Source: Eubacteriales bacterium
GTDB taxonomy: Bacteria > Bacillota > Clostridia > Oscillospirales > CAG-272
Direction of reading: 5' to 3'
Assembly (NCBI GenBank): GCA_045538685.1
Contig: JAZSRX010000013.1
Location: forward strand, 12,980-76,979
Length of the DNA stretch: 64,000 bases
In this document: piece by piece, positions 1 through 64,000 of the stretch
How positions within the stretch are numbered: the first letter of the stretch is position 1
How the letters are laid out: the number at the start of each line of letters is the position of its first letter
The notes under the pieces: generated by a model
The model's input: only the letters and a program-made list of their open reading frames with translations
What the model was told of the DNA's origin: nothing
Databases searched by the model: none
Position numbers and translations under genes: made by a program

Positions 1-2
1 TT

Positions 3-425
3 CCCGCACTTTCATGGATAATTGCTCAGGTTGTTAAGGCAGTTGTTAACGGCATTGTAAACAAGAAATTTTCTTGGGTTAGACTTTTTGGCGATGGCGG
101 AATGCCCAGTGGACATTCGGCTACTGTTTCATCTCTTGCTGTCCTGATTGGAATTAACGAGGGATTTGGCAGTCCTGCCTTTGGCTTGGCTACGGTGTTT
201 GCTATTGTTGTAATGCACGATGCCCTTGGTGTCAGACGCGAAACAGGCAAGCAGGCCTCGTCAATTATTGAAATGGCAGGAGTTCTTAATGACTTTTTGA
301 GTGAACGTGATGAAGAGATTAAAACCGACAAGCTTAAAGTTTTTGTCGGCCACACACCCTGGCAGGTTGTAATCGGTTCATTGCTTGGCATTGTTATTGC
401 AATAGTTTACAGCTTTATATTTTAA
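3..425 (+). CDS. DUF212 / divergent PAP2 (YuiD-like) membrane protein, 5'-truncated by the window edge
   Basis: Frame is open from base 3 (PALSWIIAQVVK...). Family motifs GGMPSGHSA, VMHDALGVRR..GKQA and VGHTP.QV..G are present. Confidence 0.85.
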   Translation, partial: PALSWIIAQVVKAVVNGIVNKKFSWVRLFGDGGMPSGHSATVSSLAVLIGINEGFGSPAFGLATVFAIVVMHDALGVRRETGKQASSIIEMAGVLNDFLSERDEEIKTDKLKVFVGHTPWQVVIGSLLGIVIAIVYSFIF

Positions 426-459
426 TTAATAAATAAACACACTTTCGGAGGAAAACAAA

Positions 460-1656
460 ATGAAAATTTTAGTTATCAACGCAGGTAGCTCATCGCTCAA
501 GTTCCAGCTTATTGATATGGAAAACGAGCAGGTTATTGCAAAGGGCATTTGCGAGGAGATAGGCGGTAAGTCCGGCTTCAAGTTCAAGGTTCCCGGCAGA
601 GAAGATTATAAGGCAGCAATCGCAATGCCTACCCACGCAGAAGCACTTCAGCTTGTGCTTAACACTCTTGTAGACGAGAATATGGGTGTTATCAAGTCTG
701 TTTCCGAGATCGGTGCAGTTGGTCACAGAGTTGTTCACGGCGGCGAAAAGTTTGCGTCCTCCGTTCTTGTTACCGACGAGGTTAAGGAAATCATCTCGGA
801 GTGTGCAGACCTTGCTCCTCTTCACAACCCTGCTAACCTTAACGGTATTGTTGTATGTGAAAAGCTTATGGGTGTTCCCCAGGTTGCAGTATTTGATACA
901 TCCTTCCACCAGACTATGCCCGAGGCATCTTATATGTATGCTCTTCCTTATGAGTATTATGAAAAGTACAAGATCCGCCGTTACGGCTTCCACGGCACAT
1001 CTCACCGCTATGTAAGCGAGAGAGCAATTGTTATGCTCGGCAAGCCCGCTGACCAGTGCAACGTAGTTACCTGTCACCTTGGTAACGGTGCATCCTTCGC
1101 AGCAGTTAAGGGTGGCAAGTGCTTTGACACCTCTATGGGTGTAACTCCTCTCGAGGGTATTATGATGGGTACTCGTTCCGGTAACATCGACCCCGCAATC
1201 ATTCCTTACCTTATGCGTAAGGGCGAGCTTACCACAGCAGACGATATTGACAAGATGATGAACAAGAAGTCGGGTATGCTTGGTATTTCCGGCAAGACCA
1301 GCGACAACCAGGAGATCGGCCACCTTGCAGAGTCGGGCGACAAGAGAGCAATCCTTTGTGAAGAAATGTACTCTCACCAGATCGCAAAGAATGTTGGTTC
1401 TTACATCGTAGCTATGGGCGGTGCTGACGCAATCGTATTTACCGGTGGTATCGGTGAGAACGCAGGTCATTACAGAGCAAAGCTTGGCGAACAGCTTGCA
1501 TTCCTTGGTGTAAAGATTGACGCAGAGAAGAACAAGATCCGCGGTGAGGAGGTTGAGATTTCCACTCCCGATTCTCCCATTAAGGTATTTGTAATTCCTA
1601 CTAACGAAGAGCTTGTTATCGCACGCGACACCCTCGCAATTGTAAGTGCTCTTTAA
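460..1656 (+). CDS. ackA: acetate kinase
   Basis: MKILVINAGSSSLK, GHRVVHGG, APLHNP, RRYGFHGTSH, CHLGNG, FTGGIGEN, PTNEE; GGAGG SD. Confidence 0.98.
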   Translation: MKILVINAGSSSLKFQLIDMENEQVIAKGICEEIGGKSGFKFKVPGREDYKAAIAMPTHAEALQLVLNTLVDENMGVIKSVSEIGAVGHRVVHGGEKFASSVLVTDEVKEIISECADLAPLHNPANLNGIVVCEKLMGVPQVAVFDTSFHQTMPEASYMYALPYEYYEKYKIRRYGFHGTSHRYVSERAIVMLGKPADQCNVVTCHLGNGASFAAVKGGKCFDTSMGVTPLEGIMMGTRSGNIDPAIIPYLMRKGELTTADDIDKMMNKKSGMLGISGKTSDNQEIGHLAESGDKRAILCEEMYSHQIAKNVGSYIVAMGGADAIVFTGGIGENAGHYRAKLGEQLAFLGVKIDAEKNKIRGEEVEISTPDSPIKVFVIPTNEELVIARDTLAIVSAL

Positions 1657-1711
1657 TTTGAAAAGGAATTTTATTAAAAATTCTACATTATATTATATAA
1701 ATAATTAACTG

Positions 1712-1752
1712 AACGGGCTGCCATAATGACAGCCCGTTTACATACTTTTTTT
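1712..1752 (+). terminator. stem-loop plus T-run between ackA and greA (ackA terminator or greA leader attenuator)
   Basis: AACGGGCTG/CAGCCCGTT 9-bp stem (1712-1738) followed by TACATACTTTTTTT. Confidence 0.5.
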
Positions 1753-1767
1753 GAAAGGCAGTTTATA

Positions 1768-2271
1768 ATGTACGACGAGCTTACCGAAGTTGACATAAAG
1801 AAAATGGAAGATGAAATAAACTATCGCAAGACGGTTCTTGCTCCCGAGCTTGGAGCAGAGGTAAAACGCACTCGCGAGTATGGTGATCTTTCGGAAAATG
1901 CCGAATATAAAGAGGCGAAATATCTGAAACGCAAGAACGAAAGCCGTATTCGTTACCTGGAAAATATGATTCGCACCGCAAAGGTTATAGAAATTGGCGG
2001 CAGTAGTGATACAGTTGCACTGTTCGACAAGGTGCTTATTTATAACGAGCGAATGAAGGCAGAGAAGGAAATACATATTGTAACCACTCTGCGTCAGAAT
2101 GCACTACAAGGATATGTAAGCAAGGAATCTCCTCTTGGCGGAGCACTTCTCGGTCATAAGGTAGGCGACCGCCTGCTTGTAAAGGTAAGCGACACCGTTT
2201 CCTATTATGTAGAAATACGTGGTATAACTAAGGGAAAAGACGACGAAAATCTGCCTATTAGTGGATTTTGA
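1768..2271 (+). CDS. greA: GreA/GreB transcription elongation factor
   Basis: YGDLSENAEYKEAK and SKESPLGGALLG motifs. ATG 1768 follows GAAAGG and is preferred over 1726. Confidence 0.9.
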   Translation: MYDELTEVDIKKMEDEINYRKTVLAPELGAEVKRTREYGDLSENAEYKEAKYLKRKNESRIRYLENMIRTAKVIEIGGSSDTVALFDKVLIYNERMKAEKEIHIVTTLRQNALQGYVSKESPLGGALLGHKVGDRLLVKVSDTVSYYVEIRGITKGKDDENLPISGF

Positions 2272-2332
2272 TGAGTGCAGAGCGAGCAGAAAAAACGGTT
2301 AATAATCATTTTTTGTAGCGAAGCGGCCTATA

Positions 2333-2380
2333 TGCCTTCCCTGTTGGGGAAGGTGGCGGCGAAGCCGACGGATGAGGTTT
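2333..2380. repeat. left 48-bp inverted repeat (REP-like, double hairpin) flanking the DUF559 gene
   Basis: TGCCTTCCCTGTTGGGGAAGGTGGCGGCGAAGCCGACGGATGAGGTTT; its reverse complement matches 2780-2827 at 43/48 positions. Confidence 0.95.
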
Positions 2381-2430
2381 CCTTTGAAGTCAACCGAGCC
2401 GCAGCGAGAAGGTGGTGAATGAGGTGAAAA

Positions 2431-2832
2431 ATGAGCACATTTAACAACAATCCCGAACTCAAAGAATACGCACAATCTTTGAGAAGAAATATGACAAAAG
2501 AAGAAAAGCATCTTTGGTACGACTTTTTTAAAAAGCTTAATCTAGTCGTAAACAGGCAGAAAGTAATAAACAATTACATTGTGGATTTTTGTATTCCTTC
2601 GGCAAAGCTGATTATTGAGCTTGACGGATCACAGCACTATGAGCCCGAAAACAAGGAGTATGATAAACAACGAGATGATTTTCTTAAAAGTCAAGGTTAT
2701 ACCGTTCTTAGATATACAAATTTCGATATAAATAGAAATTTTGACGGAGTTTGTTTTGATATATTGAAGTATATAGAACAAACCTCATCCGTCACCTACG
2801 GTGCCACCTTCCCCAACAGGGAAGGCAAATAA
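2431..2832 (+). CDS. DUF559 (Vsr-like) endonuclease domain protein
   Basis: A..LRRNMT.EE..LW, RQ.VI.NYIVDF, LIIELDGSQH, D..RD.FL...GY.VLR motifs; GAGGTG SD. Confidence 0.92.
   Translation: MSTFNNNPELKEYAQSLRRNMTKEEKHLWYDFFKKLNLVVNRQKVINNYIVDFCIPSAKLIIELDGSQHYEPENKEYDKQRDDFLKSQGYTVLRYTNFDINRNFDGVCFDILKYIEQTSSVTYGATFPNREGK
2780..2827. repeat. right 48-bp inverted repeat, overlapping the 3' end of the DUF559 gene
   Basis: AAACCTCATCCGTCACCTACGGTGCCACCTTCCCCAACAGGGAAGGCA. Confidence 0.95.
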
Positions 2833-2909
2833 CTCTGCACTCTGCACTTTGCACTCTGCACTCTGCACTCTTCACTTTGCACTCTGCACTCTGCACTCTG
2901 CACTTTGCA
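2833..2909. repeat. heptamer tandem array (CTCTGCA/CTTTGCA) x11
   Basis: Eleven 7-bp units counted directly, starting right after the DUF559 stop. An inverted remnant GAGTGCAGAG lies at 2273-2282. Confidence 0.95.
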
Positions 2910-3065
2910 CTTAGTCGGTAAACCTAAGACTAACTTTAAAGCAGAAAAATAGCGAAATGGTGGAAATTTGTGCAATGTTCACAAAGAAAGCACCTTAAAG
3001 ACGGGCGAAAACAAGTTAATTTTTGTGCATTAATAAAAGTTAATAAAATAAAAATTTAAAATATA

Positions 3066-3094
3066 TTGACAAATTTCTAAAAAAAATGTATACT
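3066..3094 (+). promoter_or_regulatory. SigA-type promoter of the major pilin
   Basis: TTGACA-17 bp-TATACT, preceded by an A/T-rich UP-like region. Confidence 0.8.
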
Positions 3095-3276
3095 ATTGAT
3101 GCAATTAAGGGAAGTGTGTTTTTTTACTTTTCTTAATGCACAAATTAAGTTTGATAATGCAGGAAAAATGCAGATTTTGAATGTCCACCTTCCGAGTGGG
3201 TGGGCTGACAAAACAAAAACCTTTCCTGCGTACCAAAAAAATTAAAAAATAAAAATTTTGTTAGGAGATTTTCACA

Positions 3277-3606
3277 ATGAAAAGAAACAACAAGAAGGGC
3301 TTTACAATCGTTGAGCTCGTAATCGTTATTGCTGTTATCGCAATTCTTGCTGGCGTTATGATCCCCACCTTCGGTAGCATCATTACTAAGGCAAACGAGT
3401 CTAAGGAATTCCAGCAGGCATCTGCTGCATACAAGAATGCTCTTGCAGAAGAGCTCGCTGATGACGGTGTTATTGGTGATGCTGAGAACACCCAGGGTAA
3501 CTACACCTTCACTTGGGCAGACGACGTACTTACATCCGTTACTGGTAATGCAGGTTACACCTACAACGTTACCGACGGTGCTCTTACCGGCGTAACCAAG
3601 AACTAA
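3277..3606 (+). CDS. pilA: type IV major pilin
   Basis: Class III signal MKRNNKKG|FTIVELVIVIAVIAIL (F1, E5). Strongly biased codons; own promoter and downstream stem-loop. Confidence 0.9.
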   Translation: MKRNNKKGFTIVELVIVIAVIAILAGVMIPTFGSIITKANESKEFQQASAAYKNALAEELADDGVIGDAENTQGNYTFTWADDVLTSVTGNAGYTYNVTDGALTGVTKN

Positions 3607-3662
3607 TCCCTAATACATACCATTTTCTATAGTTTTCTATAATCACTCGGAAAAGGTTATAG

Positions 3663-3695
3663 ACACCACAACGCAATTTATGCGTTGTGGTGTTT
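3663..3695 (+). terminator. 13-bp stem-loop after pilin
   Basis: ACACCACAACGCA/TGCGTTGTGGTGT with a short T tail. Confidence 0.7.
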
Positions 3696-4012
3696 GCCTG
3701 TATTACCCTAATTTTAATGTACTTCTTTATACAAAAGTAAAGAGAAATGTTGACAATTTTGCCCCAAAAAGCAAACTTTGTTTTACATTTTTATCCAAAA
3801 ATTCATTAAAATTGTATTGTCTCGGAATATGCGAAGCCCTAAAATGTGGTTTAGTATATATCGAGCTTAAATTTTGTTAAAAATATTTTAAAGCTTTATT
3901 TTTTATTTTTTGCGTGTACGCGTAAAGCTTTAAAGTGAAAAAACTTCCATAACAGGAAAAACCAAGTCCCGAAAGTCCGGGTTCTTTGGCAAAAAGAAAA
4001 AAGGAGGCAGCC

Positions 4013-4498
4013 ATGAAAATTAAAAACAAAGGCAGACGCGGTGCAACGTTGACAGAGCTTATAGTTGTAATTGCCGTACTCTCGATAGTTGCGGTTATGG
4101 TGGTATCTTTTTCCACTATGGTTGGCGGAAGCCAAAGACTTGCTAAGGCAAAGGTAGATGCTCTTAGCGACATCAGGGTTGCTGAGTCGGTTGTTGAGAA
4201 TTTTATTAACAACGCATCCGATAGCAATAATACAAATTGTTATCGCAGCGAAACAATGCTGGCTAATATAGAGGGTGACACTCTTACTTTTGAGAACGGT
4301 GCACTTAATATTAACAAAACCGGCGGAGAAAACAGCACAGTTAATTTTGAACATATAACAAATATTACGTTCTTTTATCACAGCACTGCGGAAAACGGTG
4401 CAGACACAATCTACTACTGCAAAATTGCCTATGTTATAGGCGAACTTAATTATGAATATACCTTCTGCGTAAACCCTTACGCAGGTGAATCTATATAA
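4013..4498 (+). CDS. minor pilin / pseudopilin
   Basis: MKIKNKGRRG|ATLTELIVVIAVL (E5 kept, +1 Ala); AAGGAGG SD before ATG 4013. Confidence 0.85.
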   Translation: MKIKNKGRRGATLTELIVVIAVLSIVAVMVVSFSTMVGGSQRLAKAKVDALSDIRVAESVVENFINNASDSNNTNCYRSETMLANIEGDTLTFENGALNINKTGGENSTVNFEHITNITFFYHSTAENGADTIYYCKIAYVIGELNYEYTFCVNPYAGESI

Positions 4499-4511
4499 GG
4501 AGGTAGCTGAA

Positions 4512-4952
4512 ATGATTAAAGTGAACTCCGAAAGAAAACTTACCAACCGCAATGGAAAGCGACGCGGTTTTACTATGGTAGAGCTTGTTATATCGCTTAC
4601 TGTTATTGCGATTGTAACACTTGCAACTATCAGCATTATTAATGCACAGCACAGAATTTATACCCTGACTTCCCAGACCGCTGAGGCAACCAACATTACC
4701 GAAAATGCAATAGAGTGCTTCAGATATGCGGCGAACATATCAGATGACGAAGAAGTTGTAAAAAATGAATTTTACAATGCATTTGTAAAAACAGGGTATT
4801 TGAATACAGAACAGTATCCCGAGTCAGCAAGTTATTATGAAATAACCAAAAACGGTTTAAAGATTAATATTGGTGTTTCATCAAATCAGATTACAATCGT
4901 TTCCTACGACAGCTGGGGCGATCAGATTTTGGATGAAACCTACACTAAGTAA
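4512..4952 (+). CDS. minor pilin (PilV-like)
   Basis: ...GKRRG|FTMVELVISLTVIAI; TAAGGAGGT SD before ATG 4512. Confidence 0.85.
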   Translation: MIKVNSERKLTNRNGKRRGFTMVELVISLTVIAIVTLATISIINAQHRIYTLTSQTAEATNITENAIECFRYAANISDDEEVVKNEFYNAFVKTGYLNTEQYPESASYYEITKNGLKINIGVSSNQITIVSYDSWGDQILDETYTK

Positions 4953-4966
4953 GAAGGGAGATGCTT

Positions 4967-5293
4967 ATGAAAAAAACACTGCTTTCAAGACGTGGTGCGG
5001 CTATCGAAATGGCAATTGGTGTGCTGTTTCTGATGATGGGATTAAGCATTATCCTCGTTTCTTCCGCAACCATACAAAATTCACAGAGAAGAAAAGACTT
5101 TGCCGAGTTTAACAACAAGGTTGAGCTTATGGAAATTACCGATTATATAATCGAGAATCCCGAAGCCACAACCTACGGCGAAGATTATTCTATAACCTAC
5201 AACGAGGGAAATTATACTGTTACAAATACAAAAAATAACAGTGTTGTTTTGGAATTTACTGTAACAGACGGAAAAATCTCCTCTTGGAACTAA
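4967..5293 (+). CDS. minor pilin lacking E5 (PilX/GspK-like position)
   Basis: MKKTLLSRRG|AAIEMAIGVLFLMMG then a hydrophobic helix; last gene of the pilin triplet. Alternative start at 4961. Confidence 0.65.
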   Translation: MKKTLLSRRGAAIEMAIGVLFLMMGLSIILVSSATIQNSQRRKDFAEFNNKVELMEITDYIIENPEATTYGEDYSITYNEGNYTVTNTKNNSVVLEFTVTDGKISSWN

Positions 5294-5310
5294 ACGAAAG
5301 GACGAAAAAA

Positions 5311-6765
5311 GTGGCAGAAAAGAATAAAAACACTTTAGAGTCGGTTATCGGTGTTGATACCGACAGAGAGATAATTCATTTCTATTCCATGGACGGTGGA
5401 AATAAGGAAACGATTAATTATCATATGCAGGGATATAAGGCAAAGCCCTTCAGCCCCGAGTTTTACGATAAAATAAGCAACATTCTCGGTCAGTACCGCG
5501 AGGATCACCCCGACCACACTTTGCAGAAGGTTTCTATTGTGCTTTCTGACTCGGTGGCTCTTACCGATACGGTAAACCTTCCCCTCATCAACAAAAAGGC
5601 GATGGACTCATCTCTTGCCGCATCGCTGAGCAACCTTTACGGAAATAGCTCGGATCTTAAATTTAACCGTATTCTTGCACTTCAGTCGAAGAATATTGCT
5701 ACATATGCTATTTCGGGTATTAGAAAGGATATTCTCGTTAACCTGAACAAAGCTTTTGCTGCACATCAGATCAGCATCGGCAACATTACCTATGCATCAA
5801 GTGCGACTACAAATGCGGCTCTTACTCTTAATCCTAAAATCAAGAACGACTCTTTTGTTATTCTTGACATCAAAGAGGAGTTTGCAAGACTTATCTTTGT
5901 AGTAAAGGGCAAGACACTTGGCTTCTACACTCTGCCTTTCGGCTACAAAATTCTTTATAAGACAAGAGTTGCACCAGAGGATCTTCTCTTTGACCACAGC
6001 TCTGCCGAGCTTACCGTTCTTAATGCAAAGGAAAGAGCAAAGGCAAAGGCGGTTACAATGGCAGAGGAAGAGCTTACAGTTGCTTCCGAAGAGCCCGCCC
6101 CCCAAGCCGAAGAGAATGATGAAGACGAGATTGAGCCCTTCATCAGACCCAAGGCAGAGGATGAGGATGACGATGATGAAGAGGACTTCGAGGATGTAAA
6201 CGAGGAAGATAGCGAGGGCGATATGGAGTTTATCACCCGTAACCGCAAGAAGCCCGCAAGAAAGCTTCCTAAGTTTATGCTTCGTCCCACCCCCACAAAC
6301 CGTGAGGGATATATGTATGAAAACTTCAGAGTGTTCATTAAATGGACTCTTGAATTTATCGCAGGAAACCCCGGAATTACAGCACTTGGAGCACCTTCTG
6401 CTGTTTATGTAAATATGCCCGAGGAGTATTCCTTCCTTTACGATATGACAAATCTCGAGGCAGAGGACAACGGTTTGTCCTTCCTTCCTCTTCTTACAGA
6501 GCAGGAGGGTGACGTTGTAAAGAAAAACCTTGAGCTTTACGGCGGATTCTTTACAAAGCAGTTTAACGGCTTTAACAACTTCCAGCCGATTCACGTTGAC
6601 AGCCACAAGCCCCGTCTTCCCGAGAGGGAAGGAAAGTCCCAGCAGGAAGCTGAGCCACAGACCGAGGGCAAGAAGGATATCAAGCAACAGATTGCCGATT
6701 TCTTAAGCAAGGCAAAAGAGATTATCAAGAAGATTGCCACATATGAAATTGGCGGTAAGAAGTAA
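5311..6765 (+). CDS. hypothetical protein, probable highly divergent PilM-like protein with an acidic insertion
   Basis: N-terminal VIGVD strand, mid-protein VILDI..., F..TLPFG pattern reminiscent of PilM/FtsA, D/E-rich loop, and position in the pilus operon. GTG start after GAAAGGA. Confidence 0.5.
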   Translation: MAEKNKNTLESVIGVDTDREIIHFYSMDGGNKETINYHMQGYKAKPFSPEFYDKISNILGQYREDHPDHTLQKVSIVLSDSVALTDTVNLPLINKKAMDSSLAASLSNLYGNSSDLKFNRILALQSKNIATYAISGIRKDILVNLNKAFAAHQISIGNITYASSATTNAALTLNPKIKNDSFVILDIKEEFARLIFVVKGKTLGFYTLPFGYKILYKTRVAPEDLLFDHSSAELTVLNAKERAKAKAVTMAEEELTVASEEPAPQAEENDEDEIEPFIRPKAEDEDDDDEEDFEDVNEEDSEGDMEFITRNRKKPARKLPKFMLRPTPTNREGYMYENFRVFIKWTLEFIAGNPGITALGAPSAVYVNMPEEYSFLYDMTNLEAEDNGLSFLPLLTEQEGDVVKKNLELYGGFFTKQFNGFNNFQPIHVDSHKPRLPEREGKSQQEAEPQTEGKKDIKQQIADFLSKAKEIIKKIATYEIGGKK

Positions 6766-6779
6766 TCGGAGGGCGGAAT

Positions 6780-7577
6780 ATGGGAGCTGAACAATTTTAT
6801 TTGCTTTGTGCCTACATTTTGTCCGCACTTGTCGGACTCTGTGTCGGAAGCTTTCTTAACGTAGTAATTTACCGACTTCCAAACGAGATGAGCTTGGCAA
6901 AGCCCGCGTCTCACTGCACAACCTGTGACTACACTCTTAAATGGTATGACAATATTCCTGTTTTGTCCTACATATTCCTGGGTGGAAAGTGCAGAAAATG
7001 CGGTCAGAAAATATCACCCAGATATATGATAGTTGAGCTTGCAAATGCTATTCTTTGGGTTCTGTCGGTACACATTTTCTGGAAAGAAAATCCTGTTATG
7101 GCGGTTATTTCTGCCATAGTGATGTCCTGCCTGATTTGCATTTTCTTTATAGATCTCGATTGTATGCTTATTTTCAATCGTTTTCTTGTGATAATCGGTG
7201 TGCTCGGCATTGTTTCGATTTTCTTCGACAATTATCTTTATTGGTACGACCACCTTATCGGTGCGGCCGTGTTCGGCGGATTCTTCCTGCTTATTTACTA
7301 CATGGCAATATGGATTCTGAAACGCGAGGGAATGGGCTTTGGCGACGTTAAGTTTGCTTTTGTTGCAGGTCTGCTTCTCGGTTGGCAGAAAATGCTTTTT
7401 GCAATGATTATCGCATCTATCAGTGCAAGTATTATTCTTGTTATTGTTAAGAGGAGAAATGGCGACGAGGACGGAAAAGAATATCCCTTCGGCCCGTTCA
7501 TTTCTGTCGGTGTTGCAACCTCTATGCTGGTTGGCGAACCGATTATTACCTGGTATTTATCCCTGCTTGGACTTTGA
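6780..7577 (+). CDS. pilD: prepilin peptidase / N-methyltransferase
   Basis: GSFLNVVIYRLP, CTTC...WYDNIP..SY...GKCRKC, FFID, MGFGDVK, PFGPF. Confidence 0.96.
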   Translation: MGAEQFYLLCAYILSALVGLCVGSFLNVVIYRLPNEMSLAKPASHCTTCDYTLKWYDNIPVLSYIFLGGKCRKCGQKISPRYMIVELANAILWVLSVHIFWKENPVMAVISAIVMSCLICIFFIDLDCMLIFNRFLVIIGVLGIVSIFFDNYLYWYDHLIGAAVFGGFFLLIYYMAIWILKREGMGFGDVKFAFVAGLLLGWQKMLFAMIIASISASIILVIVKRRNGDEDGKEYPFGPFISVGVATSMLVGEPIITWYLSLLGL

Positions 7578-7622
7578 TCCGGCACTTCTCTAAAAAATTC
7601 TTGAAAGGGGGCAAATTGTTCC

Positions 7623-8843
7623 TTGCAAAAGTTTAAATATACGGCAGTAAACCTGCAAAACCAGAAAATTAAGGGCACATTCATTGCCGAGGACGAGCGT
7701 GATTTGGCTGAACAGCTTGCAAAGCAAAGTCTTTATCTCGTTTCCGCAACAGAATATACCGGCAATACTCCGAGCACCTTCTTTACACTCGGTACCGGAA
7801 AAATCACAATGCCCGAGCTGTCGAACTTCTGTCGTCAGTTCTCAATTATGCTGAATACAAACATTCCTCTTCTTGAGGCAATAGATATTCTTAAAAACCA
7901 GCCCTTCAGCTCGCTTTTGGTAAAGATTCTTGAAGTTATGTATGACGACGTTAAGGGCGGTATGTTGCTTTCTGAGGCACTTGAAAAGCACAAGAAGGTA
8001 TTCCCCGACTTCTTCCGCAGTATGACCTACGTTGGTGAGATGAGTGGAAAGCTTGACTTGGTTTTCAATGCTCTTGCTGATTACTATGAGAGAGATGACT
8101 CTATGCGTCGTAAGCTCAAGAGTGCTCTTTCTTATCCCATTATACTTCTCTGTATGACGGTTGGTATCGCGATTTTGATGCTTGCTTTCATCGTTCCTAC
8201 CTTCAAGACAGCTCTGGCAGACCTTGATGTTCCTATCGAGGGTATTACAAAGGTTGTTTACGGCATCTCTGACTTTATTCTTGAATGGTGGCGTATAATC
8301 ATAGCCGTTGTAATTCTTATAGGTGTGGGACTTTACATTTACTTCTCTACCGAGAAGGGAAAGTATACCCGCGACGTTCTGAAGGTAAAGATGCCTTTGC
8401 TTAAAACTATTCAGATTAACACTATTACCGCACGTTTTGCAAGAGCTTTCGCTCTTCTTCTTAACAGCGGTATGGACCTTACAGATGCTATGGACGCCGT
8501 TTCGGTTGTCCTTACCAACAAGTATTTGCAGAAAAAGTTTGCTACCGCAACCGACTATGTTCGTCACGGTATGTCTTTGACAAACGCATTTGAGAGTGTA
8601 GGTGTTTTCCCCACTATGCTTACCAAGATGGTAACTATCGGTGAGAGAACAAACTCGCTCAGCGACGTTCTTAACCGTTCCTGCAGCTACTTTGATGCAC
8701 AGCTTGAAAGCTCCTTTGCATCCTTCTCTGCAAAAATCCAGCCCATTATGATTTGTATTATGGGTGCTGTTGTTGCAACACTCTTCATTGCCGTTTACTC
8801 TCCTATGCTCTCCATTATGAGCACTCTCGGCAGCACATATTAA
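7623..8843 (+). CDS. pilC: type IV pilus platform protein (GspF family)
   Basis: F.Y.A N-terminus, FCRQFSIML, GEMSGKLD, ALSYP, two GspF repeats; TTG start. Confidence 0.95.
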   Translation: MQKFKYTAVNLQNQKIKGTFIAEDERDLAEQLAKQSLYLVSATEYTGNTPSTFFTLGTGKITMPELSNFCRQFSIMLNTNIPLLEAIDILKNQPFSSLLVKILEVMYDDVKGGMLLSEALEKHKKVFPDFFRSMTYVGEMSGKLDLVFNALADYYERDDSMRRKLKSALSYPIILLCMTVGIAILMLAFIVPTFKTALADLDVPIEGITKVVYGISDFILEWWRIIIAVVILIGVGLYIYFSTEKGKYTRDVLKVKMPLLKTIQINTITARFARAFALLLNSGMDLTDAMDAVSVVLTNKYLQKKFATATDYVRHGMSLTNAFESVGVFPTMLTKMVTIGERTNSLSDVLNRSCSYFDAQLESSFASFSAKIQPIMICIMGAVVATLFIAVYSPMLSIMSTLGSTY

Positions 8844-8894
8844 GCGGCATTAGGACTTTATTCCTGCCCCAATTAACAAGAAAGGGAAAAACTG

Positions 8895-10580
8895 ATGAAT
8901 ATAAATAAGGAACTCTTGCAGTTTTATACCTACAAGAAGCTTATAAAAAGAAAAAAAGCACCCGAGATTCTCTCTGAGTGTAAGGCAAGAAAGAGCAGTG
9001 TAAGAGATTACCTTCTTGCCAAAGAGATGATAACCGAGGTAAGCGAGCTTGAAGCACGTGCTGCATACTATTGTATGCCCTGTGTTGAGATAGACATGCT
9101 TGATATAGACGACTCGCTCTTTGAGAAGTTCACTTATGATCTTATGAAAAAGCATAAGTTCATTCCTGTTAGCGAGGATAAGAACGGTGTTGTTCTGATT
9201 GCTACCGGTAAGCCAATGAACTGCCACGCACTGTCGGCTTTGTCCACTCAGCTTTCGGGTAAGTATGACTTTGTACTCGTTCCCCCCATCCAGATAGACA
9301 GATATATCGACTCTATTTCCGCAATGGAGTCTACTCAGAAGGCGGTTAAGGACCTGAAGAGCGAGAAGACAGACAAGCTTATTCTTGCCCTCGGCGGTGA
9401 GCAGTCTGTTTCCAGCGACAGCGAGGTTATTAACAACCCTGCGGTTCGTCTTGTAGACTCGATTATTAAAGAGGCGATCCCCTTCCGTGCCAGTGATATA
9501 CATATCGAGCCCTTCGAGCACAATGTAAAGGTTAGATACCGTGTTGACGGTGACCTTCAGGAACGTACCGACTTTCCCATTGAAGCATATTCGGCTATTT
9601 GTGCAAGACTTAAAATTATGTCAGGCCTTAACATAGCAGAGCGTCGTGTGCCTCAGGACGGACGTATCAATATGGTTATCGGCGGTAAGGAATATGACTT
9701 CCGTGTATCTACACTTCCTACCATTTTCGGCGAAAAGTTCGTTATAAGAATTCTGGACAAGACCTCTTTCCAGTTCACTCGTGCAGACCTTGGATTTACT
9801 CCCGAGGAGAACAAGCTTGTTGACAAAATGCTTGCCCGCCCTCACGGAATTATCCTTCTTACCGGTCCTACGGGATGCGGTAAGTCTACTACACTTTACT
9901 CCTTCTTAAAGGAAGTAAACCGCTCTGACGTTAATATTGTAACGGTTGAGGACCCCGTTGAGTATTCAATGGCAGGTATCAACCAGACACAGGTTAATGT
10001 TAAGGCAAATATGACATTCGCAGCAGCTCTTCGTTCTATTCTCCGTCAGGACCCCGATATCATTATGATAGGTGAGATTCGAGACGAGGAAACCGCCGAG
10101 ATTGCTGTTCGTTCGGCTATCACAGGCCATATCGTATTCAGTACCCTTCATACCAATGACGCTCCCGGTGCGGTTGTTCGTCTTAAGGATATGAAGGTTA
10201 AGGATTATCTTGTTGCAGACGCACTTGTGGGTGTTATCGCCCAGCGTCTTGTTAAGAGAATTTGTCCCGCTTGCAGAAAAAGAGGTAAGACAAACACTCG
10301 TGAGATGGAGCTTCTCGGCATTGATGAGCCAATAGTTATTTCCAGACCTCAGGGCTGCCAGTTCTGTAACAACACAGGTTACAAGGGCAGAATTGCCGTT
10401 CACGAGCTTATGTATGTAAACGACAGAATGAGAAATGCTATTCTCGAAGAGGAGAATATCGAGAGTCTTCGTAAGGTTGCGACCGAAAACGGCATGACAC
10501 CTCTTTGGACCAGCTGCCGTGAGCTTGTTTTCAAGGGTGTTACAAGTATTCACGAGCTTATGTCTCTTAACGTTGAATAA
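8895..10580 (+). CDS. pilB: type IV pilus assembly ATPase (GspE/PulE family)
   Basis: ASDIHIEP, RYRVDG, ERRVPQDG, Walker A GPTGCGKST, VEDPVE, LRQDPDIIMIGEIRD, TGH..STLHTND, CPAC/CQFC zinc motif. Confidence 0.97.
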   Translation: MNINKELLQFYTYKKLIKRKKAPEILSECKARKSSVRDYLLAKEMITEVSELEARAAYYCMPCVEIDMLDIDDSLFEKFTYDLMKKHKFIPVSEDKNGVVLIATGKPMNCHALSALSTQLSGKYDFVLVPPIQIDRYIDSISAMESTQKAVKDLKSEKTDKLILALGGEQSVSSDSEVINNPAVRLVDSIIKEAIPFRASDIHIEPFEHNVKVRYRVDGDLQERTDFPIEAYSAICARLKIMSGLNIAERRVPQDGRINMVIGGKEYDFRVSTLPTIFGEKFVIRILDKTSFQFTRADLGFTPEENKLVDKMLARPHGIILLTGPTGCGKSTTLYSFLKEVNRSDVNIVTVEDPVEYSMAGINQTQVNVKANMTFAAALRSILRQDPDIIMIGEIRDEETAEIAVRSAITGHIVFSTLHTNDAPGAVVRLKDMKVKDYLVADALVGVIAQRLVKRICPACRKRGKTNTREMELLGIDEPIVISRPQGCQFCNNTGYKGRIAVHELMYVNDRMRNAILEEENIESLRKVATENGMTPLWTSCRELVFKGVTSIHELMSLNVE

Positions 10581-10621
10581 TTTTTCACTAAGAAATTACC
10601 ATTTTTGAGAAAGGAGTCACC

Positions 10622-13339
10622 ATGTCATATCAGCATTTTTATTCTCGTGTACCCGCACGCGTAAGTCTTTATAACAGAAGAGATGGGTTCGACACCTTTG
10701 CTCAGTCTGCTGCTTTGAATCCGGATTTTGTTCTCGGCGAGCTTTCGGTGCTCTATGCTGACAAGCTTAATCTGCACGATCCGATTAAGGTAAGAAGGGG
10801 CGAAATTCCTGCTGTTTACAGCCAGACACCCCTGCCTTGCGGCGTTATTGCCCAGACGGCTATCGGATATATTCCCACCGACTTTACAGGCGAGCGAAGT
10901 GCATATCTTGCACACACACTTATCCTTACAGACGAGGATAGAGAGAAAATATTCAGAGACAACAGCAATAATATATTTAATCCCGGTATGTTTATTACCG
11001 ATATCTCGGGATTCAGCATTACTGCTACCAATGCTGTGGCTAATGCTAACTGTCAGGAGGCGATATACCGTCCTCTTGCCGCCGAAGATTATAAGGAGTA
11101 TATAGGGCAGTTTAATCCGGATATGGTGAAAAGCTTTATTTACTCGGTGCTTCTCGCTCTTTGTGAAGATGGCAGAGAGGTGTTCTTCCGCCTGCCCGGA
11201 GAAGATGCAGAGCAATCGGCAAATGCCGTTCGCTTTATTAACTGTATTGCAGGTCTTTTGCCCTATAACCTTCGCGAGAAAATCTCATTTGTCAGCTTTG
11301 TAAGCAACCCCGATGCTTATCCCGGATTTAAGATTAAGGGTGTTGGCAGCTCGGTTACCGAGATCAATCCCGAAAAGGGTGTGTTCTACGACTTCACTAC
11401 GGGTATGGTAACCGGACAGACGGTTGACTATGAAAAGAATCAGGTGTTTGCCTCGTTCTTCTATTCCTTCTATCAGTATCCTAAGATTAAAGAGGCATTC
11501 CATAAATTTGTACAGAGTGTATTTTTCGAATACGACTCGCTCACACTCAGCATCAGAACGGTAAAGGAGCTTTCCTTCCTGTTCTGGCAGTGCAGCGGAT
11601 TTTACGTTGAGGACTCGGTTCTTCCCTCAGACGAGGCAATTTGCGGTCTTTTCGATATCTATGAAAAATACCGAGAGGGACTTTCTGTTTCTCAAAAGGA
11701 GCAGAGCTATAAGTGCCTTGTAAGATACTCAAAAACACAGACTGCAATTCCCGACGGTGTGTTCTCCCGTCTTTCAGGACTTTATCCCACCGAGTGTAAC
11801 GAGGCAAAGGCGGTTGCATTAGATGTTCTTTTGCATATTATCCACCTTGACCTTATGCGTGAGACTATATTCTGTTTCATCAGCAGAAACTATCCTCACG
11901 AAACAGATGAGGTTCGTGCACTTATTATGTCTAACCTTGCAAGTGTATTTTACGGCGGATTTATCCAGCTTGGCATACTTGCTTTCTTTGATGCACACTT
12001 TGCAAATGAGCCGGAAAAGACGAAAGACGTTATACTTGACAAGCTTCTTCTTTCTATTCGCACACCCGAAATTCAGAGACATATTGTAACGGTTCTTGAC
12101 AGACATTATCAGACTTTAAGCGGGGCACAGAAGCTAAAAATTTGTGCTACCTGCCTTGAGATGATTCCCGTTTGCGATTCGCTCAGTGTGCTTTTGGTTG
12201 ACCTTGTAAACCGCCGCCTCGGACGAGAGGGCGGAGATGTGGCATCGCTTCTTGATTCCAAGCTTTCAGAGGCGATTTACTTCAGCATTGCTTCGGGAAA
12301 TAACACACTTTCAGAAATGCTTATCGAGCACCCCGGTTTTTGCGAGGAACTTGTGCTGAAATATGCCATCAGCAAGAGACAGGGATTTGAGAAGATTATT
12401 AATATGCTTGCGGCTATGCCTGCACACAAAAGGGCAGGGAAGCTTATCAGGGCATATAAGGTTGGAAAATCCATCGGCACCCAGCACTATTTTGAATTTA
12501 TCGGCAGATTTACCGAGATGCACGTAAATGTTGCTCCCTCAACTCTTGATGAGATTCTTCGTCAGGATAAGCTTGCTTCCATTACTCTGCCTAAAAGTGC
12601 TATTAACAGCTTCCGCGAGGCAGCAATTTATCCTGCGGTTCGCCGTACAATTTACCACGTGTTCAAGCCAATGTACGGTGACGGTCTTGAATATATTGCG
12701 AAATATGCGGAAAATCACCCTGCAATTCAGAACAGCGGCGAATACAAGTCGCTTCTTGAATATAATAAGCTGATCAGCAAGTGTAATCTTGGTGACGCAG
12801 AGGATGCCTTTAAGATTGCCGAGAGATTCCCCGAAAACGAGGAAATAAGATCGGATATTGCTGGCTATATCAAGTCTCACGCATATAAACCCGATATACA
12901 GGATCCCGAAACCTCGGCTGTTTACGAGACGCTTATAGATTATCTTTCGTCGGGCGAGTTTAACTTCGACGGTATGTATGAAAGATATGCCGAATATTAT
13001 GAGGCATTCTATTCCGAGGACGGAGGAATTATCGGCGGAATTAAGTCCGATCTTCGCGGTGTATCAAGTGCCATAGAGCTTTTGATCACAACCGCCTCAG
13101 GCATTTGCGACGCATCCGACGAGCTTGCAACCGCGGTTATGGACGATGATTCAGGTCTTCGTCAGGCGATTTCCGAGTACGTTTCCTTCTTCGGTCCCGG
13201 AGCCGGAATTGTTCTGAAGAAAAAGACACAGGATGCCTACTTTGAAATTGAAGAGCTTGTGGAACAGGTTATCGAGGACAGAAATGCAGGCATCAGCTCT
13301 GTTTCCGACGCGGTAGATTTCCTGCTCAGAAGAAAATAA
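10622..13339 (+). CDS. 905-aa hypothetical protein with GAP1-N2-like N-terminal domain and a long helical C-terminus
   Basis: QHFYSR...DGFDT.A.S and D.TGERSAYLAHTLIL resemble the GAP1-N2 pattern (QxxYT...GF...GR.gn...H.l); AAGGAG SD. Confidence 0.55.
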   Translation: MSYQHFYSRVPARVSLYNRRDGFDTFAQSAALNPDFVLGELSVLYADKLNLHDPIKVRRGEIPAVYSQTPLPCGVIAQTAIGYIPTDFTGERSAYLAHTLILTDEDREKIFRDNSNNIFNPGMFITDISGFSITATNAVANANCQEAIYRPLAAEDYKEYIGQFNPDMVKSFIYSVLLALCEDGREVFFRLPGEDAEQSANAVRFINCIAGLLPYNLREKISFVSFVSNPDAYPGFKIKGVGSSVTEINPEKGVFYDFTTGMVTGQTVDYEKNQVFASFFYSFYQYPKIKEAFHKFVQSVFFEYDSLTLSIRTVKELSFLFWQCSGFYVEDSVLPSDEAICGLFDIYEKYREGLSVSQKEQSYKCLVRYSKTQTAIPDGVFSRLSGLYPTECNEAKAVALDVLLHIIHLDLMRETIFCFISRNYPHETDEVRALIMSNLASVFYGGFIQLGILAFFDAHFANEPEKTKDVILDKLLLSIRTPEIQRHIVTVLDRHYQTLSGAQKLKICATCLEMIPVCDSLSVLLVDLVNRRLGREGGDVASLLDSKLSEAIYFSIASGNNTLSEMLIEHPGFCEELVLKYAISKRQGFEKIINMLAAMPAHKRAGKLIRAYKVGKSIGTQHYFEFIGRFTEMHVNVAPSTLDEILRQDKLASITLPKSAINSFREAAIYPAVRRTIYHVFKPMYGDGLEYIAKYAENHPAIQNSGEYKSLLEYNKLISKCNLGDAEDAFKIAERFPENEEIRSDIAGYIKSHAYKPDIQDPETSAVYETLIDYLSSGEFNFDGMYERYAEYYEAFYSEDGGIIGGIKSDLRGVSSAIELLITTASGICDASDELATAVMDDDSGLRQAISEYVSFFGPGAGIVLKKKTQDAYFEIEELVEQVIEDRNAGISSVSDAVDFLLRRK

Positions 13340-13353
13340 TTTTAATAAATGTT

Positions 13354-13380
13354 AAAGAGAGGCCTAAAAACCTCTCTTTT
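13354..13380 (+). terminator. intrinsic terminator closing the pilus/GAP1 unit
   Basis: AAAGAGAGG/CCTCTCTTT stem ending in Ts. Confidence 0.75.
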
Positions 13381-13383
13381 CTA

Positions 13384-13412
13384 TTGATTTTTCATATGTT
13401 TTGTGATATTAT
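13384..13412 (+). promoter_or_regulatory. putative SigA promoter of pepF
   Basis: TTGATT-17 bp-TATTAT with TGn extension. Confidence 0.5.
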
Positions 13413-13444
13413 TAGTGTATATTATTTATGAAAGGAAAGAAAAA

Positions 13445-15247
13445 ATGCTTGACAGAAAAAACATAGATCCCAAGTATAAATGGGATCTGACAAAAATATA
13501 TCCCACAGAGGACGATTTTAAGGCGGATTATGAAGAGGTTGCTGCTATTGTAAAGAATTTTCCCCAGCACGAAAAAACCATGTGCCAGAGTGCAAAGGGA
13601 CTTCTTGCCGCAATTAACGATGATGCAAAGATAGGTTATATCATCAGCAAGCTTTGGGTTTATGCTCACCTCTATTTTGATACCGACAACTCCAACAATG
13701 TTCACCAGGCAAGAATGGGCAGAGTTCGTTCTCTTGCTGTTTCGGCATCTGCTGCAAGCTGGTTCGTTGGTCCTTACATTCTTCGTCTTGACGAGGGAAC
13801 CGTTGAAGAGTGGTTTAAGGAAGAGCCCGGGCTCGAAACATACCGCCGTCTTATCTACAAGATTATGCGTGACAAAGCTCATACACTTAGCGATGAGTGC
13901 GAAAAGCTTGTTGCAAGTATGGGCGATGCTCTTGGTTCTCATAGCAACATTCGTGGTATTTTTGCAAACTCTGATTTACAATTTGGCAAGATTCGTGACG
14001 AAAACGGTAAGTATATGCAGCTTACTGACACAAATTATGTGCCTACACTTATGAAGCCCCAGCGTAATGTAAGACGTGCTGCGTTCAACTGCCTTTACAA
14101 GACCTACGGTCAGTTTGGCAACACCTTTGCTACTATGTATGAGGGATATGTTAAAGAGCGTATTACCTTCGCAAAAATCAACAAGTTCAAGTCCTCTATT
14201 GAGGCATCTACCTTCCGAGATGAAGTTACTCCCGTAATCTATAACAACCTTATTAAGTCTGTTCGTGCTTCACTTCCTGTAATTCACGACTATTATGAGC
14301 TGAAGCGTGAGGTTCTCGGCCTTGATAAGCTTCATCTTTATGATGTTTACACTCCTCTTATCGGCGAGTGTGAGAGCAAGTACACCTACGAAGAGGCGGT
14401 TGAAGAGGTTCTTGAGACAGTAAAGATCTTTGGCGAGGAGTATCACAGCACCCTTTCCGAAGGACTTAAAGAACGCGGATGGGTTGACGTTTATCCCTCC
14501 AAGGGCAAACGCGGCGGAGCATACAGCTCGGGCTGTCCCGGCACTGAGCCCTATATCCTTCTTAACTACAACGAGACCTTTGACGATGTTTCTACCCTGG
14601 CACACGAGGCAGGACACTCTATGCATTCCTACTTCTCCAGAAAGTATAACGAGCCCCACAACTCTGATTATACAATCTTCGTAGCAGAGGTTGCTTCTAC
14701 CGTAAACGAGCTTCTTCTTGCACACAGAAAGCTTGAAGAGTGCAAGAGCGACGCAGAAAAGCTTTCTATCCTTGACGGACTTATGGAAACCTATAAGGGA
14801 ACTCTTTACCGTCAGACTATGTTTGCAGAGTTTGAACGCAATGTACACCGTCTTGCAGAACGCGGCGAACCCCTTACCGCAGACGTTCTCAATAAGGAAT
14901 ATATGAAGCTTATTCGTGCTTACTTTGGTCCTAAGGTTTGGAAGGATAAGCAGATCGCATACGAGTGGATGCGTATTCCTCACTTCTACACAAACTTCTA
15001 TGTTTATAAGTATGCAACCTGTATCTCGGCTGCAAGTGCAATTGTAAAACGCATTGAAACCGAGGGCGAGGCATATGTAGGACAGTATATCGAATTCCTT
15101 AAGTGCGGCGGATCAAAGTCTCCTCTTGATTCTCTTCTTGTTGCGGGAATTGATATGAGCGATCCCAAGGTTGTTGACGGTGCGATTGAGGACTTTGCTT
15201 CTGCAATCAAGCAGTTCAGAAAAATCTACAACTCTCAGGCAAAATGA
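13445..15247 (+). CDS. pepF: oligoendopeptidase F (M3B)
   Basis: WDL..IY N-terminus, GKRGGAYS, PYILLNY, TLAHEAGHSMHS (HExxH), FVAEVAS..NE, W.RIPHFY..FYVYKYAT; GAAAGGA SD before ATG 13445. Confidence 0.97.
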   Translation: MLDRKNIDPKYKWDLTKIYPTEDDFKADYEEVAAIVKNFPQHEKTMCQSAKGLLAAINDDAKIGYIISKLWVYAHLYFDTDNSNNVHQARMGRVRSLAVSASAASWFVGPYILRLDEGTVEEWFKEEPGLETYRRLIYKIMRDKAHTLSDECEKLVASMGDALGSHSNIRGIFANSDLQFGKIRDENGKYMQLTDTNYVPTLMKPQRNVRRAAFNCLYKTYGQFGNTFATMYEGYVKERITFAKINKFKSSIEASTFRDEVTPVIYNNLIKSVRASLPVIHDYYELKREVLGLDKLHLYDVYTPLIGECESKYTYEEAVEEVLETVKIFGEEYHSTLSEGLKERGWVDVYPSKGKRGGAYSSGCPGTEPYILLNYNETFDDVSTLAHEAGHSMHSYFSRKYNEPHNSDYTIFVAEVASTVNELLLAHRKLEECKSDAEKLSILDGLMETYKGTLYRQTMFAEFERNVHRLAERGEPLTADVLNKEYMKLIRAYFGPKVWKDKQIAYEWMRIPHFYTNFYVYKYATCISAASAIVKRIETEGEAYVGQYIEFLKCGGSKSPLDSLLVAGIDMSDPKVVDGAIEDFASAIKQFRKIYNSQAK

Positions 15248-15257
15248 CATTTTTTGC

Positions 15258-15286
15258 TTGACAATTAATATTCAATATGTTATAAT
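15258..15286 (+). promoter_or_regulatory. consensus SigA promoter of the tRNA
   Basis: TTGACA-17 bp-TATAAT with TGn extended -10. Confidence 0.9.
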
Positions 15287-15317
15287 GTTTGAGGTCTTGA
15301 AACATAGACCTCAATAT

Positions 15318-15401
15318 GCGGATGTGGCGGAACGGCAGACGCGCTGGTTTCAGGTTCCAGTGTCGAGAGACGTGTGGGTTCAAATCCCGTCATCCGCACC
15401 A
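15318..15401 (+). tRNA. tRNA-Leu(CAG), CCA encoded
   Basis: Acceptor GCGGATG/CATCCGC, anticodon loop TT-CAG-GT, long variable arm, GGTTCAAATCC T-arm, ACCA end. Confidence 0.95.
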
Positions 15402-15442
15402 AAAAAAGACTGTAATTTTGATACAAAATTGCAGTCTTTTTT
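15402..15442 (+). terminator. terminator after tRNA-Leu
   Basis: AAAAAAGACTGTAATTTTG/CAAAATTGCAGTCTTTTTT inverted repeat. Confidence 0.85.
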
Positions 15443-15446
15443 AACT

Positions 15447-15611
15447 AAATCCGCCTTCGTCGGAATAAATCCACTTCGTGGATGAAATCACTTTGTGATG
15501 AAATCCCGATAACGCGGGGTTAATTGAGGCGGATTTGATTTCATCTGAGGTGGCACACCGAAGATTTCATCCGAGTTCACTCGGATTTCATCCTGCAAAG
15601 CAGGATTTCAT
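15447..15611. repeat. multi-hairpin REP-like element built of GATGAAATC / GATTTCATC units
   Basis: GATGAAATC at 15481 and 15497; GATTTCAT(C) at 15537, 15563, 15584 and 15604; outer pair AAATCCGCCTT/GAGGCGGATTT. Confidence 0.85.
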
Positions 15612-15754
15612 TAAATTTGTATGCTTTGTAGGGAGAGTTTTCGTCCTTGCAAGCCCTTTTTGTTTTTACCCGTAAAATATAAATCGTTCACTTTATACCC
15701 TTTTCGTTCAATTTATAGGGTATCGTTCAATTATTGATTTACTGAATAAAAAAC

Positions 15755-15783
15755 TTGACTTTAGTTGGATTTTATGCTATAAT
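15755..15783 (+). promoter_or_regulatory. SigA promoter upstream of the small membrane-protein gene
   Basis: TTGACT-17 bp-TATAAT with TGn extension. Confidence 0.8.
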
Positions 15784-15826
15784 AAACTCACAGATAAATA
15801 AGAATTTGACAAAGGAGTGTAGTTGT

Positions 15827-16048
15827 ATGAAGAAGTTAAATACTTTCTTAAACGGCGTGATGGCTGCTTTCTTGGGTACATTTATTGGATGCGGAATTTA
15901 TGAAGTTTGGAAATTCAAAACTCATCCCGAGTTATATGCCCCACAATCGGCTCCGTGGTATACGAATATATTGTTTTATGGTGTGATTACTCTTATCGCG
16001 TTACTCGTTTGTATTGTGATAAAATCAATCATTAAACGCAAGAATTAA
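15827..16048 (+). CDS. small two-TM membrane protein (73 aa)
   Basis: AAGGAG SD; two hydrophobic helices around YAPQSAPWY; basic C-terminus. Confidence 0.8.
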   Translation: MKKLNTFLNGVMAAFLGTFIGCGIYEVWKFKTHPELYAPQSAPWYTNILFYGVITLIALLVCIVIKSIIKRKN

Positions 16049-16190
16049 GAAGAAGCTATTATAAACTGACAAATTCCAATTTATCGAACTAATATAGGTG
16101 CAAAGCCTTTCATGGAAATGCACCCATAACGCTAAAATTTGCACCCATTTTTTAAATGGTATCAAAATTTTAGATTACTCACAAATAAGG

Positions 16191-16234
16191 AACAGTAGAT
16201 TGATACAATCGTATCGACCTACTGTTTTCTTTTT
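16191..16234 (+). terminator. long stem-loop with T-run
   Basis: AACAGTAG.TTGATAC/GTATCGA.CTACTGTT followed by TTCTTTTT. Confidence 0.6.
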
Positions 16235-16620
16235 ATCGCTTAAAAATAGCCGAAAGTCCTTGTAAATCAAGGGCTTTTTCTGGTTGGTGGTGCATTTCGG
16301 TGTTGGCGACATCAATATTCCGTGTCTTGGAAACCTTAAAATATAGAAAAGCACTACTCCCCGTCAAGGTGTAGTGCCTTCCTATCGTTAAAAGACCGCT
16401 ATTCGTTAAATTACACAACAAGATTTATCTCATATGATTGTTTTTACATCATATAAAACAGGCATCTGTTAAGGATGCACATGAAATCGTCTCGGATAGC
16501 CGAAGGATCTTGGTTTTATTGATTATCCTTCCGTAGCAGAAAGACTAACGCATCATTTTTTGTCATTCTTGCTCAAAAATGACAATAACTATTTACAAAA
16601 AGTCACTTTTTATGCAAAAA

Positions 16621-16649
16621 AACACCCCGATAGTAGTTATCGGGGTGTT
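16621..16649 (-). terminator. terminator of the DUF4886 gene (possibly bidirectional)
   Basis: AACACCCCGATA/TATCGGGGTGTT 12-bp stem; the flanking A-run gives a U-tract on the minus strand. Confidence 0.85.
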
Positions 16650-16664
16650 GATTTTTGTTGATAT

Positions 16665-18695
16665 TTATCTCTTAACTCCAACAAGGTTGCCTGCGTAATT
16701 TGGTGCGGAGCCGTAGTCCTCGTCCGCCTCTATGTCGCTGCCGATGACCTTTCCTTCGTTGGAGCATCCCGTCATTTGCGCGGAGGGGAATATCTCACCG
16801 CAAATACCGCCGACAGAATTGGAGGTTGCAGTTACGTCACCGTGATTCTCACAGTCAATGTAGGTTACGTTTTGCCAGGAGCCGCCTACGATGCCGCCTA
16901 CAAGCTCTCTGCCTGTGATGTTTCCATAGTTCTTGCAGTTTTTGACGGTAACGTTCGGTGCTGCGATGTAGCCGATTATGCCGCCAACCTGGTTGTTACC
17001 TGCGGTAATATTTACGTAAGAGTTTATATTCTCAATTACCGCGCCGGTGAGAGCCATGCTTGTAAGAGAACCTACACGGCCCATTTCGATAGAAATATTC
17101 CCCTTGAGGGTAAGGTCGTGAACGTAACCGCCGATACCGCTGAATAGACCCTTTGCCCAGGTGTCGCCCGTGTAATTTCCGACGAAGGTGATGGTGTGAC
17201 CGTCACCGTCAAAGTTGCCGTTAAAGCTGTTTGCTTCGGCAACCCATCCGCTTTCATTAGAGGAGCAGATGGGAATCCAGCTTTCTGCGCTTAGATCTAT
17301 ATCTGCAGTGAGCTTGAAATATGTATTCTTGTCGGTAAAGCTCTTTCCCTTGGTATAGCGGGAAAGTGCCAGCATATCGTCTGCGTTCTGAATGAGATAA
17401 GGATTCTGTGCGGTTCCTTCGCCTTCAAACATAGTGGAAAGATCCATAACAATGGGAGGATACTTCGATTTGGTTATCTCGAAGGGATTTGCAATAGCAT
17501 TCGCATAGCTTTCCTTGCAAACGAGGATTTCCTCGGCAGTCATAGGGTAATTGAAGCCCGAGGCGGTGGGCGTCCATGTTATCTGTGACATATCTCTGCC
17601 GGTAAGAGTTCCGACAAGACCCATAGCTGCGATATAACGTCCTGCGCCGTATGAAAGATGGTTATGCTCGTCGCGGCTGAAGGTATCACCGATAATAGAG
17701 CTTCTTGCGTTCTGAACAGCAGTGCCGTTAGGAATGATGGCAACAAAATCCTTGTTCACGACATAGTTTTTCATACAGGAGACAATCGCGTTGTACATGG
17801 TCATCTGGTCAAAATTGTACTTCGAGAAATGAGCCGCCGTTGTGCCCTGCTGATATGCCCAGGTCTGATGCCATACAAACTTGACGTTGGGGTTGGCGTT
17901 AGGATTGTTTTCCTCATCCGTAGCAATATCATAAACGTAATTCATTAATTTTTGTAGATTGTTGAACGAACTCGGATCTCCGCTGGCGGAGCTGCCCTGC
18001 TGGAAGGTGATAAAGTCCCAATCGGTATACTTTATGGCCTGCTCCATGGTCCAGCCGGTGTAGGAGCTTCCGTCAAACCAGCCCTCCTTTTCAAGGCCGA
18101 AGCGATATGCGGGCTCGTTGTTCAGCGCGTTTTGCCAATGAGTGTTGATAACGCATCCGCCTATGTAAATGTCCGCAATAACAATGTTTTCCTCGGGGAT
18201 GCCTGCATTCTTGGCAATTTCATAGGCATAGTTGATCGCATCGTCGGCAAAAGAGTTGCCGATCATAAGAACCTTAAGCCTGTCGGCGGGGGTGACCGTA
18301 ACCTTGTACGATCCCGTCACCTCGGTGCCGTTTACCGCAACCGACACCTCGTATTCTCCGGTCTTCATGAAATTGAACTCCTCACACGTCACGGTGTAAT
18401 CCTCACTGCTGAGATTGACATTTGTACCGTCGGACATGGCGGCGGTCACCGAAATGTTTCCGGTGGAGAAGCTCTCGCCAAAGGCGAAGCTCGTTTTCGC
18501 ACCGCTGACCGAAATGCTGTTTATCGAGGCGGGGGTTTCGGGGTCGTTATCCGGCGGAGGATTTTCGCCTCCGGGGGGATCGCCGGCCGGTGGATTTTTA
18601 TCTCCGTTGCCGGAGTCGGGTGGGGTGATCAGGTTGCAGGCGCACAGGGCAGAGAGCACCGTCAGAATAAGTAGAAATGTCAACAGTTTTTTCAT
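16665..18695 (-). CDS. lipoprotein: Ig-like domain + DUF4886 (SGNH-like esterase) + GLUG-type beta-helix repeats
   Basis: Lipobox LCAC, Pro/Gly linker, IGNSF..D, WDFITFQQ.S, WHQTWAY, RD...H, then GEGT..NPYLI and NYG...VGGI.G repeats. Confidence 0.8.
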   Translation of the reverse strand: MKKLLTFLLILTVLSALCACNLITPPDSGNGDKNPPAGDPPGGENPPPDNDPETPASINSISVSGAKTSFAFGESFSTGNISVTAAMSDGTNVNLSSEDYTVTCEEFNFMKTGEYEVSVAVNGTEVTGSYKVTVTPADRLKVLMIGNSFADDAINYAYEIAKNAGIPEENIVIADIYIGGCVINTHWQNALNNEPAYRFGLEKEGWFDGSSYTGWTMEQAIKYTDWDFITFQQGSSASGDPSSFNNLQKLMNYVYDIATDEENNPNANPNVKFVWHQTWAYQQGTTAAHFSKYNFDQMTMYNAIVSCMKNYVVNKDFVAIIPNGTAVQNARSSIIGDTFSRDEHNHLSYGAGRYIAAMGLVGTLTGRDMSQITWTPTASGFNYPMTAEEILVCKESYANAIANPFEITKSKYPPIVMDLSTMFEGEGTAQNPYLIQNADDMLALSRYTKGKSFTDKNTYFKLTADIDLSAESWIPICSSNESGWVAEANSFNGNFDGDGHTITFVGNYTGDTWAKGLFSGIGGYVHDLTLKGNISIEMGRVGSLTSMALTGAVIENINSYVNITAGNNQVGGIIGYIAAPNVTVKNCKNYGNITGRELVGGIVGGSWQNVTYIDCENHGDVTATSNSVGGICGEIFPSAQMTGCSNEGKVIGSDIEADEDYGSAPNYAGNLVGVKR

Positions 18696-18773
18696 TTTAA
18701 AATATACCTTTCCGCGAGGGCGTCCAACGCACCCGTCGCTTTTTTATTTTTATAAGAGGGGTAAAAAATGCGC

Positions 18774-19619
18774 TTACTTGTTAAGAAGCTGCAGCTTGTC
18801 TCTTCGGTACTCCATAGGAGTTTTTCCTTTTATTTTCTTGAAGATCTTGGACATATACTTAACGTCCGAGTAGCCAAACTGCTGTGCTATGTGCGATATG
18901 GAATAGTTGGTTGTGATCAGCATCGACGCCACCTGGGATATCTTCTGATTTGCACAGTATGCCAGGGGAGTCTGATTGTATTCCTCTTTAAAGGTTCGCT
19001 CGATGTGAGATTTGCTGATATAAAGGTTATTGCTGATGTCGTCGAGGGTGATCTTCTCGTTGATATGAGCATCAATGTAATTCTTGATCATCTCGGGGAT
19101 GAAGTTGGTGTTTGTCTTGCTCTGGTAGGGCGGTGGAAAGAGCTGCTGGAAAATTTCCAGCACCCACACGGATAATCTGTCGTAATTAATGGGGCCCTCC
19201 CTGCTCAAATGATTGATGATCTGGGTCATAAGCCCGTCTAAATTACACTTTTTTACGTACACGCTGTTGCTTAACCGATAGCCCGATACAAGAAAATCCA
19301 CAAAACTTCCTTTAAGCACGAGGAAAATTTTCTCATAGGGTTCGTCGGGGTCAGAGTAATAGATGTGATAGCACAGCTTGTTGAGGAAGTAAAAATCCCC
19401 CGCCTCTACGGTATATTTCTCCTCGGGAGTCTCAATATAACCCTTGCCCTTTACCACGTATTCAAAGACGTAATAATCGTAGGGAAACTGGTTAGATACG
19501 TTGTGTATAATTCTATAGGTAGGATCTGGATGAGTAACACCTGCCATAATGACTTCAAGGTAGTCGTTGCTTATGGCGTTGTGGACGACTATTTCCTCTC
19601 CCCACTTGCTGATGTACAT
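18774..19619 (-). CDS. AraC/XylS family regulator
   Basis: N-terminal cupin (FEYVVKGKG), C-terminal double HTH (SKSHIERTFKEEYNQTP ... FGYSDVKYMSKIFKKIKGKTP.EYR); GGAGG SD. Confidence 0.93.
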   Translation of the reverse strand: MYISKWGEEIVVHNAISNDYLEVIMAGVTHPDPTYRIIHNVSNQFPYDYYVFEYVVKGKGYIETPEEKYTVEAGDFYFLNKLCYHIYYSDPDEPYEKIFLVLKGSFVDFLVSGYRLSNSVYVKKCNLDGLMTQIINHLSREGPINYDRLSVWVLEIFQQLFPPPYQSKTNTNFIPEMIKNYIDAHINEKITLDDISNNLYISKSHIERTFKEEYNQTPLAYCANQKISQVASMLITTNYSISHIAQQFGYSDVKYMSKIFKKIKGKTPMEYRRDKLQLLNK

Positions 19620-19886
19620 TTTGCGGCCTCCCTTCCTCCGTTTGAATATATTTTAGCACATTTATTTCGTTTTGTAAAGACATAAAAAAAACAAAAATTG
19701 TGTAATATGCACAATATAGCAGGTGATATTTGTACAATTTCTATAAGAATAAGCCAAAAATGAGAATATTTTCCACCTAAATGTATAATCTAATCGGTTT
19801 TTTTGCGGTTTTTATTGTGTTAGAATATAAGCGTAGAAGTAAATATTTATAGCAAACATATTAAATTTAATCAAGGAGGAGAAAGT

Positions 19887-19925
19887 ATGAGGGAGGAAAG
19901 AGCCCGACCGTCACCGGACGGATAA
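19887..19925 (+). CDS. putative 12-aa leader peptide MREERARPSPDG
   Basis: Strong SD (AAGGAGGA) 6 nt upstream of an ATG that opens only a 13-codon frame in the leader of the large operon. Confidence 0.45.
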   Translation: MREERARPSPDG

Positions 19926-20051
19926 GAAGAAAAACAGACGAATATTTTACTTCAGGCAGATAGGCCGGCCCCGCTGTGCCCCGCCACAACTCAAATGAAA
20001 AATTAATAAAGGAGAAAGATCGGGCGAGGTTGCCCGATCAAAGTCAGAACC

Positions 20052-21194
20052 ATGAAAAAAATTATAGCAGCATTAACACTTGCAATTCTTGTATGCCTTA
20101 TGAGCTTTGGACTTGCATCCTGCAAGCCCTCCGAAACCCCCGACACGGGTAAGGGGCCTGGCACCACCGATCAGGGCGGTAAAGAGGAAAACAAGGATCC
20201 CGGGAGCGTAATCGCATCTCTCACCGCAACCGAAAGCTCTACCGAGATGAAGGTTGGCGACACTATCCTTCTCACCAACTTCTACAAGATCGAGGGTACC
20301 TCCTCACTCAGCAATGCTCAGAGAGCCTGCACCTACGAGTCCAGCAATCCCGAGATCGTTAAGATCAACGCAAAGAGAGCCGAGGCAGTTGCTCCCGGTA
20401 CCGCAACGATCACGATCACATCCAATGAGGACAATACCAAGAGCTGCTCCTTCGAGGTTACCGTTTCCAAGGTATTTATCGACAGAGAGCTTTCTGCGAT
20501 CCCCTCTGAGGATGACTTCACCAACGAGTGGGATTCCGAGTCCGGCACAGGCTCCTTCAGAACCAGCTCGGGTATCACAAACTTCTACTACATAGCCGAC
20601 ATCGAGTCCACACAGTGGTACGTTGAGACCGATATCACAGTTCACACTGCAAACTGGGATGACAGATGGCCCAAGATCGGTATCGTTGCATCCGGCAAGA
20701 ACTCCAGCGGTGTTGAGACCATGGTAGCCTTCTTCCTTAACGCATCTATCGGACTTAACGACTCCTGGAACGGCGCAGATCTTGTTAAGGGTCAGGATAA
20801 CCTTAACTGGAATGAGTTCGGTGTATGTGAGGTTGCACAGGGTCAGCACTGGGCATGGGAGCAGGGTATCACCAACTCTCTTGCAAGACATCACGACTAC
20901 GCTTGGAACACCGGCACAAACACTATTACCTTCGGAACCACCTTTAAGCTTGGTGTTGCACGCGATGGAATGAACTTCCACGTATACGTAAACGGCAATT
21001 ACATGGGCTCCTTCGCTCTCAGCTCCGAGCTTGACATTCTCTATGAGAATGGCCAGCCTATTGCAAGCCACGTTGGTTTCTATCAGTTCAGCAGCGACGT
21101 TACCTTTGCGAACTATTTCGCAACTCAGGATGCGGCTAAGGTTGCTGAGAAGATTCCCGAGGCACCCGTTTTCTGCGAATTTCTTGAAGACTGA
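20052..21194 (+). CDS. lipoprotein with Big_2 Ig-like domain and a ConA/LamG-like beta-sandwich
   Basis: Lipobox LASC; YESSNPEIV.I....AVAPGTATITITS (Big_2); KLGVARDG.NFHVYVNG strand pattern; Trp-rich. Confidence 0.65.
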   Translation: MKKIIAALTLAILVCLMSFGLASCKPSETPDTGKGPGTTDQGGKEENKDPGSVIASLTATESSTEMKVGDTILLTNFYKIEGTSSLSNAQRACTYESSNPEIVKINAKRAEAVAPGTATITITSNEDNTKSCSFEVTVSKVFIDRELSAIPSEDDFTNEWDSESGTGSFRTSSGITNFYYIADIESTQWYVETDITVHTANWDDRWPKIGIVASGKNSSGVETMVAFFLNASIGLNDSWNGADLVKGQDNLNWNEFGVCEVAQGQHWAWEQGITNSLARHHDYAWNTGTNTITFGTTFKLGVARDGMNFHVYVNGNYMGSFALSSELDILYENGQPIASHVGFYQFSSDVTFANYFATQDAAKVAEKIPEAPVFCEFLED

Positions 21195-21197
21195 TAA

Positions 21198-22421
21198 GTG
21201 AAGCTTTTCAAATCCCGTATTGATACTTTAAGAGAGTCCGCGCCAGCAAAAACGAGCAAACGCTTCATTGCCGGCGTGATCGATATAGTCCTGGTAGCTC
21301 TGCTCGCAGGCCTCATTTTTTCCGGTGCATTTCTCATCACCTCCCGAAGCGAGCGTTATGAGGAAGCCGAGGCGGCGGTCCGGGACGAGATCGACTATTA
21401 CGAAAGACTCACCGAGGATACTCACATCGTTGAGTACGTAAATGGCAGCAGAGCCACGTTGGACGTTGTGGTGCTGAAGAACGTATATCGGGCAATATGC
21501 CTGTCCTACGATGTCTTCGGCAACGTCCAGCAGAAGGATTTTGTAATCGATCCCTCTCATCCCGTGAGGGTTAACGGAGTTCACTCCGCAGAGAACGATA
21601 ACGTGGCTTATTTTTACACACGCTACCTCAGGGATAATCCCGATATGGGTATCGGTGCGGAGAGGGACGTTTTCGAGATATACAGAAGTGCCTTTGGCGA
21701 CGACGCCTCGTTTATGTTTTCCTTCGATCGGGAAAGATCGGAGATCCCCGTTCTGAACACCCAGGTGGCGTATTATATCTTCCACTATCTGTTCGTAGAC
21801 GAGAGTGACAGCATCGGGCAGACGGGCGCAACGTATTACAGATCCTATTACAACGCCTATTCGTATATGCTTGAGGAGGCGGAGCAGCTGATCATCGGAA
21901 GTGAGCCCTATAATTCCACTCATTACGTGAACTATAAGGCAGCCCTTACGGCACAGGCAAGATATACGAATATCGCACTGCTGATTTCGATTTTCATATC
22001 CTGCTTTGCCGTTCTTCTTGCTTCAAGATATATTTTCGGCGATGGAAGGACTCCGGGATATATGCTCCTCGGCCTCGGGGTGGTCGGAGTCGGTGGCGAG
22101 AGGATAGAGTGGTACAATCCGCTTATCAAAACTGCGGTATACGCTGTCGGTGCAATACCGATCACCTTCATTTTATATATGTTCCCCCCGTTTAACGGCA
22201 GTTACGAGTCTATGTTTATGCCCGTGACGGTTGACGGCGGGATCTCTCTGGGCCTTCTGGTCCTCATAATAACCCTGCTTTGGGGAATAGTAAACGCCTT
22301 TGGGCTCTTTACCCGAAAAAGGCAGAATTTGTTGAATCTGATCTTTAATGACCTTGTTGTGGACCCTCGCTATCCCGACGATGATGACGATGGCAGCACA
22401 AATCACGGAAGATCGTATTAA
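21198..22421 (+). CDS. RDD-family membrane protein with a large extracytoplasmic insert
   Basis: KRFIAGVID first TM, G.TPG..LLGL.V, C-terminal ..KRQ.L.NL; GTG start 3 nt after the upstream stop. Confidence 0.7.
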   Translation: MKLFKSRIDTLRESAPAKTSKRFIAGVIDIVLVALLAGLIFSGAFLITSRSERYEEAEAAVRDEIDYYERLTEDTHIVEYVNGSRATLDVVVLKNVYRAICLSYDVFGNVQQKDFVIDPSHPVRVNGVHSAENDNVAYFYTRYLRDNPDMGIGAERDVFEIYRSAFGDDASFMFSFDRERSEIPVLNTQVAYYIFHYLFVDESDSIGQTGATYYRSYYNAYSYMLEEAEQLIIGSEPYNSTHYVNYKAALTAQARYTNIALLISIFISCFAVLLASRYIFGDGRTPGYMLLGLGVVGVGGERIEWYNPLIKTAVYAVGAIPITFILYMFPPFNGSYESMFMPVTVDGGISLGLLVLIITLLWGIVNAFGLFTRKRQNLLNLIFNDLVVDPRYPDDDDDGSTNHGRSY

Positions 22422-22436
22422 GAAAGGATAATTACA

Positions 22437-24068
22437 ATGAAATTGTTTAACACAGGATTAACTAAGGCACTGAGCTTTTTGCTTATACTTTCAATGGTAA
22501 TCGGACTCGTCGGATGTAAGAAGAAGAAGGATAATAAACCCGATAATACAGTCGGCGGTGCCAACATAGAGAATATCACCGATGACCTTCCCAGAGACGA
22601 GAACGGAAAGTTCGTCGTTGATTATCTCGAGAACGTTCAGATCAATATGTGGAGCGTTATCGGTCAGCCCGACCAGGAGATCCTCCTCGACCTTGTTAAG
22701 GAGTTTAACAAGCAGTACGCGGGCATTATTGAGATCAAGGTAACCTCCGTAGGTCACTACGATTACTACAACGCCCTTGACTCTACTTATGCAAACGACT
22801 ATGAGAATTTCCCCGACGTCTGCTTTATGCATAACGAGAAAAATATTGAGTACGCCCTTAAAGGATATTTCTATCCCGTTGACGAGCTTTTAACAAAGGC
22901 AGGCGTCGATATTGATTTCGCCAACGCATACGATAATATAGAAAAAACCACCGTTCACGACGGTAAGCATTACGGTATTCCGATCGACGCACACGGATAC
23001 CTTACTCAGATCAGACAGGACATCATTAAGAAGAACAATCTTGGCTTTGACGGTAACACCCGCTTCGTTCCTCAGAACTACCAGGAATACCAGACACTCA
23101 TTGAGGGCCTCAGAGAGCTTGCCGATTCGGGTGAGCTTTGGATAAGAAACATCAACCTCGATCAGGATCACTCCTGGTATCAGCTTAAAACAGGCAATTC
23201 CAAGCTGTCGGAAAAGATCACCAAGGATAACTTCTATCCCGTATTCTTCCATTCTCAGGAGAGTGATAACCTCACAGCACTCTACGTAAACGGCGGAACT
23301 CTCGTTGATGAAAACGGTGACGTTTCCTTCCATAAGAACACCGGTCTTACCCAGTACGCTACCGACCTTGTAGAGCGCTTCAACGACAACCTTCTCGGTG
23401 ACGCAGGCAATAAGGAGGCTGCCTTCCCCACAGGACAGATCGTAATGTTCTCCGAGGGTCCTTGGATGGTTGCCAATACCTACGACCTCTGGTGGAACAA
23501 TAAGCAGCTCTCCACGGCAGGCAAGCTTGGCGTAACCGAGGAGGATGCGGCAGATCCCATATACAGCAATCCTTACATTGCCGCACGCCCCTATTATATG
23601 GCGGCAGAGGGCGCACCTGCAGAGAGCGCGTCAAAGTGGTACGGCAACGGCCACGTTATTACACTTACCAACAAGATCACCAGCATGCAGAAGGCTGCGG
23701 CTGCGCTTATTTTTGCGGAGTGGCTTACTCAGGGTCAGAAGGATGACGGCGGCTATAACCTTACCGATTGGTGTAAGGCAGGCCACGTTCCCGCATGGAA
23801 GAACGTATACAGCTCCGACGACTATAAGGCTGCGGAGGCCAAGAGCATAACCCTTTCCGCTATGGGTGATCCCTCAGACATCATCGCCCTTGAGAGTACA
23901 CAGTATGCCACAACTCTTATCGCAGGCCTTACCACCGCTATCGGTGACATAAGCGCACAGCTTCTCTCGGTAGATGGCTGTACCATTGATAAAGCAAAGA
24001 AAACGCTTGAGGATACCGCTGCGTCCACACAGGAGGCACTTAACCTTCTCAAGCTCGGAACTAAGTGA
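22437..24068 (+). CDS. carbohydrate ABC transporter solute-binding lipoprotein
   Basis: Lipobox LVGC; LV.EFN.Q, PDV, DGKHYGIP, F..G...M...GPW (CUT1 SBP pattern). Confidence 0.9.
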   Translation: MKLFNTGLTKALSFLLILSMVIGLVGCKKKKDNKPDNTVGGANIENITDDLPRDENGKFVVDYLENVQINMWSVIGQPDQEILLDLVKEFNKQYAGIIEIKVTSVGHYDYYNALDSTYANDYENFPDVCFMHNEKNIEYALKGYFYPVDELLTKAGVDIDFANAYDNIEKTTVHDGKHYGIPIDAHGYLTQIRQDIIKKNNLGFDGNTRFVPQNYQEYQTLIEGLRELADSGELWIRNINLDQDHSWYQLKTGNSKLSEKITKDNFYPVFFHSQESDNLTALYVNGGTLVDENGDVSFHKNTGLTQYATDLVERFNDNLLGDAGNKEAAFPTGQIVMFSEGPWMVANTYDLWWNNKQLSTAGKLGVTEEDAADPIYSNPYIAARPYYMAAEGAPAESASKWYGNGHVITLTNKITSMQKAAAALIFAEWLTQGQKDDGGYNLTDWCKAGHVPAWKNVYSSDDYKAAEAKSITLSAMGDPSDIIALESTQYATTLIAGLTTAIGDISAQLLSVDGCTIDKAKKTLEDTAASTQEALNLLKLGTK

Positions 24069-24090
24069 AATTAACAGATAGGAAAATAGT

Positions 24091-25158
24091 ATGGAAAAGA
24101 CAGTTGTTTTAGAAGAATACGCTAAACAAAGGTCTCGACGGATAGGTGCTTTTAAAAAATACGGAGTCACGGGCATATTCTTGCTGCCGTATCTTGCGGC
24201 GTTTATAGTGTTCTTCGTTTTACCGCTGTTTTACGGAATTTATATTTCACTGACGAACTTCCAGTATGGAAAGCCGGGCGTTGAGCATTTCAATGACTTC
24301 GAATGGTTCAGAATGCTTTTTGATTCGACCTTCATGCCCGGCATATACAAGAGCTTCTGGCTTGCGTTTGTCCACACCATCATGTTCTCGGTCATTATGG
24401 TTCCCATTGCAATAATCCTGCCCCTGTTCCTGGCAATTCTGATCAATCAGAAGCCTGCGGGCTATAAGCTTTTCAGAGCCCTCATCTATATGCCCTCTAT
24501 CGTTCCCCTCACCGCCGCAGGTACTATCTTCACCCTGCTGTTCATGTCAAAATCTCAGCACGGTGTTCTGGCGGAGTTTTTCGGAATAGATATTATGTGG
24601 TTTATCGATAATTGGTTCAGCTTCTCGCTCTTTGGACAGCAGATCGATATCGTTTATGCCTGGATCCCCATCTTCTTTATGTGCTTATGGGGCGGCTGGG
24701 GAGGTAACTTCATAATTTTGAGTGCGGGACTTCAGAACGTGCCTAAGCATCTTTACGAGGCGGCTGACATTGACGGCTGCTCGTCATTCAGAAAGATCTT
24801 GAACGTGACCATTCCCGGAATCAAGCCTCAGCTTGTTCTTTGTCTGTTCACCACGATTCTCGGTTATCTCGGTCTTTACGGTCAGAACTACGTGCTGTCA
24901 AGCGGCGGACCTTCAATTGCCGCCATAGCCAGCATGCCCGCAGGCGGTAAGACCTCAACGCTTATGTACTTTATTCAGGATATAGTAGCTAACAATCTGC
25001 AGTTCAAGTCCAGCCTTTACGGTCTCGGTGCTGCGGCGAGCTTAGTATTCGCCCTGTTTGCGGGTATTATCTCGGGTATCCAGATGTACATCACCCGTGA
25101 AAAGAAGACGGGTACAAAAATTTCGGAGGCGTATAACAAATGGCACGCAATCAAATAA
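24091..25158 (+). CDS. carbohydrate ABC permease (MalF/UgpA type)
   Basis: FLLPY, FRALIYMPS, EAA loop LYEAADIDG, multiple TMs. Confidence 0.93.
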   Translation: MEKTVVLEEYAKQRSRRIGAFKKYGVTGIFLLPYLAAFIVFFVLPLFYGIYISLTNFQYGKPGVEHFNDFEWFRMLFDSTFMPGIYKSFWLAFVHTIMFSVIMVPIAIILPLFLAILINQKPAGYKLFRALIYMPSIVPLTAAGTIFTLLFMSKSQHGVLAEFFGIDIMWFIDNWFSFSLFGQQIDIVYAWIPIFFMCLWGGWGGNFIILSAGLQNVPKHLYEAADIDGCSSFRKILNVTIPGIKPQLVLCLFTTILGYLGLYGQNYVLSSGGPSIAAIASMPAGGKTSTLMYFIQDIVANNLQFKSSLYGLGAAASLVFALFAGIISGIQMYITREKKTGTKISEAYNKWHAIK

Positions 25159-26090
25159 CACTGGAACAGTATATAGGCTTCCGTAAAAAGAGAAGCTTTG
25201 GAGAAAAGAAAAAGCCCAACGTGGGCAAGATCATCTCCTTCGCATTTTTGCTTCTGTTTTGTATAGTTTGGCTCTCTCCGTTCGTCATTATGTTCTTCGG
25301 CTCACTAAGAGGCTATTCGGACACTATGCTCTATCCCAAGGAGCTGTTCTATCCCCACTCGGGCTATACGCTTGAGAACTACGAGATGCTTCTTTTAGGT
25401 AAGCTTCCCGAGGGTATCGGTCAGGTAAACAGCGTACAGGATTACAAGATAGGCACGTGGTTTATGAACAGCTGCTTCAGCGCTATTGGCGGCACGCTGC
25501 TGTATCTGCTCGTCGCCTCGCTTGCGGCATATGCCTTTACCTTCATTGACTTTAAATACAGAAACCTTCTCTTCGGAGCTATCGTTGCATCAATGATCAT
25601 TCCCGGCGCGGCGACCGCGGTAGGTAACCAATCTATGGTTTACTCCATGGGCTTAAACAGATCGCTCCTTGCTCTGATCATCCCGGGACTTGGCGGAGTG
25701 TACGGAATGTACCTTATAAAAACCTTCTTTGAGTCTATACCGAAGGATCTTATCGAGTCGGCGAAGATGGACGGCTACAGCAATTTCAAGATCTTCTATA
25801 AGATCGTTCTTCCTCTTGGAAAGACCGTTCTCTTCGTACAGGGACTCTTCGGATTTATGGGAGGCTGGAACGACCTTATCTGGCCTCAGATGCTCTACGG
25901 AGCGAAGGATAACGATCTGTGGACTCTTCAGGTCGGTATGGCTTATATCATCAATAATTCCAAGACCAGCAATCTGATAGGCTCGGCTCTGGCGGGCGGT
26001 GTGATATGCCTTCTTCCCGTGCTGGTAATGTATATCATTGCCCAGGATAAGATTATAGAGGGTATGTCCAGCAGCGGAATTAAAGGATAA
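25140..26090 (+). CDS. carbohydrate ABC permease (MalG/UgpE type)
   Basis: NS...A, AAYAF, IPKDLIESAKMDG, WNDLIWP, TLQVG, GIKG end. Confidence 0.93.
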   Translation: MARNQITLEQYIGFRKKRSFGEKKKPNVGKIISFAFLLLFCIVWLSPFVIMFFGSLRGYSDTMLYPKELFYPHSGYTLENYEMLLLGKLPEGIGQVNSVQDYKIGTWFMNSCFSAIGGTLLYLLVASLAAYAFTFIDFKYRNLLFGAIVASMIIPGAATAVGNQSMVYSMGLNRSLLALIIPGLGGVYGMYLIKTFFESIPKDLIESAKMDGYSNFKIFYKIVLPLGKTVLFVQGLFGFMGGWNDLIWPQMLYGAKDNDLWTLQVGMAYIINNSKTSNLIGSALAGGVICLLPVLVMYIIAQDKIIEGMSSSGIKG

Positions 26091-26103
26091 ATGGGAGAAA
26101 AAA

Positions 26104-28113
26104 ATGATAAATTCAGATAACAGACCGGTTGACGGCGGTATGGAAGTGCCCATCAAGGAGGCCGGTAAAGTATTAAAACAAAGCGGATATAAAATATCCA
26201 ACAGCGACGTGGATTCCTTCGTTTCCCTGAAGGATATCAACAAGATATATCCCAACGGCATTCAGGCCGTATACGATTTCAATATTGATATTTCGGAGAA
26301 GGACTTTATTGTTCTCGTCGGCCCCTCCGGCTGCGGAAAGTCCACGACCCTTCGTATGATAGCGGGACTTGAGGATATTACCAGCGGTTATCTCTACATA
26401 GACAAGGTCCTGTCGAATTATACGAGCAGTAAGGACCGTGATATTTCAATGGTATTCCAGAATTATGCACTGTATCCTCAGATGACGGTGTTTGATAATA
26501 TTGCGTTTCCTCTTCGCGCCCGTAAGTTCAGAAGACCTATGGAGGCTACCGCAGTCAAGGCGTGGAGGCAGGCGTCGGAGGTCGTTGAAAACAGAAGGGA
26601 AGACCTTCTATCGGCAATCACCGCCGCAAATGACAAGAATCTGAACTACGGAACTGTGGTGGAATACGTTGCGACCAAGCTTAGGATCTGCGACGAGGCG
26701 GCAAGGCTCCTTGTCAAATCAAGCTCCTCGCTCGATAGCGTAAAATCCTCCGCAGCCGAGAGGATAGACGGCGAGCTCCAAAAGCTTTCTGCTCAGGGAT
26801 ATGAGATGGATGATGAATACCGTCTTCTGAAAAACGGCGAAATCCAGTATCATTACGTGAAAATGAGCAATGAGGAGATACGCTCAAAGGTATTTGAGGC
26901 GGCGGAGATCCTCGACCTCGGTCCCTACCTTGACAGACGTCCCAAGGAGCTTTCCGGCGGACAGATGCAGCGTGTGGCGTTGGGACGTGCGATCGTCAGA
27001 AACGCAAAGCTCTTCCTTATGGACGAGCCGCTTTCAAATCTGGACGCAAAGCTCAGAGTTCAGATGCGCAGTGAGATCGTCAGAATCCACGAGCAGATCG
27101 GCGCAACCACCATATACGTAACTCACGACCAGACCGAGGCCATGACGATGGCTACAAAGATCGTTGTTATGAGCCGTGGTTGGGTACAGCAGATAGGCAC
27201 ACCCAGAGAAATTTACTGCAACCCCAAAAATATCTTCGTTGCCACCTTCATCGGCTCGCCCGCAATGAACGTTTTCGATGCGGAATACGACAACGGCAGA
27301 ATTATCTTTAACGGTGGCTACGAGGTGGCTCTCTCTGACGAGTGCGTTCTTCGACACAGAAAATATTACGAGGAAAAGATAGCCGAGCTTAAAAGAATGC
27401 TTGCTACTCCCGATTTCAAGAAGATGCACGCGCTGAAGCTTCTTGACAAGCATCTTTTCGGGGAGGAGCAGGGAAGCATTTCCGATACCCTCGTAAATAT
27501 CCTGGAGATCACACAGGACACCGAGTGCTTCGACAGAGTAAAGTCTCTGGTTGAGCAGATCAGAACAGAAAATAAATTTGACAGAAAGGCACTTCTCGCA
27601 TTGAGAGAGCCTCTGCTTACGTTTGAAAAGATCCCCTCTGCGGATATCAGCATGCTTCACAACGCACAGGTATTCAGCAAGGATGAGATCAAGGTTGATA
27701 ATACGCTTTATTATCAGAAGCCCAAGAAGAAAAAGAAAACTACCAAATTTAACGTAAATCTCAACTCCACCGATATTGAGTTCGTTAACAACCTGTACGA
27801 GGTCGCTAAGGGACTGCTTGAAAGATGTGAGACTGCTCTTGAGGGCAGACATCCGATCAGAGTCGGAGTAAGGCCTGAGGATATCGTTCTTAATTCGGAG
27901 TTTGAGGGTAATAAGACCGACGGCTTTACCGTCAATACGAGCATTGTTGAGCTTTTGGGCAGCGAGCTGCTTATTCACTCTGACTTTGCAGGGTCGGAAA
28001 TCGTTGCCAAGGTTTCGACCAACGTACTTATCAAGCCTCATACCGACGTTGAGCTTGCCTTCAATAAGGACAAGATCCTTATTTTCGATGATAACTGTGG
28101 AGACAGGATCTGA
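26104..28113 (+). CDS. MalK/MsmX-type ABC ATPase with two large insertions
   Basis: GPSGCGKST, MVFQNYALYP, LSGGQMQR, LMDEPLSNLDAKLR, YVTHDQ, FVATFIGSP.MN, GVRPE, VELLG; 669 aa versus the usual ~370. Confidence 0.93.
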   Translation: MINSDNRPVDGGMEVPIKEAGKVLKQSGYKISNSDVDSFVSLKDINKIYPNGIQAVYDFNIDISEKDFIVLVGPSGCGKSTTLRMIAGLEDITSGYLYIDKVLSNYTSSKDRDISMVFQNYALYPQMTVFDNIAFPLRARKFRRPMEATAVKAWRQASEVVENRREDLLSAITAANDKNLNYGTVVEYVATKLRICDEAARLLVKSSSSLDSVKSSAAERIDGELQKLSAQGYEMDDEYRLLKNGEIQYHYVKMSNEEIRSKVFEAAEILDLGPYLDRRPKELSGGQMQRVALGRAIVRNAKLFLMDEPLSNLDAKLRVQMRSEIVRIHEQIGATTIYVTHDQTEAMTMATKIVVMSRGWVQQIGTPREIYCNPKNIFVATFIGSPAMNVFDAEYDNGRIIFNGGYEVALSDECVLRHRKYYEEKIAELKRMLATPDFKKMHALKLLDKHLFGEEQGSISDTLVNILEITQDTECFDRVKSLVEQIRTENKFDRKALLALREPLLTFEKIPSADISMLHNAQVFSKDEIKVDNTLYYQKPKKKKKTTKFNVNLNSTDIEFVNNLYEVAKGLLERCETALEGRHPIRVGVRPEDIVLNSEFEGNKTDGFTVNTSIVELLGSELLIHSDFAGSEIVAKVSTNVLIKPHTDVELAFNKDKILIFDDNCGDRI

Positions 28114-28125
28114 TAGGAGACTAAT

Positions 28126-29781
28126 ATGCGTAAATTTGTAGCTGCTTTATTATTTATTATTATGATTATTTCGGCTTTATCGGGCTGTCGCAAGAAATAT
28201 TCCGAGACGGTGGATAAGCATCTTACCGAAGGTGTAGATTATGTTGACCACACCTCCACCTATGACGGAGAGGGACTTACGTATGACGAAACGATGTGGT
28301 ACGTAAACAAGCTTGACAGCGTACCCCTTCCCGATCCCTTCGTTTTTGTTGAGGACGGTACCTATTATATCGTCGGAACAAGCGACAGGGACAGTAACGT
28401 TATCGATTGCTATACTACCGAGGATTTTGTAAATTACGAGAGACACACCGCAATTTACAATCCCGCATCCATCGGCAGCTGGGAGTCGGCGAATGCCGCT
28501 ATCTATGCCCCCGAGCTCTACTGCTTTGACGGCCTGTACTATATGTATTACAGCGCGAACGACAGGAGCGGAATACGCCGAAACAGCGTTGTTGTCGCCG
28601 ATAATCCTCTCGGACCCTACAAGGCGATCCAAAACAACACCGTAAACGGTCTTGCAGAACCCGTTTTTCTTGACAAGAACTCAAGCTTTGGCGTTCTTGA
28701 CGCAACCGTTTTTACCGATGATGACGGCGAGATGTATATGTATTACAGCGTGAGCTGTAACGAAAACCAGCATATCGTCGGCGTAAAGCTTAATAGCCCC
28801 TACGAGGCGGACTGGTCAACCTACAAGAAGATCGTTGAGCCGGGCGCCCTTAATTCCTCAAACACCATTCTCAAGCCTTTGACCTGGGAGATGTTCAGAG
28901 AGGGTCTTCCTATTGCCGAGGCACCCTTCGTGATCAAATCCGAGGGCAAGTATTATATGACCTATTCGGTAAACGGCTGTTGGAACAAGTACTATAACGT
29001 GTGCTATGCCGTGTCCGATTCTCCTCTGGGCAACTTTGAGAAGCCCTATGAGGCAGGCGTCACGTGGAGCAATTTGTTCCTCGGCTACCCCGGCACCAAT
29101 ATTGCAAGCTCCTCTGTTTACAAGCAGTGGTCGGGATTCGCATCGGGAACGGCACACCATTGCTTCTTCTACGTGGGCGATCAACTGATGATAGGATATC
29201 ACGCCCATCAGAACCGCAACAGCAATTCGGGATATACAAAGCGTTATTTTGCCTTTGACTACGTCCACTTTGATGAAAATGGCAAGCCCTTTGCAAACGG
29301 CCCTACGTTTTCGATCCAACCTCTTCCCGAGGAAATAAGCGGATATAAGAATATTGCTTCATCGGCGTCTGTCAAGTCGGATAACGTGACAAATCCCGAG
29401 GCGATAAACGACAATTATATCGTTGATTGCTATAACATCAAGGGCGAGGAGACTAAGGAGGTCGTCCTCGGCGAGGGATACTCCTTTATCGAGCTGAAGT
29501 TTGACAAGGAGTATGAGATAGGCGGTATTGCCATTTATAACAGCGCATTCTTCGGAAAGCTCGTGTCGGAGATCGAGTATATCGATTTCGGTAACGGCAA
29601 CGCTGTTAAATATCCGCAGTTCTGTAGTGATATCTACGTAAACGGCGATACCAAGTTTATTTTCCCGAACAGCGCCTTTACAGTTGAATTTATAAATACC
29701 TTCAAGGCCGACCACGTTATTATCTGCGTTAAGACCGAGTCTGTCGGGGCGCTTAATGAGATCGTGGTTCTTGGCAGGTAG
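28126..29781 (+). CDS. GH43-family lipoprotein with C-terminal beta-sandwich
   Basis: Lipobox LSGC; LPDP (base), YAPE, LGPY, DATVF (pKa modulator), EAPF (acid), YYMTYS, GTAHH. Confidence 0.85.
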   Translation: MRKFVAALLFIIMIISALSGCRKKYSETVDKHLTEGVDYVDHTSTYDGEGLTYDETMWYVNKLDSVPLPDPFVFVEDGTYYIVGTSDRDSNVIDCYTTEDFVNYERHTAIYNPASIGSWESANAAIYAPELYCFDGLYYMYYSANDRSGIRRNSVVVADNPLGPYKAIQNNTVNGLAEPVFLDKNSSFGVLDATVFTDDDGEMYMYYSVSCNENQHIVGVKLNSPYEADWSTYKKIVEPGALNSSNTILKPLTWEMFREGLPIAEAPFVIKSEGKYYMTYSVNGCWNKYYNVCYAVSDSPLGNFEKPYEAGVTWSNLFLGYPGTNIASSSVYKQWSGFASGTAHHCFFYVGDQLMIGYHAHQNRNSNSGYTKRYFAFDYVHFDENGKPFANGPTFSIQPLPEEISGYKNIASSASVKSDNVTNPEAINDNYIVDCYNIKGEETKEVVLGEGYSFIELKFDKEYEIGGIAIYNSAFFGKLVSEIEYIDFGNGNAVKYPQFCSDIYVNGDTKFIFPNSAFTVEFINTFKADHVIICVKTESVGALNEIVVLGR

Positions 29782-29789
29782 GAGGAAGA

Positions 29790-31574
29790 ATGAAAAAATT
29801 ATTATCCCTTTTACTTATTTGCATTTTGCTCTTAACCCTTGCCTCGTGCAGGGAAAAGGACGACGGACCCTCGATCACGCCTACCGATGAGCCCGCAGCA
29901 GAGAAGGTTCACATTTTCGTTCTCGCAGGCCAGTCAGGCGCACGCGGCAAGGCCCTTGTAAGCGACCTTTCGGATGATGACCGCAAGTCCAGCGATGACG
30001 TGTTTATTTTGGCAGACGGCCTTCCTATGGGTGAGTTGAATAACATTCCCTCCGTGGATGATTCGCTTTACATCGACGTTCTTGAGCCCGGATACGGCGA
30101 CTTCCCCTCGGAGTTCGGACCCGAAATAGGTATGGGTCAGACTCTGGCATCGGTTTACCCTAAGCTGGATGCGGATTATAAGACGGTTATCGTTAAGTAT
30201 ACCGCCAGCGGCTCTACGATCACCGACCATTGGTACTCCGGCTCTGCCGTAGACGATCCCGAGCTTGCCGATCACATCAATCTTGATCAGTCGGTAAATA
30301 CCGATAAGGGAGATGAGACCGGTCCGCTGACAAAGAATCTTTACGACCTTGTAAATATGGCGATCGCCGAGGTTGAGTCCTTTGGCTACGAGGCTGTCGT
30401 TGAGGGCATGGCGTTCGTTCACGGCGAGCAGGATGCCAAGTTTGACGAGAATATGGAGATCTACGAGAAGGCTCTCGGCTATTTTATCAGCGATTTCAGA
30501 GCTTATTTTGAAAGTCCCGATATGCCCGTCGTTATTACCGAGGCTCTGACAAACAGCGCAAAGCATTCAAACCGTCTGAGAGAAATTCAGGCGTCGGTTG
30601 CAGAGAAAATGAATAACGTATCGCTCATCAATACGTGGGATCTTTATACAAATACCTTTGAGCCCTGGCATTTCGGTGCACAGAGCAACATTATTCTCGG
30701 TAACAGAATTGCTGCCGAGCTTGCGTCCTATAACGAAACCCGTGAGGTCGTCAGCATTGACGAAAATATTATCGATGTTCCCCTTGGCGCAAGCGTCGAG
30801 CTGCCAAGCTACGTTAAAGCAAGCTTTACCAACGGATATTCCGGTTATCTCAAGGTGCTTGAGTATTCCTCTTATGACCTTAACCTGCTGGGCGAGCAGA
30901 ACGTGAGCTTCAAGGCACGCACCGCATCGGGCGTTAAGGAATTTGATCTCAGGATAAAGGTCAGCGCCGACGTTGCTTACGTTGACGGTGTACTGAACGA
31001 ATATTCGGGAGTAAAGAAGAACACCCTCCCGGGCGGACTCGGAGAGGTATACGTTGTTAAGGGTGACAAGGGACTTTACGTTGCAGCGAGAATTAACGAC
31101 GCAGATATATGGACCGACGGAGAAAATTGGCACAGAGGTGATATGGGTCAGAAGGGCAATAACGATGACTTCAGAATCTACGTTACCGACTCCTCTGCGG
31201 AGGACAGGATCACGATCTGTCTTTCTGCTGCCAACCTTCTCAGGGTTTACGGCAAGGGAATCAGTCTGTCCGACAGCGAGGTTACCCTTGAGTTCGGCAA
31301 TCAGGTATACAAAAAGCAGATAGAGGGCTACAAATATCACGTGACCACCTACGGCACGGTAAACGGCGCAGGATCGACAGGTATGTGCCTTGAGCTTTAT
31401 ATCAGCTATGCCGAGCTTGGTATAAATGCCGACGATATCATGCTTTGCTTCAATTACAGTGACGTTTCATCCGACTCCGGTATAAAGAGCGAAACCGACA
31501 ACTATCTGACCGCGACCTCGGGCAACGAGGAGAATGATGACTCTTATTTCGCGATAGGTCAGCTTGTAAATTAA
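29790..31574 (+). CDS. SASA/CE6-like (DUF303) O-acetylesterase lipoprotein with C-terminal CBM9/DOMON-like domain
   Basis: Lipobox LASC; LAGQS, FGPEIG, HGEQD, WHF; VDGVLNEY...GLYVA..I.D pattern. Confidence 0.75.
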   Translation: MKKLLSLLLICILLLTLASCREKDDGPSITPTDEPAAEKVHIFVLAGQSGARGKALVSDLSDDDRKSSDDVFILADGLPMGELNNIPSVDDSLYIDVLEPGYGDFPSEFGPEIGMGQTLASVYPKLDADYKTVIVKYTASGSTITDHWYSGSAVDDPELADHINLDQSVNTDKGDETGPLTKNLYDLVNMAIAEVESFGYEAVVEGMAFVHGEQDAKFDENMEIYEKALGYFISDFRAYFESPDMPVVITEALTNSAKHSNRLREIQASVAEKMNNVSLINTWDLYTNTFEPWHFGAQSNIILGNRIAAELASYNETREVVSIDENIIDVPLGASVELPSYVKASFTNGYSGYLKVLEYSSYDLNLLGEQNVSFKARTASGVKEFDLRIKVSADVAYVDGVLNEYSGVKKNTLPGGLGEVYVVKGDKGLYVAARINDADIWTDGENWHRGDMGQKGNNDDFRIYVTDSSAEDRITICLSAANLLRVYGKGISLSDSEVTLEFGNQVYKKQIEGYKYHVTTYGTVNGAGSTGMCLELYISYAELGINADDIMLCFNYSDVSSDSGIKSETDNYLTATSGNEENDDSYFAIGQLVN

Positions 31575-31579
31575 AGAGT

Positions 31580-33853
31580 ATGAAAAAAAAGGAAAGATTT
31601 GAGCGATATAAATATCTGACCGGGCTTTCTGCCTGGGAGATCGCAAGCTATAGTGACCCCGATAGCGTTATCGTTCTCAATGACGGACCAAGCGGACTTC
31701 GCAAGCCCTTGAAAAATGGGTTTACGGAGCAAAACGAGGTAATAAAAACCGTGTGTATGCCCACACCGAGCGCCCTTGCCGCCTCCTTTGACGAGGATGC
31801 CTGCTATGAAAGCGGCGCGCTTATTGCATCGGAGTGCCTTTATCACGGAACCAACCTTCTGCTTGCCCCGGGCATTAATATTAAAAGATACGTTATGTGC
31901 GGCAGAAACTTTGAGTACTTTTCCGAGGATCCTTATCTCACGGGCAGACTTGCCGCAGGATACGTCAGGGGACTCGAGGAAAACGGAGTTGGTGCCTGCG
32001 TTAAGCATTATGCCTGCAATTCTCAGGAGCACGGAAGAACGGTCAACAGCAGCGAGATATCGCTTCGTGCCCTGAACGAGATATATTTGCGAGGATTTAA
32101 GTATACCCTGAAATACTCTCGCCCCTCGTCAATTATGACATCATATAACAGGATAAACGGCGTTTACGTCAACGAGTCGGAGTATATGCTTCAGCAGAAG
32201 CTAAGGCAGGAATACGGCTTTGATGGGCTGATAATGTCCGACTGGTGTGCCGTAAGCAACAAGGGTAAGAGCTTTAGTACGGGACTTAATATTGAGATGC
32301 CCCTTTCAAAAATGAGCTACGAGCTTATGGATAGGGACTACGGCGTCAGCTTTAATGACGATGATCTGATAAGGCTCGACCGGGAAATACATAATACCGT
32401 AGCTAAGTTTAAGGGAACTAAGGATCTCGAGGAATTGGATCTCGATAGACTTCACGACAAGGCTGTCGACGTGGCAAACAAAACCGTCGTTTTAGTGAAA
32501 AACGACAACAATTATTTACCGATTAGTGAAAATGAAAGGGTTTTGGTCCTCGGATACTTCGCCAACCACGCAAGATCTGTGGGAGGGGGAAGCGGTTGGG
32601 TAAATGCCTACCGAGAGGTTACCTTCCTCGATACCCTTTCCTCACACGGGATAGACTACAGCTTCCTTGAGTGTTACGATGAGAGCGGACTGACGGTAAC
32701 TGCCGCTCAGCTCGAGGAGTATAAGGGTAAGTACGACAGAGTCCTTGTATTCCTCGGTCAGTATCAGGCGGATGAGACCGAGGGCTTTGACAGAACGACT
32801 ATCGATCTCCGTCTCCCTCAGTATGAGCTCGTCCGAATGGTCAAGGAGATCTTCGGCAGCTTTGCCGCCGTACTCGTCAGCGGTAGTGTGGTTAATATCG
32901 AGGAGATATACCGCAGCTCAGACGCCCTTCTCATAACCTATCTTGCGGGAGAGGGACAGTCGGAGGCAATATACAACAACCTTACGGGACGTCATAATCC
33001 CAGCGGCAGACTTCCCGAGACCTGGATATCCTCACTTGAGCAGAATCCCATAAATGCAGAGTACGCAAGACGTGATATATATCACACCTATTACGACGAT
33101 GACATTTTCGTCGGCTACAGATATTACGATCTTGGCTGCGAGGGATTTGTTCTTCCCTTTGGCTTTGGACTGGGGTATTCCGATTTCAGCTACTCAGCCT
33201 TTGATTATAAAGTGGCTGACGGAAAGATTCTGGTATCTCTGGAGCTTACCAACGAGGGAAGCCTTGATGGCGAGGATGTCATTCAAATATACGTAGGAAA
33301 GCGCGACTCGGTGGTTTATCGTCCCAAGAAGGAGCTGAAGGCCTTCAAAAAGGTGAAGGTCGGGGCAGGGGAGACCCTTTCCGTGACGGTTGAGGTGGAT
33401 ATTGACGACGTTAAGTCCTACCGCGACTCTACAGATTCCTTCGAGCTTGAGGACGGTGACTATGAGATCTATATAGCAAGAAACGCCTCTTCAATAATAG
33501 ATGAAGGAAGAGTTCATCTTGACGGCGTAAGGTTTGATCCCATGCCTGAGCCCGAAAAACTTGAGAGGCGCGAGGTGCCCGAGCGCTACAGCCTTGATAC
33601 CCCGGCAGGTATCCTCTGTGAAAACGAAGCATTTAAAAAATACGTCGAGGATCGCGGTCTTCCAATCGATCCCGAGGACGTGAACAGAAAGATGCCGTGG
33701 ATCGAGGCAAAGGCCCTGCGCGTGACCATCTGCGACGGTGACATCAATATCACCTACGAGGAGATGGAGGAGCTCGTTAATTATCTGAATGAGCATTCCG
33801 AGATCAACAGAGCGGTCAACTTTGATGCCGCAGTGGCAAAATACAAGATTTGA
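31580..33853 (+). CDS. GH3 beta-glycosidase, cytoplasmic
   Basis: DGP.GLRK, LAPG.NI, GRNFEYFSEDP, KHY, IMSDW nucleophile, EG.DR, PSGRLP, VGYRY, PFGFGL.Y, FnIII-like; no signal peptide. Confidence 0.95.
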   Translation: MKKKERFERYKYLTGLSAWEIASYSDPDSVIVLNDGPSGLRKPLKNGFTEQNEVIKTVCMPTPSALAASFDEDACYESGALIASECLYHGTNLLLAPGINIKRYVMCGRNFEYFSEDPYLTGRLAAGYVRGLEENGVGACVKHYACNSQEHGRTVNSSEISLRALNEIYLRGFKYTLKYSRPSSIMTSYNRINGVYVNESEYMLQQKLRQEYGFDGLIMSDWCAVSNKGKSFSTGLNIEMPLSKMSYELMDRDYGVSFNDDDLIRLDREIHNTVAKFKGTKDLEELDLDRLHDKAVDVANKTVVLVKNDNNYLPISENERVLVLGYFANHARSVGGGSGWVNAYREVTFLDTLSSHGIDYSFLECYDESGLTVTAAQLEEYKGKYDRVLVFLGQYQADETEGFDRTTIDLRLPQYELVRMVKEIFGSFAAVLVSGSVVNIEEIYRSSDALLITYLAGEGQSEAIYNNLTGRHNPSGRLPETWISSLEQNPINAEYARRDIYHTYYDDDIFVGYRYYDLGCEGFVLPFGFGLGYSDFSYSAFDYKVADGKILVSLELTNEGSLDGEDVIQIYVGKRDSVVYRPKKELKAFKKVKVGAGETLSVTVEVDIDDVKSYRDSTDSFELEDGDYEIYIARNASSIIDEGRVHLDGVRFDPMPEPEKLERREVPERYSLDTPAGILCENEAFKKYVEDRGLPIDPEDVNRKMPWIEAKALRVTICDGDINITYEEMEELVNYLNEHSEINRAVNFDAAVAKYKI

Positions 33854-33895
33854 CTTTAGTTAACCCAATATAAAAAATACAAAAAGGAGAAAGTC

Positions 33896-36800
33896 ATGAA
33901 AACCAGAAGTATTATCCTTCTAATGGCGTTAATGTTCGTGTTCGCCCTGGCGCTGACATCCTGCGATGCTATTTCGCAGCTGTTACCCGGAAACCAGTCG
34001 CACGAGCACAAGTGGGCAGAGGCTACTTGTACGTCACCTAAGACCTGTACTGAGTGTGATGCTACCGAGGGTGAGGCCCTTGGACACACCGAGCAGGTTA
34101 TTCCCGGAAAGGAAGCTACCTGTACAGAGGAAGGCTACACCGAGGGCAAGATCTGTACCGTATGTAACGAGGTTACTGTGGCACAGCAGTCTACCGTTGC
34201 AAAGGGACATTCTGCCATCGAAGCAGGCTGCGAGACCGCATCTACCTGTAGTGTGTGTCACGTAGTTCTCTCTCCCGCACTCGGTCATGATGAGGTGGAT
34301 GTAGCTCCTACCAATCCCACCTGTACCGAGGAGGGTCTTACCGCAGGTAAGGCGTGCTCCCGCTGCGATAAGGTATTCGTAGCGCAGGAGACCATTCCCG
34401 CACTCGGACATACCGAGGAGACCCTGGCAAGGGTTGAGCCCGATTGCGTAAACACCGGTTTTACCGAGGGTAAGAAGTGTTCTGTTTGCGGTGATATCAC
34501 CGTAGCACAGGAGACTATTCCCGCTCTTGGTCATACCGAGCAGACCCTGGCAAGGGTTGAGCCCGATTGTGTAAACACCGGTTTTACCGAGGGTAAGAAG
34601 TGCTCTGTATGCGGAGAGATCACCGTAGCACAGGAGACTATTCCCGCACTCGGACATACCGACGAGACTCTCGCAAGGGTTGAGCCCGATTGTGTAAACA
34701 CCGGTCTTACCGAGGGTAAGAAGTGCTCTGTATGCGGAGAGATCACCGTAGCACAGGAGACCATTCCCGCACTCGGACATACCGAGGAGGTCATCCCAGG
34801 ATTTGCACCCACCTGTACGGCAACAGGCCTTACCGATGGAAAGAAGTGTACCGTTTGCGGTGTGATCACCCAGGCACGGCAGGACATTCCCGCAAACAAC
34901 CACAAGGACGATGACGGCGACTTTAAGTGTGACGTATGTTCTGCAGTTCTTTGCACCAGCCACGTTGCATCCGAGCCCGTTCAGGAGGAGTATAAGGCAG
35001 CTACCTGTACCGAAGCCGGCTCCTACGTTCTCGTGACATATTGCGCAAACTGTCAGTACACTATGAACAGAGAGACTAAGGTTATTGATGCACTCGGACA
35101 TACCGATGAGATCCTTCCCGCCGTAGCACCCACCTGTACACAGACGGGTCTTACCGAGGGTAAGAAGTGCTCTGTTTGTAGCGCAATCCTCAAGGAGCAG
35201 GAGAAGGTCGATATCGTTCCTCATACTCCTGGTGAGTGGATCGTGACAACAAGTCCCACCTGCGAGACCGACGGTGAAAGACTTGCACAGTGTACCGTTT
35301 GTTCTGCTATTGCAAAGCAAGAGGCCATTAATAAGCTAGGCCACGCATACAGCGTGGTTTACACCTGGTCTGAGGACGGCTCTACCTGTACTGCAACAGA
35401 GATCTGTCAGAATGACAACAGTCACGTACGCAATACAGAGACCGCTACCGTTTCTACGGTCGACCTTGATGTAAGCAAGAGTGGCGTTAAGTTTACCTAT
35501 AACGTAGTATTTGCTAACGACAGCTTCGAGGCACAGAGCGTAGAGAAGAGCGGCGAGCTCGCTCTTGAAAATAAGATCGCAACCGTCACCGCTCCCGAGA
35601 TCGCCGGCAGAGTTGCATCTCACGACTTCGTAAAATTCAGCTTCCACGATGAGGAGGCAACCTATAAGTTCACTATTAACTATTCCGAGATCGACGTTTG
35701 GGACGGCTCGGTAGCTACCGAGTTTGCAGGCGGAAGCGGAACCGAAAACGATCCTTACATCATTAAGACCGGCGCACAGCTTGCATACCTTGCAAAGCTC
35801 GCTATGGACGGAACTGCCGCAAAAGATTCTGTTTACGGCACTGGCATTTACTACAAGCTTGCCGCATCCCTTGATCTCAGCGGACATCAGTGGACTCCCA
35901 TTGCAATGTACGACAAGGGTTATTCCTGGACATACTTCGACGGCATTTTTGATGGCGCAGGCCACAAGATCATCTTCAATATCGAAACTACGAGCTACGG
36001 CTACGGTCTGTTCGCAGGCCTTGGCGCAAATAGCGTTGTAAAGAACCTCACTCTCTACGGAAGTGTTAAGACCGCTCACAGAGCAGGCGCTCTTGCTTAC
36101 ATCACTCAGTCCGGCGCTTATGTAGAGAACGTAACCAACTATGCAAGTGTAACCTGTACCGCAACCGGCGGTTATGTAGGCGGTCTTGTCGGCTCCCTGT
36201 CCGGTGCTGATTCCGTAATGAACAACTGTGTAAACTACGGAACGGTTTCCAGCGCAGGCAAGCAGACCGGCGGTATTACCGGTACTACTCCCGCAACAAT
36301 AACCAACTCGGTTAACTTCGGTGATGTTACCTGTACTCCGGGTACCGTAGGCGGCATTACCGGTACTTCCACGACCGCTAAGATTATCGGCTGTGCAAAC
36401 TACGGCGCGATCGATGGCGAAGGCACCTGCGGCGGTATTGTAGGTAACATTACAACCAACACTACCGTATCTCTTTGCGTGAACTACGGAGCAGTTACCG
36501 CATCCAGCTGGAACCTTGGCGGTATCGGCGGCTATATGGGCGCGGGCAGCAGCGTTCTCGGCTGTGCAAACTACGGCAGCGTTATTCTTTCCGACAAGAG
36601 CAATGTCGGCGGTATTATAGGTAACAACCTTGGTGCTGTGGGCGACTACGTTGCTGCGGACGGCACCGTTTATCACACCGTGAACTACGGCACCGTTACC
36701 GGTCCTAAAAACGTTGGCGGTATTGCGGGTTATGCGTATGACAGCAAGACCGGCACTAACGGTACTATGACCAACGCTGTAAACTACGGCACCGTTAAGG

Positions 36801-38731
36801 GTGCGGCTTGCAACAGCGAGGGCGTTAATCAGATCTGCACAAACGGTACAAAGACCGATTGCGTCAGCGAGGGCACCGCAGCTGTCGGCGACCACAATCT
36901 TACTCACACCGACGCAAAGGATGCGACCTGTGAGGCAACAGGTAACGTAGCATACGACACCTGCTCCGTTTGCGGAAAGAACTATGATGCAGACGGCAAC
37001 GTGCTTGAAAACGTTGTTATTCCCGCACTTGGCCACGCCTGGGGCGAGGGTGTTGAGGGTGACGGTAAGATCACCTACACCTGCGGCAATTGCGGCGCGA
37101 CAAAGGAGGAGCAGATAGTAGAGGATCCCTTCACCGTTACTGTAAATTACCTTTATCTTGACGGCAGTGTAGCAGCCGAGGCAGAGACCATTGAGGTTGC
37201 CGAAGGCGATATCTACACCGTAAATGCAAAGACCATTGAGGGCTACGTTCCCTCTCACGATTACGTTAAGCTTCACATTCTTGAAAGAACTAACGTTGTA
37301 ACAATCTACTATTCCGAGCTTGACACCTGGGACGGCACGTCCGTCAGCACGGGTCTGTCCGGCGATGGCACGGCTGAAAGCCCCTATCTCATTCAGTCTG
37401 CGGCTGATTTTGCATACTTTGCTTCTCAGCTTAATAACGCAGCAGTAGGTCAGACAGAGAACTTCCTGGGTCAGTATATCAAGATGACAAAGTCTATTGA
37501 CCTTAACGGCAATCTTCTTATTGCAGGTAACCACAGCGGTTGGAATAAGTACCAGGGCTTCGGCGGTACCTTCGACGGTAATAACTGCACGATCAGAGGC
37601 ATTAACGTTGAGCCTACCACAGGCACATCCTCCGCACTCTTCGGTTGTATTACAAAGGCAGGTACTCTTAAGAACCTTATCGTTTACGGTAATGCAAAGG
37701 GCGCAGCAACCGTTGGTGGCGTTGTAGCATATCAGCTCGGTACTGTTGACAACGTAACAAGCTACGTAACAGTAACTGCAACAGGCGGCACTATCGGTGG
37801 CGTTGTAGCAAACCAGGAGAGCAGTGCGGGCGTTCTTTCCAACTGTGTAAACTACGGCAATGTTACCAGCACTAGCTACATAGTAGGCGGTGTTACAGGC
37901 TCCGGCGGAGCAACTATAACTAACTGTGTAAACTGGGGTACCGTTCAGGCAGGTAGCGAAACTGTTGGCGGTATTGCAGGAACAACAAAGAATAAGGGTA
38001 CAATCTCCGGTTGTATCAACTACGGTGACGTTAAGACCACCGCAGGTGACAAGGGCATGGTTGGCGGTATCGCAGGTAAGCTTGTCAAGCCTATCGACAA
38101 CTGCGCAAACTACGGTACTATCACAGGTGCTAACACCACAGGCGGTATTGCAGGTAGCGCAGACAGCATCAGCACAATTACAAACTGCTATAACTACGGC
38201 GCAGTTAATGCTACCAGCTGGAATATTGGCGGTATCGTAGGCTCTACTGATGCAAATGTCAGCGATTGTATAAACTACGGTGATGTAACAAGCACCGCAG
38301 ACTGTGTCGGCGGTATCGCAGGATCTTCCAAGGCTATCATCTCCGGATGTACTAACTACGGTACAATTAAGGGCACCGGCAGATCTGCAGGTATTGCATA
38401 CTATTCTAACGGCACTATTGAAAACTGTATCAACAACGGCGACGTGATCGGTGGCTGGGACCTTGGCGGTATTCTTGCCTGGGTTGGCGACGGTCAGTCC
38501 GCAACCATTATTGGTTGTACCAACAATGCTAACATTACCGGTACTTGGAACAACGGCGGTATCTTCGGTCTTGCACACGATAACGCAGGCACCGTAACCA
38601 TCACAGACTGTACCAACAACGGACATATCGTATCCACCACCGGTGGACAGATCACCATTGCTGTTAAGGCGGTAATCACCGATTGCACCGAAAACGGCTC
38701 TTGGACGTCTGCAGAGGAAACAGCAGAATAA
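33896..38731 (+). CDS. 1611-aa non-catalytic surface lipoprotein: His/Cys repeats, MucBP-like domain, two GLUG-type beta-helix modules
   Basis: Lipobox LTSC; many H..C..CxxC repeats; two WDG..G.GT..PY.I caps followed by NCxNYG...VGGIxG repeats; no recognisable catalytic motif. Confidence 0.85.
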   Translation: MKTRSIILLMALMFVFALALTSCDAISQLLPGNQSHEHKWAEATCTSPKTCTECDATEGEALGHTEQVIPGKEATCTEEGYTEGKICTVCNEVTVAQQSTVAKGHSAIEAGCETASTCSVCHVVLSPALGHDEVDVAPTNPTCTEEGLTAGKACSRCDKVFVAQETIPALGHTEETLARVEPDCVNTGFTEGKKCSVCGDITVAQETIPALGHTEQTLARVEPDCVNTGFTEGKKCSVCGEITVAQETIPALGHTDETLARVEPDCVNTGLTEGKKCSVCGEITVAQETIPALGHTEEVIPGFAPTCTATGLTDGKKCTVCGVITQARQDIPANNHKDDDGDFKCDVCSAVLCTSHVASEPVQEEYKAATCTEAGSYVLVTYCANCQYTMNRETKVIDALGHTDEILPAVAPTCTQTGLTEGKKCSVCSAILKEQEKVDIVPHTPGEWIVTTSPTCETDGERLAQCTVCSAIAKQEAINKLGHAYSVVYTWSEDGSTCTATEICQNDNSHVRNTETATVSTVDLDVSKSGVKFTYNVVFANDSFEAQSVEKSGELALENKIATVTAPEIAGRVASHDFVKFSFHDEEATYKFTINYSEIDVWDGSVATEFAGGSGTENDPYIIKTGAQLAYLAKLAMDGTAAKDSVYGTGIYYKLAASLDLSGHQWTPIAMYDKGYSWTYFDGIFDGAGHKIIFNIETTSYGYGLFAGLGANSVVKNLTLYGSVKTAHRAGALAYITQSGAYVENVTNYASVTCTATGGYVGGLVGSLSGADSVMNNCVNYGTVSSAGKQTGGITGTTPATITNSVNFGDVTCTPGTVGGITGTSTTAKIIGCANYGAIDGEGTCGGIVGNITTNTTVSLCVNYGAVTASSWNLGGIGGYMGAGSSVLGCANYGSVILSDKSNVGGIIGNNLGAVGDYVAADGTVYHTVNYGTVTGPKNVGGIAGYAYDSKTGTNGTMTNAVNYGTVKGAACNSEGVNQICTNGTKTDCVSEGTAAVGDHNLTHTDAKDATCEATGNVAYDTCSVCGKNYDADGNVLENVVIPALGHAWGEGVEGDGKITYTCGNCGATKEEQIVEDPFTVTVNYLYLDGSVAAEAETIEVAEGDIYTVNAKTIEGYVPSHDYVKLHILERTNVVTIYYSELDTWDGTSVSTGLSGDGTAESPYLIQSAADFAYFASQLNNAAVGQTENFLGQYIKMTKSIDLNGNLLIAGNHSGWNKYQGFGGTFDGNNCTIRGINVEPTTGTSSALFGCITKAGTLKNLIVYGNAKGAATVGGVVAYQLGTVDNVTSYVTVTATGGTIGGVVANQESSAGVLSNCVNYGNVTSTSYIVGGVTGSGGATITNCVNWGTVQAGSETVGGIAGTTKNKGTISGCINYGDVKTTAGDKGMVGGIAGKLVKPIDNCANYGTITGANTTGGIAGSADSISTITNCYNYGAVNATSWNIGGIVGSTDANVSDCINYGDVTSTADCVGGIAGSSKAIISGCTNYGTIKGTGRSAGIAYYSNGTIENCINNGDVIGGWDLGGILAWVGDGQSATIIGCTNNANITGTWNNGGIFGLAHDNAGTVTITDCTNNGHIVSTTGGQITIAVKAVITDCTENGSWTSAEETAE
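34379..34790 (+). repeat. 123-bp (41-aa) intragenic tandem repeat, 3 full near-identical copies plus a partial copy
   Basis: GTAGC.CAGGAGAC.ATTCCCGC recurs at 34379, 34502, 34625 and 34748. Confidence 0.95.
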
Positions 38732-38743
38732 TTAAATAACAAT

Positions 38744-38774
38744 TGCAAGAAAGGGCATCTCGCCCTTTCTTGCA
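38744..38774 (+). other. perfect 13-bp intergenic stem-loop without U-tract
   Basis: TGCAAGAAAGGGC-ATCTC-GCCCTTTCTTGCA followed by CACCAAAAA. Confidence 0.85.
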
Positions 38775-38798
38775 CACCAAAAATGAAATCAGGGGAAA

Positions 38799-41534
38799 AT
38801 GATGAAAACTAAAATTCTTTGTTCATCACTTATTTTAGCACTTTCACTTTGCGCTCTTACCTCCTGCAGGGAAGAGCACACCCATCGGTTCTCCACCGAG
38901 TATTTCGGTGACGGGACACATCATTGGCATCAATGCGACTGCAAGGAAATTGCGGAAAAGGAAGAGCACCTATGGGACGAGGGAAGGATACTTATTTATC
39001 CCACCACCGAGTCCGAGGGCATAGAGTCCTTTAAATGTACGGAATGCGGATATGAAAAGAGCGAGGCGGTAGCAAGGCTTGAGCAGACACACTCTCACAG
39101 CTTTGACAGCGGTAAGGTCAATTCGGACGGACTTATCGAATACACCTGCTCCTGCGGATTTAAAAAGACCGAGCCGCCTGTAGGCAATTATGCCGTGACC
39201 ACGTTGAAGGCGGTTGAGGGAGATATTATTAAGTTTATTTACACAGACATTAGCGCGGGCGGTCTTGTCGAGGTGGTTTTACCCGAGATCGACGGATACG
39301 TTCCCGAGTACGATAGATTTATTATTGACGTTGAAAATAATTCTTCGGAAAACACTATATATTATTCGCCCCTGAGCATCTGGGACGGTATCTCTGTAAG
39401 TGAGAGACTGTCCGGCGAGGGAACGGAAGAGAGCCCTTATCTTATTCAGAGTGCGGCGGATTTTGCATACCTTATGGCAGGCGATTTTGCAGGAAAGCAT
39501 TTCAAGCTGACGGTCAGCGTTGACCTTGCCGATAATGCCTTCCACGTTGACAGCTTTAACGGTGTAATTGATGGAAATCATTGCTCCATAAGGGGAATAA
39601 GTAATTCCAAGGGACTCTTCGGAACTCTCGGAAAGAACAGCGTAGCTTGTAACCTCAGTCTTTACGGTGATGTCGTAGCTGCGCAGAACGTGGGCGTGCT
39701 TGCGGCTACGTCTTATGGAAAGCTGTCGGGAATTGTAAATTACGTAAGTCTCGTGGGAAACGGCAGACTCGGCGGAATTGTTTACAGCTCATCGGGTATT
39801 TTTGAAAACTGCAAAAACTACGGCGATATTAAGGGTCAGTGGGATATTGGCGGCATAGTCGGTTACATTGCTCCGGGATATCAGTCAACTGTAAGTGGTT
39901 GTGTCAATTACGGAAAGATAAGTGGCACCACGGGCGTTGGAGGCATTTTTGGATTTGCCGATCCCTCTGCCTCGATAATCGTTACGGATAGCGTAAATTA
40001 CGGTAATATCACCGCAACCTGGGGAGGCGGCGGAATAGGCGGAAACATCAGCCGAGAGTCTGTCGTTTCGGGCTGCGAAAGCTACGGAAGCGTGATTGGT
40101 GACGGAGAGCTTGGCGGTATCGTCGGTAAGTGCAGCGGTAAGCTGACCGACAACACTAATTACGGTCGGGTATCCGGCAAGGTGGATATTATCGGCGGCG
40201 TTATCGGACATCTTCACGACACGACCTACGGAAGGGAGATCGTTGAAACCAACAAAAACCTGGGAGAGGTAAGCGGTCCAAATGCCTGCGATCTGGTGGG
40301 TGACGGATACGTTTACACCGAGGAGGAAAGCGGGGCATCCGGTCCTCTGACAGAGGAGGAATTCAAGGCACAGCCCGCAATGTACGGTTCTCCCTGGATG
40401 AATGCGAAAACACGCATGAAAATAGTGATTAAAATCAAGATGGCCAAGGGTACGGTCATTACCTTCCTTGGCGACACCTCGGTTTATTGCTGGGGCGTGA
40501 TGGAGACCACGGATAAGGATAATGCGTCAAGCGGCGCATGGAAGGACTCGGGCTGGAACACAAGCTGGGCTGATCCCACAGTCAAAACCTATACTACCAC
40601 CTATGCAGCGGGATATCTTGTTCTCACCGTGGGAAGGCTGGATTCATCGGGAAAACCTAACGTAGAGCTTACCGCAGATGAGGTTAATAATATTCACAGC
40701 ATGTTTAAGGTTGAGGGCGAGAAGGCGGGCTCCGACGGATCGGGCTCCAATAACAACGTCTGGCTTGACGAGGATATGGTGAGTATTAACCACCGTGGCT
40801 GGCACAAGGCACCCGAGAACACTCTCTCCGCCTACGAGGAATCCTATAATCAGGGCTTCAAGTACGTAGAATGTGACGTTCAGTTTACAAAAGACGGTAT
40901 TCCCGTCCTTCTTCATGATGATACCATTGACCGTACGTCAAACGGCAGCGGTACGTTGAGTCAGATGACCTATGCGGAGCTTTTGCAATACGATTTTTCC
41001 TATGATCACAATGATACCGTCAACGATTTCAGCGCGTACAGAGGAGAGAAGATACCCACCTTCGAGGAGTTCATCGCCCTGTGTAAGAGACTTGGACTTC
41101 ATCCTTATATTGAGATAAAGGGAAATATAACCGATGCAGAGGCAAGGCTTCTTTTGAAGATAGTCTCCGATGCGGATATGCTGAGGGGTGTTTCCTGGCT
41201 CAGCTTCTCGGGAGATGCGCTTGCTAAAATTGCGGACAACTGTCCCGGTGCGCGTCTTGTCTGGGTGCTGACGGATACAAATGCGGCGAAGATCCGTGCG
41301 AACAACATTCCCTTTGCAAAGGCAAATCTTATGACGGGTGAGAGCGAGGTCGTGTTCGATCTGTATTATACTCTTGCTAAGCAGGATGTTTGCGACCTTC
41401 TGAGGACTGAGGGTATTCCCCTCGAGGTCTGGACGGTTAACAGCATAGACGCAATACTCTCTCTCGATCCTTACGTCAGCGGTGTTACCAGCGACTCCCT
41501 GAACGCAAAGGAAATTATTGATGATTCAAAATAA
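38799..41534 (+). CDS. lipoprotein: His/Cys repeats + GLUG beta-helix + glycerophosphodiester phosphodiesterase (GDPD)
   Basis: Lipobox LTSC; C-terminal NHRG..APENTL, VECDV..TKDG.PVLLHD.TIDRT, IPT.EE, IEIK, WTVN, GVTSD. Confidence 0.9.
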   Translation: MMKTKILCSSLILALSLCALTSCREEHTHRFSTEYFGDGTHHWHQCDCKEIAEKEEHLWDEGRILIYPTTESEGIESFKCTECGYEKSEAVARLEQTHSHSFDSGKVNSDGLIEYTCSCGFKKTEPPVGNYAVTTLKAVEGDIIKFIYTDISAGGLVEVVLPEIDGYVPEYDRFIIDVENNSSENTIYYSPLSIWDGISVSERLSGEGTEESPYLIQSAADFAYLMAGDFAGKHFKLTVSVDLADNAFHVDSFNGVIDGNHCSIRGISNSKGLFGTLGKNSVACNLSLYGDVVAAQNVGVLAATSYGKLSGIVNYVSLVGNGRLGGIVYSSSGIFENCKNYGDIKGQWDIGGIVGYIAPGYQSTVSGCVNYGKISGTTGVGGIFGFADPSASIIVTDSVNYGNITATWGGGGIGGNISRESVVSGCESYGSVIGDGELGGIVGKCSGKLTDNTNYGRVSGKVDIIGGVIGHLHDTTYGREIVETNKNLGEVSGPNACDLVGDGYVYTEEESGASGPLTEEEFKAQPAMYGSPWMNAKTRMKIVIKIKMAKGTVITFLGDTSVYCWGVMETTDKDNASSGAWKDSGWNTSWADPTVKTYTTTYAAGYLVLTVGRLDSSGKPNVELTADEVNNIHSMFKVEGEKAGSDGSGSNNNVWLDEDMVSINHRGWHKAPENTLSAYEESYNQGFKYVECDVQFTKDGIPVLLHDDTIDRTSNGSGTLSQMTYAELLQYDFSYDHNDTVNDFSAYRGEKIPTFEEFIALCKRLGLHPYIEIKGNITDAEARLLLKIVSDADMLRGVSWLSFSGDALAKIADNCPGARLVWVLTDTNAAKIRANNIPFAKANLMTGESEVVFDLYYTLAKQDVCDLLRTEGIPLEVWTVNSIDAILSLDPYVSGVTSDSLNAKEIIDDSK

Positions 41535-41558
41535 ATTATTAATAAATGAGGTGAAGTG

Positions 41559-44303
41559 ATGAAAAAGATTGTTTGCTTACTGCTTGCATTTCTAATGATT
41601 CTTTCTTTTGCATCCTGCGGTCTTTTTGATAGGGATGAGCCGGATACGGGAGGACCGGATACGGGAGGGCCGGGAGACGATCTCGGTGATGAACCTGAAG
41701 AAAAAATTGTGGGGAGTGAAAATGTCATTAACGTTTACTTAATTGCCGGACAGTCTAATGCTGTCGGATACGGAATGGATACCGGAGGGCAGGTTGCGAG
41801 CTCTGACGAGAGATTTACCTCCGGATTTGAAAACGTACTTTATTTCGGTAACCAGGAACGCTGGAACGGCAAGGATCTGAGTCGCGGCTTTGATCCCGTC
41901 ACACTTGGTATGGGTGTTGCGTCTAACCGCTCCGGTGCTGAGATTGGTATTGCCTCGGCTATTGCAGACGAGGGCGGAATGAACGCAATTATCAAGTGTG
42001 CCTGGGGTGCTACTCACCTTTATCCCGACACGCTTTACAGCATTTCAAAGGAACAGGGAACCTGGACGTCCCCTTCCTATATCGCAAAGCATAACATTGA
42101 CACCGAAAGAAATCCTATGGTCGGTAATATGTACAATCGTTTTGTGGACACCGTGAAGGAGGGTTTGAATCTCCTTATAGAGGATGGATATACTCCCGTC
42201 ATCAAGGGTGTCTGGTGGATGCAGGGCGAGGCAGAGATGTTCACTCGAGAGATGGCATCCGCATACAAGGAGCTCTACGAAACCCTGATCTCTGACACGC
42301 GCGCTATGCTTAGCGAGGTTACGGGCTACGATTGCTCGGTCGTGCCTTTTATTTGCGGTCTTCCCAAGTGGAATACAAATAACAGCCCCGCCCCCGCATT
42401 CCAGACCTTCGTAAGAAATTCTATGACCTCAGTGGCAGACCAGGTCGATAACGTTGGATACGTAGACTGTATGCCCCTTACCCAGCACGACGATTGGCAC
42501 TTCGACGCTCAGGGACAGAGGTATCTTGGCGAGAACTTCATCTCGCTTATCAAGGACTTCGAGTTCACCAGCGATACGGGAATTGCCGAGAAGGTCAACA
42601 TAGACGGTGACATCGGTATTCTTTCTGCTGAGAGAGGTATGAGCTTCCGCGCTAACCTTACAAGCTATAACAGCGATAACAAATACGAATACGGCTTCGT
42701 CGTTATTCCTACGGAAAGACTTCTCAAGAGTGGCATCAGATCCATGTTTATAGATGAGTTTGACAGACTCGGTATCGAGTACAGGCAGATAAAGGCAAAT
42801 GTTACCGTGGAAAAGATCGACGAGAATTACTCCGATATTTATTTTGACGGCAAGCTTACAGGTATTACATACAAGGATCTCAATACCCGCTTTACCGCTA
42901 TTGCTTATGTAAAAAGCCCTGTAGGAGACTATGTTTATTCTGCGGGCCGTGCGGAAAGTCTTGCGAGACTTGCCAGCGAGGAGCTTTACAGCGGCGGTGA
43001 GATGAGCGACGACCTTCAGAAGCTGGTCAACCTCGGACTCAACTCGGCAGCAGGTCTTCCGGAGTCCTCCTCGGGCAGCAATCCCAACTTCAGTCTTATC
43101 TCCGATGACAGCATTGCCCTGAGCTATTCCGAGGCTGAGAGCGTTTATAAGCTTAACGTAACAAAATCTATCGACGTTGATTATTTCGTAAAGTATACCT
43201 CGGCAGATCCCAAGATCGTCACGGTTGACGATAAGGGCGTCCTGGAGGTCGTCGGTATTGGAGAAACCTACGTTTTGGTAGAGTGTGCGGGAATCAGCAG
43301 GAGAATTAATGTCTCCGTTGAAAATCTCTCGGTAGATGGCATCAGCTTCGACGGTGTGATCTCCGACGGTGAGTATGTCGGTGAGGTTATTACTGCGGCA
43401 AATGCAAATCTTTCCGCCAAGATCTCCGGTATGATAAAGAACGGAAATCTTTACATGGCCTTCGAGCTTGATCACGGTGCGTGGAGTTCGCTTAATAACG
43501 ATTGGTGGATGAACGATAACGTGGAGTTCAAGCTCAACGGAGGAACCTCTCATACCGTAGTCTTCTACGAGGGTGTTCCTACCTATTCAAGCAATATTAC
43601 ACACGGCGTTTCAAAGACTGTTGAGAAGGACGGCAGACTGATTACTACCATAGAGCTTTGCGTTGAGGGTATAGACGGTATCCGCCAGCTCAAGGTGGGT
43701 ATGAACGGTGAGAACTTCTCCTGGCTCGGAGCACTTTGGACGGGTGACGATAACATGGCGTTCATTTCCGAGGAGGGTATCCTTGTCGGAAAGCCTCTGA
43801 ACGTTGGAGGCGGAATCGTCCTTGATGGCAAGCTTGACGATGCGGTCTATACCGAGACCGTTAAGAATAACAGCATCACCGCAACTGCGAACGGTGCTGC
43901 CGTTGATATCATTGGTACGCTTACCGATGACGGTGTGCTTTACGGCGTGACCGTTGATCATAAGCTTGCTCCCGAGCTCTCTACTGACGGCTCTAACCGT
44001 TGGTGGACGTATATGGGAATTGAATTTCACTTTAACGGCACGGATAAGCAGTTTATGGCTTTGGCTAACAACCACACCTCTGTGGGCGATATACTCGCCT
44101 ACTGCAGCACAGTGCAGACCAACAGCGGATATACGACGGTCTTTGAAATATTTATTCCTTATGAGTCTATCGGTGTCGCAAGCACCGTGGATAGTCTTAA
44201 ATTTACCGCCAGCGGTTGGTTTGAGAACGGTTGGTGCTGGATGCTGAACAGCAGCTGGGATCCGTCTCACACCATTACAAAGGACGGATTATCTAAAAAC
44301 TAA
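41559..44303 (+). CDS. SASA/CE6-like O-acetylesterase lipoprotein + Big_2 + two CBM9/DOMON-like domains
   Basis: Lipobox FASC; IAGQSNA.G, G.EIG, WMQGE, DDWHF; SADPKIVTVD; DG.ISDGEY / LDGKLDD repeats. GTG 41556 is an alternative start. Confidence 0.85.
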   Translation: MKKIVCLLLAFLMILSFASCGLFDRDEPDTGGPDTGGPGDDLGDEPEEKIVGSENVINVYLIAGQSNAVGYGMDTGGQVASSDERFTSGFENVLYFGNQERWNGKDLSRGFDPVTLGMGVASNRSGAEIGIASAIADEGGMNAIIKCAWGATHLYPDTLYSISKEQGTWTSPSYIAKHNIDTERNPMVGNMYNRFVDTVKEGLNLLIEDGYTPVIKGVWWMQGEAEMFTREMASAYKELYETLISDTRAMLSEVTGYDCSVVPFICGLPKWNTNNSPAPAFQTFVRNSMTSVADQVDNVGYVDCMPLTQHDDWHFDAQGQRYLGENFISLIKDFEFTSDTGIAEKVNIDGDIGILSAERGMSFRANLTSYNSDNKYEYGFVVIPTERLLKSGIRSMFIDEFDRLGIEYRQIKANVTVEKIDENYSDIYFDGKLTGITYKDLNTRFTAIAYVKSPVGDYVYSAGRAESLARLASEELYSGGEMSDDLQKLVNLGLNSAAGLPESSSGSNPNFSLISDDSIALSYSEAESVYKLNVTKSIDVDYFVKYTSADPKIVTVDDKGVLEVVGIGETYVLVECAGISRRINVSVENLSVDGISFDGVISDGEYVGEVITAANANLSAKISGMIKNGNLYMAFELDHGAWSSLNNDWWMNDNVEFKLNGGTSHTVVFYEGVPTYSSNITHGVSKTVEKDGRLITTIELCVEGIDGIRQLKVGMNGENFSWLGALWTGDDNMAFISEEGILVGKPLNVGGGIVLDGKLDDAVYTETVKNNSITATANGAAVDIIGTLTDDGVLYGVTVDHKLAPELSTDGSNRWWTYMGIEFHFNGTDKQFMALANNHTSVGDILAYCSTVQTNSGYTTVFEIFIPYESIGVASTVDSLKFTASGWFENGWCWMLNSSWDPSHTITKDGLSKN

Positions 44304-44321
44304 ATTATAGGAGGAACCCGT

Positions 44322-47300
44322 ATGAAAAACAGAATATTAATACTTGTTTTTGTTCTCCTGCTTTCGATTTTCTGCTCATGCAGACGGGTAGAAGAGCATA
44401 CTCATGAATTTTCTGACAAGTATTCGTCCGATGAGACAAGTCATTGGTATGGCTGCGATTGCGGTGAGAAGTCCGAGGTGGCAGAGCACACGTTCGGTAA
44501 TAGCGTGACAGTCATCTATCCCACAACCGAATCAGAGGGACTCAAGTCCACTAAGTGCAGCGTGTGCGGATATGACAAGAAGGAAGCTATTCCAAAGCTT
44601 GAGCAGACGCACAAGCACTCCTTTGACAACCTCGTTAGCAACGAGGAGGGCCATTGGTACGAGTGCGTATGCGGTGAGACCGAGGGCAAGAATAATCATA
44701 GCTGGGACAGCGGTGCTGTGACCATCCCCGCAGGAGAGGTTGAGACAGGCGTAAAGACCCTGACCTGTACCGAGTGCGGTGAAAAGGTAAGCGAAAATAT
44801 CCCTTCTGCAAAGGAAAGCGGTCTTTCCTTCCTCAGGGAGACCCATTACAGACTGTCCGACAAGCTTTCCGCAACTCCCCTGACCATTGAGGCAGTGATC
44901 CGTGTTGATCGCTCAATGTCCGAGAGAGTCGGCGCTATCTTCAGTAACTATTACGGTATCAGAGAGGACTGGCATTTTGAGATCTATGATGGCGGTATTC
45001 CGAGATTTTACTACACCGATGCGGCGGGTAATATCCAGGATATCAGATTTAACAACGTTGACGTAAGAACGGGTGAATTCCTTCACATCGCTCTCACCTT
45101 CGACTTCTTTGAGGGTATGGTCTCTCTTTACATTAACGGCGAGATAGAGCAGATCATTATCTGCGACGTGGATCTGGCAGACGATATCACCAGATATCAG
45201 TTCGTTATCGGTGGCGATAACAGATCGAACAACGGTGATTACTTCAAGGGACAGATCAGCTCCGTTGCGGTTTACTCCGACGTAAGAACCGCAGATGAGA
45301 TAGCAAGAAGTGCCGAGAAGGGAACTAACCTTTATGCAGACGACCTGCTTGCCGCTTACCTTCTCAACGAGAATAGCGGCGGTAAGGATATTCAGGATCT
45401 CTCGGGCAACGATTACATTATTCAGAAGGAATGGCTCGACAGCCGTGAGACCACTATTGATTACGCATACTCATTCGCGGTAGTAGGCGATACTCAGTGG
45501 CTCTCCAAATATAAGCCCGAAAAGTTTGAGGGCATATACGATTGGATCCTTGAAAACAAGGACAGCAAGAAGATTGCCCACGTATTCGGTCTCGGTGATA
45601 TTACCGAGGATTGGAACACCGCCGGTAAGGAAAGCGAGTGGATCAGGGCACAGCAGTATATCTACAAGCTTAACGGTGTCGTTCCTTACTCTCTCGTTCG
45701 CGGTAACCACGACGAATCAAAGTACTTCAACAAGTACTTTGCCACTAAGGAGTATATGGATCAGTTCGGCGGTTACTTTATGACCGAGGGCGATATAAGA
45801 AACTCTTATAAGCTGGTCACTATCGGCACTACCGATTATCTCTTCCTCACCATTGACTTCGGTGCGAGCGATGAGATCCTGGCATGGGCAAACGACGTAG
45901 TCATCAGATATCCCGACCGCAGAGTAATAGTCACGACCCACGCATATCACGGCTATGACGGAGGTCACCTTAACTTTGACAACGTACCCAGCAGCGGTAA
46001 CATTCACGCAGGCTCTGACGTTGACACGAGCGTTGGTGACAACCCCGGCAGAGGATATAATAACGGTCAGCAAATCTGGGAGAAGTTTATTTCTCTTCAT
46101 CCCAACATCTTCCTCGTAATGAGCGGACATACCCCTCTTGAAGACGTATTCGTTCTTAAGTCCGAGGGCGTTCACGGCAACGTTGTCACCCAGATGCTTA
46201 TCGACCCCCAGTGGATGGATCCTCAGAAGGACGGTACGGGCATGGTTTGTATGCTCTACTTCTCCGAGGACGGCAGACAGATTGAGGTTGAGTGGATCTG
46301 TACCGATAACGGTATGTACTATAAGGAGCAGAATCAGTTTGTAATGGATCTTGAGGGCTCATTTGATAATCCCTCCCACGATTTCAAGAGCTCCTATAAC
46401 GAGGCCCTTCATTTTATGGCTTGTGATTGCGGATACATTCACAGCAAGGAGGCTCACAGCTTCGACGGCGGCACTCTTACCCAGGACGGATTTATGGAGT
46501 ACAGCTGTGAGTGTGGCTATAAGAGAATCGCATCTGCAACAGACGATCCTATAGCTCTTGAGCTTCAGAAGATCATTGAGAAATATTACAACGGCGGAGT
46601 TTATTACAAGTCCACCTCCTCCGCTACAAGCTTCTTCAACCGAGAGATCTTCTGGGGAGAGGACGACAGTAACCTCGGAAACACCGCAGATTTCCTTACT
46701 CTCTACGACATTTTGATGGGCAAACGCGGCGATCTTCGTATGGACCTTGGTTGGAATTGCTTCGACGGAGTTTATTCCTCTGCAAATGAAAGCACTGTAA
46801 GCGGTGTAACCGAGCTTGTACTCGGAGCAGCAAACGGCAGAATCAACAAGGTCAGCATCGAGGAAAACGGTGCGCAGCTCCTTATCAAGCTCTATGAAGG
46901 CGATAGCGTTGTCACCGAGGCTACGGTAGGTCTTTACGCAACGACGATCCTTCTCGGACAGGATGGTGCCGAGCTTGGAAGGATCTATAACAAGGTTGAT
47001 GCCGACGGCCTTTGCAGAATAGAAACTCCCGCATTCAGCGGACTTGTTTCGGAATACGACAGCATTATCCTTAGCATGAATCACGACGATCTCGTGAAGA
47101 CGGTTTACTATTCTCCCATTACCGTTTGGGACGGTAAAACCGTAAGCTCTTCTCTCTCGGGAAGCGGTACTGAGACCGATCCCTTCCTGGTTCAGAACGG
47201 TGCGGATCTGGCGTATATCGCAAGAATCGTAAATTCCGCTGCTGCCGCAACTCCCAACTTCTCCGGCAAATACTTCAAGATGACTCAGTCTATCGACCTT

Positions 47301-48365
47301 GGCGGACACGACCTCTTTATCGGCGGATTCCCCGGATGGGCAAGCAGAAAGGGCTTCTTTGGCTTCTTCGACGGTAATCACTGCACGATCAGAGGACTTA
47401 ACTCCACCGCCTCTCTCTTCGGTACGATTGAGACAGGATATCTTAAAAACCTCTCTGTTTACGGTCAGGTCAACGGCACCAGCACGATCGGAGGTATCGT
47501 AGGATACGTTGCCAGTGGCGGTATTCTTGAGAATCTTACAAGCTACGTTACAATTAAGGGTACCAATACTGTAGGCGGTATCGTGGGCAACTCTGAGAAT
47601 CAGGCATCCAGCGTTATCAACTGCGTAAATTACGGCAGCGTAACAGGTACAAGCTGGATCATCGGCGGTATTACAGGATCCGGCGGACATATTATCAGCG
47701 GATGCGTAAACTACGGTAGCGTAACCACTCCCGATGACGTTGTCGGCGGTATTGCAGGTACCACAAAGGATACGGGATATATTACCGAGTGCTATAACTA
47801 CGGAACCATTACCGCGCGCGGTAAGATGGGAGGCATAGTCGGTCAGGCAATCAAGCCCGTTTCCAATTGTGTAAACTACGGTGATCTTAACGGAACCTGG
47901 GCTCTCGGCGGTATCGTAGGATACATCAAGGAGGGAACAGTTACCATTTCGGATTGTATGAATTACGGCACCATCACGGCATCGTCTACGGGCAGCGGCG
48001 GTATTCTCGGTCTTTCCGAGGCAGCTGCAAAGTCGGTCGTTAAGGATTGCGTAAACTACGGCAGTCTCAAAACTGGCTGGGGCTGCGGAGGCATCGTTGG
48101 CGATACTCACGGCGATATCATCGGTTGTACAAACTACGGTGATCTTTCTGCTCCCGGCGATCTCGGCGGCATAGTAGGAAAGACTCACGGCTCTGTTACC
48201 GAGTGTAAGAACCTTGGCAGCGTGACAGGAACTTCGGTTCACGTTGGAGGTATCGTAGGACGTCTTCACAATTCCGCTTATGCCGATGTGATCAATTCCT
48301 CGAATGAGAACCTGGGCAGCATATCAGCTCCCGATCCTCAGCAGATCATCGGTACTGTAGAATAA
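44322..48365 (+). CDS. lipoprotein: His/Cys repeats + LamG-like + calcineurin-like metallophosphoesterase + GLUG beta-helix
   Basis: HIALT...LYING...F.G.I..V.VY (LamG3); GDTQ, GDI, GNHD, TTH, SGH (metallophosphoesterase); WDG cap and NYG/GGI repeats. Confidence 0.88.
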   Translation: MKNRILILVFVLLLSIFCSCRRVEEHTHEFSDKYSSDETSHWYGCDCGEKSEVAEHTFGNSVTVIYPTTESEGLKSTKCSVCGYDKKEAIPKLEQTHKHSFDNLVSNEEGHWYECVCGETEGKNNHSWDSGAVTIPAGEVETGVKTLTCTECGEKVSENIPSAKESGLSFLRETHYRLSDKLSATPLTIEAVIRVDRSMSERVGAIFSNYYGIREDWHFEIYDGGIPRFYYTDAAGNIQDIRFNNVDVRTGEFLHIALTFDFFEGMVSLYINGEIEQIIICDVDLADDITRYQFVIGGDNRSNNGDYFKGQISSVAVYSDVRTADEIARSAEKGTNLYADDLLAAYLLNENSGGKDIQDLSGNDYIIQKEWLDSRETTIDYAYSFAVVGDTQWLSKYKPEKFEGIYDWILENKDSKKIAHVFGLGDITEDWNTAGKESEWIRAQQYIYKLNGVVPYSLVRGNHDESKYFNKYFATKEYMDQFGGYFMTEGDIRNSYKLVTIGTTDYLFLTIDFGASDEILAWANDVVIRYPDRRVIVTTHAYHGYDGGHLNFDNVPSSGNIHAGSDVDTSVGDNPGRGYNNGQQIWEKFISLHPNIFLVMSGHTPLEDVFVLKSEGVHGNVVTQMLIDPQWMDPQKDGTGMVCMLYFSEDGRQIEVEWICTDNGMYYKEQNQFVMDLEGSFDNPSHDFKSSYNEALHFMACDCGYIHSKEAHSFDGGTLTQDGFMEYSCECGYKRIASATDDPIALELQKIIEKYYNGGVYYKSTSSATSFFNREIFWGEDDSNLGNTADFLTLYDILMGKRGDLRMDLGWNCFDGVYSSANESTVSGVTELVLGAANGRINKVSIEENGAQLLIKLYEGDSVVTEATVGLYATTILLGQDGAELGRIYNKVDADGLCRIETPAFSGLVSEYDSIILSMNHDDLVKTVYYSPITVWDGKTVSSSLSGSGTETDPFLVQNGADLAYIARIVNSAAAATPNFSGKYFKMTQSIDLGGHDLFIGGFPGWASRKGFFGFFDGNHCTIRGLNSTASLFGTIETGYLKNLSVYGQVNGTSTIGGIVGYVASGGILENLTSYVTIKGTNTVGGIVGNSENQASSVINCVNYGSVTGTSWIIGGITGSGGHIISGCVNYGSVTTPDDVVGGIAGTTKDTGYITECYNYGTITARGKMGGIVGQAIKPVSNCVNYGDLNGTWALGGIVGYIKEGTVTISDCMNYGTITASSTGSGGILGLSEAAAKSVVKDCVNYGSLKTGWGCGGIVGDTHGDIIGCTNYGDLSAPGDLGGIVGKTHGSVTECKNLGSVTGTSVHVGGIVGRLHNSAYADVINSSNENLGSISAPDPQQIIGTVE

Positions 48366-48372
48366 ACACTTT

Positions 48373-48441
48373 ATCCTGCGCCCCCTCGGGGGCGTGGGAT
48401 CGGAGAGCTAAGGGGGCGATGAGCACCCCCTTAGCAGCTCC
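48373..48441 (+). other. two adjacent GC-rich stem-loops without U-tracts
   Basis: ATCCTGCGCCCC/GGGGCGTGGGAT and GCTAAGGGGG/CCCCCTTAGC. Confidence 0.8.
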
Positions 48442-48525
48442 TGATATAGATTTTTCCCATAGTAAAATGTATTTGCAGTAAAATTCATTTCATTATGAGA
48501 AAAACACAACAAAAGGGGAAAGACT

Positions 48526-50262
48526 ATGTTGAATTTCAGAAATGAATATCCAAGACCTCATTTTAGAAGAGAGGAGTGGCTGTCGCTTAACGGTATTTGG
48601 GAATTTGAGTTTGACGACGACCATAACGGAGAGACAAGAGGATTAACGAGCGGTAAGGTGAAGCTCTCTCGCGAGATTAACGTTCCTTTTACATACCAAT
48701 ATCCGGACAGCGGAATCGGGGAGACGGATTTTCACGATACGCTTTGGTATAGAAGGAGCTTCGTATACGACAAAAAAGGAAAGAGTGTCATCCTGGGCTT
48801 CAATGCCAGCGATTTTGCTACGACCGTATGGGTGAACGGCCACTTTGCCGCAACCCACGTAGGAGGTTTTTCTCCGTTTACGATCGACGTATCCACCTTC
48901 GTAACTGAGGGCGAAAATATTATAGTTGTCAAGTGCTACGACCCCCTTGACCCTACCATTCCCAGAGGAAAGCAGTCATGGCTTAACACACCCTTCAGCT
49001 GCTGGTATACCCCCAACAGCGGAATTTGGCAGAGCGTATGGCTGGACTTCGTGGGCGAGGATTCGATTGAGGATTTCTCCATAACCCCCGACGTTGATAC
49101 GAATTCCTTCAGCGGGGAAATAAAGCTTCGCAACGGAGTGGCAGATCTGCTGGAAATCAAGGTCCTTTACGATGGCAAGCAGGTGAAACGTCAGCTTTTC
49201 ACCCCCGACGGAAAGTATACCCGATATACAGTCAATATGATGGAGCAGAATTTTGTTGACGAGGTCACCTATTGGGCCCCTGAGCATCCCAATCTTTTCT
49301 ACGTTGATATTAATCTTTACCTCGGTGACAGACTCCTCGATACCGTTCACACAAGGTTTGGTATGAGGAAGATCAGCGTTGGCGAGGACGGCAGGATACT
49401 TCTTAATAACAAACCTCTTTACCAGCGACTTATTCTTGATCAGGGATATTGGAAGGGCAGCGGTCTTACGGCTCCCTCCGTGGAGGCGATCAAAAAGGAT
49501 ATTTCTCTCACCAAGGAGATGGGCTTTAACGGTGCGAGAAAGCATCAGAAATTTGAGGATCCTTATTATTACTATCTTGCCGATGAAATGGGCCTGCTTA
49601 CCTGGTGTGAAATGCCCTCGTCATACAACTTCAACCCCGACGAAATGTCCTACGTAACGGGCGAATGGCAGGAAATTATGAGGACTGCAAGCAAGTTCAG
49701 CTCGATCATTACCTACGTTCCCCTTAACGAGTCCTGGGGTGTAAGGAAGCTGGCTGTGGATCTGGAGCAGCAGAATTTTGCCCGCTCGCTCTACTATTTG
49801 ACTAAGGCAGCTGACAGATCCAGGCTCGTGTCTACAAACGACGGTTGGGAGAACCTCACCGAAAGCGATATTCTTGCGATACATGACTATGCGACTCCCG
49901 GAGGCGACCTTCGTGAGAAATACAATGAGTCTACCTATAACGACGGCTTCCAGACCTTCAGAAAAATCTATGCTGAAGGAAATGATCATATGGGTCATCC
50001 CGTTTTGCTCACCGAGTTCGGCGGTATTATGTTTGAGAAGGATCAGTTCAATGGAAATTGGGGCTACAATTCAGCCGCCAAGAGCGATGAGGAATTTTTC
50101 GACAGATTGAAGTCCCTTGTCTGCGGAATCTATGAGGCAGATTTCCAGGGCTTCTGCTATACACAGCTCACCGACGTACAGCAGGAGGTCAACGGACTTC
50201 TTGACGCCGAGCATAATCCCAAGGTTGACGTTTCTAAGATAAGGGAGATCTTTTGGAGATAA
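48526..50262 (+). CDS. GH2 glycoside hydrolase, cytoplasmic (short YPRP/LDQG subgroup)
   Basis: YPRP..R..W.SLNG.WEF, SGIWQSVW, FGMR, LDQGYW, GFNG.RKHQK, NESWG (acid/base), TEFGG (nucleophile), YTQLTDV.QE.NGL. Confidence 0.92.
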   Translation: MLNFRNEYPRPHFRREEWLSLNGIWEFEFDDDHNGETRGLTSGKVKLSREINVPFTYQYPDSGIGETDFHDTLWYRRSFVYDKKGKSVILGFNASDFATTVWVNGHFAATHVGGFSPFTIDVSTFVTEGENIIVVKCYDPLDPTIPRGKQSWLNTPFSCWYTPNSGIWQSVWLDFVGEDSIEDFSITPDVDTNSFSGEIKLRNGVADLLEIKVLYDGKQVKRQLFTPDGKYTRYTVNMMEQNFVDEVTYWAPEHPNLFYVDINLYLGDRLLDTVHTRFGMRKISVGEDGRILLNNKPLYQRLILDQGYWKGSGLTAPSVEAIKKDISLTKEMGFNGARKHQKFEDPYYYYLADEMGLLTWCEMPSSYNFNPDEMSYVTGEWQEIMRTASKFSSIITYVPLNESWGVRKLAVDLEQQNFARSLYYLTKAADRSRLVSTNDGWENLTESDILAIHDYATPGGDLREKYNESTYNDGFQTFRKIYAEGNDHMGHPVLLTEFGGIMFEKDQFNGNWGYNSAAKSDEEFFDRLKSLVCGIYEADFQGFCYTQLTDVQQEVNGLLDAEHNPKVDVSKIREIFWR

Positions 50263-50271
50263 ATAAAGCGT

Positions 50272-51948
50272 ATGAAAAAATTACTTTTACTCTTATTACT
50301 CACCGTTTCTTTAACGGTAACGGCATGTGTTCGCAATGATCCGCCCCCTGCTTCTAAGCCCGATATACCAGTGGACAAAAAGGAGTTCCTCGTTGAAGGG
50401 GAGGATTATATTGACATTGCCTCGACCTGGGACGGCAACAGCTTTGAATACAACGAGTCCCTTTGGTATATGAACAGTCTTGACGACGTTCCTCTTCCCG
50501 ATCCGCAGGTGTTTGTTGAGGACGGAATCTATTATATCGTCGGTACCAGCGACAGAAACGTTAACGTTGTTGACTGCTACGTAACCACAGACTTCGTTAC
50601 CTATGAGCCCCATTACGGCATCTATAATCCCGCTCTCTATGAGGGATGGGAGAGCAGGGCGGAGGCAATCATCTATGCTCCCGAGATCTATTGCTTTGAC
50701 GGTGTGTACTATATGTACTACAGCGCAAAGGATGAAAATCAGAACCGCAGATCCAGCGTCGTTTCTGCCAACAATCCCCTTGGCCCCTACAAGCCGATAG
50801 TGAACGGTGATGTGGACGGACTTAACAACCCACTTTTCCATAACCCCGATTACGTGGATCGAACCCTTGACGCAACCGTGTTTACCGATGACGACGGAAA
50901 AAGGTATATGTATTTCACCGTAACAGAGGATACACAGCATATCGTCGGAGTGGAGCTTACCTCTCCCTACGAGGCGGATTGGTCAACCTACAAGAAGCTC
51001 CTTGTTCCTCAAAGGGTTGAGCCGGATAACGAGGAAATAGTTATTGAGTGGGAGGGCTACCGTCAAAAGGACGTGCAGATAAACGAGGCGCCCTTTATGA
51101 TAAAGAGCTCGGGCAAGTACTATCTCACTTACTCGGCTAACGGATGCTGGAATAAGTATTACAACGTTTGTTACGCAGTGTCCGATTCGCCTCTCGGTGA
51201 TTTTGTGAAGCCTTACGAGGAGGATGGTTTGTGGACAAATCTTCTTATCGGCTGTCCCAGTACAGACGATAGTGAATCGCCCGTATATAACCAGTGGGCG
51301 GGATTTGCCTCCGGCACGGGTCACCATTGCTTCTTTTACTCGGGTCAGGATCTTATGATCGGCTACCACGCTCACAGAAACAGAGATTGGAACTCTACTG
51401 AGTATACCGAGCGATATTTTGCCTTTGACTACGTGCATTTTGATGATAGCGGTGTTCCCTTTATAAACGGCCCGACATATTCAATAATCAATCTGCCCGG
51501 AGATATCAGCGGTTTTTACAATATTTCCGCTGACGGCAAGGCTACCTCGGACAGTATAAATAACCCGGGCAAGGCAAATGACGGCTATATCGTCGACTGC
51601 TATAATCTCGAGTCGCCAGACAGCGAGCTTGTTCTTCCTTCCGGAAAATCCGAGATCGAAATAAGCTTCGGCGGGGAATATGAAATCGGCGGAATCATGG
51701 TCTATAACAGCGCCTTTTACGACAGCTATATCATTGAGATCGAGTATATTGATTTCGGTAACGGCAATATTTTGTACTATCCCCAGTTCTGCGAGGACTT
51801 CTACGTGAGCGATGAAAAGGAGTTTATCAAGCCCCTAAGCTGCTTCAACGTTGAGTTCATCACCTCCTTCACCGCCGAAAGCGTGAAAATAGGATTTAAC
51901 CTTCCCGAGGGCGGTAATATTAATGAGATCGTTGTTTTAGGACGATAA
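50272..51948 (+). CDS. GH43-family lipoprotein, paralog of 28126-29781
   Basis: Lipobox VTAC; LPDP, YAPE, DATVF, EAPF; long shared blocks (NGCWNKYYNVCYAVSDSPLG, YFAFDYVHFD, EIEYIDFGNGN, NEIVVLGR). Confidence 0.87.
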   Translation: MKKLLLLLLLTVSLTVTACVRNDPPPASKPDIPVDKKEFLVEGEDYIDIASTWDGNSFEYNESLWYMNSLDDVPLPDPQVFVEDGIYYIVGTSDRNVNVVDCYVTTDFVTYEPHYGIYNPALYEGWESRAEAIIYAPEIYCFDGVYYMYYSAKDENQNRRSSVVSANNPLGPYKPIVNGDVDGLNNPLFHNPDYVDRTLDATVFTDDDGKRYMYFTVTEDTQHIVGVELTSPYEADWSTYKKLLVPQRVEPDNEEIVIEWEGYRQKDVQINEAPFMIKSSGKYYLTYSANGCWNKYYNVCYAVSDSPLGDFVKPYEEDGLWTNLLIGCPSTDDSESPVYNQWAGFASGTGHHCFFYSGQDLMIGYHAHRNRDWNSTEYTERYFAFDYVHFDDSGVPFINGPTYSIINLPGDISGFYNISADGKATSDSINNPGKANDGYIVDCYNLESPDSELVLPSGKSEIEISFGGEYEIGGIMVYNSAFYDSYIIEIEYIDFGNGNILYYPQFCEDFYVSDEKEFIKPLSCFNVEFITSFTAESVKIGFNLPEGGNINEIVVLGR

Positions 51949-51963
51949 AAACGGAGGTCGGAT

Positions 51964-52980
51964 ATGAGAAAATATCTGTTACCCGACAGCGGTAATTTTT
52001 ATAAGGCAAATTTGCACGTTCATACAACTGTCTCCGATGGGCAGATGACTCCCGAGGAGATAAAGCGAATATACAAGGAACACGGTTATTCCATAGTGGC
52101 GTTTACCGACCACGAGATTATGGTGCCCCAGGCTCATCTCACAGACGGGGAATTCCTTGCTATCACCTCTACCGAGATCAGCGTCAACGAACGGTGTGAC
52201 TGTGATTTCAATTTTACAAAGACCTATCACCTGAATATTTATTCTCCTTTGGAGAATAAAAATTGCTTCAGCAGCTTTGACAGATCAAAGATGTGGTTGG
52301 AAGGGTCAATGAAGTATATCACTCGGGAGCAGGAGGACTGCTCTATCTGCAGGACCTATGATATTGAGAATGTCAACCGCGTCATACAAATGGCAAATGA
52401 CGAGGGCTGTCTGGTCTCATATAATCATCCCGTCTGGTCACTGCAGGATTATTCCGATTATATCGGTCTTCGCGGTCTGTGGGGAATAGAGCTGTATAAC
52501 ACCGGATGCGCACGGAATGGATACCGTGATTCGGATAAGCCCCTTGACGATCTTCTGAGAATTGGTGAGAGGGTCCTTCCTCTTGCCACCGATGATGCCC
52601 ACAGAATAGAGGACTGCTTCGGCGGATTTGTGATGATAAGGGCAGGGGAGCTTTCCTACGACTCTGTCTTTTCAGCCCTGCGTGACGGTGACTTTTACGC
52701 ATCCGAGGGCCCCGAGATCTACGAGATTTCAATTGACGACGGCATAGTCAGCATCCGCACGTCTCCCGTTGCCTTTGCCTCACTCTCCACCGACACGCGA
52801 TTTAACTACACCCGCCGCTGCGAGGAGGGAAATATGACCGAGGTGAGCTTTGACATTAAGTGGTATCTTGAGAGAAGCCGTGACGGTGTCAACCGGCATC
52901 AGTATATCCGACTGACACTTATGGACAGCTCGGGCAGGCATGCGTACAGCCGCGCCTATTTTCTCGATGAATTTATCTGA
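51964..52980 (+). CDS. PHP-domain metallohydrolase (phosphoesterase-like), cytoplasmic
   Basis: KANLHVHTTVSDG, AFTDH, E, YHLN, YNHP.WS, ELYN, ATDDAH, G.FYAS.GP. Confidence 0.88.
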   Translation: MRKYLLPDSGNFYKANLHVHTTVSDGQMTPEEIKRIYKEHGYSIVAFTDHEIMVPQAHLTDGEFLAITSTEISVNERCDCDFNFTKTYHLNIYSPLENKNCFSSFDRSKMWLEGSMKYITREQEDCSICRTYDIENVNRVIQMANDEGCLVSYNHPVWSLQDYSDYIGLRGLWGIELYNTGCARNGYRDSDKPLDDLLRIGERVLPLATDDAHRIEDCFGGFVMIRAGELSYDSVFSALRDGDFYASEGPEIYEISIDDGIVSIRTSPVAFASLSTDTRFNYTRRCEEGNMTEVSFDIKWYLERSRDGVNRHQYIRLTLMDSSGRHAYSRAYFLDEFI

Positions 52981-52996
52981 AATATAGGAGTAGAAT

Positions 52997-55765
52997 ATGA
53001 AGAATAAATCTTTGAGTATTATCTCTTTGGTATTTGCATTTACACTTGCACTCTTGGTATGTCTGGGCGGGTTGACTGCCGAAGCGTCGGGCGGTCTTTG
53101 GATCACCGACGACATTTCTGATCCTACGGACTACGATTATTCCTTCGCGATCGTGGGTGATACACAAAAGCTGGTCGCCCACTATGCGAACAAGCTCGTT
53201 CTCGAGCGCGGAGATGCCGATGAGATCAAATACAAGTACAACTACGACGTTCACGAGTATCCCGAAAACGATACGTTCGTAAAGGTATACGACTACATAC
53301 TGAACAATGCCGATAGCAAAAATATCGCCCACGTCTTCGGCCTCGGTGATATTACCGAGCGCGCCTCGGTCTGGGAATGGGTGCAAAAGGGCTGCCCCTA
53401 CGCTCCCGACGAGGAGTTCTCCATTGCGGTCGAGCAGTTTATGAGAATGAAGGCCGCGGGCATTGACTTCTCGCTGGTTCGCGGAAATCACGAGTCATGG
53501 GACACCTACAATAAATATCTCGGCACGGGAGAGGCAAGCGCAGAGCTTGGCTATGCCGATCTGGTTGACGAGGTATACGTTCATCCAAACGGAACGGTGG
53601 ACTACACCAATTCCATTCACTATTTCTCCGCAGGCACCCTCGACTATATGGTAGTCACCCTTGACTACGGTGCAAGCGACGCCGTGCTTAATTGGGCAGG
53701 CGAGAGAATTGCGGCAAATCCCTACAAGAACGTAATCATCACGACCCACGCATATATGAACAAGGACGGAACGACGATTGATACGGGCGATTCCGTAGCT
53801 CCGTCGAGAGATTCCGACAACGTCGTATACGATAAAACCAATATCAACAACGGCGACGATATGTGGAATAAGCTCATCTCGAGATATCCCAACATCGTCC
53901 TTGCGATGAGTGGACACGAGCCCACCGACGACGTGGTTATGTCACAGTGGAAGGGCCAATATGGCAACACCGTCACCAACATTCTTATCGACCCCCAGGG
54001 AATGGATAAGACTTACTTCAAGGACGGTTGCTCGGGTGCTGTCGCGATGTTCTATTTCTCCGAGGGCGGAAAGCATGTAGAGGTTCGCTATTGGTCTACC
54101 GCGAGAAATTGCTATATCAAGACGGGCAATCAGTTCAGCTTCACCATCAACACGATTGACGCCGATTACACGGTAGTCAACGAGGGCATAGCATCTCTTG
54201 CCGGGACGGTGAGCCTTCAGGATTACGAAAAGGTGCAGAAGCTTTGGCAGATATACGAAAATATGTCTGATGCAAACCGCGCCAAGGTCGTAAATTACGA
54301 GAAGCTCGAAGAGGCGCACAGCCACCTTGAGAGCATTGTTCCCACGGACAGATATACCATCACCTGGGACGTTGATGGTGTTACGTCCACCACTACCGCC
54401 GGCTACGGTGAGCTTCCCGTATTCGAGGGCGAGGCGTACAAGTACGGATACGAGCTTATCGGCTGGGCAGAGGAGAAGGGCGGTACACTCACCGACGTTG
54501 CTATTGCAACCGGAGATAAGACCTATTACGCCGTGTTCTCCGACGTCAGCGTCTGGGACGGCTTCATTCCCGCAATATCCGATACCGACACGGCGGACAG
54601 TCTGTTTGACGGTAATGGCACGAAGGACGATCCCTATCTTATACAGTCTGCAGATGATCTTGCAAGACTATCCGCCCTGACCAAGGGAATAAACTACGGA
54701 AGCCGAGACGTCTATTTCAAGCAGACCATCGATATTGATCTGACGGCAGGAAACTGGCAGCCTATCTGTACCGATATTGAATATCCCGACAATAAGTGGA
54801 CAAGGTGGTTTACCTTCAGCGCAAATTACGACGGAGATAATCACATCATCACTCTTAAAGAGGAGTCGATGAAGATCGCCTTTGGTCTCTTCGGCGGACT
54901 TAACGGCAGCGTCAGCAACCTCGTTATTGACGGCAGCATCAGAGCTACGGGATATACGGGTGCGCTGGTCAGCCAGGCGCACAACGGCGCCACTATCACA
55001 AACGTGATCAACAAGGCGGATATTAACGCAAACGGAAACCAGGTTGGCGGACTTATTGGCAACGTTGTCAACGAGGCATCCGTCACCGTTACAGACTGTA
55101 GGAACGAGGGCAGTATTTATTCCGACGGATCCTTCGTTGGCGGTCTTGTGGGCGGTGGCTGGGCAACCGTCCTTATCTCGAACTCGGAAAATTCAGGCAG
55201 TGTTACAGGCGCATCCACCGTTGGCGGTATCACGGGCGAGCTGTGGTTCAGCGGTATGACCGACAGATGCCGGAACGTCGGCACGGTAAAGGCAGGGGCA
55301 AGCGTTGCAAGCGGAAATATCGGAGGCGCAGGCCTATACGTGGGAAATCTCATCGGCCACAGCAATCAGAACTACACCGTTACATGGATGATCAACGGAA
55401 GTGCCGAGAGCATTCTTCTTCCTTACGGTGCAGACCCCGTATACAGTGGTACACCCGAAAAGGACGGCGCGGCCTTCCTTGGCTGGGCGACCTCACAGAA
55501 TGGCGAGCCCGTGGATGAGCTGCCTATGGTATGCTGCGATGCAATATACTATGCTATATTTGCCGAAGGCGACGTAGATGACCCCGAGGAGCCTACCGAT
55601 CCCGAGGAACCTACCGATCCCGAGGAACCTAACGATCCCGAGGAACCTACCGACCCCGAGGAGCCCACCGATCCTGAGGAGCCCGAGAAGCTTAACATTT
55701 TTCAGCGTATCTGGAGAGCGATTTTGAATTTCTTCAGACGGCTTTTCGGTATTGGGAAAAAGTAA
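52997..55765 (+). CDS. secreted calcineurin-like metallophosphoesterase + GLUG beta-helix + PEEPTD linker + amphipathic C-terminal tail
   Basis: Signal peptide ending AEA; GDTQ, GDI, GNHE, TTH, SGH; F.GW repeat domains; WDG cap; tail NIFQRIWRAILNFFRRLFGIGKK. Confidence 0.88.
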   Translation: MKNKSLSIISLVFAFTLALLVCLGGLTAEASGGLWITDDISDPTDYDYSFAIVGDTQKLVAHYANKLVLERGDADEIKYKYNYDVHEYPENDTFVKVYDYILNNADSKNIAHVFGLGDITERASVWEWVQKGCPYAPDEEFSIAVEQFMRMKAAGIDFSLVRGNHESWDTYNKYLGTGEASAELGYADLVDEVYVHPNGTVDYTNSIHYFSAGTLDYMVVTLDYGASDAVLNWAGERIAANPYKNVIITTHAYMNKDGTTIDTGDSVAPSRDSDNVVYDKTNINNGDDMWNKLISRYPNIVLAMSGHEPTDDVVMSQWKGQYGNTVTNILIDPQGMDKTYFKDGCSGAVAMFYFSEGGKHVEVRYWSTARNCYIKTGNQFSFTINTIDADYTVVNEGIASLAGTVSLQDYEKVQKLWQIYENMSDANRAKVVNYEKLEEAHSHLESIVPTDRYTITWDVDGVTSTTTAGYGELPVFEGEAYKYGYELIGWAEEKGGTLTDVAIATGDKTYYAVFSDVSVWDGFIPAISDTDTADSLFDGNGTKDDPYLIQSADDLARLSALTKGINYGSRDVYFKQTIDIDLTAGNWQPICTDIEYPDNKWTRWFTFSANYDGDNHIITLKEESMKIAFGLFGGLNGSVSNLVIDGSIRATGYTGALVSQAHNGATITNVINKADINANGNQVGGLIGNVVNEASVTVTDCRNEGSIYSDGSFVGGLVGGGWATVLISNSENSGSVTGASTVGGITGELWFSGMTDRCRNVGTVKAGASVASGNIGGAGLYVGNLIGHSNQNYTVTWMINGSAESILLPYGADPVYSGTPEKDGAAFLGWATSQNGEPVDELPMVCCDAIYYAIFAEGDVDDPEEPTDPEEPTDPEEPNDPEEPTDPEEPTDPEEPEKLNIFQRIWRAILNFFRRLFGIGKK
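55580..55687 (+). repeat. 18-bp tandem repeat x6 encoding DPEEPT
   Basis: GAYCCYGAGGARCCY... counted directly. Confidence 0.95.
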
Positions 55766-55794
55766 ATTTAAAATTAAAGGAGTTTAGCACACGG

Positions 55795-56694
55795 CTAAAC
55801 TCCTTTTCTGTTTCTGTATGAAATTGGTGAGATGCCGTATGTCCTTTCGAAGGTCTTCGTCATATGTGATGTGTCATAGAAGCCTGTTTTTTCGGCGATC
55901 TCCGTTATGGAAAGATTAGTGTTTATCAGCATGCTTGCAGCCGATTCTATTCTGATCTTGCTAATATATGCCGAGGGAGGCATTTTGCATATTTCTTTAA
56001 ATTTCTTAATGTAAGAGGATCTTGAAATATGAGCAATTCGTGTCAGATCCTCTATAGTGATTTTTTCATAATACCTTTCGTGAATGAAGGATATTGATTC
56101 CATAAGAGCACGGTCCTCGCTAAGCGTTGGATTCTCATGGGCAGAGCTGGTGCTGTATGCTTTGCACAGAAGGCTGATGGTCACCATTGCGAGATTGCTT
56201 CTTATTAAGGATTCCGCAGGGTCGCTGCATTTGTCGTTTTTGGCAATGGCCTTCATTGCCTCGACCGTGGTGAGAAGCTCGTCACCCTTCAACTTCAGAT
56301 GCAGAGGAACGGTAGTTTTACCTCTCATCATCGGTTCGGCACCGAAAAGCTTGTAAAAGGCGGAGAGAAATTGCATATCCGCAATATATTTACTCATAAA
56401 TCCATCGCTTAATATAACGTGAAAAACGTCGAAGCCCTTGCCGCCTATATAGCCGTGGCTGATCCTGGGAGGAATGATGAAAACGTCGCCCGCCGAGGTC
56501 TTGACCACATTATCGTCTATATAGTGTGTTCCCTCTCCACGGGTTATTAAATTAATCTCAAAAAACTCCTGCTCGTGCATTCCGATGCTGTAGTCCGACA
56601 TAAGGAAGGCGTGTACAAGGTCTAGGGAATGAATAAAAAAATCCGAGTGAGTGTAATAATAATGCTCGTGCCTTATTAGCTTTTGCAATTCCAT
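55795..56694 (-). CDS. AraC family regulator with cupin sensor
   Basis: MHEQEFFEI..I..G.G.H cupin; SRSSYIKKFKEICKMPP ... GFYDTSHMTKTF...YGISP..YR; GGAGG SD. Confidence 0.93.
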   Translation of the reverse strand: MELQKLIRHEHYYYTHSDFFIHSLDLVHAFLMSDYSIGMHEQEFFEINLITRGEGTHYIDDNVVKTSAGDVFIIPPRISHGYIGGKGFDVFHVILSDGFMSKYIADMQFLSAFYKLFGAEPMMRGKTTVPLHLKLKGDELLTTVEAMKAIAKNDKCSDPAESLIRSNLAMVTISLLCKAYSTSSAHENPTLSEDRALMESISFIHERYYEKITIEDLTRIAHISRSSYIKKFKEICKMPPSAYISKIRIESAASMLINTNLSITEIAEKTGFYDTSHMTKTFERTYGISPISYRNRKGV

Positions 56695-56808
56695 AAGCGA
56701 CCTCCGTGATTAGTAAAAATAAACAAAATAAGCTGTTAGTTTGTGTACATTATTGGTGTTATGCATAAAAAATAAACGAATTTACAACACAAGATGTATT
56801 TTTATACA

Positions 56809-56837
56809 TTGATTATATCATAAACATTTTTTATAAT
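56809..56837 (+). promoter_or_regulatory. putative SigA promoter of the GH95 unit
   Basis: TTGATT-17 bp-TATAAT in the divergent AraC/GH95 spacer. Confidence 0.6.
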
Positions 56838-56875
56838 CAAGATGTAAAATAAAAATAAATGAGGAGATTTTTGAT

Positions 56876-59800
56876 ATGAAAAAGGCAAGGCGCGTTATTT
56901 CCTTAATGCTATGCATAAGCCTGCTGTTTTCCATGGTCGCTTGCAGACGGCCGGATAAGGGAGACGGACCTGACACACCACCGGATTCCGGAAACAGTAA
57001 CGCAGGAGGAGATTTGAGTATGAGTGAGTTGACCGCTATGAAGGTTAATTCGGAAAAAATACCCATGAAGCTTTGGTATGACGAGGAGGCGCCCTTCATT
57101 AATGAATGCTCTCCGAAGGCTACGATGATGGCAGGGCAGGACATCGGTTGGCAGAACTGGTCCCTGCCTCTTGGAAACGGATTTTTCGGTGCGAACGTTT
57201 TCGGCCGTGTTGAGACCGAGCGAGTTCAGATCTCCGAGAAAACTCTTGCTAACCCCTGGCAGCAGGTTAAGGTGACAAACGGAGTTACCTCCTGGCCCGA
57301 GGTCGCAGGACTCAATAATTTCTCCGAGACCTACATTGACTTTGATCACAATAAGGAAGACGTGACCAACTATGAGCGTGCCCTTGACATTGGTACGTCG
57401 GTTGCGACGACTAGCTATGATTATGATGGCGCTCACTACACGAGAGAGTATTTCGTCTCCTATCCCGACAAGGCGTTGGTTATACGTCTTGATGCGGTGG
57501 ACGGACCCCTCTCCTTCACCCTTCGTCCCACCATTCCCTTTGAGCAGAAGTATATGAACGAGCCCGGGGACGGTCTTGGCAAATCGGGAAATGTAAAGTC
57601 CCTTGTAGCAGGCGGCGTAGGATATATTGAGCTTTGCGGAAAGCTTGAGTATTATGACGTTGATTTTGCCGGCTATTATCGTGTTTATACAACCGGTGGC
57701 ACAGTCAGTGCTGAAACTGTGAAAAATGCCAACGGCGAGACCGACGGTACTATAAGAGTTGAGGGAGCATCCTCAGCGATAATAGTTGCCAGCTTCGCTA
57801 CAGACTATGAGCTTGGCGTCGGCAATTTTGAGAACGGACAGTATAGCCATGACAAGCCTACAGCCTGGACCGACCTTGACGATGCACGTATAAAGGTTGA
57901 GAACGTCTTTGAGGAGATAGATATTGCAACCTCCGGCATGGCTGTTGACGAAATCTATAAATATCTTAAAGAAAGGCACGTTGCCGATTATCTGGAGCTT
58001 TACGGCAGGGTAAACCTTGAGCTTGATTGCGACGAGGAGGACTATAAGCTTACCACCGACAAGCTTCTTGAAAAATACAACAGCGGCAGTCACAGCTCCT
58101 ATCTTGAGGCATTGCTCTTCCAATACGGAAGATACCTTATTATTGCATCCTCGCGAGACGGCTCGCTCCCCGCAAACCTTCAGGGTGTATGGAATTGCTA
58201 TAACATTCCTGCCTGGACCAGCGGATATTGGAGCAACATCAACATTCAGATGAACTATTGGCACGTTTTCAGCACTAACCTTGCCGAAACGTTTATTCCT
58301 TACGTTGATTATAACAGCGCATATTTGCCCCTTGCTGAAAAGAATGCCAGCAATCTTATTGCTACACACAATCCTGCGACGTTTAATAAGGACGGTGGCA
58401 ACGGCTGGACAATGGGTGTTTCGGGCAACCCCTTCTTCATCAGCAGCGACCGCTCCTGCGGTAACCTTGGTCTTTTGACTCAGCTCTTCTATGACTATTA
58501 TGAGTTCACAAGAGACGAGGAGGTTTTGAGGACGGTTTATCAGGTGCTTGCAAATGCAGCACGCTTTGTTACCAAATGTGTAAAGGATTATGACGGGGTG
58601 TATCTCGTTGAATATTGCGACTCCCCCGAGATGTATGTTGACGGCGTATGGTATTACACGACGGGTACGACCTACGCACAGACACTGGCATACATAAATA
58701 ATTACGGTGCACTTCAGTGCGCAAAAGCATTGGGAATAGATCTTAATGACAGCAATCTACTCTCTACCGAGGATTACTCGATCCTGGCCACCATAATGGA
58801 GCAGCTTGATAAGTACGATCCTATTAACGTAGGTCTTTCCGGACAGATAAAGGAGTTCCGTGAGGAGGACTATTACGGCTCCCTCGGTAACCCCAATCAC
58901 AGACATATCTCTCAGCTTGTGGGCCTCTATCCCGGTAATATCATCAATTCGGGAACGGATGCATGGATGGATGCGGCACTTGTGAGTCTTGCGGGAAGAA
59001 ACGACGGTCTTACCGATTGGCCCAACGGAACCACGGCTACAAACGAGGCCAGCATCGTTGCATGGGCGTGGGCTCATAAGCAGGCTATGTATGCCAGAGC
59101 AGGAGAGGGAGATCTTGCGCAGGAGATGCTGAAGGGCAACCTCCGTAACTCCACCCTTGAAAACCTGCTTATGGTATGTGGAAAGATATTCCAGATTGAA
59201 GCGAGCAGCGGAACTACGGCTGCTATAGCTGAGATGCTCCTCCAGAGCGATGAGGAGTTTATTGAAATTCTCCCCGCCATTCCCACCAACTGGGACAAGG
59301 GAAGCTATACCGGACTTGTTGCGAGAGGCAATTTTGAGGTCAGCGTCTCTTGGGAAAACGGCGTAGCAAACAAGATCAATATCCTTTCTGCCAAGGGCGG
59401 AAGGGTAGCTGTTAAATATCCTAATTTCTCGGACGTGAAGGTTTATGACTCTGAGGGTAAGGCGGTTAATGCTACTCTCTCAGAGGATAGAATTCTCACC
59501 TTTGACACAACGGCAGGCAGCAGCTATTACATCAGCGGATTCAAGAAGGTCGTAAGACCTGAAAGACCTGATACCCTTAATTTCGATAGAGTTGGCTACG
59601 GTGATTTTAAGCTGAGCTTTAACGGTGTAGAGGGCGCAGAAAAATATAACGTTTACGTTGCATATGAAAACGATGCATCCTACTCCTTCGTGGGAAGCAC
59701 CACCGATACCTCCTTTGTTATCAAGGTAAAGGCAGGTGAGGAAAACGTAAGAAAGACCTTTGCCGTAACGGCGGTTAATTCCGATGGAGAGGAGAGCAAG

Positions 59801-61591
59801 AGGGCGCTTTGCTATTCGAACCCCGAGTCTCTTGGTATTGAGCTTTATTCACTTTCCTGGAACAGCGCTGATGGAAGGATCACAGTAACGGCTAACGCTA
59901 ACGAAAACGCTGCGGCAGTTCGCCTTTATGCCAAGGATTCCGAGGCAGGCGAGTATAAGCAGGTTGCGGCGGCAGATGGAATTACGGTCACCGCGGATTA
60001 CGATGAATCTAAGCTCTACGCACTTTCGGTAGTTGCAAAATTCACAGGCAAGGAAACCGCAAAGATGCCGCTTACTGTGGGTAATCACGAGAGCAATATC
60101 CTGACGAATAAGGAATTTGTTCCTCAGGGCAATGCGGCAGACGCTATTCTCGGAGATGACTACGGATATCCCGCGCTTACTGACGGCAGTGAGTTTAGCA
60201 GCAGCGAGGGAAGATTTGCCACTTCTGTCAAGGGCAGCTGCCTTGCGGGCACCGTTGACCTCGGCGGAGTATATAGTCTGGATGAGATGAGACTTTACGT
60301 ATACAAGGATGCTTCATATGCGGGTCAGGGCCTCACGGTGGAGATCCTCAACGGCGGCGAATGGAAGACCGTAATTGATCTTCAGACTAACGAGGCGATT
60401 GCAGGTCACCTTTACGGAGGCAACGTTCCTTATATTGCCCTTGATATGCAGGGCAACGTAGGAAACAAGCTTCGTATTACCATTGAGGGCGGTGTAAGCG
60501 GAAAGAGCATTTCCTTCCACGAGATCACTCTGACGGGTAAATACCGCGGTGAGACCGAGGGATATGAAAATATCTTCTCCGGCAAGGAGTTTACACCTAC
60601 AGCCGAGACTGCAGGAAACATATATAACTCATCATACGGATACGGTACTCTCACGGACGGTATTATCTTTGAGGAGTCCAGAGGCAGATTTTCAAGCAAG
60701 CAGAATGGAGGAAAGGTTGCTGCGACCATCGATCTTGGCGGAGTATACAGTCTTTCCAATATGAAGATATACCTTTACAAGGACGGTATAAGCAAGCTGG
60801 GAACGGGCATTACCGTCGAGCTGCTCTACAATGGAGAATGGACCACGGCTGCGAGCTGTTCCACCACTGACGAGATCTCAAGGTATTTGGTTGACAATCC
60901 CGGCGGTGTGGGAGACTTCCTTATATTCAATCTTGACGATGCGTATGCAAGCAAGGTCAGATTTGTAATTCCTGCACAGACGGACAGCGGTTGGACCACA
61001 CTTTACGAAATTGAGTGCCTTGGCATCAAGACTACCTTGATCGATAGCGCACCCGATAATGAGCCTGATGAAGACGAGGATAAGAACATCCTCTCGGGCA
61101 AGATCTTTGTTCCTACCGATGAGGCAAGGGCGGAGGTGCTCGTTGCTTCCTGGTTCGCAGGCGGAGGATATGAGGCGCTTACCGACGGTACAAGATTTGA
61201 GGATCAGGTGGGCAGGTTCTCTACAAAGATGAACAATACCACCGTCTTTATGGATGCAACGGTCGATCTCGGCGGTGTCTATACTCTTGACAGCATAAGA
61301 TTTTATATTTACGACGCACAGAAGAGCACAGAGCAGTCTAAGAAGGCAAGCATTGGTAAGGATATGCTGATTCAGGTATATTCCAACGGTCAGTGGAGTG
61401 ACGTTATCGTCTGCCCTGATAATGCGAGTCTCTCTGAGCATCTGGTAATTATTGACGGCCTTAATAACGATTATCTGGAGCTTTCCCTTCAGGGAGTCAG
61501 GGCAGAAAAACTGAGATTTTACATTTCGGGCGCTGCTTCGGCTGACGGTATTACCTTCCAGGAGATTGAGTGCTACGGTGAAAAAAGTTGA
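56876..61591 (+). CDS. GH95-family lipoprotein (alpha-L-fucosidase/L-galactosidase-like) + FnIII + three F5/8-like domains
   Basis: LWY, LPLGNG..GA, Y.R.LD, REYFVSYPD, FQYGRYL.I.SSR, ANLQG.W, NINIQMNYW, SPE, HRH.S.L.GLYP, AEMLLQS, GL.ARG; NI..GK.F.PT...LTDG...GRFS repeats. Confidence 0.92.
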   Translation: MKKARRVISLMLCISLLFSMVACRRPDKGDGPDTPPDSGNSNAGGDLSMSELTAMKVNSEKIPMKLWYDEEAPFINECSPKATMMAGQDIGWQNWSLPLGNGFFGANVFGRVETERVQISEKTLANPWQQVKVTNGVTSWPEVAGLNNFSETYIDFDHNKEDVTNYERALDIGTSVATTSYDYDGAHYTREYFVSYPDKALVIRLDAVDGPLSFTLRPTIPFEQKYMNEPGDGLGKSGNVKSLVAGGVGYIELCGKLEYYDVDFAGYYRVYTTGGTVSAETVKNANGETDGTIRVEGASSAIIVASFATDYELGVGNFENGQYSHDKPTAWTDLDDARIKVENVFEEIDIATSGMAVDEIYKYLKERHVADYLELYGRVNLELDCDEEDYKLTTDKLLEKYNSGSHSSYLEALLFQYGRYLIIASSRDGSLPANLQGVWNCYNIPAWTSGYWSNINIQMNYWHVFSTNLAETFIPYVDYNSAYLPLAEKNASNLIATHNPATFNKDGGNGWTMGVSGNPFFISSDRSCGNLGLLTQLFYDYYEFTRDEEVLRTVYQVLANAARFVTKCVKDYDGVYLVEYCDSPEMYVDGVWYYTTGTTYAQTLAYINNYGALQCAKALGIDLNDSNLLSTEDYSILATIMEQLDKYDPINVGLSGQIKEFREEDYYGSLGNPNHRHISQLVGLYPGNIINSGTDAWMDAALVSLAGRNDGLTDWPNGTTATNEASIVAWAWAHKQAMYARAGEGDLAQEMLKGNLRNSTLENLLMVCGKIFQIEASSGTTAAIAEMLLQSDEEFIEILPAIPTNWDKGSYTGLVARGNFEVSVSWENGVANKINILSAKGGRVAVKYPNFSDVKVYDSEGKAVNATLSEDRILTFDTTAGSSYYISGFKKVVRPERPDTLNFDRVGYGDFKLSFNGVEGAEKYNVYVAYENDASYSFVGSTTDTSFVIKVKAGEENVRKTFAVTAVNSDGEESKRALCYSNPESLGIELYSLSWNSADGRITVTANANENAAAVRLYAKDSEAGEYKQVAAADGITVTADYDESKLYALSVVAKFTGKETAKMPLTVGNHESNILTNKEFVPQGNAADAILGDDYGYPALTDGSEFSSSEGRFATSVKGSCLAGTVDLGGVYSLDEMRLYVYKDASYAGQGLTVEILNGGEWKTVIDLQTNEAIAGHLYGGNVPYIALDMQGNVGNKLRITIEGGVSGKSISFHEITLTGKYRGETEGYENIFSGKEFTPTAETAGNIYNSSYGYGTLTDGIIFEESRGRFSSKQNGGKVAATIDLGGVYSLSNMKIYLYKDGISKLGTGITVELLYNGEWTTAASCSTTDEISRYLVDNPGGVGDFLIFNLDDAYASKVRFVIPAQTDSGWTTLYEIECLGIKTTLIDSAPDNEPDEDEDKNILSGKIFVPTDEARAEVLVASWFAGGGYEALTDGTRFEDQVGRFSTKMNNTTVFMDATVDLGGVYTLDSIRFYIYDAQKSTEQSKKASIGKDMLIQVYSNGQWSDVIVCPDNASLSEHLVIIDGLNNDYLELSLQGVRAEKLRFYISGAASADGITFQEIECYGEKS

Positions 61592-61631
61592 TTAATATGT
61601 TTAAACACAAAAATAAATAAAGGAGATCATC

Positions 61632-64000
61632 ATGAAAACAAGAAGTATTTTTCTTATAGCAGCAGTATTGCTTGCGGCGGTATTGGCGTTTACCTCTTGT
61701 GATTTGATATCACAGTATCTACCCGGTGATAAGCATGAGCACACCTGGCAGGACGCTACATGTACCTCACCCCGAACCTGTACGAGCTGTAATGCGACCG
61801 AGGGAGATCCTCTCGGCCATACCGAGGAGGTCGTAGCAGGTAAGGAGGCCAGCTGTTCTGAAAAGGGACTCACCGAGGGCAAAAAATGCTCTCTTTGCGG
61901 TGAGATTCTTGTAGCACAGCAGGAAACTCCTATCAAGGATCATACCGAGGAGACGGTTCCCGGAAGCGATGCAAGCTGTACGGAAACAGGACTTACCGAA
62001 GGTAAAAGATGTGCCGACTGCGGTATTACCTTGGTTGAACAGCAGGAAATTCCTCTCAAGGATCATACCGAGGAGATCATTCCCGGTAAGGATGCAACCT
62101 GTACCGATAACGGTCTGACCGAGGGCAAGAAATGCTCGGTCTGCGGTGAGACTCTTGTGCCCCGTGAGGAGATTCCTCCCGTCGCGCACACAGAAGAGGT
62201 CGTACCCGGCAGAGCTCCCACCTGTACCGAAACCGGACTTACCGATGGTAAGAAGTGTTCTGTTTGCGGCACAACTCTTCTCGCTCAAGAGGAGCTTCCC
62301 ATTGAGCATAAGGAAGAGACTGTTGCGGGTAAGGATCCCACCTGTACCGAAACCGGACTTACCGATGGTAAAAAGTGTTCTCTTTGCGGCGCCATTCTCC
62401 TGAAGCAGGAGGAGATATCCTCCCTTGGACACAAGGATGAAAACGGCGACTACGAGTGTGACGTGTGTCACGCAGAGCTTTGCACAAACCATATTCCCGC
62501 AGAGCCCATTGTTGAAAATAAGAAGGACTCCAGCTGTAGCGAGACAGGCTCCTATGACAGCGTAATCAAGTGCTCCGTCTGCGGTGACGAGCTTGAGAGA
62601 GAGACCAAGACTATAGAAAAGCTTCCTCACACCGAGGAGGAAATTGCAGGTAAGGATGCAACCTGTACCGAAACAGGCCTTACCGCAGGTAAGAAGTGCT
62701 CTGTTTGTGGCGAGATCCTCGAGGCACAGCAGGAGATAGGCAAGCTTCCTCACACCGAGGAGGAAATTGCAGGCAAGGATGCAACCTGTACCGAAACAGG
62801 TCTTACCGCAGGTAAGAAGTGCTCTGTTTGCGGAGAGATCCTTGAGGCACAGCAGGAAATAAGCAAGCTTCCTCACACCGAGCAGACTCTGAGTGCAAAG
62901 GATCCCTCCTGCGTTGCAACCGGACTTACCGAGGGCAAGAAGTGCTCTGTTTGCGGTGAGATCCTTACAGAGCAGGAAACCATTCCCGCCGAAGGACATA
63001 AGTGGAACGGCGGAGAAACCCTTCTTGACGTTACAACCTACGAGTGTGAGGTTTGCGGTGTACAGAAGGTAGAAAGCGCAAAGCTTGAAAATGAAGATAA
63101 CATATTCTCGGGCAAGGAATTTGTGCCCACACCCGAGGCGGATGCTGTGGTTCTGAAGGCAAGCTGGTTCGCAGGCGGCGGATACGAGGTTCTTACCGAT
63201 GGCACCAGGGATCAGGAGCAGGTCGGTAGATTCTCCACTCTGATGAACAACACCACCTCCTTTATGGAGGCAACCCTTGATCTTCAGGAAAAGTACGTTC
63301 TCGGCAAGGTAAGATTCTACATCTACGATACCAAGGACAACCTCACAGAGGATTATAAGAAGGCAAGCGTTGGCTCTGACATCCTTATTCAGGTTTATCT
63401 TGGTGACAAGTGGTATGACGTGGTAGTCTGCGCAAACAACGAAGAGCTTTGCGGCAACCTCGTAATCAACGAAGGCGTAAATAACGATTATATCGAGTTT
63501 GACCTCACCGGTATTGTTGCCGAGAAGGTAAGATTCCTTATCGACTCTGCGGCAAGCAAGGACGGTATTACCTATCAGGAGATCGAGTGTGGTGGCGCGC
63601 TTCTTAATGAGCACGTTCACACCGAAACTATTCTTCCCGCAGAGGAAGCAACCTGCCTTCAGGCAGGAAAGACAGAGGGTGTTGTTTGTAACGTTTGTAA
63701 CACTACTCTGAAGGAGCAGCAGGTAATCGATGCTCTTGGTCACAGTTGGGGCGAGCCGATCGTTGCTGACGGTAAAACCGTAACCTCCTGTACCGTATGC
63801 GGTCTTACGAAGCTTGAGTCCGCAGATCTTGAAAGCGTAGATAATCTGTTCGCAGGCAAGAGATTCAATCCCACCGATGCAGCACTTGCAAGCGCTCTTT
63901 CCGCTTCTTGGTGGAAGGGTAGCGGATACCCCGGACTTACCGACGGTATAAAGAATGCAGATAATGCTCCCGGTAGATTTGCCACTAAGATGGCTCTTGA
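61632..64000 (+). CDS. large surface lipoprotein (3'-truncated by the window): His/Cys repeats + F5/8-like domains; N-terminal paralog of 33896-38731
   Basis: AAGGAG SD; MKTRSIFLIAAVLLAAVLAFTSC-DLISQYLPG..HEH.W..ATCTSP. The same frame is in use at the window end (...RFATKMAL). Absent from the ORF track, consistent with no stop in the window. Confidence 0.9.
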   Translation, partial: MKTRSIFLIAAVLLAAVLAFTSCDLISQYLPGDKHEHTWQDATCTSPRTCTSCNATEGDPLGHTEEVVAGKEASCSEKGLTEGKKCSLCGEILVAQQETPIKDHTEETVPGSDASCTETGLTEGKRCADCGITLVEQQEIPLKDHTEEIIPGKDATCTDNGLTEGKKCSVCGETLVPREEIPPVAHTEEVVPGRAPTCTETGLTDGKKCSVCGTTLLAQEELPIEHKEETVAGKDPTCTETGLTDGKKCSLCGAILLKQEEISSLGHKDENGDYECDVCHAELCTNHIPAEPIVENKKDSSCSETGSYDSVIKCSVCGDELERETKTIEKLPHTEEEIAGKDATCTETGLTAGKKCSVCGEILEAQQEIGKLPHTEEEIAGKDATCTETGLTAGKKCSVCGEILEAQQEISKLPHTEQTLSAKDPSCVATGLTEGKKCSVCGEILTEQETIPAEGHKWNGGETLLDVTTYECEVCGVQKVESAKLENEDNIFSGKEFVPTPEADAVVLKASWFAGGGYEVLTDGTRDQEQVGRFSTLMNNTTSFMEATLDLQEKYVLGKVRFYIYDTKDNLTEDYKKASVGSDILIQVYLGDKWYDVVVCANNEELCGNLVINEGVNNDYIEFDLTGIVAEKVRFLIDSAASKDGITYQEIECGGALLNEHVHTETILPAEEATCLQAGKTEGVVCNVCNTTLKEQQVIDALGHSWGEPIVADGKTVTSCTVCGLTKLESADLESVDNLFAGKRFNPTDAALASALSASWWKGSGYPGLTDGIKNADNAPGRFATKMAL
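62619..62990 (+). repeat. 123-bp intragenic tandem repeats (His/Cys unit)
   Basis: AAGCTTCCTCACACCGAG recurs at 62619, 62742 and 62865. Confidence 0.9.

Follow-up and report, generated by a model that had tools for sequence, protein, structure and literature searches.

A DUF559 endonuclease gene between inverted triplex-type repeats: a candidate transposase-free mobile cassette of bacteria

In the window, by which we mean the whole 64,000-nucleotide stretch of an Eubacteriales genome analysed here, a lone gene for a predicted Vsr-like DUF559 endonuclease lies between two inward-facing copies of a dispersed triplex-type repeat, and the cassette found at this site differs between relatives. We observed linkage of such genes to such repeats across phyla, mirror covariation within the repeat, a match between repeat subtype and protein clade, cassette turnover, a near-identical duplicate and a lack of target-site duplication. 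We consider it reasonably probable (about 0.6) that the cassette of repeat, gene and inverted repeat spreads through cutting of the folded repeat of its own subtype by the predicted nuclease, combined with host recombination. We infer that the protein would bind and cut the triplex, and that repair would be left to host recombination with no transposase involved.

The cassette and its predicted nuclease

The gene order in the window is acetate kinase, greA, a 133-amino-acid open reading frame and then a type IV pilin operon (Table 1). A preliminary description had listed inverted arms, a lone nuclease gene, a heptamer array and the greA stop codon, all of which we recovered at the same positions. 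The two arms are inverted and identical at 43 of 48 positions (88% when extended to 52 nt). All five differences are confined to an internal mini-hairpin whose pairing is preserved in both arms, GGC-GAA-GCC in the left and ACC-GTA-GGT in the right. The left end is a nested composite, with a second repeat module placed around the left arm and an older half-motif behind it. The third tract of this half-motif, GAGGTG, ends 4 nt before the ATG and is likely to serve as the ribosome-binding site; an in-frame start lay at most 9 nt from the third tract in 36 of 44 loci. The right arm is read through as residues ~117–133, the predicted disordered C-terminal tail.

Table 1. Positions of the cassette and its surroundings in the window
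Feature	Position	Strand	Basis or remark
greA, upstream host gene, outside cassette	1768..2271	+	Pfam/NCBIfam match; stop 2269-2271
Probable single inverted heptamer remnant, CTCTGCA family	2272..2282	-	GAGTGCAGAG at 2273-2282
Second repeat module, TAGCGAAGCGGC ... GAGCCGCAGCGA, enclosing left arm	2316..2407	+	13 right ends across genome
Left arm, triplex-type motif	2333..2380	+	Sequence, folding
Left arm tracts	2335-2341; 2346-2353; 2354-2369; 2370-2377		Pyrimidine tract (then loop); purine tract; linker; third (mirror) tract
Older degenerate motif, 3' half only	2408..2426	+	Sequence
Predicted DUF559/YcjD-type Vsr-like endonuclease gene, 133 aa	2431..2832	+	PF04480
Right arm, same motif type as left arm	2780..2827	-	Third tract 2783-2790, purine tract 2807-2814
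(CTCTGCA)x11.4 array, outside cassette	2832..2911	+	Dispersed heptamer family
Type IV pilin gene, downstream host gene	3277..3606	+	Own sigma-70-type promoter at 3066-3094

Contigs assembled from public runs of two studies extend from greA into the left arm, through the interior of the gene, and from the right arm into the array, each contig holding part of the stretch; the cassette is thus not an assembly artefact. An apparent excision junction joining 2353 to 2805 in two public runs was set aside, its short side being 24 letters and other organisms or repeats being a possible source. There was no Rfam match at E ≤ 1 between 1600 and 4100, no terminator-like site at either arm, no transposase domain in the open reading frame by Pfam, and no methyltransferase gene adjoining it.

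The predicted protein matched PF04480 over residues 10–115 with an E-value of 2.4e-32 and 111.5 bits (curated cut-off 20.6; model positions 3–108 of 109). The NCBIfam YcjD equivalog scored 70, below its cut-off of 218. An alignment of 111 sequences shows no variation at E25, D52 and D65 and at least 90% conservation at E63, H69, D78 and R81; positions 36, 39, 82 and 95 vary with repeat subtype. The predicted model has a mean pLDDT of 84, falling below 50 for residues 120–133, and was closest to 3HRL (E 1.5e-5) and to the catalytic domain of I-Bth0305I, 3R3P (E 2e-5), with Vsr at E 0.11; the sequence-based structure search returned 3HRL only. 3R3P is the nearest characterised fold (TM 0.61–0.62 by query), and the weak matches of the model include mitoribosomal proteins. 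The catalytic set of Vsr is E25, D51, H64, H69 and D97. The window protein contains Vsr-like residues E, D, H and D, of which the last Asp is a putative assignment, and judged from the alignment these residues are intact and under purifying selection. It is a 133-residue single domain, and no NUMOD DNA-binding region is present.

Triplex-type arms and neighbouring repeat families

Each arm consists of a pyrimidine tract, a loop and a purine tract that together make a hairpin, then a linker and a third tract that mirrors the purine tract. The class II definition of BoxC/PIT/TM repeats calls for a pyrimidine-loop-purine hairpin plus a mirror purine tract with at most one mismatch, and both arms were found to have this form. 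With seven of eight standard triads, each is predicted to fold as a purine-motif intrastrand triplex; folding was computed for the Watson-Crick hairpins only, and the triplex is predicted from sequence. The preliminary description was thus right about the hairpin and overlooked the BoxC/PIT-type motif with its mirror tract. It had also called the arms terminal inverted repeats; they are members of a dispersed repeat family, neither specific to the element nor transposon ends. Its suggestion that the repeat is scattered through the genome was borne out by BLAST and pattern searches of the assembly (1.88 Mb, 80% complete), in which the motif occurs on many contigs and most copies are intergenic solos. 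A strict pattern retrieved nine full copies of the window-arm type and three of a second type. A gene-less inverted pair lies on contig C46, and one further DUF559 gene, the only other in the genome (contig C67, 45% identical), has an inverted pair of another subtype around it. The arm repeat may resemble the Caulobacter CIR, rhizobial RIME and Bru-RS repeats.

The mirror relation was assessed in 80 clostridial motifs anchored by hairpin and linker, with the mirror rule unused and four mis-anchored rows kept. Of 560 cells, 488 obeyed G*G, A*A or T*A, compared with a permutation mean of 363 and maximum of 409, in a set that holds just 25 distinct pairs and is uncontrolled for relatedness. Slid or parallel registers gave 46–62%, slid registers alone 47–54%, against 89% for the mirror register. 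Counted from the linker, the two tracts switch together, the leading pairs of purine and third tract being A:T 47 and G:G 28 at position 4, G:G 52 and A:A 24 at position 7, and G:G 53 and A:T 22 at position 8. Position 1 gave G:G 42 and C:T 35; T opposite a C-G inversion is described as the natural base used in antiparallel triplexes in the accessible text of PMC6158708. Position 6 counts against a triplex, being a G:A mismatch in 41 of the 80 motifs, both window arms among them.

Triloops of the C-GNA-G and C-GNNA-G type form stable hairpins specific to DNA. Linker loops of this kind were on the G-rich strand in 49 of 76 motifs and on the other strand in two; the window linkers hold C-GAA-G (left arm) and C-GTA-G (right arm) mini-hairpins. 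In the left arm it is the coding strand that can fold, in the right arm the non-coding strand, and this switch points to DNA rather than mRNA as the folded molecule. According to the text of PMC4666352 available, purine-motif triplexes do not form in RNA. In the preferred reading the triplex would form inside the cell.

The heptamer arrays had been proposed as an outer layer of the element. This was rejected: arrays flank one of 127 dereplicated DUF559 loci, none is present between greA and pilA in relatives, and the genome has about ten further arrays at places several kilobases away from triplex motifs. The left heptamer remnant is probably real and part of a separate repeat family, judging by its match, together with the preceding stop, to 15 nt at an array end on contig C20. 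In the window genome (G000), CTCTGCA-type arrays also occur at C61:68430-68641 as an inverted pair around 140 nt of other palindromes, oriented like the remnant and array of the window. Cassettes of PF05635 four-helix-bundle genes were considered as a possible home of the arrays; short tandem arrays with other repeat units were seen by eye at 3 of 20 PF05635 loci in the genus (L253, L255 and L261, inverted on both sides in L253 and L255). None was present at the four PF05635 loci of the window genome that were inspected, and most other PF05635 genes have small palindrome clusters upstream.

The second module is a hairpin of 70–95 nt with fixed ends. It breaks up triplex motifs at a constant place within the purine tract, and in the genome the 3' half of such a motif comes after most of its right ends. 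It was found on contigs C9, C20, C23, C30, C66, C71 and C73 of G000 and at loci L044, L124, L231 and L264; in the genome and in three of these foreign loci (L044, L124, L231) the interrupted motifs are of differing subtypes. It also occurs within other repeats, at times in tandem. The shared point could reflect a recurrent break or descent from one event, and it may mark the cut site of the nuclease.

Linkage across bacteria and turnover between greA and pilA

The preliminary description had anticipated that other DUF559 genes would be enriched for flanking inverted copies, and two sets of loci agree with it. Homologues were found at 78 genome loci, 72 of them with full flanks, and an inverted repeat pairing upstream and downstream flanks (score ≥30) was found at 50 of the 72, compared with 1 of 268 shifted control windows. 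This first set was ranked by similarity to a query with an arm-encoded tail, so sets chosen otherwise were added, namely Pfam matches across the order, plasmid records of other phyla (11 of 29 matches taken in) and YcjD relatives from metagenomes. The resulting 201 loci gave 187 full-length stand-alone genes and, after 90% dereplication and the flank requirement, 127 loci. A triplex-type motif was present within the 250–300-nt flank at 113 of the 127, from several phyla (57/65, 18/22, 9/10 and 26/27 by set, plus both loci of the window genome and E. coli). Shifted single windows gave 2 of 210, and shuffles 1 and 0 of 381. Because related loci are not independent, every count in this analysis is an overestimate.

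The motif lay upstream on the coding strand at 73 of the 127 loci and downstream on the opposite strand at 79. With the strict finder both inward-facing arms were present at just 51, and E. coli ycjD has motifs downstream only; both observations count against the preferred reading. On viral contigs the motif accompanied 13 of 21 proteins with an LRxxxTxxE helix motif, versus 1 of 40 Vsr-like proteins without it. Linkage is specific to the short stand-alone DUF559 subfamily. In a quick tree, repeat subtype followed protein clade with 17 changes, versus 59 after shuffling, and all 14 AGGGATT-type rows fell on one branch that spans many host families; support is weak (71 of 124 inner branches open) and kin share labels. 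The 128 neighbour proteins of DUF559 loci fell into 114 clusters. On two cyanobacterial plasmids (L133, L137) the DUF559 gene lies beside or between DUF1156-annotated genes, one of which it apparently splits in L133.

At the level of genomes, at least three motif copies were found in 27 of 38 genomes of the order with a full-length gene, against 9 of 113 without; after subtraction of two copies per gene, 19 of 38 stood against 9 of 113. This comparison of 151 genomes rests on incomplete assemblies and has exceptions in both directions. The searched pattern is absent from 7 of the 38 gene-positive genomes, and two gene-negative genomes hold more than 70 repeats, one being 75% complete and the other having a 44-residue gene fragment.

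We compared 29 pilin-leader loci from 26 genomes of the genus, in seven of which greA adjoins pilA. Four of the seven carry cassettes of three subtypes, starting 0–60 nt 3' of the greA stop, two carry a lone hairpin and one a solo motif, in line with the earlier expectation that the gene would not be syntenic. The window cassette is of the TGTTG-loop subtype, that of G360 is of the TTGAG-loop subtype (66% amino acid identity), and those of G242 and G211 are AAAGGGAG-type (53–56%). Matching arms at both ends of each cassette indicate that arms and gene were exchanged together. G234 has a lone hairpin only, GCCTTCC-loop-GGAAGGC, G239 a degenerate lone hairpin, and G178 the solo motif. In relatives whose gene order differs, 12 greA loci had no cassette behind greA.

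In locus L001, which is identical in sequence to the locus of G360, a single pilin operon contains three cassettes and a gene-less pair. Two of its DUF559 genes are identical at 321 of 324 nt, and both of their sites are empty in the window. One of these sites, site B, is also empty in the near-identical L002, in an alignment of two rows read by eye; about 35–45 nt of flank per side differs as well, so that the filled and empty alleles show replaced flanks and no clean junction, which counts against the preferred reading. Identity at the three codon positions is 0.87/0.92/0.64 between the window gene and the L001 duplicate copies, higher than the 0.74/0.78/0.48 found against the cassette at the orthologous site; greA third positions are at 0.40. 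Among two-armed loci, 40 of 49 had no target duplication, and the other nine had 2–4 nt in AT-rich flanks.

One prepilin gene has gene-less inverted pairs inserted in frame into its cleavable leader, of one subtype in L001 (3492–3614) and of another in L002 (about 1850–1985); the window orthologue (4485–4952) has no inverted pair. The prepilin leader peptide is likely a neutral landing site. In G000, equivalent positions downstream of two paralogous genes hold a gene-less pair of one subtype (C46:200-440) and a complete cassette of a different subtype (C67:26090-26640). Of 5426 E. coli genomes, 3377 carry ycjD and 5422 carry sapF. Three genomes without ycjD were compared for a clean empty site, and this was rejected: behind sapF they hold an MFS transporter gene, which marks a larger rearrangement.

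Proposed mechanism, alternatives and known systems

In the preferred reading, the G-rich strand would fold when exposed during replication, supercoiling or DNA uptake. A strand folded in this way, if of the matching repeat subtype, would be the substrate that the predicted Vsr/EDxHD-type nuclease recognises and nicks. Existing repeat copies could then receive the cassette, or gene-less repeat pairs, through host recombination, or one cassette could be swapped for another, and collapse between the two terminal hairpins would leave a lone hairpin, as in the gene-less alleles. Neither ligase nor transposase chemistry is known for the window protein, which counts against this scheme. A wider version, which we hold tentatively and with the odds somewhat against it, is that YcjD-type DUF559 proteins are structure-specific, triplex-reading nucleases with clade-specific triad codes, and that they drive a transposase-free 'repeat homing' element which replaces itself at existing repeats and seeds BoxC/PIT repeats throughout bacteria, E. 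coli among them.

The nuclease might instead be a domesticated partner of the SsnA kind, cutting or binding the repeat for the host in order to trim incoming single-stranded DNA, diversify pilin loci or resolve fork-blocking triplexes, with the cassette moving passively through recombination between repeats. SsnA/NTS has the same architecture and modulates transformation (PMC11893778, from the text available), cassettes pile up in the type IV pilin operon, and ycjD occupies one site in the E. coli genomes that have it. The far stronger conservation of first and second codon positions than of third positions has also been put on this side, and such purifying selection fits selfish and domesticated genes alike. 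We regard domestication as doubtful, given the patchy occurrence (full-length copies in 38 of 151 genomes of the order), the several paralogues of differing subtypes per genome, and the diversity of neighbours and near-identical L001 duplicate, which fit a selfish element better. It is improbable that the protein is a solitary very-short-patch repair nuclease, nicking T:G mismatches for an unlinked cytosine methyltransferase, with the repeats carried along as passengers at intergenic hot spots. In favour of this, the protein retains the Vsr catalytic residues, a Pfam search found two unlinked C5 methyltransferase genes in the window genome, and Caulobacter VsrA is itself a DUF559 protein that is not linked to ScmA, its proposed partner, and that triggers the SOS response when scmA is mutated; its repair role is a hypothesis in the portion of PMC12907096 available. 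Such a nuclease leaves unexplained the oriented, subtype-matched arms on both sides in several phyla and the replacement of whole cassettes at one site; no C5 methyltransferase was found in the 201 loci (median flanks ~1.5 kb), and the predicted fold is nearer I-Bth0305I than Vsr.

We consider it very improbable that the arms are MITE ends moved in trans, for instance by an IS200/RAYT-type Y1 transposase with DUF559 as cargo, or that the protein binds repeat RNA like its RAP-domain relatives. Gene-less inverted pairs do exist (contig C46; site C of L001), and the genome holds three Y1 transposase fragments, located elsewhere than the DUF559 cassette. No triplex motif was found in the 500–700 nt around these fragments, however, nor any Y1 match in the 201 loci; target duplication is lacking at most two-armed loci, and a cargo gene would lose its match between subtype and clade. 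The weak mitoribosomal fold matches speak for RNA binding, and the switch of foldable strand between the arms, with the absence of purine-motif triplexes in RNA, speaks against it.

BoxC/PIT triplex repeats have been known since the 1990s, with copy numbers that vary wildly between strains, and we know of no function, partner or means of spread for them. DUF559, for its part, is a large family of predicted nucleases with, as far as we are aware, almost no tested function. A literature search, to which subscription papers and bioRxiv supplements did not belong, returned no paper linking DUF559 to flanking repeats. With DUF559 and BoxC linked, both questions could be addressed by means of a single 115-residue protein and an oligonucleotide of 45 nt, in E. 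coli K-12 (ycjD) as well. Among systems that pair a nuclease with a repeat, DUF559 would join RAYT (HUH) and Ssn (GIY-YIG) as a third enzyme class. Should the nuclease indeed read the triplex, it would be a naturally occurring triplex-specific enzyme, available in several natural specificities. The DNA damage that Caulobacter VsrA causes can also be read differently in this light. Finally, the greA–pilA interval is a natural allelic series, with three cassette subtypes, a lone hairpin and a solo motif at one site, that constrains the mechanism.

The window repeat is BoxC-class by architecture, not by consensus. It shares with the E. coli repeat, TM(ECO), the order of pyrimidine tract, loop, purine tract, linker and mirror purine tract, as well as intergenic location, tens of copies, inverted pairs and patchiness between strains; the DUF559 gene of E. 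coli, ycjD, has such motifs just downstream. It differs in its tracts (GGGGAAGG/GGATGAGG in the window type, GGGNGAGGG/GGGNGAGGG in TM(ECO)) and in its linker, a hairpin of ~16 nt here, a 3-nt loop in TM(ECO) and 1–6 nt in the published finder. In the retrieved text of Holder et al. 2015 (PMC4666352), the source of these comparisons, the class II purine-motif triplex of the E. coli repeat was proven in vitro with little triplex protection in vivo, no partner enzyme is named, no link to mobile elements was found, and the words 'endonuclease' and 'ycjD' occur 0 times. The longer linker here and the slight protection in vivo both count against the preferred reading.

The cassette also recalls Ssn/NTS-SRM, in which a small single-domain nuclease gene lies between cognate structured repeats that also occur as solo copies, and Ssn homologues have their own repeat variants, as do DUF559 clades. 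Ssn is a GIY-YIG enzyme (cd10448) of demonstrated nuclease activity and NTS a simple hairpin, whereas here a PD-(D/E)XK Vsr-like enzyme is predicted and the repeat is of triplex type; DUF559 and Vsr occur 0 times in the available text of the source (PMC11893778, Chenal et al. 2025). As in RAYT/REP systems (REPtrons) and TIRYT/TIRtrons, the gene is bracketed by inverted dispersed palindromes and gene-less dimers occur, but RAYT and TIRYT are HUH tyrosine transposases, and the cassette has no HUH/Y1 domain and no GTAG tag (PMC3733652, Di Nocera et al. 2013, as far as its text was available). The EDxHD homing endonuclease I-Bth0305I, whose E170, D196 and H213 match E25, D52 and H69 of the window protein, spreads by cutting and recombination, as proposed for the cassette; its target is the intron-less allele, while that of the cassette appears to be a repeat family (PMC3239194, PMC3384342, from the text accessible). 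Unlike I-Bth0305I, the cassette lacks a NUMOD region, an intron or an intein, and it is chromosomal and intergenic. The catalytic core is shared with Vsr and with Caulobacter VsrA (PMC12907096); the window gene differs from Vsr in its weak structural score, its repeat boundaries, its mobility and the lack of an adjacent methyltransferase. Classical IS elements and MITEs differ from it in transposase and in target-site duplication.

The pilin gene downstream opens a complete type IV pilus or competence-like cluster (3277–10580: pilins, prepilin peptidase, PilC- and PilB-like genes), in which the pilin variable region differs between conspecific contigs. Between the pilA promoter and start, a conserved non-coding leader occupies 3147–3236. 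Across six relatives two of its motifs, TTTGATAATGC and CTTCCGAGTGG, hardly change whereas the spacers vary, and the predicted hairpin around the second motif shows double changes at four of nine pairs. Rfam matches in 3080–3290 were at chance level, and the leader is a candidate cis-regulatory RNA of pilin genes. Farther along the window, 123-bp coding tandem repeats at 34378–34870, 61818–62160 and 62619–62965 encode Cys/His-rich units of 41 residues in surface-type proteins.

Follow-up and report, generated by a model that had tools for sequence, protein, structure and literature searches.

Gene content and cohesion of the island

The window, a 64,000-nucleotide stretch of contig JAZSRX010000013.1 from a Eubacteriales bacterium, holds an island of about 48 kb that is common to gut bacteria of ruminants. 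Its left edge lies at a tRNA-Leu(CAG) gene (15318..15401, + strand), a possible insertion site; other carriers have different flanks. The four 10-kb segments across the island rank as the top four of 152 in the genome for GC content (0.478-0.497 vs 0.425), 17 genes within 20052..55765 lie on one strand with no intergenic gap above 160 nt, and nine other gut Clostridia MAGs have the genes in near-identical order. These three features make the clustering more than chance, and the island has likely spread horizontally. A Gram-positive polysaccharide utilization locus (gpPUL) is defined by glycan-degrading enzymes, a carbohydrate transporter, and a regulator in one locus, and all three are co-located here.

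The first gene (16665..18695, − strand) encodes a lipoprotein with Big_3, an SGNH-like DUF4886 domain with GNS and DxxH motifs, and a GLUG-like repeat domain, and is a predicted esterase. AraC regulator 1 (18774..19619, −; Pfam), with orthologs at 68-80% identity in close loci, is divergent from the main gene run, which is on the + strand. The run opens with a lipoprotein (20052..21194) joining Big_2 to a beta-sandwich, predicted to be a surface glycan-binding protein; the beta-sandwich has a CBM66-like fold (Z = 14.7, rmsd 2.9, 156 aligned), tied with 3mep (Z = 14.0). After an RDD-like membrane protein (21198..22421; Pfam), missing in the G209:C102 and L132 loci, comes the importer. Its sugar-type solute-binding lipoprotein (SBP; 22437..24068) has no Pfam match, and a 13-sequence profile matches sugar SBPs in the PDB (3.5e-10); with it are 2 CUT1 permeases (24091..25158 and 25140..26090; Pfam, NCBIfam) and a MalK/UgpC-type ATPase (26104..28113) of 669 aa with 2 inserted segments.

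Downstream are surface GH43a (28126..29781), a predicted furanosidase; surface SASA esterase 1 (29790..31574), in which GQSG replaces GQSN; GH3 (31580..33853; Pfam, NCBIfam); and a 1611-aa lipoprotein (33896..38731) with Cys/His repeats, MucBP, and 2 GLUG-like domains, for which the search found no catalytic family. They are followed by a lipoprotein with a GLUG-like domain and a C-terminal GDPD domain (38799..41534), surface SASA esterase 2 (41556..44303; GQSN, DxxH), the MPP1 lipoprotein (44322..48365; LamG, calcineurin-like phosphoesterase, GLUG-like domain), GH2 (48526..50262), surface GH43b (50272..51948), a paralog of GH43a at 61% identity, a PHP-fold metallohydrolase (51964..52980), and MPP2 (52997..55765), a secreted phosphoesterase with a GLUG-like domain, whose hydrophobic N-terminus has no lipobox and which is hence not a lipoprotein. 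AraC regulator 2 (55795..56694, −; Pfam) is divergent from the module of surface GH95 (56876..61591, +), which has F5/8-type (CBM32-like) domains and an unusual pocket residue. The final Cys/His-repeat lipoprotein (61632..64000, +, ending at 64859 beyond the window edge) has 3 domains like the C-terminal ones of GH95, and no catalytic domain was found in it. A minus-strand ORF at 61767-63743 was rejected as a gene, being a shadow of this one.

The domain inventory of the original prediction, with its ABC importer, 2 AraC regulators, and 12 lipoproteins, is recovered by Pfam/NCBIfam and a lipobox scan. Pfam matches DUF4886, AraC (twice), the 2 CUT1 permeases, the ATPase, GH43 (twice), SASA (twice), GH3, GDPD, Metallophos (twice), GH2, and GH95, and 12 of the 22 island proteins have a lipobox, the twelfth being the one that crosses the window edge. 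GH2, GH3, and PHP, in which no signal-like N-terminus was seen, are read as cytoplasmic. As had been claimed, no GH5/9/10/11/13/26/28 or lyase family was matched by Pfam in the 22 ORFs from 16665 onward, nor galactanase, GH51, GH127, or mannosidase families among the island ORFs. RNA data bearing on the island come from a single study, whose libraries are represented by assembled contigs with no silent region as a control.

The conserved core and its likely sugar

The conserved core consists of the CBM-like lipoprotein, GH43, the ABC importer with its SBP, an SGNH esterase, and the cytoplasmic GH2. Every locus that was read from end to end has an esterase of SGNH type (SASA, DUF4886, or GDSL). 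GH95, an optional module found in 4 of 10 close loci, MPP2 (2 of 10), GH43b, and AraC regulator 2 are variable. An ortholog of the island GH43 above 40% identity is rare in the host family (1 of 200 genomes).

The strongest substrate clue, overlooked by the original prediction, is galactofuranose (Galf) and galactose. The best PDB matches of GH2 are 7XYR (5e-92), 7SF2 (7e-77), and 9J6N/9J6M (~1e-60), the next being far weaker at 3e-23. According to the available portion of PMC12243196, 7XYR and 9J6M are in GH2 group III, furanosidase activities are specific to that group, and 7XYR is assigned to GH2_19. The island GH2 is closest to group III (GH2_18/19) structures, has the NE motif, and has Thr replacing the stacking Trp. 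It shares the three-domain type of ORF1110, the GH2_18 beta-D-galactofuranosidase of Streptomyces sp. JHA19, whose active-site residues are K212, Y228, R399, H401, N463, E464, Y512, E530, Y551, T586, and E594, with K212, Y228, and E594 holding the O6 by which Galf differs from Araf (PMC11627007, sections available). All 11 are present in the island GH2, and they are complete in 14 of 17 orthologs, the other 3 being cut short at the C-terminus and matching at every covered position. The Galf O5/O6-binding residues (K212, Y228, Y551, and E594) are thus kept, although Y551 was mapped by motif, at an offset of two residues from its place in the HMMER alignment. From these residues, we predict a beta-D-galactofuranosidase. 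However, the island GH2 scores higher against 7XYR than against the ORF1110 type, and GH2_19 also includes one alpha-L-arabinofuranosidase and 2 beta-galactosidases. ORF1110 differs in being secreted with a CBM42-like domain, as described in the same sections of PMC11627007.

A GH43 profile scores best against 4QQS (3e-47), 3KST (6e-36), and 3QZ4 (8e-26). 4QQS is a GH43_33 enzyme, 3KST is GH43_31, and 3QZ4 is GH43_34; Galf-ases are listed in GH43_30/31/32/34. The island proteins share only about 30% identity with the structures solved so far, 4QQS being nearest, and may lie nearest to the GH43_31/33/34 furanosidases. Against Galf, 4QQS is an alpha-L-arabinofuranosidase, and at locus L039, one GH43 relative is near GH127 and GH53, a context that suggests plant arabinogalactan. 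In favor of Galf, a 61%-identical GH43 in G214 adjoins GH172, an alpha-D-arabinofuranosidase family. A GH43_31 enzyme helps digest bacterial galactofuranan, as stated in the accessible part of PMC10115798.

The genomic context points to galactose. Six of the 10 close genomes (G201, G203, G204, G206, G207, and G208) have galK, galT, or galE within 2 genes of PHP; in G201, PHP travels with galT, both having moved upstream of the island; and in the distant G213, galT-galK follow GH2. Against this, no Leloir gene adjoins the locus in the window's own island, G202, L135, L137, or L139. Among carriers searched, galK is in 5 of 5, fucose isomerase in 0 of 5, and the arabinose isomerase AraA in 0 of 10, although the carriers are incomplete MAGs and few genomes of the family have AraA in any case (44 of 200 with any match, 14 strong). 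On the GH2 residues, GH43 affinities, Leloir linkage, and AraA result, the likely food is D-galactose from galactofuranose. Since galactofuranose is a sugar of microbial glycans, this supports the earlier view that the island eats other microbes' polymers, with the reservation that the 10 close loci share a single ancestral block and do not count as independent cases.

Phosphoesterases and competing explanations

The GDPD domain (PF03009) scores 113.8 bits in Pfam against a cut-off of 23.6 and has the catalytic motifs HRG, ExD, LHD, and EIK; its best NCBIfam match is a UgpQ-type model, below cut-off. PHP scores 26.2 bits in Pfam, narrowly missing the cut-off of 26.4, and has an NCBIfam CehA/McbA domain at 1.6e-17. 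The calcineurin-like MPP fold is nearest to GpdQ (Z = 21.2, rmsd 2.8, 227 aligned), 2nxf (21.1), and Lmo2642 (20.8), all tied. It shares the fold (Z = 19.5-21.2) and the GD, GD, and GNH motifs with GpdQ, Rv0805, and Lmo2642, but its identity to solved phosphodiesterases does not exceed about 16%, and it is secreted and joined to LamG. The usual metallophosphoesterase motifs are DxH and GHxH; here, DxQ and GHxP/S replace them, so that 2 usual histidine metal ligands are replaced throughout 31 aligned rows; the enzyme may be a monoesterase or a diesterase. Purple acid phosphatases, which have a tyrosine ligand in GDxxY, score only 2 Z units lower; that assignment was rejected, the tyrosine being absent and GDIT being followed by E, D, or N in all motif variants listed.

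Two locus types exist, with and without phosphoesterases. Phosphoesterase and GH genes are co-conserved among close relatives, where all 10 loci retain MPP1 and PHP and 8 retain GDPD (missing in G181 and G205), with GDPD fused to MPP1 in 5 genomes and MPP1 duplicated in G204. The retention and the fusion suggest that this lineage may target a phosphorylated glycan variant. The phosphoesterases do not, however, occur wherever the importer and glycosidase core does: all 5 distant loci that were read from end to end lack them, despite the same SBP, permeases, GH43, and GH2, and the MPP family has no match anywhere in 3 such genomes (G211-G213). In the G209:C102 locus, the SBP is 75% identical, yet phosphoesterases are missing. 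The families are also common outside glycan loci. LamG-MPPs, inside whose family-wide set island MPP1 is one branch (SH-aLRT 100, quick tree), occur in 24 of 200 host-family genomes, often without a glycosidase neighbor; G003 has 11 of them, next to a variety of loci. PHP is in 74 of 200, and in most of the 27 loci with scanned flanks, its neighbors are housekeeping genes. Both families are far more frequent in the host family than the island GH43 ortholog. Hence, the original proposal that phosphodiesterases are the depolymerases is unsupported.

A version restricted to the Clostridia lineage, which we consider unlikely, is that the LamG-MPP1/GDPD pair cuts the backbone of neighbors' O-acetylated polymers, in which Galf repeat units are joined by polyol-phosphate diesters; whole units would be imported, and the phosphoesterases would have been grafted onto an older galactofuranan-eating locus, giving a Gram-positive grazer on capsules and wall polysaccharides. 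It draws on the retention of MPP1 and PHP while GH95, MPP2, GH43b, and AraC regulator 2 vary, on the GDPD fusions, on the MPP fold affinities, and on pneumococcal capsule 35B, which has phosphodiester-linked repeats with acetylated Galf (PMC12371886, in the part available). The core without phosphoesterases in distant loci, the G209:C102 locus, the 2 loci missing GDPD, and the low MPP identity with purple acid phosphatases so close behind argue against it.

Improbable, in our estimate, is that the glycosidases trim plant arabinogalactan, arabinogalactan-protein, or pectic side chains (alpha-L-Araf, beta-D-Galp, alpha-L-Fuc/Gal caps), with the galactose used. Enzymes of GH43, GH95, and GH3 often act on such substrates, relatives' records indicate a herbivore gut, and the mixed activities of GH2_19, the L039 context, and a Leloir linkage that equally fits Galp all agree; but AraA is in none of the carriers, the island has no galactanase, GH51, or GH127, GH2 keeps the O6-binding residues, and the phosphoesterases are left unexplained. 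That the phosphoesterases are unrelated passengers of a strongly expressed operon for surface enzymes, where they scavenge phosphate or lipid head groups (glycerophosphodiesters, nucleotides), would suit the wide scatter of LamG-MPP and PHP and the UgpQ-type match, but is very doubtful given the 10 of 10 retention, the MPP1 duplication and fusions, and the movement of PHP with galT.

Proposed mechanism and relation to known systems

On balance, the island probably serves to feed on O-acylated surface glycans of microbes that are rich in galactofuranose. Its phosphoesterases, gained in one lineage, would be accessory enzymes for de-blocking and not the main cutters. This explanation rests on gene content, order, conservation, residue conservation, and the folds of 2 domains, from which we infer the steps. 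Surface beta-sandwich lipoproteins would bind the glycan, and the SASA/DUF4886 esterases would take off O-acyl groups; in the Clostridia lineage, MPP1 and GDPD would also clear phosphodiester or polyol-phosphate groups, at which exo-glycosidases would otherwise come to a halt. The surface GH43s would then release short Galf-containing oligosaccharides for import by the ABC system, and cytoplasmic GH2, GH3, and PHP would finish them, D-galactose entering the Leloir pathway. What stands of the original picture of glycan eating by phosphodiesterases is the dedicated import and finishing, a probably microbial rather than plant glycan, the O-acyl esterases, and the furanosidases; its phosphodiesterase basis is unsupported.

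Known gpPULs of gut Firmicutes likewise combine glycosidases, an ABC importer, and a regulator, but target plant or host glycans, whereas this island is predicted to serve microbial Galf glycans and adds 3 phosphoesterase folds. The nearest analogs in substrate are the D-galactofuranan loci of gut Bacteroides, PUL39/PUL47 of B. finegoldii and PUL35/36 of B. cellulosilyticus, which also have a GH43_31 galactofuranosidase (Al-Jourani et al. 2023, PMC10115798, portions available). Compared by description, those are SusC/D-type with GH43_31 and GH182, whereas the Bacillota island has lipoproteins, an ABC importer, group III GH2, SGNH esterases, and phosphoesterases. The accessory de-blocking role has a precedent, because the B. 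thetaiotaomicron yeast mannan PULs pair phosphatases (BT2630/BT3783) with glycosidases for a microbial wall glycan; these differ in the mannan substrate, the Bacteroidetes host, and a phosphatase fold overlaid with tyrosyl-DNA phosphodiesterase (Cuskin et al. 2015, PMC4978465, as far as its accessible text goes).

The island offers candidate enzymes: the surface GH43s at about 30% identity, the cytoplasmic group III GH2, a secreted uncharacterized metallophosphoesterase family with altered metal ligands, the GH95, and the CBM-like lipoprotein. The analysis of bacterial and fungal polysaccharides would profit from enzymes that are specific for Galf or cut phosphodiesters, and the existence of loci that have phosphoesterases and loci that lack them amounts to a natural experiment on the contribution of these enzymes. 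The niche of eating microbial Galf glycans has so far been shown for Bacteroidetes in the literature found; if the Galf reading is true, small-genome gut Bacillota would recycle other microbes' surface glycans via a mobile locus.

Content, setting and conservation of the island

The source MAG is 79.7% complete at 1.88 Mb, with the window at G000:C49:12980-76979. From 16665 to the window end, Pfam bears out the inventory of the original prediction, finding DUF4886, GH3, GDPD, GH2, GH95, the ABC ATPase and PHP (the last with a marginal score backed by NCBIfam) and pairs of AraC, permease, GH43, SASA and Metallophos proteins; the sugar-type solute-binding lipoprotein (SBP) is identified by profile search. 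The 12 lipoproteins of that inventory also hold, with a lipobox in twelve proteins, the last of which ends at 64859. The large lipoproteins starting at 33896 and 61632 match no catalytic family. The ATPase (26104-28113) has 669 aa with two long insertions, and its orthologues vary in length from 545 to 793 aa.

A tRNA-Leu lies at the left edge, and the four most GC-rich of the genome's 152 10-kb windows are those of the island. At E 1e-4, the rest of the genome holds no paralogue of the catalytic domains of SASA, the metallophosphoesterases, GH95, DUF4886 and PHP. A close orthologue of GH43a, one of the two surface GH43 proteins, occurs in none of 3 same-genus genomes and in 1 of 200 family genomes (G181). 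The island is likely to have spread horizontally. To its left, window positions 3277-13339 hold type IV pilin-like ORFs, a prepilin peptidase and PilC-like and PilB-like genes, followed by a gene for a GAP1-N2/GAP1-M domain protein. In four gut RNA libraries from a single study, contigs cover 30, 28, 19 and 21 of 30 bins over 38500-58400. As assembled contigs with neither raw reads nor a silent region for control, they are no more than a hint that the right half is expressed.

Searching species genomes with GH43a gives 34 loci, most of them, by their titles, from ruminant gut MAGs of Clostridia and Bacilli. Synteny in related MAGs was proposed as a check on the island, and gene order is indeed nearly constant in ten Clostridia genomes with identities of 59-95% (G000, G181 and G201-G208, with both island halves readable and three genomes on two contigs). 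MPP1, a lipoprotein joining LamG to a calcineurin-like phosphoesterase (44322-48365), and the cytoplasmic PHP are kept in all ten. GDPD is a gene of its own in three (G000, G202, G203), is fused to the MPP1 C-terminus in five (G201, G204, G206, G207, G208), and is missing from the locus in two (G181, G205), with none found genome-wide in G205, a 1.1-Mb MAG. The second, secreted phosphoesterase MPP2 (52997-55765) is in 2/10 loci, and GH95 is seen in 4/10, some contigs ending early. Because the ten loci share one ancestor, these counts measure retention and not independent gains. The MPP1 catalytic domains of G181:C39 and G202:C175 are almost identical (branch length 0.003) in surrounding DNA of about 73-85% identity, and a recent recombination between islands is possible.

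GH95 (56876-61591) reads WTSGYWSN, with Trp at the His position of the 2EAB motif WGSDFHMN, and FQIE where 2EAB has FQID. His or Thr at that position marks fucosidases and L-galactosidases, and the window enzyme possibly has a new specificity. At L024:18986-21635, an AraC2 orthologue (52%) stands opposite a glycyl-radical (PFL-like) gene in the place of GH95. The conserved 380-aa lipoprotein (20052-21194) is modeled as a beta-sandwich (pLDDT 85.6), with the top structural match to CBM66 at Z 14.7, tied with 3mep, a likeness of fold that does not establish a ligand. CBM66 binds terminal fructofuranose.

Phosphoesterases and the core of the locus

The MPP1 model (pLDDT 83.4) has a calcineurin-like fold, nearest to GpdQ, 2nxf and Lmo2642 at Z 20.8-21.2 with identities of at most about 16%. 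It lacks the purple-acid-phosphatase tyrosine and two of the usual histidines, so that it may be a mono- or a diesterase. Sequence search of the PDB with MPP1 gives no match, and its profile gives weak matches only (best E 0.017). The GLUG-like domains, considered as candidate tailspike-like depolymerases, have a single weak PDB match, 3N6Z at E 0.001, and weak Pfam Glug matches. The LamG-MPP module is found in 24 of 200 family genomes, often without glycosidase neighbors, and a quick tree places the island MPP1s as one branch inside the LamG-MPP set, with MPP2 on a separate branch. One genome, G003, has eleven LamG-metallophosphoesterase copies, with copies beside GH2/GH42, BNR, GH43 or GDSL genes; in 5 of the 6 loci read there (L110-L115), a large secreted GLUG-like protein is encoded directly 3', several with dockerin-like ends. 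The window has the MPP and GLUG-like domains joined in single proteins. PHP occurs in 74 of 200 family genomes, mostly beside housekeeping genes in the 27 loci with scanned flanks. The literature searched under the names CehA/McbA and YvnB offered nothing on function.

The original prediction made the phosphodiesterases the depolymerases of the system, and this is not borne out. What distant loci share with the island is the SBP, permeases, ATPase, GH43 and GH2, together with an SGNH-type esterase; the phosphoesterases are missing from them. G209:C102, at 75% SBP identity, has the beta-sandwich lipoprotein, the ABC genes, two GH43, GH2 and DUF4886 proteins. A remoter type (L047, L048, G213, L135, L137, L139; SBP identity 25-28%; L137 similar to L047) is ordered as large beta-sandwich lipoproteins, GH43, SBP, permeases, ATPase, GDSL esterase, GH36 and GH2. 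Five distant loci (G209:C102, G213, L135, L137, L139) were read out to unrelated genes on both sides. There, BLAST with the island MPP, GDPD and PHP domains finds zero matching ORFs, and Pfam finds no phosphoesterase among the main unassigned ORFs, some small ORFs lying outside the scan. G211-G213 have no match to the MPP profile; its matches in G209 and G210 all lie outside the locus. Since these loci have the same core without phosphoesterases, the core machine has no need of phosphodiesterases. A CotH-kinase-like lipoprotein is encoded within phosphoesterase-free Anaeroplasmataceae loci (L163:2244-3992, L167:2-1222).

The simplest reading of these gene contents is that, in one lineage, an older locus recruited generic phosphoesterases. 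That they nevertheless cut the backbone in the close lineage seems unlikely to us. Gram-positive polymers combining galactofuranose (Galf), O-acetyl groups and phosphodiesters are described (PMC12371886; PMC12413058), and yeast-mannan loci are reported with phosphatases alongside glycosidases (PMC4978465). The largely open-access literature searched yielded nothing on teichoic acid degradation by phosphodiesterases in polysaccharide utilization loci, nor on phosphodiesterases in Galf polysaccharide use by gut bacteria.

Galactofuranose as the predicted food

The window GH2 has its best four PDB matches, far above the rest, to 7XYR, 7SF2 and the Streptomyces galactofuranosidase ORF1110 (9J6N/9J6M). 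Enzymes of these types are reported to define GH2 group III, with beta-D-Galf-ase and alpha-L-arabinofuranosidase activities specific to the group (PMC12243196); subfamily GH2_19 also has two beta-galactosidases among its members. The alignment shows all 11 active-site residues listed for ORF1110 in the window GH2. The full set also occurs in 14 of 17 orthologues, with identities as low as 37%, and the other three rows are truncated and match wherever covered. Three of the 11 are described as binding O6 (PMC11627007), which arabinofuranose lacks.

The GH43 profile search ranks 4QQS, 3KST and 3QZ4 at the top of the PDB, the first two of which we take to be GH43_33 and GH43_31. 3QZ4 is assigned to GH43_34 (bioRxiv 10.1101/2021.10.27.466152), and a review table places Galf-ases in GH43_30, 31, 32 and 34 (PMC12290620). 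The SBP profile matches name no ligand class.

As to sugar context, 6 of the 10 close genomes have galK, galT or galE no more than two genes away from PHP, and galT-galK follows GH2 in the distant G213; no such Leloir genes adjoin the locus in G000, G202, L135, L137 or L139. Arabinose isomerase (AraA) was found in 0/10 carriers, versus 44/200 family genomes; among five carriers, fucose isomerase was found in none and galK in all. This context agrees with a Galf reading of the core. To our knowledge, Galf is absent from plant wall polysaccharides. It is reported from bacteria, fungi and protozoa and as absent from mammals.

Trimming of plant arabinogalactan is the next alternative. At L039, a GH43 relative is near GH127 and GH53, neighbors that would point away from a microbial glycan, but the lack of AraA in carriers and the O6-binding residues retained in GH2 make this reading improbable.

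In G214, a GH172 gene adjoins a 61%-identical GH43, and GH172 is a family reported to cleave microbial D-arabinan (PMC10115798). The locus (L030/L031, 154-21588) sets this GH43a relative among GH172 (DUF2961), a PfkB-SIS fusion and a CBM_X2 protein, with two further GH43 and two sugar ABC systems, and is present twice, on two contigs. It looks like a Bacilli locus for a D-arabinan/D-galactofuranan-type glycan. For the window's genome, D-arabinan use was rejected, DUF2961 not being found in G000. Self-remodeling was also rejected, since glf was found in 2/5 carriers and is hence no general partner of the island. At G000:C37:13347-23970, genes for catabolism and for Galf synthesis are oddly mingled, with GH3 and GH2, then a sugar transporter-like gene, glf (UDP-galactopyranose mutase), a glycosyltransferase-like gene and galT.

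Predicted pathway

Retention, the MPP1-GDPD fusions and the PHP-galT linkage suggest that the phosphoesterases are useful in the close lineage, and that they are passengers is the least probable alternative. Galf-eating loci are known from gut Bacteroides (PMC10115798), and no description of a Bacillota counterpart was found in the literature searched, most subscription papers being outside it.

The pathway that we consider somewhat favored, each catalytic step being inferred, would start with binding of the glycan, from which O-acyl and phosphate groups would be removed. Surface GH43 would then release Galf oligomers, which would be imported and finished by GH2, GH3 and PHP, with the galactose passing to the Leloir pathway. 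The island itself is real, conserved and testable.
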